Assembly (NCBI RefSeq): GCF_004010195.1 | Contig: NC_057710.1 | Span: 153,709,110 to 153,773,109, forward strand | Source of the DNA: Chiloscyllium plagiosum | Lineage: Eukaryota | Direction: 5' to 3' | Length of the DNA: 64,000 nt | Shown: one piece after another, positions 1-64,000 of the stretch | Layout: each line of letters opens with the position of its first letter | Numbering within the stretch: the first letter of the stretch is position 1 | Position numbers and translations under genes: made by a program | The notes under the pieces: model-generated | Databases searched by the model: none | Seen by the model: the letters and a program-made list of their open reading frames with translations, nothing else | Told to the model about the DNA's origin: nothing

Positions 1-299
1 ATGGATATCAAAAACATTGTGTATTATTGCAGGGCTGACATTTTGCTATAACATTTTCCAAACAGTGAGAAGGTTTCACAGTTGAGTTTTAAAAATTGCC
101 TTCCAAATTTTGTTACCACCTTTCCAAGCGGTGTTTTTTTTAAATAAACTGTTCTCAAGTAGCTTATGTAGACTGTGAAGTAGATGGTTATCTCTTCTCC
201 AGACATTACCTGGATCTATTCAGTTCTACTGAATTTAATGTACTGCTACCTTCTTTACTCTACCCATACTGATACATCCTTCAGGGTGTATCATGCCAC

Positions 300-1040
300 A
301 CCTTCAGATCATCAAAGTAACACCAATCACCACAGCACATGATCTCATCATGCCATGCATCATAGCCTCCCCAACGTCTCCAGCATCACAAATGTCAGGC
401 TTCAAGTTTGATTCACTCCATGTCATACCAAGAAATGATCGAAGGCACTGAAAGATCCCAGCAGTGTGACTGAAAAGCCCATGCTCCTGAACTAACTGCG
501 CTGTAGTTCTGGCTCTACCCGAGAACATGGAAAATTTCCCAGATATGCCATGACCACACCAATCCAAACTGGCCAATTACTGGGTCATCGCTCTAATCTT
601 GATCACCAGCGAAGTGATAAAAGGTGCAACTGACTTGGTTAACAAACAGCAGTTACACAGCAATAACTTCTCCAGGGGCCTCCTGGCTCTCTAACTCATT
701 TATAGCCACTCTCCGAATATGGGCAAAAAAATTTAAGTTCAAGAAGTCATGTGACGGTGACTGCCCTCAAGGTCAAGACAGCACTTGCCCAAGTGTCAAA
801 TCAAGGAAACTCGAAAAATTGCTTCAATGGGAATTAGAATGAAACTCTCCATTTATTGAAGCCATATCCAGCATAAGGAAGATAGTGTGGTTTCTAGGAG
901 GTCAATCAACGCAATCCCAAGACGGTGCTTGCAGGATTTCCCTAAGATCCTAACCTAGATCCAAACATCCTCAGCTGCTTCATTAATGATGCTCCCTTGA
1001 TCATAAGGTCAGAATTGGGATGTTCCATAGTGATTGCACA
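300..1040 (+). mobile_element. Old, decayed non-LTR (CR1/L2-group) RT fragment
   Basis: Degenerate RT-like sequence, e.g. cagctgcttcattaatgat near 970-990; no intact frame; bounds approximate. Confidence 0.4.
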
Positions 1041-2322
1041 GTGTTCATAGAATCCCTACAGTGTGGAAACAGGTCCCTCAGTGCACTGAGTTTGCACCAA
1101 CCCTCCAAAAAGCATCCCGCCCAGATTAGAGTTTTAAAATTTTTCTCAAGTCTCCAGTCTTTCCTCATACTTTATTATTTATTCAATTCCCTTTTGTAAA
1201 TTATTACTGAATATGCTTCCACGCTATATTCCGGCAGAATGCTCCAGATGATCATAACAGACTGCATAAGCAACCTTTTCCTAATTTCTCTCTGGTTCGT
1301 TTGTCAACTATTTTAAAAATCCGTGCCACGTGGACATTGATCTGCCTGCCAGCACAAACAGTTTCTCCTTACTTATTCTACCTTAAAACTGCTTATAATT
1401 TTGAACATAGCTATTAAATCTTCCTGGAACCATCCTACTCCAAGAAGAATGCCTAGTTTGGCTTCCACAAATATGTTCCTCATTCCTTTTGATGTAACAC
1501 CAGCCATGAGTGGGTGAGGGTAGAATTCACTGCATGAGAGGTAATGGTTTGACGTTGGGCAGGGGGTAGGATCACAAGTCATTGAGGAAGCAATGGGGGA
1601 AAGGGTCGGTTGAGGAGTAGTATCCACACAAGAAACAGTATCTGGGCAAAACAGTGGAACAGTGATTGGACAATGTGAGGGGAATGGCTTCCCAAGGTGA
1701 CAAAAGTAGAATACTCTTCAGATGGGGTTTAGGTCAGTATAAAAAGAAACCGAAGCAAGCATACAGATCTAAGGAGGTCAATCAGCCTTCAGACCAAGTC
1801 TGCAGCCAGACAGGATAATTGTCAGCGTCTCAACTATTACTTCCCTTCCCTTATGGGACATGTTTCTCTAAGTGTAATTTCTCCACTTCTATTATTTTAT
1901 TAAACCCCAGTAGTTCTACCCTCTCTATATTTTCTCCGTAGCAAGGTCTCATCATCTCTCTATTTTGTGAAAACAATGCTAAAATATTCATTAAGAACTC
2001 CTCACAAAAGTTAACTTCTTGGTCTGTAATTAGGGTTCTGGGATCGTGTCTGAGCAGGCATTCTTTATGTAGAAATATTGACAGAATCTTTGACTATGGG
2101 AGGCATCATTGTCATATTCAGCAATGTCACATTTAACCACAGGGACATTATGAATGTTCACATGTTTTGGTTTTAAATCAAAGCAACATCCATTTGCACT
2201 AATGACTTAACCTGGAGATGGCTCTTCCAAGGAAAGTTCAGAAGAGCAGCATAAATGATCGATTTCAGCCATTTATACCAATCCTCCACAGATTGCACCC
2301 ATCTCTGACTAAACTTACATGA

Positions 2323-2627
2323 GATTGATTAGATTAGATTAGATTAGATTACGATTACATTACAGTGTAGAAACAGGCCCTTCGGCCCAACAAGTCCACA
2401 CCGACCCGCCGAAGCGAAACCCACCCATACCCCTACATTTACCCCTTACCTAACACTACGGGCAATTTAGCATGGCCAATTCACCTGACCTGCACATCTT
2501 TGGACTGTGGGAGGAAACCGGAGCACCCGGAGGAAACCCACACAATCAGTCGCCTGAGGCGGGAATTGAACCCGGGTCTCAGGCGCTGTGAGGCAGCAGT
2601 GCTAACCACTGTGCCACCGTGCCGCCC
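2323..2627 (-). mobile_element. HE1-type tRNA-derived SINE (internally deleted)
   Basis: Minus strand has A box TGGCACAGTGG and B box GGTTCAATTCC, the conserved tcctcccacagtccaaagatgtgcagg body and an (AATCT)n tail. Confidence 0.85.
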
Positions 2628-3304
2628 ACCAATTCCCAGATTTCTATCCCATCATCTATTGTTCTTTCCTGAAGGAAGGCAGATGTCAGGTCAGAAAAAG
2701 ACCAACTATGCAATAATGCCACAAACATTCTTCACTGGCTCCTTCTGGAAATGGGGAGTAGACACCAATGAAGCATAGGATTGGGGACTGCTTTGTTGTC
2801 CTAGCTATCTGAACAAACGTCTGACAATCGCTAACTTAGCTTCCAGGTGATGAGCAGTGGTTGAGAGAAGCTGTATGATGTTTATTGGTGATCATGAAAC
2901 TGTTCCATATAGCCGAAGAGTCAAACATTTTCAAAGATAACACATGGCAAAAGGTAATAACTTTAGTACTCTCAACAATTTACTTTATATTTCTAACGCA
3001 TATTTTCATGAAAAGGGATCTTAATCTCAAATTGCTTGCGGATATACTGGCCCTTGAAGTATGACATGCATTTTTTAAAAGAAAGACATACAAGCCAAAA
3101 GATGGCTGAGAATGTAAATTCAGTGGCTCTCTGAAATACCTCTGTAGATTACACAGAATCCTAAAGAGGAACCATGAAATATCACACCTGAAGAATGGTA
3201 AGGGATCTTGAAAGAGAAATATGCCATTCAAAAAGCTGAGCGGTGATCTCCTGTGTAATATGTCCCACACTCCAGACATGATGAATTGAAAAAAAGGCAA
3301 TTAT

Positions 3305-4682
3305 AGGTGAAAGACATATTTTGTGTTATACACGGATCTCAGTAAGGCTTTTGATAAGGTTCCCCATAGTAGGCTGATGGAGAAAGTGAAGTTTCATGGT
3401 GTTCAGGGTGTAAAAACTTAGATTAGATTTGTGAAACTTAGATTACTTACAGTGTGGAAACAGGCCCTTTGGCCCAACAAGTCCACACTGACCCGCCGAA
3501 GCACACCCACCCAGACCCATTCCCCTACATTTACCCCTTCACCTAACACTACGGGCAATTTAGCCTGGCCAGTTCACCTAACCTGCACATTTTTGTACCA
3601 GCTAGATGGATAGAGAACTGGCTGTGCAACAGGAGACAGAGAGTAATACTGGAAGGGAGTTTCTCAAAATGGAGACCTGTGACCAGTGGTATTCCACAGG
3701 GAGCCATGTTGCGAATACTGTTGTTTGTGATATTCATAAATAATCTGGAGGAAGGTATAGGCAGTCTGATTAGCGGGTTTGCAGATGGCTAAGATTGGTG
3801 GAGGAGCAGATAGTGAAGGGGACTGTCAGAGAATGTAGCAGAATATAGATAGATTGGAGAGCTGGGCGGAGAAATTGCAGATGGAGTTCAATCCGGGTAA
3901 ATGTGAGGTGTTGCATTTTGGAAGATCCAATTCAAGAGCGAACTATACAGTAAATGGAAAAGCCCTGGGGGAAAATTGATGCACAGAGAGATCTGGGTGT
4001 TCAGGTCCAATGTAACCTGATGGTGGCAACGCAGGTCAATAGAGTGGTCAAGAAGGCATACAGTATATTTTCCTTCATCATATGGAGTATTGAGTACAAG
4101 AGTTGGCAGGTCATGTTACAGTTGTGTAGGACTTTGGTTCGGCCAGGTTTGGAATACTGTGTACAGTTCTGGTTGCCACATTGCCGTAAGGATGTGAACG
4201 CTTTGGAGAAGGTGCATAGGAGGTTTACCAGGATGGTGCCTGGTATGGAGGATGCTAGCTATGAAGAGAGGTTGAGTAGATTATGATTATTTTCATTAGG
4301 AAGACAAAGGTTGAGGGCGGACCTGATTGAGGTCTACAAAATCATGAGATTTATAGACAGTGGATAGCAAGAAGCTTTTCCCAGAGTGGGGGACTCAATT
4401 ACTGGGGGTCACGAGTTCAAGGTGAGAGGGGAAAGATTTAGGGGAGATATGTGTGAAAAGGTCTTTACACAGAGGGTGGTGGGTGCCTGGAATGCATTGA
4501 TACTGGCAGTGGTCGAGGCAGGCAGTTTTAAGATGTATCTAGACAGAGACATGAATGGACAGGGAGCAGAGGCAGACAGATCCTTGGAAAATAGGCGACA
4601 GATTTAGATAGAGGATCTGGATCAGCACAGGCTTGGAGGGCTGAACGGCCTGTTCCAGTGCTGTAATTTTCTTTGTTCTTGT
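3305..4682 (+). mobile_element. CR1 (HER1-like) LINE 3' part, with a partial HE1 SINE nested at ~3415-3595
   Basis: ORFs 3954..4286 (LVRPGLEYCVQFW) and 4386..4607 (FTQRVVGAWN) are typical CR1 ORF2 C-terminal sequence. Confidence 0.88.
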
Positions 4683-5547
4683 GTACCCTTCCAGGAATAT
4701 GCAAGAAAGTGGGTTAAAAGCCGATTGCATCCCTGCTCAGTGTGCTAGTGTGTGGTGCACGCTTGTGATTTAAGTTACACTGTGCTAAACGTGCTGAGAA
4801 TGGACACAGCTGAAAGTTTCCACTGGTTACGCATGCAGACAAAAAGTCTTTCTCTCTCTGATTGCTGAAAACAGGTAGTCAGCAAAGTTACTATTGAAGG
4901 AAGCTTGCATAGAATCAAGAATTTCTAGGCAACTGCCCAGACATTACAGTCAGCACTCCCAGAATCACCCACATTAACAGCCACAACATTTCATCATGGA
5001 CAGGCAGAAAACTATTGCCTATTTTCTTTTTCTTTTTGGACTCCCCTCTCAGTGCTAATCTGTGCACTCAAGTGTCACATTTGATCATCTTATCTCATGT
5101 TATAGAACTCATTCCTTTTTTAATTCTAGAAAGCCTGATTAAATTGGCTCCTTTTAAATTAATCTTATTGAAACCAAGTCAAAAAGGGGTTGAATAAACC
5201 AGGGTTAGCCACTTCCTCCCGCTTTAACTGGGAGCATAACCATTTGGGGGTATTCTGTTGGAATGTAACTATTTCGGAACCTCTTGCAACAACATTTAAT
5301 CACTTATTTCAGATATTTATTCCTATCACATAGATGATCAAATGAGATACAAACTATTTTCCATTTCGGCAATGACCATAACTAGCTTAGCACTACTGAG
5401 TCAGCCCACACACAATGAATATAAAGTGAACCGTGCAATTTCTCATTGTGCAGAAACAAAAATTATATTAGCTTCAGTGAAGAACTGACTGAACCAAAAA
5501 AGAATGTGCAGATTTTGAAAGGAAAAATCAGGAAATTAATATCTTAC

Positions 5548-5642
5548 TTCAACTGGAGCTTTAGACATAAAGCTGGGCTTCTGTGCAACAAAATTTCCAA
5601 CGGGTGTCTCCACAGGCAGAGGGGGAGGATTTTCAATGTCTT
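5548..5642 (-). CDS. SH3D19: SH3D19 coding exon ((E)DIENPPPLPVETPVGNF...APVE)
   Basis: Pyrimidine tract + ttcag acceptor, GAA|gtaaga donor, 95 nt, phase 1->0. Resembles human EDPQSPPPLPAEKPIGN. Confidence 0.85.
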
Positions 5643-5984
5643 CTGAAGATGCAGGTGAAAGGAACAAGAAAGAATAGTCCACACACACATTCCATAACAT
5701 ATACCTTGTAAATCATAGTTAAACAATATAAAACTGACACAGGAACACAACTGAATTTCTGTTCATCCAAAACATCTAACAATGTCTCTTTTTCTCACTG
5801 AAATGGTTCTGAAGACTTCTGATTATTTCCAATGACTGGCATTGCTAATTATTTTTGCACATCTGACAAGTAATGACAATCCTAAGCTTCATGCACTAAA
5901 GCTTCCTGAGAGAGGGAAAGAACATAAAAATGACTCAAGCACACAAACACCCACAGAAACAAAACAAGGAACATTCACTTTTAC

Positions 5985-6092
5985 CTGGTTTGTTTGGTAT
6001 ACGAATTACTGTAGGTTTACGTACTAAGGGTGGCCGACTTGATGCAGTATCTGTGCATCCTGTCATACCTCTAGGTAATGTCTGAAAAGGAT
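5985..6092 (-). CDS. SH3D19: SH3D19 coding exon ((D)PFQTLPRG...VRKPTVIRIPNKP)
   Basis: cag acceptor, CAG|gtaaaa donor, 108 nt, phase 1->1. Resembles human DPFQ...RKPTVIRIPAKP. Confidence 0.9.
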
Positions 6093-6981
6093 CTGATCAC
6101 ACAGAGAAAAGAATGGGGATAATGTTAAATATTTTGTACGGAATATGTCCTTTACCTGTCACCACATTCTAAACCACCCATCCTGATAATGCATTGTATA
6201 CTAGCAGGAAATTTCTTCTGTTTTATTCTTGTCTGGACTGAGAATGCTGTTGGCAAGACCAAGGTTTGTTGCCCAGCCGAGTTGCCCCTGAACTGTTTCT
6301 CTCTCTCTCTCTCTTTCTCAGCCGTTTCAGAGGGCGGTTTAACAGACAACTACTGGGCTGTCTTCAGTCCTGGGAGCTACTCTTTAGGAAAGATGTGAAG
6401 GCATTAGACAGAAAGCAAAAAATATTAATCAGTATGCGATAATGCTCCCAGGGATGAGGGATCCTGTGAGTAAGGGATATTCAGTGACATGAACAGATTG
6501 AAGAAATCCTCAGTGTCCCCTTTCATCTCTTTCTCAAATACTCCTTACACCATGCAGTGATGACAGTAATTTGAGACAATTGGATGAACAGCAGAATTTT
6601 GTTTTAAAGAGAGGAACCATCTGCAACGACTGAATGTAAATTAAGTTGAATACCATACTCTATTACATTATTGCAACAACTGACATCGCTGTTCCCTATC
6701 ACAGCTTTCCAGACATGCAGGAATATCTGTGTAGGGAGAAGGGATACTGGGTCTTTGATGTAATAATTTCCCCATGCCTACTGGCTAGCCACACATGATA
6801 ATTTGCATAAGCTACCTGTGAGCTGCGGCAATTTATGAAGCAGTAGTCTGTAATTTCAGAAGGAGGGAGAGGAAAGACATCGGAGAGAAAAAAAAATCCT
6901 TAGAGATCACCTTCTCTAACTGTGCCACTAGGAAGCACACATAACACAATCCAGAAACAAATGCAGCTAACATTTCATTAC

Positions 6982-7998
6982 CTAATGTCACTAGAGAGGT
7001 CACGTTATCTGCTGTTGGAGAGGTAGGTACAACATCATCATCAAAGCTGATCAGATCCTCTGTGCTTGAGGTTACATCTGGAGAAGCTGTCTGCTTGCTG
7101 GGTGAGGAATCTTCGTCCTGCATCATACAGGCTTTTCTTATGGGCAGCATTGAAGGTTTAGAAGCGGGAGATTTAGGAGATAGAGAAGGCATATCGTGGT
7201 TTTCAGAAAAGGCCCTTTTTGCCACAGTAGGCCTCGGTGCTGGGACAGGAACTTGATTCCCCCTATTTGCAGGTCTTTCTCTCTGAGGACCAAGAGCAGC
7301 TGAAAGTGCATCTTTGCCTGAATCTAAAGTACTGATACTTCCCTGGCTTGACTTTGACGCTGTGCAGATACTGGGCTTTGGTTTCTTGGGTGGTTCTGGC
7401 TTTGCAGCAGCTGCAGCCATTTTTTGTGGTTTTGGAAGGAGGACTGGCCCCTGCCTTTCTGCTGCGACAGGTTTTGTATCAGCCACCTTTTCAGATGCCC
7501 CTGAATTCTTGTTGGCTGCAGACGGTTTGGGAGCTACTGTTGGTTTCACGTGGCCAACAGCTGGCCTTGGCCCGAATGACCGTGGAGCAACCTCTGGCCT
7601 CTTTGATGGCCGCGTGCCTCCAACTGAATTCTCAGAATCCGTTTGTGTTTCAAATGCCTTGATCCTCGCAAGGAAGCTTTGTCCACTGTTATCACCCATT
7701 CTATCTTGACTGGCAAAATTATCTTCTATAAATGGATTATGGCACGTTAACTTGTGAAAAGCATCAATTTCTTTATCTTCTCCCTCTGAAGTCTCACTTT
7801 TCAGTTCTTCACAAAGTATCTTCAAGTTACCTAAGGACCTGGGCCTTGGTATGGGTCGCTCCACAGCATTCGTGTTTGTTTGAACACTTTGTTCCCTGCT
7901 GGGATTACTTTCTATCGAGATCAAAGGTGCTTCACTTTCCACAGGTTTAAGAGGGATGAGGCACACAGCTGGCCTGGAGGGTTTCACTGGTCTCTGAA
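6982..7998 (-). CDS. SH3D19: SH3D19 large proline-rich exon (1017 nt)
   Basis: Core of ORF 6833..8104. Motifs RIKAFE, RPEVAPRS, KPTVAPKP, KPEPPKKP, PVPAPRP and DLISFDDDV resemble the SH3D19 N-terminal region. tttgttctag acceptor, TAG|gtaatg donor, phase 1->1. Confidence 0.93.
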
Positions 7999-8076
7999 CT
8001 AGAACAAAAAAAATGTACAAGATAAACTGAAAACAAAACGTATAAAAAGTTGACAAATGCATACAACATTTCAAAA

Positions 8077-8726
8077 TGTTACGGACCAGATCAACCCTTT
8101 TCAAAATATATCAAGGAGATAGCCTAAGCTCTAACCTTTTATTTTATTTACAGGTAAGTGTAAGGTACTGTGTTTCAGATATGATTCGCTTGGTCCACTA
8201 ATCGGCTTTAAGCTAAGCACACTTTATTTTTACACCACAGCTAAACTACAAACTAAAACAACTGGCATGACTTTTACTCAATCAAAATAATATATTATTT
8301 AACTGCTATATTGGAACATCAACTGTCCCAATATAGCAGCATCCCATGAACACACCCCTGGCAAAGGCAAATTCAGCAAAGCAGATTTACCTCATGTACT
8401 ATCTCCCTTCCAGTCCGGGAGAAAGGAACACTGAAAGAAACAATCTTGTAGCAGAGAGAGAGAACAAAAGTTTTGCACTGCAGCAAAGGGAGAACTGTAT
8501 CTTCCAGCTTCAAAAGCCAACTCCAAATCCCAACTGAAAGCACAACTAAAACCCTGGTTCAGTGTGAGTCTGACTCCACCCTTTCGTACCTCTTTTATCC
8601 AATTTTAAAAAAAACACTCAAAACTGTTTACTCACTGCATCTGACACAGACATTTCAGACCACTGTGGTAATATCTGTATGCACGAGAGGCAGAATAGAA
8701 CAAATTAGTCTCAAAGTACTGTGATA
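8077..8726 (-). mobile_element. Probable solo LTR (Gypsy type)
   Basis: Starts TGTTACGGACCAGA, similar to the TGTTATGGACTAGA end of the LTR at 55932; ends GTGATA (decayed GTGACA); 650 bp; AAAA on both sides (possible 4-bp TSD). Confidence 0.55.
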
Positions 8727-10913
8727 AAAATACAATTTCTGGGATTTGGAAGTAATTGGCAATATTGTCCATTTACTATTTGTTTCTAGGAACTCACGTA
8801 GTAGTGGAAGAAGAAAATGAGGATGGAGAGACATTGTAATCTGATTTCATACTCAGACCCATTAACTCAAACAGAAACTGTATGTAATTTTTGGATCTGC
8901 ACAGAGGCCAGGTCTGGCTGTTGTGTGACACCAGCAGCAAAACGGAGATCATACAGAAATTCTTTTCCCTTTTCTTGCAGCTTCTCCTGCTCTATGTCAC
9001 CTATGCTCATTCTCACACTCATGCTCAACACCAAAGAGAAGGCCTTGTCTGGTAGCAACTGGTTTTTTTCCATAAGTTATTAAGCTACCTGAAAACTGCT
9101 ATAGCTCCACCGAAACCAGTTTCTGTTGACTACTGGAAGTTGAGTGTATGGAAAAGCATCTAAAACATTCAGATTTGTAGCAACAGCCTGAAGAAATAAC
9201 GTAGCAACTAACCTGTAAGTAACTCACAATCCCTTTAAATAATGCTAGTGCAAGGTTTTTTATCTCATTGAAAGTATAGTTTAGTTTTCCAAGGCTAAAG
9301 AGACCAAACTGAAGTGCAAGTTCCAAGATGTCAGAGTTGGTGTGAAATCACGTCATGATCTTCCTGCCCGGACTGTTACTGGCACTTTTTATGGTTGGGT
9401 GCAAGCAATCCACTTTATAAAAATGTTTTTCAGTACGCGTATGCATTGTGAATGCTCTTCTGGTGCTTAGCAAGGATTCATAATACTCCACGGATGTGGT
9501 TACTGTCACTTGCTAACAACTGCTTAGAGCCACTGATGAGACACGAGTCAAGACAAGGAACATGACAGGCAAAGTTACTCCAGAGGGTGTAGTGAATCTA
9601 CTAACGAGAAATGCTACCCCTCCCTTACGCAACGTGGAAGTCTAGAAAGCAATAACGGCACACACTCTGGTCTGTGCTTGTGGGACTTTGACCAGCGTCA
9701 GCCCAAGAAGCTGAGCCATATTCACTTGAGCTGCCTTTGAGAGCTTCTGAAGATCAGATGCAGAACAAACTAGCAAACGCTAGGGTGCTCACCTAAGATG
9801 TAAGGCCAAGCATCCACATCCACAGTGAGACAGTCACAAAGGAGGTGGACTGGTCCCCTACCAAGAATGCCTGACACTTGCTTACCAAACAGAACCTTTT
9901 CTGAACGCCTTGCATCTAGCTGCCGGAGCGTGCATATGAGTAAAAAAAAAAATCCAAGTATGAGTAAAAAAGATGAAAGACAAGAGCTTCCAGTGGCCAC
10001 AAGTGTGCTGGTCATTTGCTAAGGGCAGCAGTGAAAATAACCAAGTAACAGACCATTTGCCTGTTATTGATACAAGGATGAAAGAAAGACATCCAGGCCT
10101 AAAGAAAACCCAAAACAGTCACATAACTCTAAACTATAAAAATGATCTTTTTCAACAAATTTTAAAAATAGTACAATGCAGTACTGAGTGTAAATCAGGA
10201 ATTGTGCTGTCCATGTTTCCAAGAAGGAAATGCATCTAAAATGGCAGATTTGCTGCAGTTAACGTTTGTCTGTTTGGAAATTGGAATGTAAATTCCACTG
10301 CTGGCACCTATTGACTTGTTTGGAATGTATGTGCGTATCCAATAAAAAAATGTTTGGCCTCAGTTGTGATTTACTTCCTAACACTGACAGTACAGGAACA
10401 CGCTAATGTGGAAGTGCTAACAGAGCAATAACCAGGGATAAAGAGGTGAAAGGAAAATCTTTTGTGGGAATACAATAAAAGACATTTTTGTTAAAAACAA
10501 GTATCAAAGTAATGAAGCTAACATAATATTCAGTTCTTGCAAGGACAATCCTCCCCCAGATAATAAAGACAACGAACAGTTCATTAGTAGTTCTGCACAG
10601 ACAGTAAGCAAGCACAGCAGCTGAAAATTGGATATATCTGATATGTTACAGACAGCATTCAGCATGATCTGGGTGCTCAAATCCCAAAAATGGTATTGGA
10701 ATCAAAAATCCCAGGTTCTGAAAAGGGACTTTGTATCCTTAGCCACTTAACAAGTGTTTGCCTTAACTTAGATGATACTTTTCATTGTTAAATTCACTAT
10801 TACTATGCCTTAATTATACACAAATGTACACGTACTGATTTTAGTCAAAACAGACCTTAAGCTCATATAGTCCTTAATGTATATATGTTGTTACCAACAG
10901 TGTGTTTTCCCAC

Positions 10914-11100
10914 CTGTTGCTGGAATGCTCCCTCGCAAACTTGCAAAATCAGCATCAGCACTCCGTGTCTCGATATTCTCGGAGTCCTGGTCAAATTCCG
11001 TCTGCGTTGATGCCGTGGTTGTTGAACGCCTTGGGGGGGATGTTGTGGGAACTGGCTGCCGGTTAATTTCTCTAATCACCTGCTCATAGGATGGTGGAGG
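10914..11100 (-). CDS. SH3D19: SH3D19 coding exon with PPxY motif (PPPSYEQVIREIN...ASTQTEF)
   Basis: tgcag acceptor; resembles human LPPSYEQVIKEIN...SATQTDF. Donor CAG|gtggga chosen because it gives the phase 1 needed by the next exon. Confidence 0.85.
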
Positions 11101-11200
11101 CTGCAACCAAAGTTTAGAACATGAACACGCCACCAACACAATCTCTGCAAAAGTAACTGGTGATAACGTCAAATTATTTTTAAACAAGATAATTTCTTAC

Positions 11201-11336
11201 TTCTGCTGCAACAGGTTCATCAATTCTCCAGAGAGTTCGGGGATATGAAAGTCCAAGCGCAGCTGAATTTGGTGAACCGGGATACCAGTGATTTGGTCCT
11301 ATGGGCTCTGCAGCTATTACTGTAATGTCTGGGCGC
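11201..11336 (-). CDS. SH3D19: SH3D19 coding exon (RPDITVIAAEPIGPNHWYPG...PVAAE)
   Basis: ccccag acceptor, GAA|gtaaga donor, 136 nt, phase 2->0. Lies within ORF 11180..11410; resembles human RPEITIVAAEPL. Confidence 0.9.
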
Positions 11337-11907
11337 CTGGGGAAAGATGTAAACACTCTTTCAGTAATCCAGCAACATAGAAGTAAAGACACAGACCTCT
11401 CGATACTCAATCAAGGTCATTTTTAGTGGAATTATCTGAAAACCCATCACCACAGAGTTGTGAACTACAGTAAAGAAACCCCTTCCTTGTGGCTTGGGAA
11501 TTGGAAAATATGAAAGAGTTGAGTTAATTTTAAAATTCAAAGTTACGCTATGTATGCTTCATGAACTGATTTCACTGATGGAGGAATTGTGCATAATAAT
11601 TTGAATCCTGCCCTGATATTGAAGGAGAAAAAAAAAGAGAAACAGCTGACAAAGATCCACAGGCAAGAACAGAGCTGCCGGTTACTCAGCTGCTAACTCT
11701 TTTAACTCTTTTAACTGACTCACTATCTACTACTGTAATTCCATTATATTTCTGTATCTTGTAGCCATGAGACGAAACTTATTATGCATTCGCTACATAT
11801 CTTCTATTCACATATAAAATAAAACAAAAGCTTCAAGTTATTTTTCAATATTATTAAAATGTCTGACTGACCAAAGCTCTAAGTTCAATTGTTTGTTTTG
11901 AATACTA

Positions 11908-12298
11908 CTTAGAGTCATTGAGATGTACAGCACCAGAAACATACCTTTCGGTCCAACCCGTCCATGCTGACCAGATATTCTAAATTAATCTCGTTCCATT
12001 TGCCAGCACTTGGCCCATATCCCTCTACCCTTCCTATTCACACACCCATCAGATGCCTTTTAAATGTTGTAATTGTACCAGCCTCCACCACTTCCTCTGG
12101 CATCTCATTCCACACACGCACCACCCTCTGTGTGAAAGGTTGCCCATTAGGTCCCTTTTAAATCTTTCTCCACTCACCTTAAACCTATGTCCTCTAGTTC
12201 TGGACTCCCCTACCTGAGGGAAAAGGCCTTGGCTAGTCACCTTATCCATGCCCTTCATGATTTTACAAACTCCTACAAGGTCAACCCACAGCCTCTAC
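11908..12298 (-). mobile_element. CR1 LINE 3' fragment
   Basis: ORF 12049..12258 (LFPQVGESRTRGHRFKV) plus CR1-type 3' UTR. Confidence 0.85.
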
Positions 12299-12413
12299 TT
12301 GCATTAAGTACAGAGCCCTTCATTAAATACATCAAGATATTAAAAGACATCCAGTGAAGATCTGACCATCACTAAGCAAACGAAACAGACCAACAATATG
12401 AAGTACTTTGTTC

Positions 12414-13044
12414 TGTCACAAAGCTAGTCCCTTTTTTTTAAAAGCTGTTCCTTGGCTCTGTCCTAGATTTTTTTCAGAGGAGTAATGAACCAGGCTGAGC
12501 TCTGGTCAGATCGGTTTGGTACAGAGATGAAAAGGATTTTGAGCGGCCTTTTTGTTTATCTGTAAACAGATGAGACTTCAGGCCAAAGTGGCCATGTTTT
12601 AGAAGTGACCTGTATAATGAAAGGGGAATAGCCAGCTCTCTAGCTGAGCAGTTTAGTTCAGTCTTGAACTAGTTAGAAGTTCAACAGGGAGCTGTGTGGA
12701 AATTCTCTCTCTCTCTGTTTCTGCCCTTCAATTTCAACCTGTAAGCATGTGTTCCATTTATACTGATTTTCAAAGGGAGTTTGCTTATTGGGACTGTTGT
12801 GTGAATTCGGAACACATAATTAAGTCTAGTTTGGATAGTCTGAGTTCTGTTGGGGTTCTTTATTCCGTTCTTTGTGTTTCATTGCGTAATTTTGCGAATA
12901 AACTTTTGTCTGTTTTAAAACCTGGTAGCCAACCTAACTTACTCCGGGTAATTTTCAACGTACACTTACCGAAACAAGTTGCCAAGTTATGGTCTGGGCT
13001 GCCTGCTTAAGTAAGTTTTGAGTGGTCTGGCCTAGTCCATAACA
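12414..13044 (+). mobile_element. Solo LTR related to the Gypsy LTRs at 55932 and 62293
   Basis: TG...CA ends, 631 bp, 4-bp TSD GTTC (12410-12413, 13045-13048). Both termini match the reverse complement of 55932-56562. Confidence 0.88.
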
Positions 13045-13059
13045 GTTCAGCATTCAATG

Positions 13060-14170
13060 AGGTGTGTGCTGTATTCAATTCATCACACAGACCAGCAACA
13101 CACCGGGACACTTGCTGTGGGAGAGGGGAAATCTAGTCATCGTGGCCCACATGAATACCAATGACAGAGGCAAGACAAAGAAAGAGGTCACGCACAATCG
13201 GTACAATGAGCTAGGCATCAAATTAAGCAGGAGAACCTCAAAAGATAATAATGTCTGGATTATTACTTTCAGGGAAGTAAGATTAGAGAAATTAATGTAT
13301 GGCTCAAAGACTGGTGTGGGAAAAGTTCATGGGGAGCATTGAGGATTTTATATCTCCATGTAAAAAGAGATGTAAACAAACAAACTTGGGAAGACATAGC
13401 AAATGGCACAATTATAATCAGGCAATGGAAAACGGCATTAATTTGGGACATGATAACCAGACAGTAACAGGAGGGGTTAGAGTGTACAAAGCCATGAGTA
13501 AATCAATAGTTACAGCTAGAAGCTACAAAAATAATTAATAAATGTAATGAAAGGCTTTGTATCAAATGCAAGTAATATTCAAAACAAAATAAAAATTGAA
13601 CTGTGAGTACAAACAGAAATAGAGAAATATGATCTGGTCACCATTACAGAGACAGGGCTGCAGGATGACATGGATTGGGGCCTGCATAGTGAAGGTATAT
13701 AACATTTAGGAAGGGCAGGAGGCTAGGAAACGGTGGAGGGGTGGTTCTGTAACTGAATTTTGCATATTATAGTGGGAGTGATCCATGTTCAGGATACTAG
13801 GATATAGAAACACTGAGAAATGATAAAGGCCGGAAGTAACTTGAAAAGATGATGGTTCCTCTTGTGACAGATTCCAGACTAGGGCCACCATTTAAGAAAA
13901 AGGTGTCACCCAGAGATTAGGCAATTCTTTATTCTCAGCTCCTGTACATCTTTGGAACACTCTTCCTGAAAAACCGGTGGAAGCAGAGGCTTTGAATATT
14001 TTTAAAGGCAGAGGTGGATAGTTTCAAGGGGATGGAAAGTTGTCAGAGGAGGGAGGAATGTGAAGTTGAGATTATACTTTGATCAACCACAATATTTTTA
14101 AATAGCGGAGCAGGCTTGAGGAATTCTTGAAGGGCCGAATGATGTAATCCTGTTCCATCTCATATGTTTG
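13060..14170 (+). mobile_element. Decayed CR1 LINE pieces (ORF1 esterase-like, start of APE endonuclease, 3' end)
   Basis: VIVAHMNTNDRG resembles the CR1 ORF1 VHVGTNDIG motif; YDLVTITETGL-like sequence near 13620-13660; CR1 3' end at 13850-14170. Confidence 0.65.
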
Positions 14171-14490
14171 CATATTTGTAAAACAAACTGTAGAACTTTG
14201 AAGTAAGCCTGGAAACAGCAATAGACATTTAGTAGAAAGCATGTTTGATCCTAATGAATACCTCAAAGCTGTGGACAAACACGCAGCTTCCACTGACAGA
14301 ATAGAAAATGGAACATCCTACACTTCATTTTACTCCAGATTCACAGTAATTCTGCTGGTGGCTTGGGTACACATTCAACCATCTATCCGCCTTGTCACAG
14401 TAAGTGTGTGAGGGAAACCAGAGGGACAAAGGGTGAGAGAAAGTAAGGGGAAATACAAATTTTAAATAGGCAAAAACATGAAGTTCATAC

Positions 14491-14536
14491 CTTCTTTCTC
14501 TCCGTAGCTCACTCTGTGACGATGTACGAATTGATG
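14491..14536 (-). CDS. SH3D19: SH3D19 coding micro-exon ((T)SIRTSSQSELRRER)
   Basis: ttcttcag acceptor, AAG|gtatga donor, 46 nt, phase 1->2. Resembles recalled human SSRTSIQSELHRDRR. Confidence 0.88.
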
Positions 14537-16108
14537 CTGAAGAACAGAACAGGAGAAAAGCAAGAATGTAAGCAGGATTGATAAAGTATTAAGTTGCTGC
14601 TACAGCAGGACTTGTTAATGGGAACATTCATTCAATCAACAGTATTTGTTTAACAGGAACAAATGGACCCAGTGATCTTTTTGGCAGGTCAGAGATAAAC
14701 ACACAAATTAGCATCTTCGGTATTGACATTCATCAGATTTCTATGAGTTAGTGTGGCTCTAATGCAATTCTGATTAATGATTCAGTGAAAATAAATCCAC
14801 CCTTAGCACTGGAACTGCTCACAGATACTTGATGTATCTTCATTATACTTGTTCAATACAGAGTTTGAAACACTTGATTGTGTATGCAGCAATGGTACAC
14901 TCATACATGAACAACATAATGTTTGACTGGCGGTGCAATGATGGTCACATTATTCTTTAATTTCTTCGTTCAAATTTAACCACAACCACTGGCGTGGGGG
15001 TTGGGGGTCCCTTCTAGTTGCTGATTGGATGTGTCCATCATGGAAGAGGTTTGGATAAGCCCGTTTGAAGGGGTACAAAACTGAACCAAACTTCAACATT
15101 TGGAGAAGGTGCACCCAAAGAATGGTTATATGAAAATGGAGTCATCATCTTGATACCTTTTAATTACATTGTTAACCAACAGGGATTTGTTTTGGTAATG
15201 TCGATGTGGATATTAAATGACAGCGATGGACAAAACAAATTTCAAACCTCAACACTGATACTCTTCATCTTAATAAGTAGTAAATAACACTTCACAAATT
15301 CAATGTTTAAACTCAGGAAGATTCTGAGTGAATCTTTGAAGTATTCAATATCCCCGCGTGTATCTGTAATCTGAGCTCTGAAACATTGTTCATCATTGCA
15401 CAGAGAACAAAAATATAACGGATAAGGAACATAGTTGAATGCATTGAACAGACATAATCACTTGACTGTTCTGAATGAAGTGTTTATTGGGGACGTTGAG
15501 CCTGATTAACAGTGTTCGCTTTATAGAGTGTCGAAAAAATTGAAAGAACACAACTCTAATGAATGAAATGAGTGAACTGTGCATTATATTTTAGAATTCT
15601 AGGATAACAAGATGGACCAAAATTGCTATACCAGATCCCAATTTATACTCTATAGTATTCACCCTCAGGAAATTACAAGAATAAATGAAGTAGCATTTAA
15701 TAAAACAAACCATGAAGCATTGCTCAAAAAGTTTAAACAATAGATGATTAGTTTAACATAGTGCAAAAATTGAACTCCATGATTATATCAGGTTGGTAGT
15801 TTTCCCACACTGTTCATCAACGTTCATAGAACGCTCATATCAAAGTCTTTCCTGTTCTTCAAATCTTGCAGACGCACTGCCTGAGAATGTGCCCGAGAAG
15901 TCTAAAAGTGGAAAGGCAGAGTTTGTGAAGCTACATCAAAGTTTGTCAAAAGGATTTGTTCAGCTGTTCAGATGAAAGCCTCTGGACTTGCCTCCTCGAC
16001 ACCAAATGAGCTTTGGTTTTATGGGCTCTCTGATCTTGCCTCAGACACCTCCAGCTGCACCATGCTGTTCAGAAAACTGTAACATATTAAAACATTCTGC
16101 TTACTTAC

Positions 16109-16149
16109 TTCTCTTGATAGCTGCCCTTATACTCGATAATGGTCCGTGG
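16109..16149 (-). CDS. SH3D19: SH3D19 coding micro-exon ((S)HGPLSSIRAAIKR)
   Basis: cag acceptor, A|gtaagt donor, 41 nt, phase 2->1. Resembles recalled human QGPLSSIRAVIKR. Confidence 0.9.
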
Positions 16150-16208
16150 CTGTTTAAAAAGAACACAAATCTTCAGTCATTTGGAAATACAACTGTGTTA
16201 TACTGTTA

Positions 16209-16421
16209 TAAAATAAAGAACTGGGAGTGCTGGAGACCTGGAATAAAAAGGGAAACTGCTGGAGAAACTCAGTAGGTCTGGCAGCATCTATGGGGAAATA
16301 AAGAGTTAATGCTTCGAGTCTGGTAACTCTTCTTCAGTTCTGACACCAAATGTTAACACTCTTTTCTCTGCACAGATGGTGCCAGACCTGCTGAGTTTCT
16401 CCCGCAATTTCTCTTTTTGCA
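16209..16421. mobile_element. Fold-back mini-element derived from a PLE 3' end
   Basis: Imperfect inverted arms (gctggagaaactcagtaggtctggcagcatct / agatggtgccagacctgctgagtttctcccgc); 11-bp TSD TTATACTGTTA at 16198-16208 and 16422-16432. Confidence 0.75.
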
Positions 16422-17845
16422 TTATACTGTTACTTTTAAGCAAGCTACTTCTACAAAGTCAGAGTGCGGGGGGAATGCAGAGGAGGGTGTGGGATAAAAC
16501 AAAGAGGAAGTGAGTTCACCACTTGAAATAATGTAATTAATTTAAACAAAGCATAACATGCTTTGTGGATCAGTGGATTCTCAAACTATGGACCCCTCTA
16601 AGTTATATTCCCGGTCTATGCAAACAGATCTCAGACAAAGCAGGGTGAAACACCCATTTGCTTCAGTGCTTCCTGTGCTAGCTAGTAATCCCTGCTGGAC
16701 AGTCAGAATTCCAAAGTTGGAGAGCCTTTAGCCTGCTCAGCTATTTAAAAATCTGGGCTTCACCCTATGTTCATCCAAGATCAGGATGCCACCGCAAAAA
16801 TTCAAGCACAAAGGGGCAAAGTTTCTGCCAAGGCTTCCTGATCATTCTTTGTCACTTTGGTATAAGTGCCAGGAAGTGGTGTCTTCCACCATTTTCTCTG
16901 GCTCTCCTCAGTTTTTGGTGAAATTACAGCAGAGACTGGAGGATCCTGGATCCCTACAAACACCAGACCTGTGTGTGGTAATGCTCATACAATGTACTTG
17001 CTTACCATTCTGTGCAAAAATATACTATAAGCAGAAATATATTAATCTAATGCATTTCAATTTTATTCCAGTGGTTATTTTTAAGCAGCATTAACAGTTT
17101 TAATAATGCACAGTCACCATATGCAAAATAAAAGGAAAGCAAGGAGCATTCAAGGACAAACCAGGGTATTTTAAAAAACATCAGTACTTCACACATGGTT
17201 TGAATTCTATGCTCAACTGAAAAATTAATTCTGCCCCAAATGAACTCATATTACTTTAACACTTTTTTTAAGTGAAAAATTGTGAACTTCTCCACCAACT
17301 CAAAATATTGCAATTGAATGGAATAATATCTTTTCAGCAAAATCACTGGCTTTGCGGTTTATTTTTAGTTTGCATATTAGGAATGCCTTGTTCAGAGCAA
17401 TGTGTTTTGCTGTTGATTCTTTCATAAATATTTTTCTAATTGCCTTATAAACCTGCTCACTCTTCCCGCCAAAGACCAGATCCCATTTGAATGACTCATC
17501 TACATAGCCTGTTTTTCCATCAGTACACCCACTTCTCTTGGCACACGGTTAGTCCTGAACCCTGGAACAGAGTGACATTTGCGAAACAACAAACAGCTGT
17601 GAAAGGCTACAAATGTCTGCAGGAACTCAGAACAGGGAGAATGTTGTTTAACCAGTCTTGAAGTCCACCAAACAAGAACAACATTTTTTGGGACAACTAC
17701 GTGGAATTTCCCGATGGTCTGCTGCGAGTTCTTAAAAACAGGTATTAGTCCTGAAGCAAGAGCATCATTCAAATAGAACGCCCTTTTCTGGACGTCATTT
17801 AGCATGAGAGGAAATGAGGCAGTCCAGCAGAGGAGGTCTGGAACT

Positions 17846-17849
17846 CTCA

Positions 17850-17881
<32 letters not shown>
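17846..17881. repeat. (CT)n(CA)n compound microsatellite
   Basis: Directly visible. Confidence 0.9.
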
Positions 17882-18935
17882 AACGCAGTACTTGATATGC
17901 TGTACTTGCACATATAAAATATCAAAAGAAAGGGAATTGTTTACTTGTAAAACCTAATGTGAAGTTATGGCATTTACCCTGTGGTACATGGCATTGTCTG
18001 TATGAATGTTCAATATTAAGACCATATACGCAGCATGAAATACATCATTTATCATAATTTCTGCAGAATTTCTATTTACACCTGGTGTTGCAGAACAAGA
18101 TTCACCACATTTAAAAACACATCTTATTCAAGTACCAGCCTAGCCTTTCTCATCTTGCCACTTTATTTAGTTTTACCTACTTGGTCATTTCTATTCCAGT
18201 CTCAGCGCTGGCTCTCCTTACCCTTCTCCTTCATACCTTGGCCTTTTCTCTCTCCCGGCCAGGTTTATGATCTCCAGCACCGTTCTGCACGAGTACTCTC
18301 AACCTTCAAAGATGCCAGCGCTGTTCCAAAACACACGTTTCTCCCATGTAGCAGAGGGAAATTCTCCCTGCCCCACTGAACGTTTGTTTCTCGTCCTTGC
18401 CAAGCTGCAAGAACACACATCCTCCTGCAATGCTCTTGCCCCTCCCTATATCCTGCCTGCTGGATTCATACCACAATATCCTTTTTCAAATTAATTTACA
18501 CAGCACTAGTGTTTCTTTCTTCCTTTAATCTTCCCTCCAGTTTACATTCTTCAAGCTTCGTGTCACATAATCATCATCCTTCTTCACTTAACTCATCTGT
18601 TTTATATTTTCTTCAACCTTGGTGGTGTTTTCCTCCCAGGGCTTTGAACCTTCACTTTCGTTTCCAAGCCCAAGTGTCTCATGGTAACCAATTAACGACT
18701 TATTCCTTCACCTCACATGGTTTGGTCTAGATTAAGTACCGCTTTCATTCAGTGAGTGAAAGTAGAGGAACCACATCAAAGCCTTTTTTTTAAAGCACTA
18801 CACAGTAATAGATCATTCAAATCATACACTATAATCGTGCCCACTATCAGTGGGTTACAAGATCGGGCAAACAGCAAGATACAGTGTAACAGGGCAAACA
18901 AGACAACTTATGGAACAACCAATACATTAATGTTT

Positions 18936-19247
18936 GATTAGATTAGATTAGATTCCCTACAGTATGGAAACAGGCTCTTCGGCCCAACAAATCCACACCG
19001 ACCCTCCAAAGAGTAACCCACCCTACATTTACCCCTGACTAATTGACCTAGCACTATGGGCAATTTAACATGGCCAATTCACCTGACCTGCACATCTTTG
19101 GATTGTGGGAGGAAACCAAAGCACCCAGACGAAACCCACGCAGACACAGGGAGAATGTGCAAACTCCACACAGACAATCGCCTGAGGCAGGAATCGAACC
19201 CAGATCCCTGGCACTCCGAGGCATCAGTGTTAACCACTGAGCCGCCC
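18936..19247 (-). mobile_element. HE1-type SINE
   Basis: tRNA-like head with GGTTCGATTCC, same body as 2323-2627, (AATCT)n tail. Confidence 0.85.
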
Positions 19248-19462
19248 TCGCTGCTAATATGTAAATTTAACAAGTACACAAAGCATCAAAAACTGGGCCT
19301 GCCAACCTCCTTTGCATGTATTGAGCTATTGCAGCCTCCGCATGACGTTTAGCCCAAGTTAAAATTGTGTTTTATATTTAATAGCAGAAATCCCACTGCA
19401 GTGGACCGAGCAAAGAAAACAATCCAGTTTAGAATTCTCTAAACTCTGGTGAATGTACATAT

Positions 19463-19596
19463 TGGAGAAAGTGCTTCTGCAGATGCTGGAGATCAGAGTC
19501 GAAAGTGTGGTGCTGAAAAAGCTGGGGCCCTTCAGTCTCCTGCTCATCGGATGCTGCCTGACCTGCTGTGCTTTTCCAGCACCACGCTCTTGACTC
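19463..19596. mobile_element. Fold-back mini-element derived from a PLE 3' end
   Basis: Inverted segments agagtcgaaagtgtggtgctg / cagcaccacgctcttgactct; 13-bp TSD TGAATGTACATAT at 19450-19462 and 19597-19609. Confidence 0.8.
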
Positions 19597-22500
19597 TGAA
19601 TGTACATATCACCAACATTTCAAAACCAGGCGCCACTGGAGAACAAACTATTTAAATTGCTGTTTGATGTATCAGAACATTTCTCCATGCGGGCCTACTG
19701 CATATCATAAATACCTGGCCTCTTTACTACCTGTATGGAGAAAGGTTTCAGCAAAATGATACAATTCCCCAATATAATCACTTTCTCACAAGAACTCTGT
19801 CCAATAAAGTCACATCCAGCTAGTTATTTATGCTTTCTTTCTAAGCAAGTAGAGGTTGTTACCTTAAACAGGGCTAGGATTGGATATAACTAGTTGTTAA
19901 ACAATAATTTTAAACAGCACATTTAATGCAGTTAAAAATCCCAAGGCACTTTAAGTGAAGCATTATCAAATGAAATATGACACTGATCCACGTAACAAGG
20001 TATTCGGCTGGGTGATGGAAAGCTTGATGAAAGAGTCACATTTTAAGGAGGGTGCTTAAAGAGCAAAGAGGTGGTGAGGGTGAGAGGCCATGAAAGGCAT
20101 GGAATTGGTGGAAAGTGAGTGGAGTTTGCGGCAGGCATTGAAAACAATGGCTTCAGTCATCTCAGCATTTTGTTGGAGAAAATCTCTGCTCATTCATCAC
20201 TGGGTGTTGGACAAACAGTCTGATAGTTTGAGAGAGAGTGCAAGATTGAAGGAGAAGGTGCAGTACAGTGGTTACTGCCAGGTGTTAATGTTGAACTTGA
20301 AGGAGCAGCACAAAGACCAAGAGGGAACTGAAGAGGGATCCTTGGTGGCCACAAAGAATATCGCTGCATGAGCAGGAAGAGAAACCTTTACAAGTGATTT
20401 ACGTCTTGGTAGAAAAAACTGAAGAGAGCGTTCCCAGCAAGGGAACGGCTGAGAGGAGGCATCAAAGACGACTTAACCACAAAGGGAGCTTGAGAAGGAT
20501 GAGAAAGAATTTTATATAATCATCACCATCACAAAAGATGTCACCTGCAAGCTCTAAAAGACAGGAGAGGTGAAAGTCCAATTAGTACTGGAACCTCATC
20601 CATATGCTTTCACTAATTCTAGATTCAACTAATCCACAAAGCTCCCTGCCCAACCTCCTATCTTCCACCTTCCATAACATCATCCAATCATGTCATTTGG
20701 GAAAGATGGGCGTAGATTTGTGACGGGTGACAGCGTGTTTGAGGGATTCAGAGAGGAAATGGAGGCAGGGAAATGTTTGGCAGTTTGCGAGAGTGGCTAA
20801 AGGAATCATTTTTGAGAGAACGATGTTGGCAGATTTATAGGGGAGGGGACAGTACCTGAGGAGAGGCAACTATTAACAATTTCAGCTAACAGTGGAGGCC
20901 AGAGGAGAAGTTGGATGAGGTGGTCAGTTGGAGCTTTATTCTATCATGGGTATGTGCATTACTGACAAGGTCAGGATTCAGAGCCCATCCTTTGCTGTTC
21001 TTGAACGGAGTGGTTTGCCCAGCCAGTTCAGAGAACAATTAAGAGAACCACATTTCTGTGGACCTGGAGTCACATGTAGACCAAACCAAATAAGGATGGT
21101 AGACTTCCTCTCTTAAAAATGACATTAGTTAATTAGTGTGCTTTTATGATAGGCAATATGGTTTAATGGACTTTATTACTCAGACTAGCTTTCTATTGGA
21201 GAATGGTTAATCAGTTGAATTTAAACACCATTAGTTGCCATGGATAACAAAATGCATCAGCAATTCGCTCAAAAATGAGACTGAGGGGTTAGGAGGTGGG
21301 ACATATGATCAAAATGAGCCAGAAAAGGGTAAAATGGAAAAAAGGAGGAAGATAGGTCCATGACTAGAGGAAGCCTTCAACAACACTTTGCCTGCTGGAA
21401 CACGGAGGTGGAATGGATGGCGTCAACTTCTGTGACCAGAGGAAGTGACTTAGAGGTTACTTTTCTATGCCAGGATGATCCTGGGATTATAAGCAGCTTT
21501 TGCAGCCCAAAGCAAAACCTGTTAGTACTATTTGTGGTCCAGACAGAGCTGGCAAGGGATGGCTAAAGCAGTTGTCTGCTATATCCATTCAACTCTGTAC
21601 CCTTTGGACTTAGGGGAGTAGAGATAAAGGTTGCACTAGGGTTTTGGCTGCGGTGATGGTGGGGGGGAGGATTTTTAAGGGGGAATTAGCCATTAAAAAT
21701 GGGGAGAAGGCTGTCATCTTGAAGACTGATATTTGCAAAAAAGTATTCTGGTGGACAGAGAGTTAGAAGCTTGACAGATGGAATTTTGTTAAATTGGCAG
21801 TTAGCCAATTGGAAAGTCTTTTTAAAACCCTAGAACACAGAAGTAGGATTAGAACAGGAAAGGGGATGTGAGTGGAGAGTGATACAAGTAAAGTGAGGAG
21901 CAATGGTTTAAAGGTGATTGACAGGTGGGAACAATGAGGACATATGAGACAGCAAGATTTAGGAGGTGGCTGTGAATATATTATAGAGAGGGAGAGAGAT
22001 TAAAGAAGGAGAGGAGAACAGCGATTCAGATAACAGTTAGCATGAGGGATTCAAATTTAGGTCAATGAAACATCTAGAGGAAGTCTGTCCTCAATAAGAT
22101 TCATGGTATATACCATTTTTTAAAAAAAAAAGGCTCATAATTATATTTACATTTTGCTTTCAATTAAGGAATTAATAAATACTCAAACTCGATTTGGAAT
22201 CATGGGTGCAAACTGAAGTTTGATTGATTCTGAATTGTCAACAAAATCTATGGGTGATCCCAGTATGGAGGAACACTGGTATGAGGAGAGGTTGAGTAGG
22301 TTGGGCATGAACTCATTGGAGTTAAGAAGAACAAGGGGAGTCCTTATTGAAACATACATGTGTCTTAGGGGCTCAAAAGACTAAACATTCAGAGTTTACT
22401 TTTTCTTGGGAGACAGTCTATGACCAGACAACGTAATCTTAAGCTATTGTTTGTTTGTGAGGACAGACCTGGAAGTTAATTACAGGTTGGTTATTGATTA

Positions 22501-22663
22501 AAGGATTCTATGAACTGTTCAATATTGACATTATGTTTAACCAGATACATACAAACTAGGAGCAGGAGTAGGCCATTCGGCCCTTCGGGTCTGCTCCACT
22601 ATTCAATAAGATCATGGCTGATCTTTTCATGGACTCAGCTCCATTATCCTCAGCTCTACAGGA

Positions 22664-23092
22664 TTTCTCGAACTCAGCACCACCTTCCTAAACTACAATC
22701 TTCTTCCTGACCTCTCCGCCCCCACCCCACTCTAACCTATCACCCTCACCTTAACCTCCTTCCACCTATCGCATTTCCAACGCCCCTCCCCCAAGTCCCT
22801 CCTCCCTACCTTTGGTGACCGCTTCACTGAACGTGGAGAAAGTGAGGTCTGCAGATGCTGGAGATCAGAGCTGAAAATGTGTTGCTGGTAAAGCACAGCA
22901 GGTCAGGCAGCATCCAAGGAACAGGAGAATCGACGTTTCGGGCATAAGCCCTTCATCAGGAATCCTGATGAAGGGCTTATGCCCGAAACGTCGATTCTCC
23001 TGTTCCTTGGATGCTGCCTGACCTGCTGTGCTTTACCAGCAACACATTTTCAGCTCTGATCTCCAGCATCTGCAGACCTCACTTTCTCCACG
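22664..23092 (+). mobile_element. Young PLE 3' fragment with an inverted duplication of its end
   Basis: About 22726-22812 is near-identical to 59108-59194; the 3' end matches 59227-59353. Confidence 0.8.
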
Positions 23093-23110
23093 TTCAGTGA
23101 AGCGGTCACC
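22814..23110. repeat. Perfect palindrome, 148-bp arms, 1-nt loop (axis 22962)
   Basis: 22814-22961 is the reverse complement of 22963-23110; no mismatch found by eye. Confidence 0.95.
22960..22997 (+). ncRNA. Minimal type-I hammerhead ribozyme motif (PLE type); mirror copy on the minus strand at 22927-22964
   Basis: GAATC-CTGATGA-A-GGGC-TTAT-GCCC-GAAA-CG-TC^-GATTC: stem I, core box, stem II, GAAA, palindromic ACGT stem III and GUC cleavage triplet. Confidence 0.75.
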
Positions 23111-23373
23111 CAGTCCACCATTAGTTTCCCCAGTCTAGGGGAGACCACATTGTGAGCAGCGAATCTATTAGACTACATTGTGGGAAACGTCGGTAAGGTG
23201 CTGCTTCATTGGTGCGGTGTGGTTGAGCCCTTGGATATTGAGAAAGGAGGACAGAAGTGCGAAACTGTTACACCTTCGGCAGGGGCAAGAGAAGTGCCTC
23301 TGTGGTGTGGGGTGAGGGCGTAATTTTGGGAGTGAATAAAGAGTGAACCAGGGTGTCCTGGCTCTTCCAGAAG
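23093..23373 (-). mobile_element. Older PLE GIY-YIG endonuclease fragment
   Basis: Minus strand reads as a degenerate C-x2-C...IRCSQCGL...GET...LGDRFTE pattern; ends at an N-gap. Confidence 0.6.
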
Positions 23374-23389
23374 NNNNNNNNNNNNNNNN

Positions 23390-25049
23390 AAATTTCTGTG
23401 ACCATATGCATGTCCAGGAGTCTCTTAAATGTCCCCAATGACCCTGCCTCCACAACTGCTGCTGGCAACGCATTCCATGCTCTCACAACTCTCTGTGTAA
23501 AGAACCCGCCTCTGACATCCCCTCTATACTTTCCTCCAACCAGCTTAAAACTATGACCCCTCGTGTTAGTCATTTCTGCCCTGGGAAATAGTCTCTGGCT
23601 ATCGACTCTATCTATGCCTCTCACTGATTGGTTTATAGAATTTCATATCTGAACAGAAATACTTTGTCACCTTCCTCTGCTTCTTAATTAGTGATCGAGT
23701 CAAAAGAAAGCTTAACGAAAAGATTATTATACGCGGATTGAGTTCCTCTGCATACATCAGTCCTGACATCCCAGGAATGAGAGTGAACAAAATGTTGTGC
23801 TGTACAGCTCTATGTCTCCAAGTGCTTCAGCAAAATGGTGGTAATCTGCAATAAAAACAAAACGTGCTGGAGATCCTCAGCAGGTCTGGCAGCATCTGAA
23901 ATGGTGACAGATGCAGGAAACGTTGCAGCCTTGAAGAAGTGTTTAGATGATCACACCAGGCATGTGTTTGATGACCAATATGGAGAAGATGGAGACAGTG
24001 TATTCATACAGTTTTACAACTGAGACTCTGACCCCATTTTATTCTGTATTTCTCTGTGATTCCCTCTTCTCAGAAGTAGGCAGGATTGGGAAGCAGTGGA
24101 GAATGTAAATGATGGCTGACCTTCCTAGTGAGAGGATAGAGGAGAGGAGCAGGGATCCCTTTCTGGAAGAGCCTTGGTGATTGTGAGAGAGTAAATGAGG
24201 GTCACCAGACTGACTCCTGAGATGCGGAGATAGTTAAGGACTGCAGATACTGGAAATCAGAGTCTATACAATGTGGAATTGGGGAAGTGCAGCAGGTCAA
24301 GCAGCATCAAAGGAGCAGGAAAGTTGACGTATTGTGTCATGACACTTTGTCAGTCCTGATGAATAATCCTGACACGGAACATCAACTTTCCAGCCCTACC
24401 TTATTCATGCTGGTCATCAAGCACCTATTTATTCTAGTCCCACGTTCTGGGACACAGCGTGTAAATGATATTGTAGTGCTTGGTGTGATCATCTCAACAC
24501 TTCTTCAAGGCTGCAATGTTTCCTGCATCGGTCACCATTTCAAATGCTGCCCGACCTGCTGAGGATCTCCAGCACGTTTTGTTTTTATTGCAGATTACCA
24601 CCATTTTGCTGAAGCACTTGGAGACATAGAGCTGTACAGCACAACATTTTGTTCACTCTCATTCCTGGGATGTCAGGACTGATGTATGCAGAGGAACTCA
24701 ATCCGCGTATAATAATCTTTTCGTTAAGCTTTCTTTTGACTCGATCACTAATTAAGAAGCAGAGGAAGGTGACAAAGTATTTCTGTTCAGATATGAATTG
24801 AGGTATACAAGATAATGAGAGGCATAGATAGAGTCGATAGCCAGAGACTATTTCCCAGGGCAGAAATAACTAACACGAGGGGTTATAGTTTTAAGCTGGT
24901 TGGAGCAAAGTGTAGAGGGGATGTCAGAGGCGGGTTCTTTACACAGAGAGTTGTGAGAGCATGGAATGTGTTGCCAGCAGCAGTTGTGGAGGCAGGGTCA
25001 TTGGGGACATTTAAGAGACTCCTGGACATGCATATGGTCACAGAAATTT
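23390..25049. repeat. Inverted duplication with ~570-bp arms (23390-23963 / 24477-25049); each arm includes a CR1 3' piece
   Basis: ORFs 23268..23624(-) and 24815..25051(+) are near-identical; 23642-23885 matches the reverse complement of ~24554-24797. Confidence 0.85.
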
Positions 25050-25132
25050 AAGGGTGCATACATGGGGATCAGTGGTCAGCACAACATCATGGGCTGAAGG
25101 GCCTGTTCTGTGCTGTACTGTTCTATGTTCTA

Positions 25133-26455
25133 TAACCTGCGCTCTCACTGTATAGCTTAATTCTTTTATTGTTGAACAAATATCTATTGGTAAAAACGTT
25201 TACTGAAGCAGTGTCAACTACTTCCCTGGGCAGGGAATTCCATAGATTCACAACCCTCTGGGTGAAGAAGTTCCTTCTCAGTTCAGTCCGAAATCTGCTC
25301 CCTCTAATCTTGAGGCGATGCCCTCTTGTCCTCGTCTCACCCGCCAGTGGAAACATCCTCTCTACTTCTATCGTATCTATCCCCTACATAATTTTATGTT
25401 TCTGGAAGATTCCGCCCTCATTCTTCTAAATTCCAAAGAATATAATCCCAGTCTACTCAGTCTCCCTCATAAGCCAACCCCCTCAACTTTGGAATCAATC
25501 TCGTGAACCTCCTCTGCACCCCCTCCAGTGCCAGTACATCCTTTTTCAAGTAAGGAGACCAAATCTGCACACAGTACTCCAGGTGTGGCCTCACTAGTAC
25601 CTTGTACAGCTGCAACATAACCTTTCTGCTTTTAAACTCAATCCCTTTAGCAATAAAGGACAAAATTCCATTTGCCTTCCTAATTACCTGTTGTACCTGC
25701 AGACCAACCTTCTATGATTCATGCACAAGGACACCCAGGTCCCTCTGCACAGCAGCATGCTGCAACTTTTTACCAAACAAGTAATAATCCTTTTTACTGT
25801 TACTCTGACCAAAATGGATGACTTCACATTTACTAACGTTGTATTCCATCTGCCAGACCGTTGCCCACTCACTCAATGTATTTCTGTTCCTCTGCAAAAT
25901 TTCACAGCCCTCTGCACACTTTGCTCGGCCACTCATCTTAGTCTCATCTGCAAACTTTGACACCCTTCACGTGGTCCCCAACTCCAAGTCATCTGTATAA
26001 ATTGTGAATAATCGCAGTCCCAACACCATCACTGAGGCATACCACTGGTTACTGATTGCCAGCCAGAATAGCACTCATTTATCCCCACTCTTTGCTTCCT
26101 GTCAGTCAACCAATCCTCTATCCATGCTAATGCTTTACCCCTAACGTCATGCATCCTTATCATATGCAGGTGTCTCTTGTGTGGCACCTCACCAAAGGCG
26201 TTTTGTAAATCCAGGTACACCACATCCACTGGGTCCCCACTATCCACCTTGCTCATAATGTGTTCATAGAATTCCAAAAGATTTGTCAAGCATGGCCTGC
26301 CCTTCATGAATCCGTTTTGCATCTGCCCAATGGTACAATTTCGATCGAGAGGTCTTGCTGCTTCTTCCTTGATAATAGACTCAAGCATCTTCCCCACTTC
26401 AGAGGTTCAGCCATCCAGTCTATAATTTCCCATCTTTATCTACCTCCCTTTTTAA
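25133..26455 (-). mobile_element. CR1 LINE RT and 3' region
   Basis: ORFs contain VDVVYLDLQNAF, SKFADETK, LVRPHLEYCVQIW and FFTQRVVNLWNSLP. Confidence 0.9.
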
Positions 26456-29059
26456 GCACGGATAGCAGATTGTTGGCCATTAATGAAGTCAGTATCTGGG
26501 AGATGGTCCCAGCAAATCAGAGAGGGAACATGATGATAGAACAGAGGGAGAGGCCAGCGCTGGAACTGGTGCTTGGGACTGTGATTCTGAGAGGCAGGGG
26601 TTTGGCTGTTGATGCTACAGCATGAAGATTTGAAAGCTCCTTGCCTAACCTCCCATTATTGACTATTGAATGTTCAAAAAATAGAAGCTAAGTTACAAGT
26701 GTTATTGAAAACACCTCAGAGTGAAAAGGTGGCACTGATCGACATCTCCAGAAAATCAATCAAGAAACAATCATCTATGCCTGTGGAATCGTGCACCATG
26801 AAAACCGCTCAATAAATTGGGCTAGTTTTGTTTATTCTTAAATTATCTCTTAACTGTGTTGTCTGTCATTTGTGGGAATGGTACTGAAACCAAAAGGTTA
26901 TTGGATTTAAGTGACAGACATTGATTAGGTTATTTTGATGTTTAATTTTGCTCTGCAAAAAGTTCCTGTATTGTTAATAAATTGCAATCTGTTTTGTTTA
27001 AGCTACAAGCCTGGTGTCTATAATCAATTATTCATAAAGCCTGGGCTTAGTTATTCAAAGAAGTCTGGTTACAAACCATTCAGGTCATTTTGAAGGGTTT
27101 TGAAGGTGTTAAGTCTGTATACAAATACAAACCTGGGTAGGCTGATTGGATCAGTTGTCTGTGTCCCAGTTGTAACATGTACAACATATATTCAATGTTT
27201 AATAGTTTAAGATACAGACCAACAAACTGTAATATTTTACAATCCTTGCAGAAACACCTTCAATCTCCAGCCTATCAGCACATAAAACACATGCTTTTTT
27301 TTAGACTTGGTTAAATAAGTGCCATTTTTAAAACCAAACCTTTGTAACAATTTCTCTCCCCCATCACAACCTTCTGTTGAATAATGTCCACATTTCTGTA
27401 AATATTGAACCGGTTTACAACTTTAAATATTATTTCATAACTTATTGTATATGATGTGCAATAACTTGTAATACCTGCAATAAATTAGTTTCGCTTTTCA
27501 ATATTATAGTGTTTGAAACAATCTTGGGTCACTTCACATTTATCCAGCAAGTCTGCACTCAGCTAAATCCCTGGCTGAGTGTAATAGCTCAACGAGTTTA
27601 AATTTGTGTTGCTGTGAACAGAAATCTGGATAAGTTGTTCAACACAAGAAATAGTTTCACCTCCTATTTACTGAAACCTGTATTCACACAAACACATGTA
27701 ATTGATTGGTCCATTCAGTTTGCCAACAGTGTGCAAAACAACCTGGAAAACTCAGATGACCAAAACTGCACAATGAGGAAGGGTCATGGATCTGAAATAT
27801 TAACGGTTTTCTCTCCACGGATGCTGCCAGATCTGCTGAGTCTCTCAAGCAATTTTGTTTGTGTTTGTTTCAGGAAAATTTAAACATTGAACATTGGTTT
27901 TCAAGATGCTGACAACAAAAAAAAACAAACCCCTGAAAACAGAAACCTTCCATGCAGTTAGATGACAGCAGAGTGATGAACCGGCTAGCCTGAATTTAAG
28001 CTTCAAATATCCTCAAAAAATGCCTGCAGCAGATGTGCAAAAGATTGCAATACAAATTGTATGTTTTAAAACATGTTTTTATCTAATGTCAGTGCAGGTC
28101 TAGGGACCTAGTTCTAATATTAATGGAATGACTATCTATCTGCTTCCATTCTGTCGACAGAAGAGTTCCTTGCTTCTGAGCAGGGGCAACATAAGCAAAA
28201 TAGTGAAAGTTACAATGAGATTTTCAATTGAACATGCTGGCATGTAAAGACAGACTCCTACCAACTGTCCAAAGGCAATTGATACATAATAGCTGTACAA
28301 GCAAGTTGGAATATTCATAATTACGTTAGTCAGCAAGAGAGACAAATGCAACTTGATTTTGGCATTCACTGTAAAGTTGCAATTTTGCCAGGTCTTGAAA
28401 AATAGTTTCGGAATTTTATCTTATCAGCAAGGAAATTACAACAAACCAGACCTGTCACTCCACCCTTATGAGCAAAAGCAACCTCATATCACAGCACATA
28501 AATCAATATACTGTCAGAACATATCCCTGAGGGCCTTTGTGGCATTTCTATGGACTGTGACCCATCCCACTTTAGCACTGCATGGTTCACCTCCACCCAA
28601 ATACCACACTTCCCAACAATCGGAGATAAACTGGTCTTTCCAGGTACTGGCATATCGAGGGCCACTCCCTGACGATGAACACTATTATTCTGTAAAACAA
28701 CAAAAAGTTAACTTCTGATGCACTTCACCACATTGGCCACTTGTGAAAAAGATGATAGTAGAAACATTTAGGGATCCATAAATTTAGTGGCACAAATATA
28801 TCCATTTCTCCCCTCATTTATTTTTCCACATTTTTAACTCTTCAGTCACACTGCAGGCTAAATTCAGCAACAGGGATGAACTACATTAGTGTATAAAACG
28901 GCAGCTTATGGCATTAACAACACCCATGAATTACCACTCTCGAGGAGTTAGTTCTGTGGTTCTAATACCAGGGAGAGTTTGTGCAGACTAATATAGATGC
29001 TGATAGCAAGACACTCCAAGATGTAGGTCTCTGCTCCCCGTCCTGTACAGAACTGTCCT

Positions 29060-29200
29060 CAGAACAGTTTGTGAGGAAGGGCCCCTAAACCCGAAAGGTT
29101 AACTCTGATTTCTCTCCACAGATGCTGCCAGACCTGTTGAGCTTTTCTAGCAATTTCTGTTTTTATTCCTGATTTACAGCATCCACAGTACTTCCGGTTT
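29060..29200 (+). mobile_element. PLE 3'-end fragment with a decayed hammerhead-like motif
   Basis: gtgaggaagggcccctaaacccgaaaggttaact followed by the cagatgctgccagacctg tail; a similar remnant lies at ~27774-27870. Confidence 0.6.
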
Positions 29201-30247
29201 TTAAAATTCTGTCATGTTCAGATTCCTTCATGACCTAATCCCACCCTTTATCAGCATAACCTTTCAACAATGCTACAAATCCATCAAAAGCTCTACAAAC
29301 CTCCAATCCTTATTCTCTCCATTCCACCACTGGCATCCATGCCTTCGGCTATCTAAACTTTAGGTTCTGTAAATTCCTCCTTCACTTCACCACCTCTCTC
29401 TCTCCCCCCCCCCCCTTTTTAAACCCACCTCTTTCCCAAGCTTAGAATCGCTGTTAAGATAATTCCATTTGTCTTGATGTAAATCTTTCTCTGATTGTAC
29501 AAAGCAATGGGAGTTCTCACTAAAGCACCACATAAAATATATGTTGCTTTGATGTTTTTTTTAAATGATGTAAATCAAGGATCTTTTCTGAATGAACTCT
29601 AATGTCATGTGGGTGTAGCTTTTCACTCAGCAGAATTTTAGATTGGACATCTCAATTCCAAAGAAAGTATCGTCATAGCAATCTAGCATTGTTGATACAC
29701 GATTATTTTAAATCACTAAGATACAAACAAGTTGTGAAATACTTTGTGGGTTGTAGTTTGTTCTATTACCTGAAATGATACATTTAAGTATTTACGGTTG
29801 CAGACTAGAAGGGTTAAATCCTACAGTTCATTCAAGAAAACAGTGGGCATTAAATTGATCTTCCACATTAACTCAAAAAGAGTGACAGCAAATTGCTGTT
29901 GAGCTTTTTCTGTCACATTATTTTTCCTTTACATCTTCGTGCTAAACTGACAACCAGTTTACCATCATGTTTCATCCAAACTGCTGTGGATCACATTGGC
30001 TCCAAGCATACCTTTCATTTCTTACGAAAATAAATCAGTCTGCTTTCCTGGCCTCTATTTTTCATCATGTTAAATACTTTCTTGGTGTGGTTTTTGTCCT
30101 ATTTTACTCAGTGTTTTTCACTCTCAGTTCAAAGAAACAATTTCACAGTATCATTAACCACGAAGTCAAAGATACCAACACAAATGTAAATGGCAAACAG
30201 CCCTGAACGTTCTGTTAATCCATTTCTCCACGTTACAAGATCATGAG

Positions 30248-30597
30248 GAAGCATGGTGGCTCAGTGGTTAGCACTGCTGCCTCACAGCACTGGGGACCCA
30301 GGTTTGATTCCGGCCTTGGGCGACCGTCTGTGTGGAGTTTGCACATTTTCCCGCAGTTTGTGTGGGTTTCCTCTGGGTGCTCTGGTTTCCTCCCACACAG
30401 TCCAAACATGTGCAGGTTAGATGAATTGGCCATGAGAAATTCCCCATAGTGTTCAGGGATGTGGAGGCCAGTTGTATTAGTCAGGGAGAATGTAGAGTAA
30501 TAGTACTAGGGGAATGCATCTGGGTGGGATACTCTTCAGAGGGTCGTGTGGACTTGTTGGGCAGAAGGGCCTGTTTCCACACTGTAGGGATTCTTTA
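30248..30597 (+). mobile_element. HE1-type SINE, near full length
   Basis: A box TGGCTCAGTGG, B-box-like GGTTTGATTCC, conserved body, 3' end gtttccacactgtagggattct. Confidence 0.88.
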
Positions 30598-31883
30598 TTC
30601 TCAGGTATGATACAAGTTAGAGAGGTCAAGAAGTGACAGTTATAAAGTGTATGTGCATGCATGTCTGTGCATGCATGTACGTATGTGTGCGCACGTATTA
30701 ACCCAACCAGACAGGAGGAATGAGACAGGTTAGCCTTCAAAATGGAACCCTGCTGGTTACCACTCAACTTCTCATTGCAGTTTTGTGACTGAAACACAGA
30801 ATGTAAGCAAGTGGGAAACTCAAATTCACACAAATTACATCAATGGGATCACAATCAGAATTCAACTCAGTCCTAAATACATAAGTCATCTTGGCTTTCC
30901 CACAAGTTAAAGTCACGCAGCAGGTTTGAATTACCAAGTGAATCAATTTCTTCATTTGTGGGGTCCTGTTGAACAGGAATCCTTCTCAAAGTCTCTCCAG
31001 CTAACTCCCAGCCCCACCAGCCTAGGACTCCCACCGTCCTTCCTGTGGAAGCTTCCCTACTTGAACTCCCCTTTGCTGATGGGCAGGAGCTCCCAGCAGC
31101 CAGTAATTTTACCCCTGCTTGACCACCCTCTGTTACTTTCCTCACAGTTTGGCCATGGTGCTCACCAGTGACAAGCAGAAGAGGAAGCAGAATTAAAAAA
31201 CTGCTGCGTGAGTCAATGATTGCTTGTGTATTCACTTATCTCTCACTTGCAAGATTCAGTGGAAGCTAAAAAATATCAACCCATAGACAAACAGACAGGA
31301 GACAGGCATACACACAACCTATTGCTCAAGTGTAGAACCTCTGAGAACAGTGAATATAAGTCAAATAATTACAACAAGAGGTCTCTACTCTGTAAAGCTT
31401 ATCTACTCTGAGTCATTAAAATAACTGCACAATATTGGTCCACATGTTCTAGTTCAATGGAAAAGGGGCATTTCAATTTACAATAATTGAATTCATGAGC
31501 ACTAGAATACCTATCCCTACTATTGCTGCTTCTGCTTTGAAATCATGTGGCGTCCAGTCCTTTCACAACAATTTATAGAAAATTCTCTGTTGACGTGATG
31601 GAAGGAAAGGGAAAAGAGGAATTAAGTGTTTATGAAAACATCAGCGATGCTCAAATATTTGGCCTGTTTCTCTAATTCTACCAAGGAACATTCAAAGGGC
31701 TGATGTCACACCAATGTAAATTATTTATTGTACTCTGAAAGCTGTAAAATGACTCATAAGTAGGTGTAGAATTATGATCAAGGATAAATAAACCATTTAT
31801 AAACTTTTATTTGTGGAGAAAGATGGACAAAGGGCCTGGGTCCCAGATACAGGAGGAGTTTACTAATAATTAATAGAAAATTA

Positions 31884-32592
31884 CATAGAGTCAGAGATGT
31901 ACAGCATGGAAACAGACCCTTCAGTCCAACCCGTCCATGCCGACCAGATATCCCAAACCAATCTAGTCCCACCTGCCAGGACCCAGCCCATATCCCTCCA
32001 AACCCTTCCTATTCATATATCCATCCAAATGCCTCTTAAATGTTGCAATTGTACAGCCTCCACCACTTCCTCTGGCAGCTCATTCCATACACATACCACC
32101 CTCTGCGTGAAAAAGTTGCCCCTTAGGTCTCTTTTATATCTTTCCCCACTCACCCTAAACCTATGNNNNNNNNNNNNNNNNNNNNNNNNNNNNNNNNNNN
32201 NNNNNNNNNNNNNNNNNNNNNNNNNNNNNNNNNNNNNNNNNNNNNNNNNNNNNNNNNNNNNNNNNNNNNNNNNNNNNNNNNNNNNNNNNNNNNNNNNNNN
32301 NNNNNNNNNNNNNNNNNNNNNNNNNNNNNNNNNNNNNNNNNNNNNNNNNNNNNNNNNNNNNNNNNNNNNNNNNNNNNNNNNNNNNNNNNNNNNNNNNNNN
32401 NNNNNNNNNNNNNNNNNNNCCAACTCCTGTACTCAATACTCTGACCAATAAAGGAAAGCATACCAAACGCCGCCTTCACTATCCTATCTACCTGAAACTC
32501 CACTTTCATGGAGCTATGAACCTGCACTCCAAGGTCTCTTTGTTCAGCAACACTCCCTAGGAGCTTACCATTAAATGTATAAGTCCTGCTAA
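31884..32592 (-). mobile_element. CR1 LINE 3' fragment spanning N-gap 32166-32419
   Basis: GNFFTQRVVCVWNELP and FGMLSFIGQSIEYRSW flank the gap. Confidence 0.85.
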
Positions 32593-35481
32593 TGAAGCCA
32601 AATAGTCAGCCACCTGCCATTTGAATATAAATAGTCTTTGCCCAAGGAAAGGAACCCAAGTACAAAATAAAAACATACATCAGAGCGTGTTAAAACCTGA
32701 ATTGCCTATTATAATTATATAGATGTGAAATACGTTCAGGCAGGTTCGAACCATGAAAAATTAATGGATTGGGTGCTAGGCTACAGAACATATTCACTTT
32801 CGTTAAAACCGCCAAATATCAATGTTCATTAGAAACAGCAAGGTTCAGAGTACAGCATTTCCATGCTGTCTGTACAATGTCCAACTTACCTAATATGAAA
32901 AGCATGTGACACAGCTGCTTCAGTATAGGGTGGGGACGTTTTAGAAAGGAACCAACCGCTGACAATGGAAATACGTGTCTACTTTGTTTAAAAGAAAAAT
33001 TACCTAGTCATCCTGACTGCTCTAAACATGCCTTGAAACGGTTTGTGTTCCCAACATGTTTAAACAGAAATATGGTGCTGGTGTACTGAAAATGGGGGCA
33101 GCTGCTTTTCCTTTCTCCTTACCAATTTCCCCCCATTTCTCCAGAAGGCACCAACTGGTTTTCAGGCTATGGTTCAGGAAGCAGCAGGCACCACCAGCAT
33201 CTTCGTCATGTGACCATTATTAATGCATGCTCCCTGCCATACTGTCAGCAAACTAACTGCCCTTGGGGAGGATTGCATCATTGTGTTCTGTCCCACACAA
33301 ATAGTAGAAGTCACCATATAGCGGTCAGTTGCAGACATCCAATTGCCTACAAAAATTAAAGATACAGACAGTGGTGGAAATCCTTAGTAGCTCAGTGTAA
33401 AACTGTATGCTAGCTCTGCCAGTATATTGTAAATAATATTAAACCATTTCATTCACTGTCACCAATCCTTTGTGCTTGTATTAGTTGAGATATCAATACC
33501 TAAGGTAGAAGATGGGTTCTGTGTTAGTTAAACTGTAAAAGTTCTTTGCACGTTACTTAGCAATCAACTATATTACATAAAGTGACTGAGACACATATCA
33601 AGCCCAAATTAGGATCAAGTACACTTCACTTGGTTAGCTACACACTGTAATGTTAAGAACAATCACTGAAGTACCTGACTCCCTCTTGTGATCACATGCA
33701 AAACGCATAAGCCACACACACACACAAGTGTGGTTAGCTCTTCCCAGAATAGGTCATTTATATCCTGAGGAGTGCATCTTCTCCTGCAATGTCCATTATA
33801 CTTTTCAGGTATTGCCTTTTGCAACAAGCCAGGCAGCCTCTGGGAAGGGAGGAGGTTGATACTGTTTCATTTGGACATGTCAGAGATGAACAGCTTACAG
33901 GAGAGTGGAAACAGGTAAAACGGTGTGGAGGGAGGATTAAAAAGAAATGGTCTGTGGTAGGATGGAGTCCAGGAGATGACTATATGACAAAAATTATGGT
34001 TGTGCAAGACAAAAGAAAGAAATCAACTGAACAAAATATGTAATGGAGACCCAATGGATATCACAAAAGAAATGCTATTTTCAGAACACTGGAAGAGGAT
34101 AGAATATTTGTTTGGTGGTGGGATCATTTGAGGTGAAAGACGTGGATGATCCATTAAAATATGCATACAGCAAGACAAGAGAAATTTCTGCACCTCAGGG
34201 TCCTTGATCCTGAGCAAGGCCAGCCCTCAGCCACTTAAATGGCTGACTGGTGGGCTTTCCCCAAAGGAGGCAAAATCAGGCTTTTGCAGTCTGAACAGCT
34301 GGAGGATGCAACCTTGTTGCTTATGTTAAATTTTGGACACACTGTGCAAACAGTACACATTTCCAATTCTCACCAGGATGGAGTGAGGATCACCTAACGA
34401 ATAAACGGAAGTAAACTGGACCCAAGATGTTGTCCCGAGTAACTTGCAGGGATGAACTGGATTACAACGTTGTCTTCCTCTGCATAAACCCATGTACAAT
34501 GCCTCTGATCCCCAATCTTTCAACTGTACTTGGGTATCCTAGTCAGACTCCTGAATGCTGTCTTGATGTCAAGGTCAGTGACTGTCATCACCTCTTTTAT
34601 CTATGTTTGAACAAGGCAATTTTGAGCACTTAAACCATGGTTACTAATCCAGACTGAGCATTTTGACTAAATGCCTCTTGAAATAACACTCACGTCACTT
34701 TGCTGACAATTGAGTGGTAGCTGACAGGAATAGTAATTGGTCAGATGAAGTTTGCTTTGCTGTTCATGCAAATTAAAATTCCAGACAATTTTTCACATTG
34801 TGAGATGGATGCAAATGTTGTTCCTTTACTGGAACATGTTTGAGGTATGGCTAATTTTGAAGCTTCCAGTACTTTAGGAGTATACTCTTTCAATACTCTA
34901 AATAGTTGTGTTTGGGAAACTTAGCTTTTGCCACGTTCAGTCCACTCAACTGTTTCGCGATCTCACATGAAGTGAATCAACTGGCCGGTGATCGGCATCT
35001 GAGATGATGGACACCACAGGATGAGGTCAAGGGAGGTCATTCACTCCACTTTCTGGATGAAGGTAGTGTTTGGTCTTGTCTTCTCCACCAGGCTGTGCCA
35101 TTATTAAAGTTGTCGATATTCATGGAATTCCCTCCTCCCATTAATTGCTTACATTCCCACGACCATTTGTGGCTGAAAGTGGTCAGATTGCAAGATTTTG
35201 CCTGATAACAGATTTTGTGGCACATCACAATGTCAGTAATATACTACTCTTTGTCCAGCATGTACTTCAGCAGCTTCATCAGTCTGTCATCTCATTCTCA
35301 GGTACACTCAGCTCTTCATGATGTGGTATTCTACACTTCTCATTGAATCAAAGTCTGGGAGTGAGCAATATGAATGGTGGTGAGCTTTCAGATTCTGGCT
35401 GAATACCATTCATGTTTTTGAAATCCAGTTTTATCTCCAGGATATGTTCGAAATCGGTTTCTTTTAGTGGGATAGGACAAC

Positions 35482-36025
35482 ATAACATGGCCACATTTGA
35501 AGCACTGTGTACAATACTAGTTGTCATACTTACAGAAAGATGCTAATACACTGGAAGCAATTCAGAGGTTTACTAGACTAATACCTGGAATGAGCAGATT
35601 GTCTTATGAGGAAAGATTAAACATGCTAGGCCTGTATTGTCTAGAGTTTAGAAAACTCAGAAGTGACATATAAAGATCCTAAGGGGACTTGACCAGGTAA
35701 TATGTTAAAACAATGTTTCCTCTTGTGAGAGAATCTAGGACTAGAGGGTCAGAGTTTAAAAATAAGGGGACACCATTTAAAGCAGAGACGAGGAAACATC
35801 TTTAATCTTTGGAATACCGTTCCTCAAAAAGGCAGTAGATGCAGAATCTTCAAATACTTTTAAGGCACAGTAGATAGATTCTCAATTACCAAGGGCATGA
35901 AAGATTACCAGGGAGTTGCAGGAATGTAGAGTTGAATTTAAAATCAGATGGGCCATGATCTTATTGAATGGTATGGTAGTCCTGAATGGCGAAGTGGCCT
36001 ATTCCTTGCTTGTACTTTTCTATGA
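35482..36025 (+). mobile_element. Decayed CR1 LINE 3' fragment
   Basis: Degenerate RPHLE-C, LSYEERL and SRTRG-SLK motifs and a CR1-type 3' UTR. Confidence 0.75.
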
Positions 36026-36085
36026 CCGCGTTCTGTGTTATGGAGACAGGAGCGGATTCTCAAGGTTTGTGCAGTGCTAGCTTCT

Positions 36086-36832
36086 ACATAGACTCAGAGG
36101 TATACAGCACAGAAACAGACCCTTTGGTCCAACTCATCCGTGCTGGCCCAGGTATCCTAACCCAATCTAGTCCCATTTGCCAGCACTTGGCCCATATCCC
36201 TCTAAACCCTTCCTATTCATATACCCATCCAGATGCCTTTTAAATGTTGTAATTGTACCAGCCTCCACCACTTCCACTGACAGCTCATTCCGTACACGCA
36301 CCACCCTCTGCATGAAAATGTTGCCTCTTAGGCTCCTTTCCCATCTTACCCTAAATCTATGCCCTCTAGTTCTGGACTCACCCACCCCAGAGAAAAGGCC
36401 TTGTCTATTTACCCATCCATGCCCCTCAGGATAGGTCACCCCTCAGCCTCTGCAAGTCAGAGAAAGCGGTCCCAGCCTATTTAGCCTCTCTCTATAGCTC
36501 GAATCCTCCAACCCTGGCAACTTGCTTGTAAATCTTTTCTGAACCCTCTCAAGTTTCACAACATCCTTCCTATAGGAGGGAGACTAGAATTGCACAAAAT
36601 ATTGCAAAAGTGGCCTAATCAATGTCCTGTACAACCACAACATGACCTCCCAACTCCTGTACTGAATGCAATGACCAATAAAGGCCAGTATACCAACATC
36701 TTCTTCACTATCCTATCTACTTGCGACTCCACTTTCAAGGAGCTATGAACTAAGGTCTCTTTGTTCAGCAATGCTCCCTAGGACCTTACCATTAAGTGTA
36801 TAAGTCCTGCCCTGATTTGCCTTTCCAAAATA
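36086..36832 (-). mobile_element. CR1 LINE 3' fragment
   Basis: ORF 36167..36439 (GESRTRGHRFRV...FKRHLDGYM). Confidence 0.85.
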
Positions 36833-38223
36833 TGTTACGTGATAGACAAGTGCATGTGTGCCATGTAGATTGATGACAACGCAGTCAAATAGCTGATTCT
36901 ATTGCACTGGTCTCCTACTGCCTGTTGTAAGCCAGTCTGACAACTGTATCATCAAAATTGGACAACTTCACACAAACCACAATGCAACCTGCATACTGGC
37001 TAAACCAGTCAATTTATTTGAAACCAAACATTCCTGGCAGCATTTGCACTGTTGCAAATCAATGATGCAAATAGAAGTTCACCGTTTCCAACCACAAACT
37101 TTGTTCACCACCAATGGCACAGTCTTTAATAGGGATTTTAAAACAGGCATTGACTCAGGCATCAGAACACAAAGTAACCAAACTGAGCAATGACTAACTG
37201 CTGAGTAAACGTCTCCTCCTTTTCCATTTTGGCGATCTTTTGGAAAAGCCACATAACTCGGAATATTTGGTTCCAAACCTTGAACACTCTACAATCCATT
37301 TTGATTTTGACTGTTAGACCAAACTGATTAAATTCTTCCAGTGCTATTAACTATTCTATCATATAACAAATATTTCAAACACTAAAATCTAAGGTCTTGG
37401 TTATAACATTTTTCTGCTTTTCCCTTCACTAATACCCAATTAGTTAAGCTTTCTGTTCTTTTCAGACACTTTATTTTGATTTTTACCTCAACCACTTTGC
37501 ACCACAGCTTCAACATTTTGTTTCCTGTTTTCTGAATCCTGCAAGTTCCTCTGCATCGATTTAAGGCTGCCTTTATTGTCCTCATTCTTCAGTTAATCAG
37601 GAGAATGCTCCCTGTCAGACTAACACTAAAAGGTGCAATATGAATTAGATGGGGACATGGGTTAGACAAGGTAAGTCCAATATATGTGTTAGAACAGCTT
37701 TCTTCTGCCCTGAATTCCTACTGTTATGACATTGGTAGAAATTGATAACCTATTTTTGTATGTAGAAATTTATGTATCAAATAAATTTAATAAAAATATT
37801 TAGTAAAAGAATTAAGCTCCTAAAACAATTAAGCCATATTGTTCACTGTTTACAACAAAGGATTACAGCACAAACATCAAAAAACGTGAATATGAATAAC
37901 TACTCACTATTTTATCAGGTTGCTTAAAGATATTAAAAGCAGAATGAATACAGTCAACATCGTCTAAACTGAACTGCCAACTCAAATTTTCTTCTAAATC
38001 TATCTGACCTAGACCCACAAAAAGACTTAATTCAAACGATCATCAAACATCAAAAGATTAACCACTTGTGCCAAGATTTAATATTCCTTGCATTAAGTGT
38101 GGAGGGAATGGGCATCTTCAGAGGTGACTGACACCCTGCCCCACCAACACGATATCTTGCCGGATCCAGCTCCAAGATGCTGATCGGAGAGCTTCTTGAT
38201 GAATCAACAACTTTGAAACTCAA

Positions 38224-38414
38224 TAAAAGCAAATTACTGCGGATGCTGGAATCTGAAACCAAAAGAGAAAATGCTGGAAAATCTCAGCAGGTCTGGCAGC
38301 ATCTGTAAGGAGAGAAAAGAGCTGACATTTCGAGTCTAACTGACGGGTCAGCTCTTTTCTCTCCTTACAGATGCTGCCAGACCTGCTGAGATTTTCCAGC
38401 ATTTTCTCTTTTGG
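38224..38414. mobile_element. Fold-back mini-element derived from a PLE 3' end
   Basis: 68-bp perfect arms (38259-38326 / 38347-38414), 20-nt spacer; 14-bp TSD ACTTTGAAACTCAA at 38210-38223 and 38415-38428. Confidence 0.88.
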
Positions 38415-39554
38415 ACTTTGAAACTCAAGTCCTGCTTTGCTTGCAGCTTCTGGACCCTGACATCATCACTGAAGGCCCAGGTCTTTGAGTCTCATGTTGA
38501 GAGAGTTGTGAGACCTGGGTCAGGAGGCTTGCCAGAGGCTGGGCCAAGTGTAGGTCCCAAAAGCTGTAGGAACTGGTTATTCAGCCCGCCAAGTCTCTCG
38601 CACCTTCAATGGGATAATGGCTGATGTGCTAATCTTCAATACCACTTTCCTGCCTTTTCCCCATAACTCTTGGTTCCCTTACTGATTAAAAACCTCCCTA
38701 TGTCTCTCGTCCACAAATATCCAATAGGCAGATTGCCCTGTGTCCCATTCGGGAAATCAGGTATTTTTCTGCCTACTCGGAACGAGGTAGTCAGATCAAT
38801 GATGAGTTGAGGTCCTCAAGCTGCTGCCAATTGATCATTTATGGGCTTCAATTGGTGTGATGGCTTCTTTCCCACTCCTTAACTGCTGTGGTGGTGAGAA
38901 GGCAGCTGGTGTCTCTCCAAGGCCAGCTCATTGACTATTTGCCCTTCTCACACCTTTTTTGTCACCTCCAGGTGATGGCCTGTTGTGCCTAGGCTTAGTC
39001 TAAGTCCTCTTGAAAACCATGTACAATGGTTGCAATTCCTTGGGTCTTCCACTTTAATTCCAGCAAGTATTGCTCTTCATATCTTCTCCAACTGTCCCAC
39101 GGATAGAGACCTCCCTGGCTTCACTCGCTTCTTAAACATAGCCACCTGGATCAGGATTTTCCTGGTTCTGTTGTTCTTTAGCTCCAGAACCTTGCCTCTA
39201 GAAACTAGCTTTCTCTCTCGCTGTCACCAAGACTCTTTCAGTCAAGGGTTTTAAGCCCTTTTAGCCAGTACACAGATTTTTCAACTGAATTCTGCCTGGG
39301 AAAGTTATTCTCTGCAGCCAACTTGTTCCAAACTCAACTGCTTAAAAATCGAACCTTGCACAGGAATCTACTTTGCTCATAATTAACTCCTTGTTCAACC
39401 TTTGCTTTACTATTGTTGATCTCCAGGCAGCTTGGTCACATGATCAGTTACTGGAAGCCTTTCCTCCCCACTCACCCCACCCAAAAATCTTCCCCAGAAA
39501 ACTTGTTCCTAAAGGCACCATCACCCTTCTCATAAAATATAGATTGTTTCCCCC

Positions 39555-39719
39555 AAAAACACAGATCCCTGAAAGTTGCCACCCAGGTTGATAGTGATGT
39601 TAAGAAGGCACACAGTGTGTTCGGTTTCATTGATGGAGGGATTGAGTTCCGGAGCTGTGATGTCATGCTGCAACTGTACAAAACGCTACCGCGGCCGCAC
39701 TTGGAATACTGTGTACAGG
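39555..39719 (+). mobile_element. Short internal CR1 fragment
   Basis: FGFIDGGIEFRSCDVMLQLYKTLPRPHLEYCVQ. Confidence 0.8.
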
Positions 39720-41798
39720 CTAACCTGGAAAAGTCTGTACCCTGGTTAATACAAAAGATTAATTTATTTGGCATGTTCTTGGGCTATAAAATTAATTTTA
39801 CAAACTCGGAAGCCATGCCCATGGGGGATTGGCGGGAATGCCTGACCTGGAGGATGGAACACAACTTCCTTTTTGGTGGACGCAAAAAGTAATTACCTTT
39901 ACTTGGGTATTCCTATTACTCCTGCTTTCCACCAGCTGTACAGAGCTAACTGTGTGCTGCTGTTTGAAAGGATAAAACAAGATCTTCAGCGTTGGAAGGG
40001 GTTGTCAATATCATGGTTGGGCCGAATAGTCCTGATTAAAATGAATGTTCTTCCTCGGCTATGATACCCCACAAGAATGTTCCTATTGTTGTTGCCAGGA
40101 CAAGAGCAGCAGAGGCTCAATAGCGGGCTTGGATCCTTCATTTGGTGTCATAGGCAGTCTCTTATTAAATTCACCAAGTTGCAACTCCCACAGGGCATGG
40201 GGAGGTAGATCTCCCAGACTTTAAACAATACCAAGTAAGCGCCTAATTGTCCAATGTGAACAACTGGGTGTGGAAGGATCAGAGGTCGATATAGCTTGAC
40301 ATCGAGGGCTCTCAGGCAAGGTGCACCCTCCTTAATTTGCTGTTTGTGATTAGGATGAAATCTGTTACTGAGCATTGTAGAAGCCAGATTATTATAAACA
40401 CGATCAGAGCATGGAGGATGATGCAACAGGACGAGGACAACCTGCATAAGACCTGACCATTCACCCCCTTCGTTGGAGCCCCAGGATTCAGACCAGGACC
40501 AATGGATTCTGGCTTTAAAGCATGGGAGGTCAAGGGCATCTCCTATCTGGGAGACCTATTTGAGGGAGAGGTCCTGATGTCATTTGACCAGCTGAGTCAC
40601 AAATATGGGCTACCTCGTAGGGACCTCTTTCGTTATTTTCAGATTAGGGATGATATACAGAGATGGACCACGCTTTTAGCTCAGCCCTACACCCTGACAT
40701 GGAGAGAAGTGTGCTTCGGAGTGCGGGCAATCTCTCGGTCAGTACTCTATATCATTTACAGAGAGGGGGCACCTTGGAAGGTATGGAAAGATTCTACGGA
40801 GCCTGGTGTCGGGAACTAAGGGCAGAAATTTCGTCTGAAGCATGGGAGGACATATGGGTGGACGTGAAAAAGATCTCGATATGCAATAAAGCACAGGCTA
40901 TACAATTGAAGATTCTCCACAGAGTCCATGTGGCCCCGGAGCGATTAGCAAAATTCAAGAAAGGAATATCTCCGGAGTGCCCCAAATGTAAAATAAGCAC
41001 CGGCACTCTTATGCATTGTCTGTGGGCATGCCATAAGATCCGTAGGTACTGGGGTGTCATAGTGAGTGAATGAGGTGAAGGAGATCCTGGAAACTGAGGT
41101 TAAGGCGGATCTGGTATCCCTTCGTTTGGGACGGCCGAATCTGCCTTCACTCGATGAGCAGTGGAAGAGATTATTCAACATTCTCACGTATTGTGCAAGG
41201 AAGAACATTTTAATGAGCTGGACCTCCAATAACCCCCCAGGTCTCATGGGATGGTGTGGATTAGTGATGGAGCACGTTCCTCTAATTTTCTTCCAAATGT
41301 GGTGCACCGGAAAATGGAACTATTCTATAAGATGTGGCAGCCCTTTTTAAGTTACATAGACACGGACCTGTCAGCCATATTGACCAGGGCCTGTATATAG
41401 CCGTGAAGGCCAGATTTGGCAGTTCGTGGGCCTGGAGTGGGGGTGGGGGGAGGAAGGAAGCTTGAACAAATACGGGTATAATAACTGATGCTCCCATGGA
41501 TGGGAGCCTGGGTGTGGGGGTGTCGGGAAGTGTAATTTAATTTAAGTTGATTTTCTCTAATTTGACCTAATCTAAATTAAGTTAGGTTAGTCTAGTATAA
41601 TTTAAGCTGATTTAAACTAATTTGCTAAGTTCAATTATTTATTGAATTGTAAAGTGGAAAGATTGTTCCATATCTTTGCAATAGTTTTGGTTTGTTTTGT
41701 AGAGTAGTAAGTAGTTTATTGTTTATGTTTTTGTAACATCAGACTGTTATACACCTTTTATAATTTTGTAAAAAGTAAAAACCTTTTTCAATAAAAAA
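39720..41798 (+). mobile_element. 5'-truncated L1-clade LINE (late RT, C-terminal zinc finger, 3' UTR)
   Basis: YLGIPIT...DLQRWKGLSISWLGRIVLIKMNVLPRL; CCHC motif CPKCKISTGTLMHCLWAC; T-rich 3' UTR ending in AATAAAAAA. Confidence 0.85.
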
Positions 41799-42457
41799 TT
41801 AGGATACAATAGGGTCGGAAAATTCAAATAAAGGTGGTTATCTTCTTTCGCTTTCTCACTTCCAGGGAATTTTATCCTCGAGAACAGTTCTCCAGCTGGT
41901 GGGGTTAGTGGGAGGGTAAACAAGGGGACTCTGATGCTTTATCCCAGATGTCCACAGTGTTTAGGATGGCTCAGGCCCTGAAAAGGAATGCAGTTTTGTA
42001 TTACCCCCCTCAACTCGTTATGTTAGGGAGAGAACAAATGTGAATTACTCCTCAAATTTCTAATCTTTCCATCTATTTATACAAGTACAAGAGACACACA
42101 ACAAAATGACTAATTTTATTTTGTTATAAACGTAGAGCAATTATGTGGTTCAGATACGCATAATTTCCATCAGCAAAAAAAAAATTCTCATTTCAAGTGA
42201 AATGTCTTTATTTTTGGCTTTGTGCTTCATGAATCATTGTTTGCATGTTTGAAACTTCTGTTACACACAGAAAAACCGACCTGAGTATTAATTCAAGACT
42301 TATCTGTTGGCCACTTTCCAAGAACTAGTGACACTTGACTTTCTGCATAAAGCTTTCTATTGTGTATTTTAAATGCAAATAGTGAACACACTTTTGAGAA
42401 AGGAAACAGAGCGCAAAGTACAAAACTCTCAAACGGCTTAGTATATCAATATGTTAG

Positions 42458-42677
42458 ATGGAAATGTGTTGCTGGAAAAGCGCAGCAGGTCAGGCAGCAT
42501 CTAGGGAACAGGAGAATCGACGTTTCGGGCATTAGCCTTTCTTCAGGCTGAAGAAGGGCTAATGCCCGAAACGTCGATTCTCCTGTTCCCTAGATGCTGC
42601 CTGACCTGCTGCGCTTTTCCAGCAACACATTTCCATCTCTGATCTCCAGCATCTGCAGACCTCACTTTCTCCTCAAA
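42458..42677 (+). mobile_element. Fold-back mini-element derived from a PLE 3' end, with hammerhead core at 42548-42580
   Basis: 91-bp arms (42456-42546 / 42548-42638, 1 mismatch); 16-bp TSD TATATCAATATGTTAG at 42442-42457 and 42678-42693. Confidence 0.9.
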
Positions 42678-43189
42678 TATATCAATATGTTAGGTAATGG
42701 CGCACGCAGTTGTATGGGTCAGTAAGGTCTACATTCAACCTTTGGTCAATTTGGAAAATGATGCAATCACACTAACACTTCAAAGTTGGTGCAACATTGA
42801 TGGCAACAGAAGGATGTGAGATTGAAGAGACTTTGTTGGACTGTCAATTATATGCTTTCAATGTGCTGTTAAGCTTTATTTTCACTGTTGTCACAACTGA
42901 ACATAATGCAAGTGAATTTCCTCTCCTAGTTATTGTCACGTACTGCTGAGCTTCAGTAACCCAGCCCAGTATCTTTTTTTAAGTGATGCATTGGCTAACA
43001 GAAACTGTAGTTCAGTTTTTGTTTGCATCCTTTACTACTGTCACAGGGGTGGCATTTGAGGATGGAGTTCTGGAAGAGGTAGGTATGGATTTGAGAGGTG
43101 ACGACACGTTCAAACACTTGGAGAGGAAAGGGAGGTAGGAGTTGTTTGCATGGGCAAGGTTAGAATCCCTACAGTGTGGAAACAGGCCC

Positions 43190-44356
43190 AAGTTGAGGGG
43201 GAAGGTAGCTGAGAATGTGATAGGGATAAAGGTGATAGGTCAGAAAGGAGGGTGGAGTGGATAGATGGGGAAGGTGATGGACAGGTCAAGAGGGCGGTGT
43301 CGAGTGGAGGCTTGGGACTGGGATAATGTGGGGGGAGGGGAAATGAGGAAACTGGTGAAATCCACATTAATCCTGTGTGGTTTCCGGGTCCCAAGACAGA
43401 ATATGAGGCGTTCTTCATCCAGACGTCAGGTGGTAAGGGTTTGGCGATGGAGGAGGCCGAGGACCTGCATGTCCTTGGTGGAGTTGGAGTGTTCGGCCAT
43501 GGGGCGGTGGGATTGGGGGCTGCAGGTGTCCCAGAGATGTTCTCTGAAACGATCCGCAAGTTGGCGTCCTGTCTCTCCAGTGTAGAGGAGACCATATCGG
43601 GTGCAAAGGATACAGTAGATGACATTGGTGGAGGTGCAGGTAAATTTCTGTCGGATGGGGAAGGATCCTTTGGGGCCTTGGATGGAGGTGAGGGGAGTGG
43701 TGTGGGTGCAGGTTTTGCACTTCTTGCATTGACAGGGGAAGGTGCTGAGAGTGGGGTGTAGGCTGGTGGGGAGTGTAGGCCTGACGAGGGAGTCGTAGAG
43801 GGAATGGTCTCTCTGGATCTCTGGAACGCTGATGGGGATGGGGAGGGAAAAATATATCTGGTGGTGGGGTCCGTTTCTCGGTGGCAGAAGTGGTGGAGGA
43901 TGATGCGTTGTACGCGGAGGTTGGTGGGAAGGTGAGGACCATATTCTGTTGGGAGGGATGGGGCTCAAGGGCAGTGGTGCGGGAAGTGGAGGAGATGTGT
44001 TGGAGGGCATTGTCGACCACGTGGGAAGGGAAATTGTGACCTGGGAAGTAAGAGGCCATTTGGGAATTTCTAAGGTGGAACTGGTCATCCTGGGAAGAAA
44101 TGCGGTGGAGGCAGAGGAATTGGGAATGAGGGATGACATTTTTACAGGAGGTAGGGCGGGAGAAAGTGTAGTCTAGGTAGCTACAGCAGTCGGTGGGCTT
44201 GTAGTAGATGTCCGTAGTGTGTCGGTCGTTGGAGATGGAGATGGAGATGGAGAGGTCCAGGAAGTGGAGGCAGGTGTCTGGGATGGTCCAGGTGAATTTG
44301 AGGTCAGGGTGAAAAGGTGTTGGTGAAGTTGATGAACTGATCAACCACCTCGTCAA
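43190..44356 (-). mobile_element. Penelope-like element fragment (RT C-terminus + GIY-YIG endonuclease), frameshifted
   Basis: FHPDLKFTW...FLDLSI...TDIYYKPTD and FTCTSTNVIYCILCTRYGLLYTGETGRQLADRFREHL. Confidence 0.9.
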
Positions 44357-44927
44357 CCTCAGTGAAGGAAATAACTGAAGATTGACTTCAGACCTCCCTT
44401 CTCAAATTTAATTAATCCTGCAAACTCTGTTAAAAAGAATCGTGAAGAAAACAAAATCACAACATGAGTTCATTATCAACTTAAAGCTCAGATAACGGAC
44501 ATTCATGCTTGTGTGTGAGATTTTTACGCATTTTCCTAAAATAAAGGCTCCAGAGAGCATGGAAAGAATAAGAGCAGCTGGGTCTATAGGGCACCTTCCA
44601 CAGACACAGGACAGCTCAACGCGCCGTTCAGCCAATGAAGGATTTCTGAAGTGGAGTCACTGTAGAAACGTACAAAAACCTGCGAGCTCACTTGGGCAAC
44701 AAACTTCTCAAACAGTAATGTGATAACGATCAAATAATCCGTTTTTGTAATGCTGACTGCCAGATAAATATAAACACTTTCATACATACAAATCTACGAT
44801 TGATCCTATGATTCTATTAAGACAGATGGCTTGACTCGGATATTATCATGGAAAATAAACAGACAGGCAACAAAACTCTCAAGGTCAAAGCCCAGATTTC
44901 AAGGATGGGTTAAATTGTCTTTAAAAT

Positions 44928-45187
44928 GTGTCTGTGTGGAGTTTGCACATTCTCCCCATGTCTATGTGAGTTTCCTCCAGGTGCTCCGGTTTCCTCCCAC
45001 AGCTCACAGATGTACAAGCTTGGTGGATTGGCCATAGTGAAATGTCCATAGTGTCGAGGGATGTGCAGATTAAGTGGATTAGCCATTGGAAAGGGTAGGG
45101 GGGTGGGGACTGGGTGGGGTGCTGTTTGGTGGGTCGCTGTGGACTTAAATGGGTCAAATGGCCTGCATCCATATTGTAGGGATTCTG
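44928..45187 (+). mobile_element. 5'-truncated HE1-type SINE
   Basis: tgtgtggagtttgcacattctccc body and tgtagggattct 3' end. Confidence 0.8.
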
Positions 45188-46195
45188 AGATGATTCCACG
45201 ATTCAAATCAAAGAGACCAAGGAAACCAATAAGGACAGAAATGCATCTATTAAAATTATGAGTGCAAAGTTAGCACTCAATACACATACAGAAAGGTTTC
45301 AGTAGAAAAAGGTTAAATGTTAAGTGAAATGTTGTTACTATGTAGACACATACTACAAATACAGTCCAAGTAGCATAACGAAATATCATGTTTCACAAAG
45401 TGACACAGCAAAGTGAGCACAGCTTCTGAATGGCAATTCAGCTACTAAAAGGTGGAAATGAAATGATCCAACTCAAAATAGAATGGATCAGGATTCCAAT
45501 GATTAGAAGAATCTGCATGATAAATAATCAGTCTTCCAGCTAGTTCAGTAACACCCTGCTCTACCTTGTCATTCCATTTTCAAAAGGAGGAAAATTTGCT
45601 CACTTGAGCCTAAGGATAGTCTGGGTTGGTTTGAGAGAGTCACTATTTGCCAGATTCAAAAGCTAATTAGGGCAAGGGATTAATGCTGGAACTCCATGCT
45701 GTTGACGTAAATTTATTGAAAATCTTATTTATTTATGCATCCACGTTACAAAAAACAAATTGAAATTAAATTGCTTTCATTTTCAATATAGTCTCTGGCT
45801 CACAGGTTAGAAAATTCCAGGCTCTCTCACTCAACACCGAGTAGCGGGCCTAAAATCAAGGTGGCCTAATTCAAAACACAATCTGTCGCATCCATAGTTT
45901 TAGTTCACTATCAGCCCATTATGTACATCGTTGTAATTGAATCTGGGATAAGTCTAACTGAAATAACCTTCACTACACATCTTATGTTACTTTGCAGATA
46001 AATTTACAGTATATACATTAAATATGTCAGAGGACAGGATGCCTAAATTAACCTTTTATTATATGATTAATGAATAATAATTCAAAAAGAGTCGAAGTCA
46101 GTAAATGTTATCCTTCAACTAGTTCCTGCATCCCGACAAGGCACAATCTAACACTCTCAGTTATCTCACTGCTTGCTCTGTTCAATACATGCCAA

Positions 46196-46636
46196 GTCAT
46201 ATAGTCATAGTCACACAGCCACACAGCATGGAAACGGACCCTTCCGTCCAACCAAAGCATGCCAAACATAGCCCCAAAAACTAAACTAGTCCCACCTGCC
46301 TGCTCCTGGCCCATATCCCTCCAAATCTTTCCTGTTCATGTACATATCCAAATGTCTTTTGAATGCAGTAATTGCTACATCCACCACTTCCTCAGGAAGC
46401 TCATTCCACCAGCGATCCACTCTGTAGTAAAGCTCTCTCCTCTCACCTTAAAAATATGTGTCCCTAAGACTTGAAATCCCCAATCCTTAAAAAAAAGACA
46501 ACTACCATTAACTCTATCTATTCTTCGCATCGTTTTATAATAATCTATCAGGTCGCCTCTCAACCTCCTACACTCCAGTGAAAAATGTCCCAGCTTATCC
46601 AGCCTCTCTCTATAACTCAAACCTTCCATACCCAGC
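46196..46636 (-). mobile_element. CR1 LINE 3' fragment
   Basis: GMEGLSYRERLDKLGHFSLECRRLRGDLI. Confidence 0.85.
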
Positions 46637-46721
46637 AATGCAGAAATTAAGGAAATCATAACATATTTCACACATCTACACAACTATTTCAAAATAATCA
46701 CTTTTAAATAAAAACACTTAC

Positions 46722-46767
46722 CTTGAGCTGCGGGATGGTTGGTCTGGTTTATTTCTATTTGAACGAT
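46722..46767 (-). CDS. SH3D19: SH3D19 coding micro-exon ((D)RSNRNKPDQPSRSS), probably exon 2 of the long isoform
   Basis: Polypyrimidine tract + cag acceptor, AAG|gtaagt donor, 46 nt, phase 1->2. Peptide resembles the recalled human long-isoform segment DRNERNKPEHRSSS. Confidence 0.85.
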
Positions 46768-47099
46768 CTGTAAACCACAAAAAAAGAAGAAAAGGGTAAT
46801 TTTGAATTCATGGAGTTTATACTTTTCAAATCAAACAGATCACAGTGCAACTAATGGTATTCACACTTTCACACCAATAACACTTACATTCCAGGCAATA
46901 TGTTTACCCTGATAGAAGTTATGGACAGTCAAAAATAAGAACTATATTGAAAGGGTTTCTTTAGTTAGGATTTGGATTTGCCATGAGGTGGTTCCTAAAA
47001 TTGTTAGGATAATTGTTGATTATTCTTTTCATTGCAGACTGCCTTGTTTCATGAGGTACAGTCAAATTGGAAAAGTGCAATCAATTTTGTGAGAATCAG

Positions 47100-48440
47100 G
47101 ATGGTAGACGTAGTTTATATGGATATCAGTCAGGCCTTTGATAAGGTGCTACATGGTAGGCTGCTCTGGAAGGTTAGATCACTTGGAATGGAGGAGGAGC
47201 TGGCAAATTAGATTAAAAAAAAACTGGCCTGATGATAGGAAGCACAGGGTAATAGTGGAAGGGTGCTGGTCAGACTGGAGGCCTGTGACTACCGGAGTAC
47301 CTCAGGGATCGGTGCTGGGCCCATTGCTGTTTGTAATCGATATCAATGATTTGGATGAGGATGTACAGGGCATGATTAGTAAGTTTGCTGATGACACTAA
47401 AATAGTAACATGGACAGTGAAGAAAGTTATCAGAAACCGAGGCAATGCCAAATAGAGTTTAATATAGATAAGTGTGACGTCTTGCATTTTGTCAAGTCAA
47501 ATCAAGGTAAGAGCATCATGGTGAATGGTAGGGCCTTAAGGAGTGTAGTGGAATAGAGCGACCTTGGAGTTCAGGTTCACAATTCTCCGAGAATGGAGTC
47601 CCAGGTAGACAGGGCAGTGAAGAAGGCTTTTGACACACTGGCCTTCATCAGTCAGGGGACTGAGTATAGAAGTTGGGAAGTTATGTTGCAGTTATACAGG
47701 ACATTGGTGAGGCCGCACTTGGTGTATTGTTTTGGTCACCTTGTTATAGGAAGGATGTTATTAAACTGGAAAGAGTGCAGAAGACACTTACAAGGATGTT
47801 GCCAGGACTCAATGGTCTGAATTATAGGGAGAGGTTGGACAAGCACAAGGACTTTTTTTTTTTAAAGCATAGAAGACTGAGGGATGACCTTATAGATCAT
47901 GGAAGGCACGGATAGGATGAATGCACTCACTCAGTCTGTTTCCCAGGGTTGGAGAAATTGATGATTAGAGGGCGTTAGTTTGTGGTTAGTGGGGAAAGAA
48001 TAAAAGGGAACCTGAGGGGCAACGTTTTTACACAGAGGGGGTACACATATGGAATGAGTCGAGAGTGCGGTGCTGGAAAAGCACAGCAGGTGAGGCAGCA
48101 TCCGAGGAGCAGGAAAACTGAGGTTTTGGGCAAAAGCCCTTCATTGATTCTCCTGCTCCTCGGATGCTGCCTGACCTGCTGTGCTTTACCAACACCGCAC
48201 TCTCGACTCTAATCTCCAGCATCTGCAGTACCCACTTTTGCATATGGAATGAGCTGCCAGCAGAAGTGCTTGAGGCGGGTACATTAACAATATTTAAAAG
48301 GCGTTTGAACAAATACATGGATAGCAAAGGATTAGAAGGATATGGGCCAAGTGCAGGGAAATGGGGTTAGTGTGGATGGATTTTGGTCAGCATGAAAAGT
48401 TTTGGCCAAAGGGCCTGCCTCCCTGCTGTAGGACTCCATG
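47100..48440 (+). mobile_element. CR1 LINE RT/3' part, interrupted by a fold-back element
   Basis: [20 protein letters not shown]...SKFADDTK and LVRPHL. Confidence 0.9.
48059..48240. mobile_element. Fold-back mini-element derived from a PLE 3' end, nested in CR1
   Basis: Inverted arms ~48056-48117 / 48148-48209; 13-bp TSD CATATGGAATGAG at 48046-48058 and 48241-48253. Confidence 0.85.
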
Positions 48441-49647
48441 ACACATTTGCCAATAATCTTCCTGATTACCCATGCTAGTACATCGAAATTGCACAATATT
48501 TATTTTGTAAATGTGGCGATGTTGAATATTTTGAGCATTGCTTGCAAACTTCCATTACATTCAACTGAAGAATCTTTCACTCTGATCTGTGAAGGGGATT
48601 TATATTCATCCCTGACAGCAGTTAATAGTTAACCAATATTAACACCCTGTCTTTGTTTATGTAGTGCTGTAATCTTGACCATGTCCACCAGAAAGCTCAA
48701 GAGAGGCTGGGCATAATGAAACAATTGGAACTTGTCTTGTTATTGGAAAGCAACCTCCAACAAAATATCTGAAGCATAAAACCCATTTCAGGGCAGAAAT
48801 AATGAGGATCTTGAGAAATATTATTTTGCCAGTTGATCAAAAAAGAAATAATGATAGGTCGGCTGATTAAAGGATACAATGACCAGAATGACAGGAGTCT
48901 GTACTGACTTCCTGAAATTGTGGGAGGCTAGTAGTTAGGGAGTGATAGTTCACCTGACATGACATGAAAGCTGTCAAGACAGGCAGGGTCAAATCATCAA
49001 ATATTAATCTTCTTCATGAGAAGATCGTCTGAAACCACAAAGATTTCTGCCCCGGTAGCTGGACAGCAAGGAAAATGTAATTTTAACTTGACTTGTAGTT
49101 GTTCCTGAGCATGTTTGAAAATGACTTTTTAAAGACTTCACATCAACTGCAAAGGTATCAATTGTAATTTTTCTTGATGAAGAAATAATACTGGTCCATG
49201 TGACTTGACAATTCTTGACCTTGGAAAAAGTAAATTAAGATGAAAGGCATATGGCAGAGGGTTAAGGTACAGCCTGTGAAGCTGTCAATGTTACTGCTGC
49301 TGCATTTTGCCACAGCTGACCAGATAGTGTTACAAAGTTTATTACAGGGTTCAAATAAAAGGAATCTCCGAATCATCTGTGCCGTCAGCTAAGGAGGTTC
49401 TGCAGCAATGTGCCATTTGATGACAACCATCTCTGGTGGTCTCAGACAGAATACCACTGCAGACTGCAGGACGGTTGAATTAACTGAATAAGCGAGTGAA
49501 GGGTCGTATGTACTAAAGGCAGAATTACAGAACTTTGGAACTGCACACGGTGTCACATGTCTGCTGGAATTATATTGGTGCCAGTGGTTGTGTAAAATGT
49601 TTATTTGTTATCCTGACCAATTATTGTGTAATTTTGCCTTTCATTTC

Positions 49648-50440
49648 AATATTTCCTCCCCACTCCGATCAGCATTCTGCAGAGACCATTCCCTCCGTGA
49701 CTCCCTCATTGGGTCCACACTCCCACCAACCCACCCTCCACTCCTGGCACCTTCTCCTGTCACTGCAAGAGGTGTAAAACCTGCACCCACACGTCCCCCC
49801 TCACCTCCTCCATCGAAGGCTCCAAAGGACCCTTTCACATCCAGCAAAGATTTTCCTGCACATCCATACACGTCATCTACTGTGTCTCTTGCTCTCGATG
49901 TGGTCTCCTCTACAGTGGGGAGACTGGACGCCGACTCATGGAGCATTTTAAGGAACATCTCTGTGACACACGCACTGAACAACCCCACCATGCTGTGGCT
50001 GACCACTTCAACTCCCCCTCCTACTCTGCGAAGGACAGGCAAGTCTTGGGCCTCCTCCACTCTCTGGAGGAAGAACGCCTCATCTTCCACCTTGGGACCC
50101 TCCAACCACACGGCATCAACATCGATTTCATCAGTTTCCTCATTTCCCCATCCCCTACCTTCTCCCAGTCCCAACCCTCCAACTTGGCACCACCCTCTTG
50201 GACTTGTCCTACCTATTCATCTTCCTTCCCACCTATTCCCTCCAATCTATCACCATCATCCTCCATCTACCTATCGCCTTCCCCCCAGCCCCACCCCCAC
50301 CCTCCTATTTATTTCTCAGCCCCCAACCCCCCACGCCTCTATGTTCCTGATGGAGGGCTTATGCCCGAAACATCGACTCTCTCTGCTCCTTGGATGCTGC
50401 CTGACGTGCTGTGCTTTTCCAGCACCACACTCTTTGACTT
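49648..50440 (+). mobile_element. PLE fragment (GIY-YIG + 3' end with decayed hammerhead at ~50343-50380)
   Basis: HVIYCVSCSRCGLLYSGETGR-like frame, EHLCD...VADHFNS; ctgatggagggcttatgcccgaaacatcgac. Confidence 0.85.
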
Positions 50441-50490
50441 TTATTTCAAGTACCATTTGCCTGTAAATTCGAGTCCGATTTGCCTTGGTT

Positions 50491-50574
50491 TTGATGAAGG
50501 AGCAGCGCTCTGAAAGCTAGTGCTTCCAAATCAACCTGTTGGACTATAAACTGGTGTTGTGTGATTTTTTAACT
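50491..50574 (+). mobile_element. Short PLE-type end of a different subfamily, with hammerhead variant
   Basis: TTGATGA-A-GGAGC-AGC-GCTCT-GAAA-GC-TA-GTG followed by aacctgttggactata; same family as 63823-64000. Confidence 0.6.
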
Positions 50575-51930
50575 CATTATTCTACATTTCTGCCTGACCT
50601 CGATAACCTTCCAATCCTTGCTTGTCAAAAATCCACCTACCTCTGGCTTAAAAAATATTCAAGAACCCTGCTTTCAACAGGTTTTCAGGAAGAGTGCTCC
50701 AAACACTCTTTAACCCTTCAGGAAAACAACTGGATCATCTCTATCTCAATATGAATGACCCCTTATTTTTAAACTGGGTCACTCTGTCGTGCACTTTACC
50801 AGAGGAAAAAACATTCTTTTCACATCCACCCTGTCACTACCCCTCAGCATATTAAATGGTTTCAATCAAGTTGCCTCTTACTTTTCTAAACCACATGGTA
50901 TACAAGCTGACTCTGTCTGGTCAACCCTGTGGAACCACCTTCACTTTATTTAAATCCTTCTTTGAACAAGGGGACCAGAGCTGTGCACAGTTGTGGCCTC
51001 ACCAATGTCCTGTGTAACTGAAACATAATCTTATATTTATACTGAATTCTCCTTGCAAGAAAAAAAATACTGTACCTGTGTACTAACATTTTACTATCAT
51101 GCACTAGGACATCTAGATACCTCACACCTCAGAGCTGTGCAATTTCTCACCATTGAGATAAAACGCTTCTCTTTGCCAAAATGGACAATTTCAAATTTTC
51201 CCACGATGCACCACTTTTCCCACTCATTTCACCATCTATACATTTCTTTGTAGTCTCCTTACATCTTCCGCACTATTTACTTTTCCACCCATCTTTGAAT
51301 CATCAGCAAATTTGGTAACCATACATCCAGTGTTTCATCAGAGTCATTTATATAAATAAATCGTAAAATGTTAAGGCCCCAGCCCTGGCCCGTGCGGTGC
51401 ACAGCTCAACAGGTCTTGCCAACCAAAAAGTAACATTTAAACTTATTCTGTTTCCTATGGGCAAACCAATCTTCTATCCATGTCACTATGTTATCCTCTA
51501 CACCTTGAGTTTATATTTTCCTCAATAATCTTTGGAATGGTATCTTAGATATCCAGGAGGCATTTGTTAGGTACAGTACTTCCAACTAGTTGCCCTTCAT
51601 TGCTAGCACACGTTATTTCTTGGAAGAACTCCAATAAATTGATGAGATATGACTTTATTTTCACAAAGTTATACTGACTCTATCCAGCTACTTTGACAAT
51701 TTCTAGGTGTTCTGCAATTATTTCATTGAAACTGGCTTCTTACATCTGCCCTATAGCTAACACACCTGTAGTTTCTGGCCTTCTGTCACCCTCCCTTTTT
51801 GAATAAGTGATTTATATTTGTTATCTTTCAATTTAAAGCAAGCTTCCCCGAATCCAGGAAATTTTGGAAAATTAAAACCAACACAACAATCTGGTCAGTA
51901 GCCATTTCTTTTAAGATGCTAAGATGAAAT
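50575..51930 (-). mobile_element. Old, decayed CR1 LINE
   Basis: Degenerate RT and 3' motifs (catcagcaaatttg, tggcctcaccaatgtcctg); bounds approximate. Confidence 0.6.
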
Positions 51931-51939
51931 GCTAAGCCA

Positions 51940-54525
51940 GAAAGTTGGGGAAAATTTTAAAAACCTACAAAAGACGACCAAAAACAATAACAAGGGAGAA
52001 AATAAGCTTTGAGGGTGAACTGGCAAATAATATCGAAATGGATAATAAGCCTTTCTTTAAGTAAATAAAAAGGATAGAGGGACCAAAGCAAACATTTACT
52101 CCTGAGGGGCTGAGGCTGGGAAAATGGTAATGGGGAACCAGAAAATGGTCGACAAGTTGAATAAATACTTCGCATCACTCTTTATGGCACAGAACACTAA
52201 TTCCATTCTAAAATGTTCTAAATAATCAAGGGGCAAATATGGGGGAGAAAACAAATACAATAACTATCACTAGAGAAAAAATACTAGAGGAATTAATAAG
52301 GCTAAATGTTGACAAGATCCCTGGATTGGATGGGTTACATCTGAGGATACTAAGGGAAGGAGTTACAGACATAATTGGTGCACCAGTTGTAATCTTCCAA
52401 GAATCTTTAGATTCATTGGGAAAATGTTATTGGTAATTATAAAGAAGGTAATAGCAGAACATTTAGAAACACATATTATAATCAAGCAGAGTCTCACAAA
52501 CTCTTAACATTCGCCTGTACCTGTGTTTTTGTTTTTGCCATTGTTTACCTATTAGTTACTTATCTACGCTACTTAACTCAGTGATCTGCCTGTGTTGCTC
52601 GCAAGACAAAGCTTTTCATTGTGCCTCGGTACACATGACAATAAATTCAATTCAAATCAAATTCACATTGCTTCATGAAGGGGGAAATCATGCCTGATAT
52701 TTATTAGAATTCTTTGGTAGATTGATATATTTGAATTTCAAAAAGGCATTTGATAAGGTAGCACACATAAGGCAAATTAATAAGAATCCACGGTGGTGGG
52801 GGTAGCATATTAGCATAGATGGAGAATTGGATAACTTATAGAAGATGAAGTGTTGGCATGAAGGTGGCATTTTCAGGATGCAACACGTAACTGGTGGAAT
52901 GCCACAAGGTTCAGTCAATGCTGAGACCACACTTATTTACAATATATATTAATGACTTAGATGAGGTAAATGAATCAAGTTTGTGGGAAGGCAAATGGTG
53001 AGGATGACACAAAGAGTCGACAGAGGGATATCGTCAGGTTAAATGAGTGGGCTAACAAATTGCAGGTGGAATATAATGTGGGGAAAATACGAGATTATGT
53101 ATTTTGGCAGGAAGAATAGAGGATCTGAAGATTATTTCAGTGTAACAGACTCCAGAAAGCTGCAGGACAGTACAGTCCACATACACGAATCCCAACAAGT
53201 TAGCATAAACATTCAGCAGGTAATAGGGAAGGCAAATAGAATGTTGGCTTTTATCTCAGAGGAATAGGTAAATGTGCAGTTGATGTAGTTTATACAGATT
53301 TCAGTAAGGCCCTTTGACAAGGTCCCACATGGGAAACTGATCAAGAAGATCACAGCTCATGGGATCTGGGTTAAGTTGGCAAGTCCAGACTTGGCCCAAT
53401 GGCTCCCAAGCAGAGGGGGCTTGATGGAAGGCAGTTTGTGTAACTGGAAGCCAGGGCTCAGTGGCATACCATAGGGGTCAGTGCTGTGTCTCTTTTGTTT
53501 GTGATAATATATTTGAGATGCAAGTAAAGTTTGTGAATGATACAAAGGTTGGCTGGGCGGTTGACAGTGAGGAAAGAGGCCTTGGGTTACAGGAGGATAT
53601 AGGTGGGTTGGTCAGATAGGCAGATCAATGGCAGATGTAAGTTAAGCCTGATAAATGGGAGGTGGTGAAAGTTGGAAGTAGCAGCAAGGCAAAGGTGTAC
53701 TCAGTGAATGACAAGACACTAGGAGGCTCAGAGGAACAGAGGGATCTTCGGGGTGTTGGTCCATAGACCCCTGAAGATGACAGGGCAGGTTGTTAGGTTA
53801 GTTAAAGCAGCATATGGAACACTTGCTTTTATCAGTTGAGGCATGGGTTATAAGAGCAGGGAGGTTATGTTAGAGCTTTGCACACAACTTTGGATAGACC
53901 ACAGTTAGAGTACTGTGTAGTCTGGTCACCATACAATAGGAAGAATGTGATGGAGGGGGTGCAGAGAAGGTTTACCAGGAATCTGCCTCGAATGGAGCAT
54001 CTGAACTGATAAACTCTGATTATAGTCTTTGGAGCAAGGAGCTTTGAGGGGAGACCTGATAGGTTGTGAAGGGCATGAATAGAAAGCAGCTGCTCCCCTC
54101 AGTGGAAGGGTTAGTAACAAGGAGGTACAACTTTAAGGTGAAAGGCAGGAAGTTTAGAGGGGACTTGAGGAAAGAGATTTTCACCCAGAAGGTGATAGGG
54201 GTCTGGACTGTAGTGCCTGGGAAGGTAGATGGGGTGGTAACCTCACAACCCTTAAAAAGAAGTTGGTTGAGCACTTGAAGCGTTATGGACCTAAAGCTAG
54301 GCAATGGGACCAGTGCAGAATTAGCGTATGTTTAGCAGTACAGACTTCATGGATTGAAGGGACTCTTCTGTACTGTATAATTTCATGATTGTATAAGAAT
54401 AGGGAAGTCTTGTTAAAACTGTGCAAGGTACTAGTTAGACCGCACCTAGAAAGCTATGAACAATTTCGGATCCTCTTATCTAAATAGAGGTATACTACAT
54501 TGGAAGCAGTCCAGAGACGGTTCAC
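51940..54525 (+). mobile_element. Decayed CR1 LINE containing a nested second CR1 (~53262-54392) and a short LINE 3' tail (~52497-52665)
   Basis: DKIPGLDGLHLRILRE; two separate DFxKAFDKV regions; FRGDLRKEIFTQKV; aataaa plus an (attca)n-like tail at ~52640-52665. Confidence 0.7.
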
Positions 54526-55931
54526 TTTTGTCATAAATCACAACTTCCAGATAATTGAAAGTCAATTCGGCGAAGCAGATTGGAGTTTCAGTGCTCTTTT
54601 GATTGAGCCAATCTCATGAATCAACCTAGTCAGATGATCGCGGCAGCCATTTTAGGTCAGCTTTCAATCTTTTTAAAACAATTGTTAATCCAAGAAAATG
54701 TTAAGTATTAAAAACAAATGATGGAAATTAACCTTCATGGTTCATTTTCACTTGAATTGCAACACTATTAACATCTGAAGATAAACATTTCCTGAATTAG
54801 GACCGGAGGCAGATCCCTTCAAATGCTGACCAAATAAAACAGGAAAAAGCTACAGGTCAAATATATCAAATTGATAATATCAAATACATCATTCAGATGG
54901 CCCTTGCATATTCAACAATCTTCCAGCCTACAGATATGTTCAATTCATCCAAGCCAGTTGATTAATGTTAGCATACATGGGAACCTGTCTTTGACAAGAA
55001 TACACAGGCCATGCACATAATGCATCACCAAGAACAAATATGGAGATTACTCAGCTCTCTTTCCTGGCAGCTATAAATTGCCCATCTCAGAGCAAGAATC
55101 TGAGTACATGGGCCTTATAACCCATCAGCTTGGCCGTGTCCCTTGTATGTTTCACAAGTCAGCCAAAGACAACAACTCCTGCAGGCTGTGTGTGCACTAC
55201 CCTGACAGCCAGTCAGTACAGCAGCTGGGAAATACACACCAACATCAAAAACAGCAATCAGTCACATCACTTGGCAGCTTCGTTTGCAGTTAGCATGGAA
55301 GAACCAGCCTTTCAAGATTGTCTCCACAACCATCGGCAAATGGAGACACCCCACCCAATAGGATCATTTGCTGCATGTTCATCATCTCTCACAGCTGGAC
55401 GGACACCAATAACGGTGCCAAAGAAGAACAGATTTGATGCTAATTGGTGTACTTTGTATTTCAGTACACTGACGTTTTTTAAAAAGTTGCCGAAAATCAC
55501 TATGTTGTTCTTTCTTGTTTTTTCACAAATGGCAAACCTAACCAAGAAACAAAATCAATTTGTGCTTCCTGTCTAAATTGAATGGGCTTGTTTGTACATC
55601 TAATTCAATGTTCATTCAATGATGAATACTTGCTGTGTGCCACAAGTAGTCCCTATTAATTAAAATTCTACAAGGCTGCATCTATTAGTTTACATTGAAA
55701 TAATAGAGGTTCGCTGGAACTTTTCTTAACCCACTTTTCTCTTTAATATAGCTGAAGTGGCTGATTTCAGATGAGTTCTTTTATCTGGATTTTAAGAAAG
55801 ATGTTGAAATCCATGGAATTAAAGGTTGGGGAAGCTGTAAAAATAGTGGCTCATCTGCCAGCATCTGAATTAGATTCTTGCCTGAGTCTAAATCTACCCC
55901 AGTTATTCCACAAGTAACAGATAAAGTGCAT

Positions 55932-56562
55932 TGTTATGGACTAGACCAGACCACTCAAAGCATCCTTAAGCAGGCAGCCCAGACCGTAACTTTGCAATTT
56001 GTTTAAGTATATGTACAGAGCAAATTACCCGGAGTAAGTTAGCTAGGGTGACTACCAGGTTTTGAATCAATTTTTGTCTGTTTTATGAATGAAACATGAA
56101 GAACAGAATAAAGAACCCCTACAGAACTCAGTCTGTCCAAACTAGACTTCATTATGCTGCTCCAAATATACACAATAGTCCCAAGATGCAACCCCCCCTT
56201 AAACACAGTAAAAATGAAACAAAGGCTGACAGGTCGAAGTTAGAAGGACAGAAGGAGAGAGAATCTAGCAGCCTGTTTCCACACAGCTCCACTGCTGAAC
56301 TCCCTAACTAGGTCTAGACTGAACTGCTCAGCTCGGGAGCTGGCCACGCCCCCCTGCCTTATGCTGGTTACTTCTGAAAACATAAAGGCTTTGGCCTAAA
56401 GACTCATCTGTTTATGTATAACCAAAAAGGCCTTCCATCTCTATACCAAACCCAGCCGTTTCAGAGCCCGGCCTGTTTATGACCCCTCTGAAAAAAACAT
56501 CAAGGACACAGTATGCTTGAGAAAAGGAACAGCTTTTAGGAAAAAGGACAAGCTTTGGGACA
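55932..56562 (-). repeat. 3' LTR (631 bp), preceded by a polypurine tract
   Basis: TG...CA ends; minus-strand AAGGGGCGGTGGGGGGAGG lies immediately upstream (56563-56581). Confidence 0.9.
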
Positions 56563-58416
56563 CCTCCCCCCACCGCCCCTTAAAAAAAAGAACCATCAAT
56601 ATCAAAAGATGGCTTCATTTTTAAAACCTTTCAAAAACAAAACTGGTTAGTTGTCTAAAACACACATATATATGATACTAACTATACACATGCAAATACA
56701 CAACCACATGCAAATTCAGGCCGTGGTACACCCGTCACCGAATGCCTCTGTATCTCATTCGAGTCTCAATGACGCATTGACAATCACATGTACATTGTCA
56801 CACTGAGCAGCTGCAACAACAAACTCCATCTAAACAGACCGACATTTTTGTCTTTAAATTTCTCCACAAATGTCAATGGGTTATGATCAGTGTATGCGAT
56901 TGTCTCCGATACATTGCTGGTAATATAAACACTGAAATCTTGTCATGCTAACACCAAAGTCTCTTTCTCCAGCACTGAATATTTCTGTTGATGAACATTC
57001 AATTTCCTGGGAAAATATCCGATGGGTCTTTCTATCCTCTCATCATCCTCCTGCAGGAGCACTGCACTGACACCCACATCACTGGCATCGACAGGCTTCA
57101 TGTAATCCGATGTGAGTAATACTGGGGCATTGGTTAACACAATCTTTACCCTTTTGACAGTCCACTGTCCACTGAAACTTCTTGCTTTCTTTTAAACAAT
57201 TCAGTGAGTGGAGCAGACACACTTGCTAAAGTTCGGCACAAACTTTCAGTAAAATCCACTCAATCCCAGCAAATGTAGAACTGCTCTTTTTGTCGACTGA
57301 GAGAAATTCCCTAATTACTTTCATTTTCGCATCCCGTGGGGCCATTGGTTCATGTCCAATAACATGGCCCAGGAAGGTGACTTGAGCTTTGGCAAATTCA
57401 CACTTAGCTTGGTTTACCACCTCGCCTGCCTTCAGAAGTCAATCAAACAGGTCCAATAAATGCTGTAAATGTTCCTTCCCTGAGTGACTATAAATCACCA
57501 GGTCATCAATGGGAACAACACAATTGGGTAACCCAGCAATGACCTTATTAGTCAGTGACTGGAGTGTTTTTCATACCAAATGGCATGACTTTGAACTGAT
57601 ATAATCCATTTGGCGTTACAAAAGCCAAAATTGCCTTTGCTCTCTCTGACAGATACTTGCCAGTGGCCTCTGAGCAAGTCCAACTTAGAAATGTAAGTTG
57701 CTTGTCCCACTTTTTCAACACAGTCCTCCAACCGTGGAATTGGATCAGTCTTTGTCACGGCGTTGACTTTGCGATAGTCCACACATAACCATTGGGTACC
57801 ATCTGGCTTTGGCACCATGACTATGGGTGAGCTCCAGTCACTGTATTATGCCATCTTGGAGCATGCGCTCTATCTCCTCCTGAACCTGTGCCAACTTTAG
57901 AGGATTATGGCTTCAAGGATGTTGTTTATACTGCTGTCATGTGCAATTAGATTAGTACTTCCCAGTTTATTTCTGCACATCTCTCCATGTGGTAGCAATA
58001 ACTCTTTCAGGTCATTTTGATTTTCTTGTGGAAGGTAACTCAATAATTTATCCCAATTTTCGACAACTTCCTCACTGTCCAATTTTATTTGAGGAATGTC
58101 CAATTCAGAATCCTCTGAACTTTGTTCTTCCTTCTGTGCTATAATCATTAACACCTTCTCCTCTTGCTTTCCTTCCCCATCAAAATACCTTTTGAGCATA
58201 TTCACATGACACACTCTGTGAAACTCCTTCCTGTCTGGATTCCTTAGTTCACCTCACTCAATTTCCTCTCAATTTGATAAAGTTCACTAAACGCTGCTTT
58301 TAAAGGCTCACCTGTTATTGGAAGTGACAGCAATACCTTATCCCCAGTTGCAAAATTGCAAATTTGTGACTTCTAATCAACTTCCTGTTTCACTGTATGA
58401 TGTGATACTTTGAAAT

Positions 58417-59356
58417 TTGGGCGACCGAATCAACACGGACATTTACTATAAACCGACCGACTCCCACAGCTACCTAGACTACAGCTCCTCCCACCCTGCC
58501 CCCTGTAAAAACGCCATCCCATATTCCCAATTCCTTCGTCTCCGCCGCATCTGCTCCCAGGAGGACCAGTTCCAAATCCGTACAACCCAGATGACCTCCT
58601 TCTTCAAGGACCGCAATTTCCCCTCAGACTTGGTCGACGATGCCCTCCACCGCATCTCCTCCACTTCCCGCTCCTCCGCCCTTGAGCCCCACCTCTCCAA
58701 CCGCCACCAGGATAGAACCCCACTGGTCCTCACCTACCACCCCACCAACCTCCATGTACAGCGGATCATCCGCTGTCATTTCCGCCACCTCCAAACGAAC
58801 CCCACCACCAGGGATATATTTCCCTCCCCTCCCCTATCAGCGTTCTGAAAAGACNNNNNNNNNNNNNNNNNNNNNNNNNNNNNNNNNNNNNNNNNNNNNN
58901 NNNNNNNNNNNNNNNNNNNNNNNNNNNNNNNNNNNNNNNNNNNNNNNNNNNNNNNNNNNNNNNNNNNNNNNNNNNNNNNNNNNNNNNNNNNNNNNNNNNN
59001 NNNNNNNNNNNNNNNNNNNNNNNNNNNNNNNNNNNNNNNNNNNNNNNNNNNNNNNNNNNNNNNNNNNNNNNNNNNNNNNNNNNNNNNNNNNNNNNNNNNN
59101 NNNNNNNCCCACTCCGGCCTATCACCCTCACCTTGACCTCCCTCCACCTATCGCATTTCCAACGCCCCTCCCCCAAGTCCCTCCTCCCTACCTTTTATCT
59201 TAGCCTGCTGGGCACACTTTCCTCATTCCTGAAGAAGGGCTTATGCCCGAAACGTCGATTCTCCTGTTCCTTGGATGCTACCTGACCTGCTGCGCCTTTC
59301 CAGCAACACATTTTCAGCTCTGATCTCCAGCATCTGCAGCCCTCACTTTCTCCTCC
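58417..59356 (+). mobile_element. Young 5'-truncated PLE nested in the Gypsy integrase region
   Basis: Open frame TDIYYKPTDSHSYLDY...AIPYSQFLRLRRICS; 12-bp TSD ATACTTTGAAAT (58405-58416, 59357-59368); contains N-gap 58855-59107. Confidence 0.92.
59225..59260 (+). ncRNA. Minimal hammerhead ribozyme motif in the PLE 3' end
   Basis: ATTC-CTGAAGA-A-GGGC-TTAT-GCCC-GAAA-CG-TC^-GATT; stem I is short and imperfect. Confidence 0.65.
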
Positions 59357-62280
59357 ATACTTTGAAATGCTGTCTAGCAAACTCTCAAGCTCTATTTAAT
59401 TATTCTCTAAAATTTTACACACAGTCCAAATGGGTGATCTCTGAATTCTGACTTATTAATTTCTCCTTCATCAATTTTAATGGTCCTCTTACTTGATGTC
59501 CACAAATTAATTCAAATGGACTGAATTTGGTTGATTCATTTGTTACATCTCTGATCACAAAAAGTACAAACGGAACTCCCTTATCCCAATCATCTGGATA
59601 ATCCTGACCATCAGCCCTCAATATGGTCTTTAGTGTTTGATGCCATCTCTCTACTGCTTCCTGTCATTCCGGATGGTATGCAGTAGATTTAAATTGCTTT
59701 ATTCCCAAGTTATCCATAACCTCGTTGAATAGTTTGGATGTGAAGTTTGATCCTTGATCTGACTGGATCTCTATTGGTAGTTCGTATCTGGTAAAAAAAA
59801 AGTTCTTCTACAACCCTTTTAACTGTGATATTGTGTAATGGGATTGCCTCTGGAAATCTAGTTGACATATCCATTATTGTTAATAAATACTTATTCCCAC
59901 TTTTTGTTTGAGGTAGGGGACCTACACAATCAATCAAAGTTCCTCAAATGCTGGAATAGGTATTAAAGGTGCAGGTTTTATATCTGCCTGTGGTTTTACG
60001 ATTAGCTGACATGTATGACACGTCTGGCAAAATTCAACTACATCCTTGTGTAGTCCAGGCCAGTAAAAATGTCTTTGTATTTTAGCCTGTAGTTTCCTCA
60101 CCCCTAAATGACCTCCAAGTGGTAGGACATGTACCACCCTACTGGCAAAACAATCTGATGAATCTCTGTCCATTTCTCATCTGCTTGAATGTGTGACGGT
60201 CTGCATCTCCTCATTAAGGCATCATTTGTTCAGTAATAACACAAGGATGCATTCACTCTCCTTTTCTGTAAATGCCTTTTGATACAACTGTTTTAAAGCC
60301 TCATCTTTCTGCTGTAACTCAATAAGCGTAGTAGAGCTAAAGATACTTTCATGTTTACCTATTTGCTCCTGCTCTGTCCCACTTATCTGATCAAAAAAAG
60401 TCACTGATAAAGCTATGTCAGCTTCCTTATCTGGGCCTTTTGATCTCTCCTGCTTCAGCTTGTGCCTCTGTGACCTCGTTAAGACAAAATCTGGGAAAAT
60501 TCCTGGTTAAACATCCTTCATTGTTTCAGTCACCTGCACCTCCACTGGCTTTTCAACTAGAGTAGGCAGCACGCCTACTGGTGAATCAGCGATATCATTT
60601 GCAATGATAAATTGTATTACTGGAGCTAAGAGTTTCTCCAGTACTCCTACCACAAATTCTCCACTCTTCTCTGGACACACTCGCCTCACTTTACACAACT
60701 GAGCACTTTTTGTCTCACCATGAATTCCTGTAACCAGTACCTTTTCTTGCAATAGTCCCCCAGGAGTACACACCTCCTCATCCTTCAGCATTATAGACTG
60801 AGAGGATCCTGAGTCCCTTATTATTGTAACCTCTTTACCTATGCTGCTGGCCTATGTGAATAAACTTTACCCTTGCATGTGTATTTTTTAAGCAGATCTG
60901 ATACTTCCTCCTTAATCAACCTCTGATTCAGCTTTCTAGCTTCCATTGGGCTTTCTGTTACCATGCCAACAAAACTTGCAGACTTGTCCAGTTTTCCGAC
61001 ATCTGGATCTCTCCTAGCCCACCAACACTGTGATTTTGTGTGGCTCACTTTATTACAATGAAAACACTGGAGCTTTTTAACTTCTTTGTCCCCCTCAAGG
61101 GTTTCCTTTTTACCCTGTGGTAAGTTATCCTTATGATCTTCACTGAGACCTACCTTTCCCTTTCCACATAAGGATTTCTCTTTGCCTCAGTTTCTATCCC
61201 CCATGAACTGAGATTGATTCTGGAAGCCAAACCGAGTTTTATGGACTATCAGCCCCTTCAGCTGCTAACCTTGCCATTTTAACTCTGCTCTTCCACATGA
61301 GTTTGCATTACTTCAGGCAGTGAATTTTTATATTCCTCCAACATAATTACCTCTCTAAGGGCATCATAGGTTTGCTCTACTTTTAAAGCTCTTCTCTATC
61401 TATCGAAATCACTCTGTTTGATCCTTTCAAACTCAATGTAGGTTTGACCTGGGTCCCTCCTTAGATTCCTGAAACATTGTCTACAGGCTTCTGGTACAAG
61501 CTCATATGCACTTAAGATGGCTTTTTTACCACCTCACACTCCCCAGATACCGCCTCTGAGTGTGATGTGAAGACCTCACTAGACCTACCTATAAGTTTGG
61601 TTTGGATCAACAAAAGACACACGGGTCACCGGCCACTGCATTTGTTTAGCCACTTTTTCAAATGAGATGAAAAAGGCTTCCACATCTTTCTCATCAAATT
61701 TAGGCAATGCTTGAACATACTTAAACAGTTTCTCATCAGGCTTCCGCCCACCATGGAGTTGCTCATCCTCACTAGACTTGACTTCAGCCGTCATCTCCAG
61801 CCTTTTAAGCTGGCTTTCCTTTATAAGTGTCAGCTTCTGAAGTTCAAATTCTCTCTCTTTTTCTTTCTCTTCTGATAAAGCCCTTCGTTCTTTTTCTTTC
61901 TCTTCTGCTTTTAACTCAAACTGCTTCATTTCTGCTGCCCTTTCCGTATCTCTCACCTCTGACTCAAGCTGCTTCATTTACAATTGGATTTTTGTCATCT
62001 CTGTAGATTCAGATGGTGTTTCCAGCAAGTTTAAATGCTGAGCTGCTGCTGTATTTATCTCACCTTTCCTCACAGAAGCAGGCAGCCCCAATCACAGTTT
62101 GTCTGCTAATTCCTGCTGCTTGGTCTTATTCACCTTTTGCAAAACTTTCAAAGTCACTGCATCCATTTCCAGGAAACTTTTGGCGACTGAAAGAGCCATT
62201 ACTACCCCATTTGTCTACCCAACCAAATCAACATCCGAAATAAAGACATGAGCATCTCCCACTCGCCGTTTAAAGACACA

Positions 62281-62292
62281 GACGAGCCCTCA
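62281..62292 (-). other. Primer-binding site, tRNA-Pro type
   Basis: TGAGGGCTCGTC matches 11/12 of TGGGGGCTCGTC, the start of the tRNA-Pro PBS; directly adjacent to the 5' LTR. Confidence 0.7.
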
Positions 62293-62838
62293 GTAAATGT
62301 ACAGAGAAAATTACCCAGAGTAAGTTAGCCAGGATGACTACTAGGTTTTGAATAAATTTTTGTCTGTTTTACAAAATTACACAAAGAACTCCTACAGAAC
62401 TCAGTCTGTCCAAACTAGACTTCATTATGCTGCTCCAAATACACACAACAGTCCCAAGAAGCAACCCCCCCTTAAACACAGTAAAAATGAAACAAAGGCT
62501 GACAGGTCGAAGTTAGAAGGACAGAAGGAGAGAGAATCTAGCAGCCTGTTTCCACACAGCTCCACTGCTGAACTCCCTAACTAGGTCTGGACTGAACTGC
62601 TCAGCTCGGGAGCTGGCCACGCCCCCCCTGCCTTATGCTGGTTACTTCTGAAAACATAAAGGCTTTGGCCTAAAGACTCATCTGTTTATGTATAAACAAA
62701 AAGGCCTTCCATCTCTGTACCAAACCCAGCCGTTTCAGAGCCCGGCCTGTTTATGACCCCTCTGAAAAAGACATCAAGGACATAGTATCCTTGAGAAAAG
62801 GAACAGCTTTTAGGAAAAAGGATCAGCCTTGAGTGAGA
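62293..62838 (-). repeat. 5' LTR, lacking ~75 bp of the U5 end
   Basis: Aligns to ~56007-56562. Confidence 0.9.
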
Positions 62839-63499
62839 GCATGTTAAAAATACAACCCTAAATTAAATGTTCTGGTTTTGTTATAACTAGGTGGAAATTG
62901 CAACACCTGCGCTTGACAGACCTTCACTTTTAATCTGCTGACATACAAGCAATTTGCTCATGACTTTCAATAACTATTCAAATACTTCATAATATTCACT
63001 TTAAACATACTTATCTGATAAATTATGAAAACATTTGTTGAATATCAAATAACCTAAATATATCAGTCAAAATCAGACTATAAAGCTAATTCTTTACCCT
63101 GGTAATCCCTCACTCTGCAATATGAACACCAACTAAAAGAATGGAGTTTAATTTTGTTATGGAAGTTCTGTTAATCTCAGGATTCTAACTGCATGAATAT
63201 TTTAAATGGCTTCTGAATGAAATGCACTATTTTTGACAAATAAACCAGTGAAATAGTCCAATGATTTGATTAAGTCACTGAAAATGACCTGGAAGGTCAT
63301 AAATTTGACCCTTGGCCTAATCTGACGGTGCGTAACGTGGCACCATAATTGATGCCAACTTTCTGGTTTCGCTTCTTGAGCAAATCACTGAAACATGACC
63401 TCTGTGCGTGGAGACTGGATGTGGGCAGAATTGGGCTAGGTGTGCAATCCACATGAGGTAACAGTTGGCTGACATTCACCAAAGCACACAAATAATTGA

Positions 63500-63628
63500 T
63501 ATAAGAAAATTACTGCGGATGCTGCGGAGCTTTGACAAAGGGTCAGTTAAGACTTGAAATGTCAGCTTTTTTCTCTCCCTACAGATGCTGCCAGACTTGC
63601 TGAGATTTTCCAGCATTTTCTCTTTTGG
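63500..63628 (+). mobile_element. PLE-derived mini-element (same family as 38224-38414) with hammerhead variant at 63528-63567
   Basis: 14-bp TSD ACACAAATAATTGA (63486-63499, 63629-63642); same termini as the 38224 copy. Confidence 0.85.
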
Positions 63629-63822
63629 ACACAAATAATTGAGTTACCAAATCTCAAAACGTTTATTACTTTTATTTACCCAGGATCACAAACAGAGTGG
63701 AGATGATTTCCAAAAGGGAAATCCAGATGAGGTTGACAACAGGAAGTTTTGCTGAAGGTTTTCTACTGAGTAATTGGTGTGATTGACATAAGAGTATGTT
63801 CAAAAAGTGTCCATGAATTCAG

Positions 63823-64000
63823 TCAGAAGTCACACGACATCAGGTTATAGACCAACAGGTGTATTTGAAAAAAACAAGCTTTCGGAGCGCTATTCCTTCA
63901 TCAGGTGAGGTGACTGCACCTGGCTAAGAAGCAGGGCTCCAAAAGCTTATGATTTCAAATTAAACCTGTTGGACTATGACCTGTGTCATGTGACTTCTGA
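63823..64000. mobile_element. Imperfect fold-back element (50491 family); may extend past the window end
   Basis: tcagaagtcacacgaca...tgtcatgtgacttctga inverted arms; the minus strand near 63873-63907 reads CAC-CTGATGA-A-GGAATAGCGCTCC-GAAA-GC-TT. Confidence 0.75.

Follow-up and report, generated by a model that had tools for sequence, protein, structure and literature searches.

The window, a 64-kb stretch of shark DNA, contains nine sites at which inverted 3'-end pieces of Penelope-like elements (PLE) are found, as a preliminary description had claimed for each of the nine loci (9/9), and their sources are indeed several PLE subfamilies (families A, B, C and D). The hairpin-shaped inserts are real; they are short stubs left by insertion of PLE, an already known class of retroelement. 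The reference for their anatomy is a non-inverted, 5'-truncated family A copy on the forward strand (58417..59356), which includes an ORF remnant, an assembly gap and a 12-bp TSD. Three features of this copy serve as landmarks, all on the forward strand: the sequence TCATTCC (59223..59229), our proposed RNA start, whose A at 59225 is the 5' loose end seen most often in reads; a minimal type I hammerhead (59229..59261), composed of a CTGAAGA core from 59229, stem II and GAAAC-GTC; and a 35-nt tail (59320..59354) lying between an inner (about 59319) and an outer (59353-59355) end. TCATTCC fits the initiator consensus, and within 59109-59260 position 59225 is one of two YYANWYY matches and the sole TCA(G/T)T(T/C) match. 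The predicted hammerhead cut falls after C59256, with helix I being weak in the reference copy. A descriptor scan of the window located core, stem II and GAAA together at seven places, while an Rfam search with E up to 1 gave no hammerhead match, every one of its 15 matches lying below the gathering score.

The coding remnants in the window are C-terminal only, and a Pfam profile search of the window gave no match to the RT core. An older PLE 3' end (49701..50453, forward strand) runs from a CxCxxCxxC linker and a GIY-YIG remnant into a hammerhead-bearing end at 50345. For family A/A2 only, the look-alikes of 49701-50150 carry GIY-YIG (0.96 for the best look-alikes, with the family on 13-55% of members), and at 43426-44169 the Pfam GIY-YIG match falls short of the threshold (20 vs 22.6 bits). 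A cysteine linker of the form CX2-5CxxC reads CHCKRCKTC in the 49701 frame and CQCKKCKTC in the 43426 frame, compared by eye with PMC8557442, and by this sequence feature the source elements would be PLE of the Neptune/Nematis type. The segment 58414-58845 resembles PF26215 HTH_animal clusters with a low recognition score. The EN remnant had no homologue at E 1e-10 among 81 candidates, and a PDB search returned nothing significant.

The family D element at 16209..16421 (TSD 16198-16208/16422-16432) is head-to-head, with its tail on the left arm, an axis at ~16337, arms starting 0 and -4 from the core, and an internally deleted right arm. The family A element at 42458..42677 (TSD 42442-42457/42678-42693) has its axis at 42547 (arm starts -1 and 0); its left arm stops at the inner boundary and its right arm bears the tail. 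In the family B element at 38224..38414 (TSD 38210-38223/38415-38428), the tail is on the left arm and both arms start at stem II (+8/+10), the right one with a GTCAG microhomology deletion. Two elements are family A-like: in 48059..48240 (TSD 48046-48058/48241-48253) the left arm extends from +3 to the inner boundary and the right arm, with the tail, begins at the predicted cut (+28), and 19463..19596 (TSD 19450-19462/19597-19609) consists of an inverted tail arm, a 12-nt core/stem II remnant and a sense arm that begins at +31 and reaches the inner tail boundary, the arms overlapping by just 27 nt. The family B element at 63500..63628 (TSD 63486-63499/63629-63642) joins an inverted tail of ~25 nt to a sense body running from stem I (-5) to the inner boundary, with a tail/body overlap of 7 nt. 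The earlier view of all nine as fold-backs thus holds as regards the inverted pieces present in each, but 63500 is not a hairpin. The family C head-to-head element at 63823..64000 has arms that are 79% alike around an axis at about 63910, and its right end is cut off by the window edge. An old head-to-head element (24226..24397, hereafter 24230) has its axis at about 24354 and a short right arm (72% over 39 nt); it sits between the arms of a 573-bp inverted duplication. Lastly, 22814..23110 is an atypical, perfect palindrome (148/148) with the tail on both arms, the outer 21 nt being inverted flank from an old PLE remnant. It is preceded by a C-rich, forward-strand PLE 3' piece (22727..22813, 94% to 59109-59195), which by eye extends leftward to about 22655. 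A comparison of flanks revealed no TSD around 22814 or 24230.

The six clean TSDs of 11-16 bp that had been described earlier (16209, 19463, 38224, 42458, 48059 and 63500) are all exact, whereas random point pairs yield an exact TSD of at least 11 bp at a rate of 0.0002 (20000 trials). In each of these six elements the 35-nt tail forms one outer end and the opposite end falls at the inner tail boundary, where in three of the six 2-3 nt are microhomologous to the TSD. All six combine a 30-40 nt tail at one end, an inverted 5'-truncated copy and a TSD. This inverted architecture is already published for PLEs. In the portions of the accounts of EN+ PLE insertions considered here (Arkhipova et al. 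2013, PMC3846280; Craig et al. 2021, PMC8557442; Schostak et al. 2008, PMC2377424), inverted pLTR and "tail" insertions show the same head-to-head inverted terminal repeat, junction palindrome, 30-40 nt one-end tail and TSD. The shark stubs differ from them in that both arms are ORF-less and in that 5' ends pile up at one base before the hammerhead core, a feature absent from those portions. That the symmetry might be an assembly artefact of collapsed or chimeric hairpins is extremely unlikely. Assembly gaps do lie nearby, and the 148/148 identity of 22814, inclusive of flank and lacking a TSD, is what such an artefact might look like; however, the exact TSDs, the tail asymmetry and the arm identities of 72-99% in six elements all argue against it, as do opposite-strand joints, seen both in contigs of two organisms and in raw reads (16 reads with 13 starts).

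When the arm starts are placed relative to the hammerhead, eight of the nine elements have at least one within -6 to +4 nt of the core, for which the binomial P is 9e-8 (uniform null -120..+90) or 3e-5 (null -6..+90), with the interval picked post hoc and the family B, C and D positions assigned by hand. Inversion just 5' of the CTGA core, as first noticed at 22962, 42547, ~24354 and ~63910, is confirmed there and applies equally to 16209. The second arm of 48059 does begin at the cleavage site, with 48146 corresponding to the predicted cut (+28), and the 19536 arm start lies at +31, 3 nt beyond it. The arm at 38347, formerly thought to start at the cleavage triplet (GTC-AGCT), is better read as a start at stem II (GGGTCAG) followed by a deletion between two native GTCAG repeats; it is not a cleaved end, since a cleaved 3' product would start with AGCT rather than GTC. 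Furthermore, the hammerhead-edge boundary is not specific to hairpins. It is common to head-to-tail tandems and to three of the six non-inverted insertions in the window, all on the forward strand: 27774..27874, which starts at the core (+1), 29066..29198, which starts at about -5, and the family C stub 50491..50570, which starts at the core.

Public read and contig data, mapped for family A only, show one dominant 5' base at the same boundary. Summed raw-read depth is 246 over 59209-18 and 1489 over 59249-58, a step of ~6-fold at the hammerhead edge, and is flat across the cut site (1489 to 1488 at 59257). The step may partly reflect other subfamilies with different upstream sequence. In all three runs with data, 59225 is the top 5' loose end (293, 243 and 184), with near-random, AT-rich flanks in the two DNA runs; the loose-end consensus at 59225 in run X21 is partly C-rich. 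Head-to-tail tandems restart at 59224/59228 (14 and 6 contigs, set X1), and twin-priming-like joints (59229/59318 and 59236/59319) are present in contigs of two organisms. RNA start or end pile-ups were absent from run X21, whose library type is ill-suited to detecting them, and no read of run X22 mapped; neither result bears on expression, nor does that of X21 bear on self-cleavage after GUC. We place the RNA start at 59225 by inference, the reads having given no RNA 5' end. Two other origins for this base were considered and rejected: a second hammerhead cut at the CUC just before it, for which helices I and III could form no pairs, and splicing to an acceptor there, as the preceding bases are TC rather than AG.

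These data bear directly upon the initial proposal that the ribozyme itself sets the junctions, with either its fold stalling reverse transcription or its self-cleaved 5' end serving as the cDNA stop and fold-back point. Junctions do cluster at the hammerhead; the ribozyme structure or cleaved end as the main cause is unlikely. The right arms of 48059 (+28) and 19463 (+31) would suit this model, as would the recurrent joints at 59256/59259: among the joint rows listed, 7/12 involve one of these positions (the joint kind being unspecified) and 6/12 pair them with 59225/59226, in both DNA runs. However, the main stop is found 4 nt upstream of the core and 5' of all stems, by which point reverse transcription has already crossed the whole motif. 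Depth has no step at 59257, the cut site appears in none of the 18 loose-end rows listed, a cleaved template is unable to give core-containing arms, the deletion accounts for the 38347 start, and in the part of the anole study considered here no RNA-seq ends lie at the cut (Frangieh et al., PMC11167929). The axes probably lie just 5' of the ribozyme because the copied RNA begins there and not because the ribozyme cuts or blocks. On this second view, the ribozyme marks the axis solely through its location at the RNA start. Next to the main class, a minor class of cut-site arms (48059, 19463) may exist.

The elements had also been described as MITE-like hairpin retroelements, which does not agree with their junctions. 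Among the window elements no two junctions are identical (0/9), and read joints are similarly varied, the comparison being a limited sample of nine window elements plus read joints in which perfect palindromes may be lost. Their being independently mobile, non-autonomous families is very unlikely. They are short, non-coding and TSD-flanked as such families would be, contigs and reads probably give too low a count of perfect palindromes, and one opposite-strand joint (59225/59236) occurs in X1, X13 and X21, although this may be a single orthologous locus. Conversely, the opposite-strand joints listed comprise four, all distinct and with at most 7 contigs each, TSD length varies from 11 to 16 bp, the termini are unequal, and the tail is confined to one arm and switches sides. 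The best reading is that hairpins are generated afresh at each insertion and constitute no MITE family, because both nicks would prime cDNAs on the leader, which run off and are joined. Non-LTR retrozymes (bioRxiv 10.64898/2026.07.22.740005) are likewise non-coding, PLE-derived and equipped with a type I hammerhead, but they are head-to-tail tandem units, whereas the window elements are single or head-to-head. Head-to-tail tandems of family A do exist outside the window in the public data.

How might such insertions arise? We consider the chances evenly balanced that they are one-off Neptune-type PLE insertions made by two-ended target-primed reverse transcription on a short RNA leader. Firstly, the RNA would start 4 nt 5' of the hammerhead core, at the initiator-like site. 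Secondly, judging from in vitro work on the anole PLE, the protein would nick both target strands, and cDNA would start on either side of the ~35-nt tail, in the shark elements some 95 and 130 nt from the RNA 5' end. The outer-site cDNA would occupy one target end and the inner-site cDNA the other, within a TSD of 11-16 bp, an arrangement read from the elements themselves. Finally, both cDNAs would run off the RNA 5' end, so that the axis lies just before the core, and be joined with 0-2 nt of microhomology; an outer cDNA stopping early would leave an inverted tail plus body, as in 63500. In the part of Frangieh et al. 2024 (PMC11167929) considered here, PAc (Poseidon, Anolis carolinensis) nicks and extends both strands from two starts bracketing the tail near the ORF start, a dimer is predicted and hammerhead cleavage is dispensable. 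PAc and the shark elements share a hammerhead near the RNA/ORF start, AT-rich targets and the two starts, which the element ends match. Unlike PAc, the shark elements carry a Cys linker of the Neptune/Nematis type, and that part of the study does not treat inverted insertions or the 5' boundary. The geometry of 63500 is that of L1 twin priming (PMC11702581), in which the second target end primes internally and leaves an inverted segment within a clean TSD. In L1, however, the segments have minimal overlap and priming occurs at variable internal sites, whereas the shark site is fixed and the arms overlap by 60-90 nt. The right arms of 48059, at the cut site, and of 19463, 3 nt past it, speak against the two-ended scheme. 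In D. virilis the start site is followed after 46 nt by a 75-nt intron that ends right next to the hammerhead, which means that a start at -4 does not hold in general.

Fold-back self-priming is possible, though we regard it as the less probable course. One cDNA would reach the RNA 5' end, snap back on a 1-2 bp stem and copy itself, after which resolution by the element endonuclease, at the inner tail boundary, would leave just one arm with the tail; as in the two-ended scheme, the axis would be set by the RNA start. Parts of the literature read palindromic head-to-head junctions as self-priming (PMC3846280) and ascribe the tail to endonuclease resolution (PMC8557442), and a 2-bp snap-back can be drawn for each of the junctions of 16209, 22814 and 24230. 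The five non-reference variants shared by the arms of 42458 fit the copying of one cDNA, where the two-ended model needs one source or later homogenisation. Similarly, 22814, with its inverted flank and two tails, is better explained by one primer plus fold-back, as 21 nt of its primer flank are copied in it before upstream PLE sequence resumes, although a misassembly or a later template switch at the DNA level may account for it. However, fold-back is unable to yield 63500, in which there is no overlap to copy, and 16209 as drawn would put the tail on the copied arm when it is absent from the first cDNA. In addition, the inner boundary corresponds to a reverse transcription start in the PAc results considered here (PMC11167929).

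A bolder form of the two-ended model, which we advance very tentatively and consider doubtful, is that the stubs record the in vivo PLE reaction down to single bases: a protein dimer would prime both target ends from the two starts flanking the tail on the RNA leader, the RNA would begin at an initiator at -4, and the cut-site minority would come from self-cleaved templates. If so, inverted pLTRs and the one-sided tail would be explained jointly, and the cut-site arms (48059, 19463 and the joints at 59256-59259) would constitute genomic evidence of a minimal PLE hammerhead cutting in vivo. The formation of both PLE features is described as still undefined in the relevant part of PMC8557442. 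Among mostly non-subscription papers, we found no report of shark PLE palindromes or of 5' ends clustering before the hammerhead. DNA pattern scans gave 0 matches in viral contigs and 0, then 5, in metagenomes; the five were dropped as chance, with similarity only around the pattern and no hammerhead or tail. Solo minimal hammerheads of truncated PLEs (Cervera and de la Pena 2014, PMC4209133) have the same type I form without a real helix III, the same U3-A8 core variant as shark family B and very many dispersed copies; their opposite-strand pairs lie 100-700 bp apart, whereas the shark pairs abut directly, with cleavage predicted only. A genome rich in minimal insertions that end on three fixed bases (the RNA, inner and outer starts) allows twin priming to be tested directly against fold-back, along with the question of hammerhead cutting in vivo. 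Rfam matched microRNAs to the hairpins below threshold, and annotators run the risk of miscalling such hairpins as MITEs or microRNA precursors.

The window is repeat-rich vertebrate DNA of intronic type. Remnants of Penelope-like elements (PLEs) at 43110-44401, 49701-50453 and 58417-59356 combine a Cys linker with a GIY-YIG-like end. They lead through a C-rich stretch to a type I hammerhead of minimal form, followed by a tail of about 35 nt, an order that fixes the sense strand of the ribozyme, with its CTGATGA core, stem II, GAAAC-GTC and predicted cut. The remnant at 43110-44401 (minus strand) is an ORF remnant without the hammerhead-bearing 3' end. In the family A reference copy (58417-59356), the core begins at 59229, the predicted cut follows C59256 and the tail spans 59320-59354. 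Helix I is weak in the family A hammerhead, unlike that of family B (63527-63570), where it is good, at 5-6 bp, and the core is the U3-A8 variant TTGACAA.

Inverted PLE-end pieces are present at all nine sites named in the preliminary description (16209, 19463, 22814, 24230, 38224, 42458, 48059, 63500 and 63823), with arms arranged head to head. Profile searches of the window, which returned 24 matches to families A, B and D and 4 to family C, added a single inverted pair, a stub within a large duplication. The six claimed target site duplications (TSDs) are all exact, at 11-16 bp (chance rate 0.0002), and every TSD-bounded element has the tail end at one outer end and the inner tail boundary at the other. 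The claimed clustering of junctions at the hammerhead was also borne out, as an arm starts within -6 to +4 of the core in 8/9 elements (P = 9e-8 or 3e-5 depending on the null, for an interval set post hoc and positions placed by hand). Several elements nevertheless differ from their first description. The supposed fold-back at 63500 is an inverted tail plus body with no hairpin, the inverted pieces at 19463 overlap by merely 27 nt, and the arm start at 38347, ascribed to the cleavage triplet, is better explained by a deletion between two native GTCAG repeats. At 22814 both arms of the inverted element carry a tail, its ends include 21 nt of inverted flank, a sense PLE piece precedes it and it has no TSD. 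The two flanks of its unit (22630-23135) are unlike each other: to the left lies a LINE-like piece (by eye), to the right an old remnant of a PLE endonuclease in antisense orientation, which suggests target deletion, template switching or a misjoin. That the symmetry reflects collapse or another artefact is contradicted for the class by raw-read joints, TSDs and diverged arms; the inversions as a class are not artefacts, with 22814 itself a candidate inversion. An inverted duplication of 573 bp (arms 23390-23962 and 24477-25049, 96% alike) adjoins an assembly gap and is either a real duplication or a misassembly; its 514-bp spacer contains the 24230 element and each arm contains a short PLE stub (23835-23900 and 24538-24604).

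The boundary before the hammerhead core is not peculiar to hairpins. Three of the six non-inverted insertions in the window start at the shared edge (27774, 29066 and 50491), while two reach far upstream and one, which is duplicated, begins well downstream (23835/24538). For family A, 4 of 24 listed public sequencing runs were compared with 59109-59408; X22 contributed no reads, so counts come from X1 (lower bounds), X13 and X21. With 2776 raw reads of X21 aligned there, summed depth climbed from 246 (59209-18) through 1062 (59229-38) to 1489 (59249-58) and was 1488 over 59259-68. Depth rises 6-fold in front of the motif, to which other subfamilies with differing upstream sequence may contribute, and shows no step at the cut site. 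The commonest 5' loose end among the rows listed was 59225 (at least 293 in X1, plus at least 234 at 59226; 243 in X13; 184 in X21), about one fifth to one quarter of the 3'-end counts listed. Since these loose ends match nothing on the stretch compared, the copies concerned are non-inverted. Their consensus in DNA runs is AT-rich with an agreement of 0.31-0.32, resembling the 3' flanks. In tandem copies the next unit begins at 59224 or 59228.

What sets this boundary? The preliminary description suggested the ribozyme fold or its cleaved end. Because reverse transcriptase crosses the motif from 3' to 5', stalling on the structure should leave cDNA ends at the 3' margin of the stems, and cDNA copied from cleaved RNA should end at 59257. 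The main stop instead lies at -4, beyond the entire motif, which together with the even depth across the cut argues against either as its principal cause. The simplest reading is cDNA run-off at a putative RNA start. The stop base is the A (59225) of TCATTCC, which fits the initiator consensus. A T-rich TTTTATCT at 59193-59200, a poor TATA match, lies 32-25 nt upstream of the proposed start, the usual TATA distance; the sense PLE piece preceding 22814 ends at its equivalent. PLE start sites have been located in the pLTR (PMC2377424; PMC8557442), that of D. virilis about 120 nt further upstream. Self-cleaved templates may still account for a minor class of arms: 48059R (right arm) starts at the cut site and 19463R 3 nt beyond it, and 59256 or 59259 is involved in 7 of the 12 joints listed, without their kind, from the sequencing runs.

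Run-off at the RNA 5' end may also explain the inversions. In the anole PLE studied in PMC11167929, the element's protein nicks the two target strands and extends each of them; cDNA is begun at two sites that flank the tail close to where the ORF begins, and hammerhead cleavage is not required. We infer two primers, one at each such start, whose cDNAs would both run off the 5' end of the RNA before being joined, giving the pattern of tail end and inner boundary, from one or more templates. This route would also yield 63500, which has the same geometry as L1 twin priming (PMC11702581) and a joint type that recurs in sequenced contigs. Fold-back followed by endonuclease resolution, as proposed in PMC3846280 and PMC8557442, better explains 22814 and the variants common to both arms of 42458, and both routes may operate.

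The suggestion that these hairpins form a mobile, MITE-like family did not hold. None of the nine junctions are alike, TSD lengths differ, termini are unequal, and opposite-strand joints among the read rows listed are diverse. A 59225/59236 joint does occur in three runs, which may all sample a single locus in common. The tally of perfect palindromes is probably too low. The pattern is real and the kind of insertion known: head-to-head inverted pLTRs with palindromic junctions, one-sided tails and TSDs are published (PMC3846280; PMC8557442; PMC2377424). Truncated PLEs have also been reported to leave minimal hammerheads in very large numbers, both solo and on opposite strands (PMC4209133). Retrozymes, by contrast, are tandem (bioRxiv 10.64898/2026.07.22.740005). 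The mechanistic refinement is useful; the literature searched yielded no paper on a single-base 5' boundary, although supplementary figure S2 of PMC11167929 may bear on the question.

Elsewhere in the window, proline-rich host exon frames at 6833-8110 and about 11050-11150 (both minus strand) gave no Pfam match and presumably resemble SH3D19. By eye, the translation of 59400-62800 (minus strand) is a decayed LTR-retrotransposon-like coding remnant with an ORF at 61585-61977.

Follow-up and report, generated by a model that had tools for sequence, protein, structure and literature searches.

Ends of genomic copies suggest that the RNA of a Neptune-like Penelope retroelement in Chiloscyllium plagiosum starts just before its hammerhead motif

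Hammerhead Motifs in the SH3D19 Introns

The window (the whole 64,000-nucleotide stretch of Chiloscyllium plagiosum DNA analysed here) carries the host gene SH3D19 on its minus strand, and the plus-strand motif at 22960 is antisense to the SH3D19 pre-mRNA (Table 1). The 38 nt quoted as a hammerhead ribozyme in an earlier sequence-only reading are found exactly at 22960-22997, and the full core within them is real. A descriptor for the minimal hammerhead, min-HHR (CTGANGA, stem II of at least 3 bp, GAAA, palindromic stem III, TH), matches five times in the 64-kb window, at 22965(+), 22959(-), 42548(+), 59229(+) and 63904(-), versus a mean of 0.06 and a maximum of 1 in 100 dinucleotide shuffles of the window. 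A looser hammerhead pattern, taken alone, gives two matches in the window, which is not significant (two or more in 9 of 100 shuffles). The Rfam scan of the window returns no hammerhead family match; its only matches are sub-threshold miRNA hairpins, which reflect palindromes. The best of these are caused by palindromic stubs of family C at 38271-38402 and 16257-16407, which have a common GATGCTGCC tail motif.

Positions along the element are given as q coordinates, where q1 is window position 22963, q0 and q-1 are the two bases preceding it, C3 of the hammerhead is q3 and the cut falls after q30. The core at 22965(+) consists of C3 to A9, an extra A, a 4-bp stem II, G12 to A14, an ACGT stem III and C17, with the CUGANGA, GAAA and NUH elements of a minimal type-I hammerhead. 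The stem II region, A-GGGC-TTAT-GCCC, contains both the G10.1-C11.1 pair and the extra base after A9, and the palindrome ACGT stands, as first proposed, in place of helix III (15.2-16.2). The cut is predicted between 22992 and 22993, in agreement with the site named earlier.

The intact cores reported at 42548 and 59229 are likewise verified by the descriptor. All six decayed copies listed with them do contain hammerhead-derived sequence, but they belong to at least two other families or subfamilies. Overlooked at that stage were the mirror core at 22932-22959(-), the 148-bp arms, a damaged mirror core at about 42517-42546(-) and the family D copies at 63876-63904(-) and about 50494(+). The introns of this one gene hold about a dozen or more hammerhead motifs, as claimed, and this load is ordinary when compared with the genome-wide density of one exact tail 33-mer per ~37 kb (97,186 exact matches of one 33-mer in the 3.56 Gb genome).

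A perfect inverted repeat with 148-bp arms (22814-22961 versus 22963-23110) carries the motif at 22960 on its right arm. The end module on this arm contains both 3' end sites of the family, at about q92 (23054) and about q128 (23090), and the UTR fragment beyond the left arm is the native hammerhead-upstream sequence, stopping ~34 nt short of the hammerhead. The 5-bp stem I described for this copy is present at the locus, but it is not native: its GAATC strand comes from the inversion junction, because the native upstream sequence is CTCATTC, with which stem I comprises two pairs, a U-U apposition and one further pair. Helix I is accordingly ATTC/GATT in the native form, ATTC/GAAT (4 bp) in a sister subfamily and 3 bp in other families.

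Elsewhere in the window, the palindromic insertion around the 42548 core is flanked by a 16-bp target duplication (42442-42457 / 42678-42693), and the intact core at 59229-59256 retains its native upstream sequence. The hammerhead of the older copy near 50 kb is damaged (~50347-50374), and no hammerhead was found with the minus-strand fragment at 43180-44330. In an annotated SH3D19 isoform of a related shark (P0121), the first 49 residues map to 49812-49958(-) with 94% identity, on the antisense strand of the endonuclease fragment 49650-50429; judged by this match, the first exon in that annotation would be retroelement-derived, whether the exon is real or mis-predicted. Degenerate LINE-like ORF2 pieces, with the motifs WISWLGRI, CPKC and HCLWAC, lie at ~39850-41350(+) and are presumably of L1 type.

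Table 1. Features of the window related to the hammerhead-bearing elements and their host intron
Feature	Position	Strand	Basis or remark
SH3D19 intron containing the motif	16155..46723	-	between exons 46771-46724 and 16154-16107
C-rich 3' UTR fragment, same family	22667..22813	+	sequence comparison
Left arm, perfect inverted copy of 22963-23110	22814..22961	-	includes 18 nt of non-element flank
Identical mirror core on left arm	22932..22959	-	pattern and descriptor; sense to SH3D19 pre-mRNA
Pseudo-LTR end module q1-q130, hammerhead and tail	22963..23092	+	sequence comparison
Minimal type-I hammerhead core	22965..22992	+	pattern and descriptor
Older Penelope-like endonuclease fragment beside the young copy	23093..23373	-	sequence comparison
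Short-arm plus long-arm palindromic insertion	42456..42672	.	intact core 42548(+); typical form
Older Penelope-like RT thumb-to-endonuclease fragment	43180..44330	-	sequence comparison
Older palindromic insertion	48071..48238	.	arm starts: q31 in one, q6 in the other
Older copy	49650..50429	+	Cys linker, GIY-YIG endonuclease, UTR, hammerhead, short tail
5'-truncated copy	58423..59353	+	RT thumb 58423-58845, assembly gap, 3' UTR, core, tail
Family D hammerhead, AGCT stem III	63876..63904	-	descriptor-positive

The Carrier Element

A Neptune-like Penelope retroelement carries the motif as the minimal hammerhead of its pseudo-LTR. The unit runs in the order hammerhead, tail, ATG at q165, RT, Cys linker, GIY-YIG, UTR, hammerhead, tail. 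The placement at the 3' ends of Penelope-like elements (PLEs) proposed at first holds for the 3' side, but the hammerhead also precedes the ORF and is therefore a pseudo-LTR motif. On the 3' side, most of 30 loci chosen by their RT thumb show the order thumb, endonuclease, UTR, hammerhead, tail. On the 5' side, the hammerhead lies upstream and runs to the start codon in 5 of 30 N-terminal loci (older subfamily), and exact tail-to-ORF junctions of the young family, with the ATG at q165, number 400 genome-wide. At loci L183, L197 and L210, young copies of the ORF N-terminus start at about q130-145, just past the long tail end, and are preceded by inverted sequence.

The closest protein relatives are from sharks and rays, as expected for the shark Penelope-like element proposed earlier; for the RT thumb, proteins with RT and GIY-YIG follow further out. 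The ORF relatives carry RT (PF00078) and GIY-YIG (PF01541), in some cases in one protein. The identity of the element is taken from homologues and motifs, because a Pfam scan of two short ORF fragments of the window gave no match. Natural copies show RT motifs, a CX4CxxC linker and a GIY-YIG with two inner cysteines, with IIYCIRCTRCGLLYIGET followed by EH and HF; this is the single ORF with RT and C-terminal GIY-YIG of an EN+ Penelope-like element. A young full-length intact ORF was not recovered among the genomic copies examined. The linker reads CNRKKCKTC in 5 of 7 copies examined and fits the pattern CX2-5CxxC between RT and endonuclease, which is common to Neptune and Nematis; this linker and the inner-cysteine GIY-YIG are marks of Neptune or Nematis elements (PMC8557442). 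The Neptune-like placement is thus a putative one, based on motifs shared with Nematis. The earlier assignment of the motif to the minimal type-I hammerheads carried by Penelope-like elements is correct.

Conservation Within and Between Families

The ribozyme claim was to be checked by excess conservation of core bases and by stem covariation. Among copies there is no significant excess: in 55 young copies, non-CpG core positions are changed at 4 of 550 sites and tail positions at 13 of 715 (counted by hand, leaving out two subfamily sites; Fisher p = 0.14), and G12, which lies in a CpG, is mutated in 9 of the 55. Because these core and tail rates do not differ significantly, the copies are seen to decay neutrally. 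Between families, on the other hand, stems I, II and III change in a compensating manner. Read by eye, stem III is ACGT or AGCT, stem II is GGGC/GCCC, GGAGC/GCTCC or GTTACC/GGTAAT, and the first pairs of stem I are TC/GA, ATTC/GAAT, GTT/AAC, CAC/GTG, GCA/TGC or CCA/TGG. The hammerhead fold is probably maintained by selection in the master elements.

Family D (L113, L125, L145, L196, L213 and L217) has a TATA box, CTATAAAT, ~35 nt before the core, and several of its copies are truncated 3-8 nt from the core.

Ends of the Genomic Copies

Copy ends were sampled from the first 100 listed tail-33-mer matches on chromosome C1 (first 3 Mb), taken with their flanks. The sampled DNA holds 110 matches, membership requiring the exact 33-mer, and 86 strict family-A copies were kept after 24 had been dropped (17 of other subfamilies, 6 at gaps, 1 at an edge). 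Their 5' ends concentrate just ahead of the core, with 27 in the four positions q-3..0; 25 fall at q1..12, 2 in q-39..-4 and 20 further upstream. Longer templates exist, since 21 of the 86 extend past q-11. Microhomology joining blurs these ends by 1-3 nt. Genome-wide counts of exact 20-mers are 58,272 for q0..19, 18,974 for q-9..10 and 23,075 for q-35..-16. The idea that copy ends mark the cut site, which came from the arm at 48146, was rejected: starts at q31 number 1 of 86, the count relied on, and 2 of 159 in a wider set (family-A reference only, which may include some family-B copies), in neither case above neighbouring positions.

The base before the A at q-1 is natively C. Genome-wide, the non-native G-ATTCC occurs 7,733 times and T-ATTCC 1,420 times, a 5.4-fold excess of G where a random flank predicts about equal numbers (about 1,410 for G-ATTCC). 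With a pyrimidine required before the G, which removes most partner-arm contexts, YG-ATTCC still occurs 2,945 times versus about 560 expected. These G and T classes were counted genome-wide and the A-preceded class in the sampled loci only, where 15 junctions without a partner-arm template show G in 12, A in 3 and T in none. The site before the core reads TCATTC, which we take to fit the initiator consensus. No TATA box was noticed in the upstream region of family A. A splice acceptor at the 5' pile-up was ruled out, there being no AG at that point.

The 3' ends are bimodal, at q88-97 and q126-130, and an inverted partner accompanies 52 of the 110 copies. Among 18 automatic pairings of inverted arms, 16 join a long arm to a short one; the other two share one arm, one involving a neighbouring duplicate and one an internal deletion. 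Counted by locus, long and short arms are combined in 16 of 17 inverted loci, for which the chance is about 1e-4 at even odds (hand calculation). Both inverted arms mostly reach near q0, inside direct target duplications. The flanks of non-inverted short copies are mutually unrelated, and a target duplication of 8-17 bp is detectable in 9 of 23 such copies. Units of 6-7 nt, e.g., of CAGGAAT type, are repeated at the inversion junctions of L022, L024 and L020, which suggests slippage of the cDNA end during joining.

Tandem copies were studied in 30 loci selected for carrying the tail-to-ORF junction. Only 2 continue as long ORF copies; the other 28 are short pieces that end at q171-288 (19 of the 30 loci at q187-207), and 21 of the 30 are joined directly to another end module, starting at q-9..-1 in 12 cases. 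RNA-read mapping, a weak test based on 2% of one run of a poly-A single-cell library (a second run contributed no reads), gave no pile-up of starts or ends, q31 included. In this mapping the reads on both strands follow the genomic copy structure, and truncated genomic copies explain why the commonest listed 5' loose end of the reads is at q-1.

Proposed Copying Mechanism and Its Alternatives

The way the copies end suggests that the element RNA starts just before the hammerhead, and we consider it likely that the copies arise from a capped start 4 nt before the core, run-off on uncut RNA, twin priming and template jumps. In an active element, Pol II would start at the A of TCATTC, 4 nt before C3, and the element RNA would thus begin with the 5' strand of stem I. 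The enzyme would nick both target strands and prime cDNA internally, at about q128 on one target strand and about q92 on the other; the two-site end pattern is seen in the copies themselves, and the priming mechanism would follow by analogy with the anole element in vitro. One enzyme dimer would then prime both strands at different internal sites. On the 5' repeat only 95-130 nt of uncut RNA would be copied, with run-off at the capped end adding a C. The run-off cDNA may join the target to leave a solo stub, join the partner cDNA to form a head-to-head palindrome, or jump to about q190-200 to give a short tandem. The hammerhead would not define the ends of integrated copies; its cutting, if any, would most likely be slow, aided by protein or by dimerisation, and would remove RNA from the template pool. 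We give an even chance to the picture in which the hammerhead comes first in a capped RNA, the genomic stubs are run-off cDNAs of the 5' repeat, and palindromes and tandems result from joining and jumps.

For L1 and SVA copies, an untemplated 5' G has been explained by copying of the cap (PMC3287187); as a counterpoint, the extra C could arise by terminal-transferase activity at any template end, an uncapped one included. Transcription of the D. virilis Penelope element starts upstream of an intron that ends at helix I (PMC2377424, PMC4209133), so the capped-start geometry would be family-specific.

The q-1 pile-up could instead mark a strong stop for the reverse transcriptase, or another site of RNA processing, with the extra C untemplated. 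Such a stop fits the same end distribution, and it agrees both with the single-cell read mapping, where no capped end is observed, and with the passage of about a quarter of the copies beyond q-1. It is nevertheless unlikely, since no stable structure is predicted just upstream and the enzyme traverses stem II first, while a splice AG is missing at q-1. The site further matches an initiator-type sequence, the TATA box of family D lies at a fitting distance, and the jumps from q-1 suggest a physical end.

Less probable than a stop is the circle model of Cervera and de la Pena 2014 (PMC4209133), in which the RNA is cut by the hammerhead after C17 and copied in its cut or circular form, with tandems arising when circles are copied beyond one unit. 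Conservation of the core and stems, with compensation across families, speaks for this model, as does the weak in vitro cutting by dimers of other minimal hammerheads (PMC4209133). Seamless UTR-hammerhead-tail-ORF junctions, possible from circles, also exist, and single arms starting at q31 occur (48146 in the window; L119, L223). Such starts are, however, no commoner than those at neighbouring positions, the read mapping, weak as it is, shows no RNA ends piled up at q31, and the junctions in the short tandems connect q-1 with varying points in q171-288. Moreover, hammerhead mutants of the anole element leave insertion unaffected (PMC11167929).

For the palindromes, self-priming on an antisense template could replace twin priming, as proposed from rotifer elements for head-to-head junctions (Arkhipova et al. 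2013, PMC3846280); its intermediates would be invisible in this assembly. We hold this to be improbable to the same degree as the circles: the arms end at two separate internal start sites, in the long-short combination and inside direct target duplications, and both mostly extend to near q0, a pattern that self-priming does not predict.

Origin and Fate of the Copy at 22960

The 22960 locus itself does not speak for capped-start copying by twin priming, as it is atypical in having two long arms with 18 nt of flank included. Its arms also differ at 0 of 148 positions, compared with 2.4% (18/745) for the arms sampled elsewhere. On contig C72775 the same young insertion sits inside the same older element (12 differences over 411 nt), and there the copy (L003/L061) has the usual form of short arm, long arm and target duplication. 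This locus is, by its sequence, a candidate donor or paralogue of the block at 22960. At L003/L061 the target duplication is 12-13 bp and the initiator-like sequence is intact. The 22960 block may have been copied anew from a C72775-like solo stub that retained its initiator, or may be a later rearrangement or an assembly product; its other end is concealed by the gap at 23374-23389. Right at this gap begins a 573-bp inverted duplication (23390-23962 versus 24477-25049, 96%), with a decayed hammerhead palindrome at ~24226-24390 between its arms; an assembly problem and a larger fold-back event are both possible.

Fold predictions bear on whether this copy can act. RNA read through the palindrome on either strand gives the same 148-bp hairpin, at -315.6 kcal/mol and with a stem II probability of ~5e-15. 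On its own, the 38-mer is able to pair as stems I and II (-11.3 kcal/mol), in 2% of its ensemble, and in a cofold of two monomers the double-hammerhead pairing is not favoured (-18.9 vs -24.1 kcal/mol). The copy is probably a dead insertion, its ribozyme fold predicted to be masked by its own palindrome. That it is instead a working ribozyme kept by the host to cut SH3D19 pre-mRNA or antisense RNA is very hard to credit, despite the cores intact on both strands, the 100% identical arms and the fold open to the 38-mer, given the read-through hairpin, a stem I that is a junction product and its standing as one among tens of thousands of neutrally decaying copies.

Relation to Known Elements

The motif resembles the min-HHR of metazoan PLEs (PMC4209133) in its type-I core, the extra base between A9 and G10.1, the G10.1-C11.1 pair, the palindromic 15.2-16.2, its presence in both flanking repeats and its mostly solo copies with some close opposite-strand pairs. 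It differs in stem II (4 bp versus 7-8), in helix I (natively 2 bp, U-U and 1 bp, versus 4-5 bp), in number (more than 58,000 exact core 20-mers versus about 4,000-9,000 motifs in coelacanth and Xenopus) and in copy ends that do not track the cut site (PMC4209133). Sharks are not mentioned in the sections of that paper covered; its supplements may list cartilaginous fish.

PAc, a Poseidon element of the green anole (Frangieh et al. 2024, PMC11167929), likewise has a hammerhead at the repeat-ORF junction and two internal start sites that bound a 30-40 nt tail; its protein needs RNA about 55-60 nt beyond the second start site. In PAc both strands are cut and extended with unprocessed RNA as template, and the same would hold here. 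The clade is a different one, as the Cys linker indicates, and the ATG lies 135 nt past the cut here but inside the ribozyme in PAc. No strand difference between start sites was seen for PAc, whereas the genomic pairs here are long plus short, and the RNA 5' end of PAc is not reported in the sections of PMC11167929 covered; a search of its supplements gave no matches.

EN+ PLE insertions typically include a partial tandem and an inverted 5'-truncated copy (Arkhipova et al. 2013, PMC3846280; Craig et al. 2021, PMC8557442). The inverted head-to-head copy, the optional, one-sided tail of 30-40 bp, target duplications of 8-17 bp and an initiator-like sequence in the repeat are all found here as well. 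In contrast to those elements, most copies here are stubs of 95-130 nt that end sharply on the 5' side and carry an extra G, and the 22960 locus departs from that form by its two long arms and duplicated flank.

Non-LTR retrozymes are likewise non-coding, hammerhead-bearing derivatives of PLE repeats, reported in one cartilaginous fish, but they form tandem arrays with a hammerhead per unit, whereas the stubs here are dispersed, solo or inverted (bioRxiv 10.64898/2026.07.22.740005). Identity with them was rejected: 22960 is an inverted pair, and each sampled copy stands alone, is inverted or forms a short irregular tandem.

Earlier publications already describe hammerheads in PLE repeats, together with solo and inverted copies, pairs on opposite strands and the one-sided tail. 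Within the literature covered, whose scope excludes most subscription papers and Repbase, no paper on a shark Neptune hammerhead was found, and no report of a 5' pile-up or cap-derived extra G in PLE copies, of strict long-short pairing as twin priming, or of a jump zone in PLEs.

Significance

The motif brings a shark family into a class reported in 2014. Its value lies in the copy population, where tens of thousands of copy ends supply exact coordinates: a capped start predicted at q-1, one putative priming site per strand and a jump landing at q190-200, with ends at the cut site not in excess. The regeneration of the pseudo-LTR, the origin of inverted copies and the role of the hammerhead in PLEs have been called open (PMC2377424, PMC8557442). 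If the capped-start mechanism is true, it speaks against a main template of cleaved or circular RNA in this Neptune-like family. One mechanism would then account for both the inverted and the tandem structures of PLEs, with no role for ribozyme cleavage, and the palindromic stem III would remain available as an RNA dimer contact or a slow decapping switch.

Follow-up and report, generated by a model that had tools for sequence, protein, structure and literature searches.

A hammerhead-like motif on the forward strand at 63528–63567 of the window, by which we mean the whole 64,000-nt stretch of DNA analysed here, carries a U3-A8 pair in its core, and raises the question of whether that pair is damage to a single copy, an accident of one expanding lineage, or a compensated change kept by selection. 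The pair between positions 3 and 8 belongs to the active hammerhead conformation. The reading we prefer, with a probability of about 80%, is that a Neptune-type Penelope-like element, of an abundant family, left here a short retrocopy of its leader that has since decayed and is probably inert; U3-A8 is family-wide, and selection on the active fold has likely preserved it.

The motif reads AGCT-TTGACAA-A-GGGTC-AGTTAA-GACTT-GAAA-TG-TC-AGCT, letter for letter as in the original prediction, whose AGCT...AGCT layout with U3 (63532) and A8 (63537) therefore stands. It comprises the 5′ arm of stem I (63528–63531), the core box U3 U4 G5 A6 C7 A8 A9 in its family form (63532–63538), stem II with its loop (63540–63555), the segment G12 A13 A14 A15.1 followed by a two-base stem III remnant, U16.1 and C17 (63556–63563, numbered as in PMC4209133), and the 3′ arm of stem I (63564–63567), which is backed by folding and covariation; the cut is predicted between 63563 and 63564. 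These boxes fit a minimal hammerhead, (3)UGAN(8)A and GAAA with a Watson-Crick 3-8 pair (U3-A8), U16.1 and H17 (here C17), and the extra base between 9 and 10.1 is present, as in minimal Penelope hammerheads. In a scan of both strands of the window for generic hammerheads, the locus passes with stem I and stem II, and the others to pass are a copy at 22965 with C3-G8 and a single poor match due to chance. Folding the locus yields both stems with a z-score of −1.7, against −1.8 for an undecayed family copy, which makes it weak evidence when taken singly. Its TTGACAA core is the sole one in the window at up to two mismatches, in agreement with the earlier statement that a single copy supports U3-A8 here. 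Rfam returned 17 matches across the whole window at E ≤ 5, all hairpin look-alikes and none from a hammerhead family; as it was silent at this threshold even for the C3-G8 hammerhead copies in the window, its models miss this minimal type. The motif is real and not a chance occurrence, since its undecayed 39-nt form has 639 exact copies in the 3.56 Gb genome and a reversed control has none.

The motif lies within a 129-bp insertion (63500–63628) bounded by identical 14-mers, the target-site duplications at 63486–63499 and 63629–63642. The insertion begins with a short inverted piece of the 3′ tail of the element (63500–63524, reverse strand), which in reverse complement agrees with the final ~25 nt of the family tail at locus L026, and its forward part opens directly with the hammerhead motif, the upstream repeat of the element being wholly missing. 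The first arm of stem I is thus the 5′ end of the forward copy and sits at the commonest 5′ boundary of the family, a likely transcription start. Below the motif, the element leader (63568–63628) continues to the nearer of the two 3′ termini usual in the family, and a 27-mer of this tail has 3158 exact matches in the genome. A sister copy of the same family occupies 38224–38344 on the reverse strand and breaks off within stem II, at the junction of an inversion; it had been described as keeping part of the motif at 38321–38344 (−) without the core box, and its sequence agrees, the core box having been lost where the two inverted arms meet.

Compared with the common family form, the copy at 63528–63567 shows three differences (C11.1→U, C15.2→U and one extra loop base), two of which are C→T. 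The G10.1-C11.1 pair and the palindromic 15.2-16.2 step kept in the family have decayed here to a G-U pair and to UG, where the family has CG, and both the wobble and the extra loop base are private to this copy. Given the G10.1-U11.1 wobble, the changed stem III palindrome and the absence of the promoter region, the copy is probably inert; we see no function for it, and as a find it is real but ordinary.

With private changes of this kind in hand, the locus could be read as a C3-G8 motif in which U3 and A8 are private decay as well. Genome-wide counts refute this and leave it a negligible probability. Leaving the seven core bases free gave 854 matches in the genome, and among the matches listed (100 of 854) 89 carry TTGACAA, 95 U3 and all 100 A8, and none CTGAnGA; the original prediction had turned on whether TTGACAA is the subfamily consensus, and among these matches it is. 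When the 5′ flank and stem II are fixed, U3 copies number 2237 genome-wide against 34 C3 copies, two of the latter with G8, and with the full 3′ half fixed G8 occurs in only nine copies (six U3-G8, one G3-G8 and two C3-G8, one of these two at a junction with the core of another family). The C3 copies form no subfamily: the 27 ungapped ones among 31 examined have no changes in common other than scattered ones and those of CpG type, and in many cases the opposite arm of the same insertion has U3-A8. No subfamily with this stem II and a C3-G8 or single-mismatch core was found in a genome-wide search. A core-blind sample anchored on the tail, taken from contig C1 (88 arms at 67 loci, after three overlapping ones were dropped from an initial 70), gave the same picture, with 46 of the 56 arms that reach the core carrying TTGACAA, none CTGAnGA, and two mis-parsed at a deletion. 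The U3-A8 family is also found in sequencing runs under four organism labels, in which position 3 has no alternative letter above the listing threshold, a test weakened by its closeness to contig ends, and position 8 has a single alternative, A>G (three of the 33 raw reads in run X20, two contigs in run X6). U3-A8 is the form carried throughout the family and is not private to this copy.

A few exceptional copies were seen alongside these. Two lone copies (L019 and L170) combine the family flanks with a C3-G8 core, slightly more than double back-mutation predicts; they may be relics of an ancestor or chimeras with a sister family, and are too few to make a subfamily. One chimeric junction was seen at L012. 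Many of the rare C3-A8 copies (L153–L181) coincide exactly with the point where two inverted arms meet in a hairpin, with U3 in the partner arm, hinting at errors made at the 5′ junction.

On its sequence characters, the source of these copies is an endonuclease-bearing Penelope-like retroelement of Neptune type. That the motif belongs to a Penelope-like element had been proposed from the window, and we found it linked to a frame with a reverse transcriptase (RT), a linker and a GIY-YIG-type endonuclease. At L110 and L111 the motif lies upstream of a long, broken reading frame, and at L102 a 612-residue open stretch includes the DKG motif and matches RVT_1 with E 1.6e-5, short of the Pfam cut-off. 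The endonuclease motif (VYC...YIG), recognised by eye, lies downstream of the RT, and Pfam gave no match to an 85-residue endonuclease piece. Between the two domains, L105, L106, L114 and L116 carry a CX4CX2C linker, which matches the CX2-5CxxC linker described as marking the Neptune clade (PMC8557442), so that the family is assigned to Neptune by its linker. All seven endonuclease stretches with a downstream motif (at six loci; 21 examined) carry TTGACAA, and the motif follows 350–640 nt below the endonuclease motif at L024, L102, L104, L105, L109 and L116. This places the hammerhead in a pseudo-LTR beside the reading frame, as in metazoan Penelope-like elements, and pseudo-LTRs, an inverted 5′-truncated arm and the optional 30–40 bp tail are all present. 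None of 20 loci holds an intact full frame. As RT copies are 93–95% alike and leader copies lie 3.3% from their majority, forming one homogeneous family, the burst appears fairly young but not current. The repeats have the look of those of a cartilaginous fish. Separately, copies at L006:1140-1510 and L089 fuse an RT coding stretch to the hammerhead at a near-identical point just before the YIDD codons, which may reflect a recurrent template switch.

Three sister Penelope families in the same genome retain C3-G8, with tails that differ from that of the U3-A8 family at 10/65, 20/63 and 25/62 positions. The majority lines of the four families differ in their core only at positions 3 and 8, besides the free position 7 and position 17 (C or U), while stems I and II covary among them. 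In a set of ten real copies, 96% of cells are paired, 6 of 11 pairs have changed on both sides, the 3-8 pair is CG in seven and UA in three, and pairing falls to 13–45% in slid controls; this set was chosen by hammerhead patterns and represents only four lineages, hence shuffle counts overstate the covariation. Once inserted, a copy decays neutrally, so that selection can be read only from how the master lineages differ. When the stems were relaxed to look for another U3 family, over motifs with the same stem III and cut-site bases, none appeared, since all 100 matches listed of 1510 belong to the U3-A8 family; judged by the matches listed, U3-A8 arose once in this genome, as one event and not thousands. 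That event probably consisted of two transitions in a C3-G8 master element, and as C7-G8 would have been a CpG, G8→A first and C3→U as its repair would be a plausible order.

The best reading of these comparisons is that selection on the active fold likely maintained the swap: U3-A8 is family-wide, and C3-G8 and the other core bases are kept in three sister families while the stems around them covary. The original prediction took the paired change to suggest selection for catalysis, and covariation among the four families favours such selection, with catalysis itself as an inference from it. The family offers a clean natural case of the 3-8 pair being kept in a retroelement ribozyme of debated role, with sister families in one genome differing in the core at that pair alone, and lends modest support to the view that Penelope hammerheads persist through selection for cutting rather than as passengers. 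Together, the U3-A8 and C3-G8 families make a ready test set.

The U3-A8 variant itself is already known, also from Penelope elements. C3-G8 covaries to U3-A8 in several natural hammerheads (Perreault 2011, PMC3088659), and U3-A8 ribozymes are reported to be active in vitro (Przybilski and Hammann 2007, as cited in PMC3088659); the covariation is like that seen here, but the examples in the available portion of that paper are not tied to retroelements, while ours belongs to a Penelope-like one. In the Penelope element Cercyon of Schistosoma mansoni, through which U3-A8 was found with ~1,300 genome-wide hits (Cervera and De la Pena 2014, PMC4209133), much is the same as here: a minimal type I motif in the pseudo-LTR, a short stem I, the extra base between 9 and 10.1, G10.1-C11.1, the palindromic 15.2-16.2, the U3-A8 core, and a genomic population of mostly lone truncated copies and opposite-strand pairs. 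The host and clade are different, however, and the Neptune-type family described here is homogeneous with a 5-bp stem II, whereas the schistosome U3-A8 hits are heterogeneous and the common schistosome C3-G8 families have stems II of 7–8 bp (PMC4209133). Minimal hammerheads also occur in the fish elements Neptune, Poseidon and Xena; they have no stable stem III and cut weakly, as dimers via an ACGU palindrome or with the protein of the element (PMC4209133). As far as the available text of that paper goes, U3-A8 is reported for S. mansoni only, and its supplements may list vertebrate cases. A literature search that covered mainly freely available papers, in their main text, returned no report of U3-A8 in a vertebrate element, and a 2026 retrozyme preprint is silent on core variants in its accessible part.

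How the copies begin and end suggests at which point of the RNA the hammerhead would act. In the core-blind sample, 50 of the 88 arms start at −6 to 0 relative to U3, and for 23 of these the starting base is the first of stem I; eight carry the upstream repeat. No arm has its start exactly where the cut product would begin, and two start three bases before that point, at a short overlap. A TATA-like box lies 31–35 nt above the first stem I base in 9 of 62 copies of the U3-A8 family, most of which are without that region, and near −31 in 5/9 and 2/16 copies of two sister families (L009, L052, L061 and L110, upstream of the motif; sister loci L136, L137, L145 and L146). As this is the commonest 5′ boundary and such a box stands ~31 nt above it in three families, the element RNA, judging from DNA, would begin with the first base of stem I; a cut by the ribozyme would then fall 36 bases in, and would be weak and made as a dimer or with protein help. 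A splice acceptor was considered as the cause of the boundary, where a pyrimidine run ending in AG resembles one, and is not favoured: the bases preceding the boundary vary from copy to copy, so there is no shared upstream exon. Run X20, a single-cell polyA library and thus a poor test of cleavage, contained 327 family reads with no listed pile of starts or ends and no splice joint, and run X21 contained none.

The two usual 3′ ends of the copies, about 100 and 135 nt below the start, fit the two internal start sites of Poseidon in Anolis carolinensis, where reverse transcription uses an uncut RNA template and the ribozyme cuts only with protein present (Frangieh et al. 2024, PMC11167929). By this likeness the stubs would be copies of the 5′ end of uncut RNA, reverse transcription starting ~100 or 135 nt inside the RNA and running off its 5′ end. 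The anole element shares the hammerhead in its pseudo-LTR, two internal RT start sites that give an optional tail, and the uncut template; it differs in its C3-G8 core and in a frame that begins inside the motif (PMC11167929), where here the first likely ATG lies ~170 nt downstream (L111), and by clade description it is without the Neptune-type linker (PMC8557442) present here.

This mode of copying bears on an alternative that we consider unlikely, in which the fold is kept for a role other than cutting, perhaps as promoter sequence, in protein binding or in recognising the template, while in the cell the U3-A8 motif would be no effective ribozyme. Copies derived from uncut RNA and a motif that overlaps the likely transcription start would both suit it, as would the behaviour of the anole element, whose catalytic mutants still insert in vitro, so that cleavage is not needed there, and in which no reads end at the cut site (PMC11167929), and of minimal motifs generally, which cut weakly and for which other roles are left open by the authors (PMC4209133). 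Against it, the 3-8 pair is part of the active conformation, an anole C3G/G8C double mutant partly restores cutting (PMC11167929), and the four families have each retained the remaining catalytic bases along with a base at position 17 (C or U) that allows cleavage. Both changes might also be neutral hitch-hikers in one expanding master element, their pairing a coincidence. In its favour, with one U3 family among the matches listed this is a single event, and each change is a transition, one of them explicable as CpG decay; yet the chance that two random changes in 15 core sites would make up any of three known pairs and leave it paired is 0.014–0.029, the other 13 core sites are unchanged while the tails are 15–40% diverged, and the swap is also found in Penelope elements of Schistosoma and in other hammerheads (PMC4209133, PMC3088659). 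We regard such a coincidence as very improbable.

Selection on the active fold, our preferred reading, could be extended to a specific role, which we put forward as a speculation of rather low probability: the hammerhead would form the first 35 bases of the mRNA, self-cleavage would act as a decapping switch that sorts copying templates from cut RNA, and U3-A8 would slow the cut and so have helped the family spread to thousands of copies in several related species.

Other Penelope families with C3-G8 cores are present in the window. Head-to-head palindromic pairs of minimal hammerheads from one such family lie at 22916–23009 and 42500–42600, with more single copies near 50345 and 59229. A further family, represented at 63875–63925 (−) and at L110:4060-4170, combines its C3-G8 core with a different stem III and cut triplet and often occurs in palindromic pairs.
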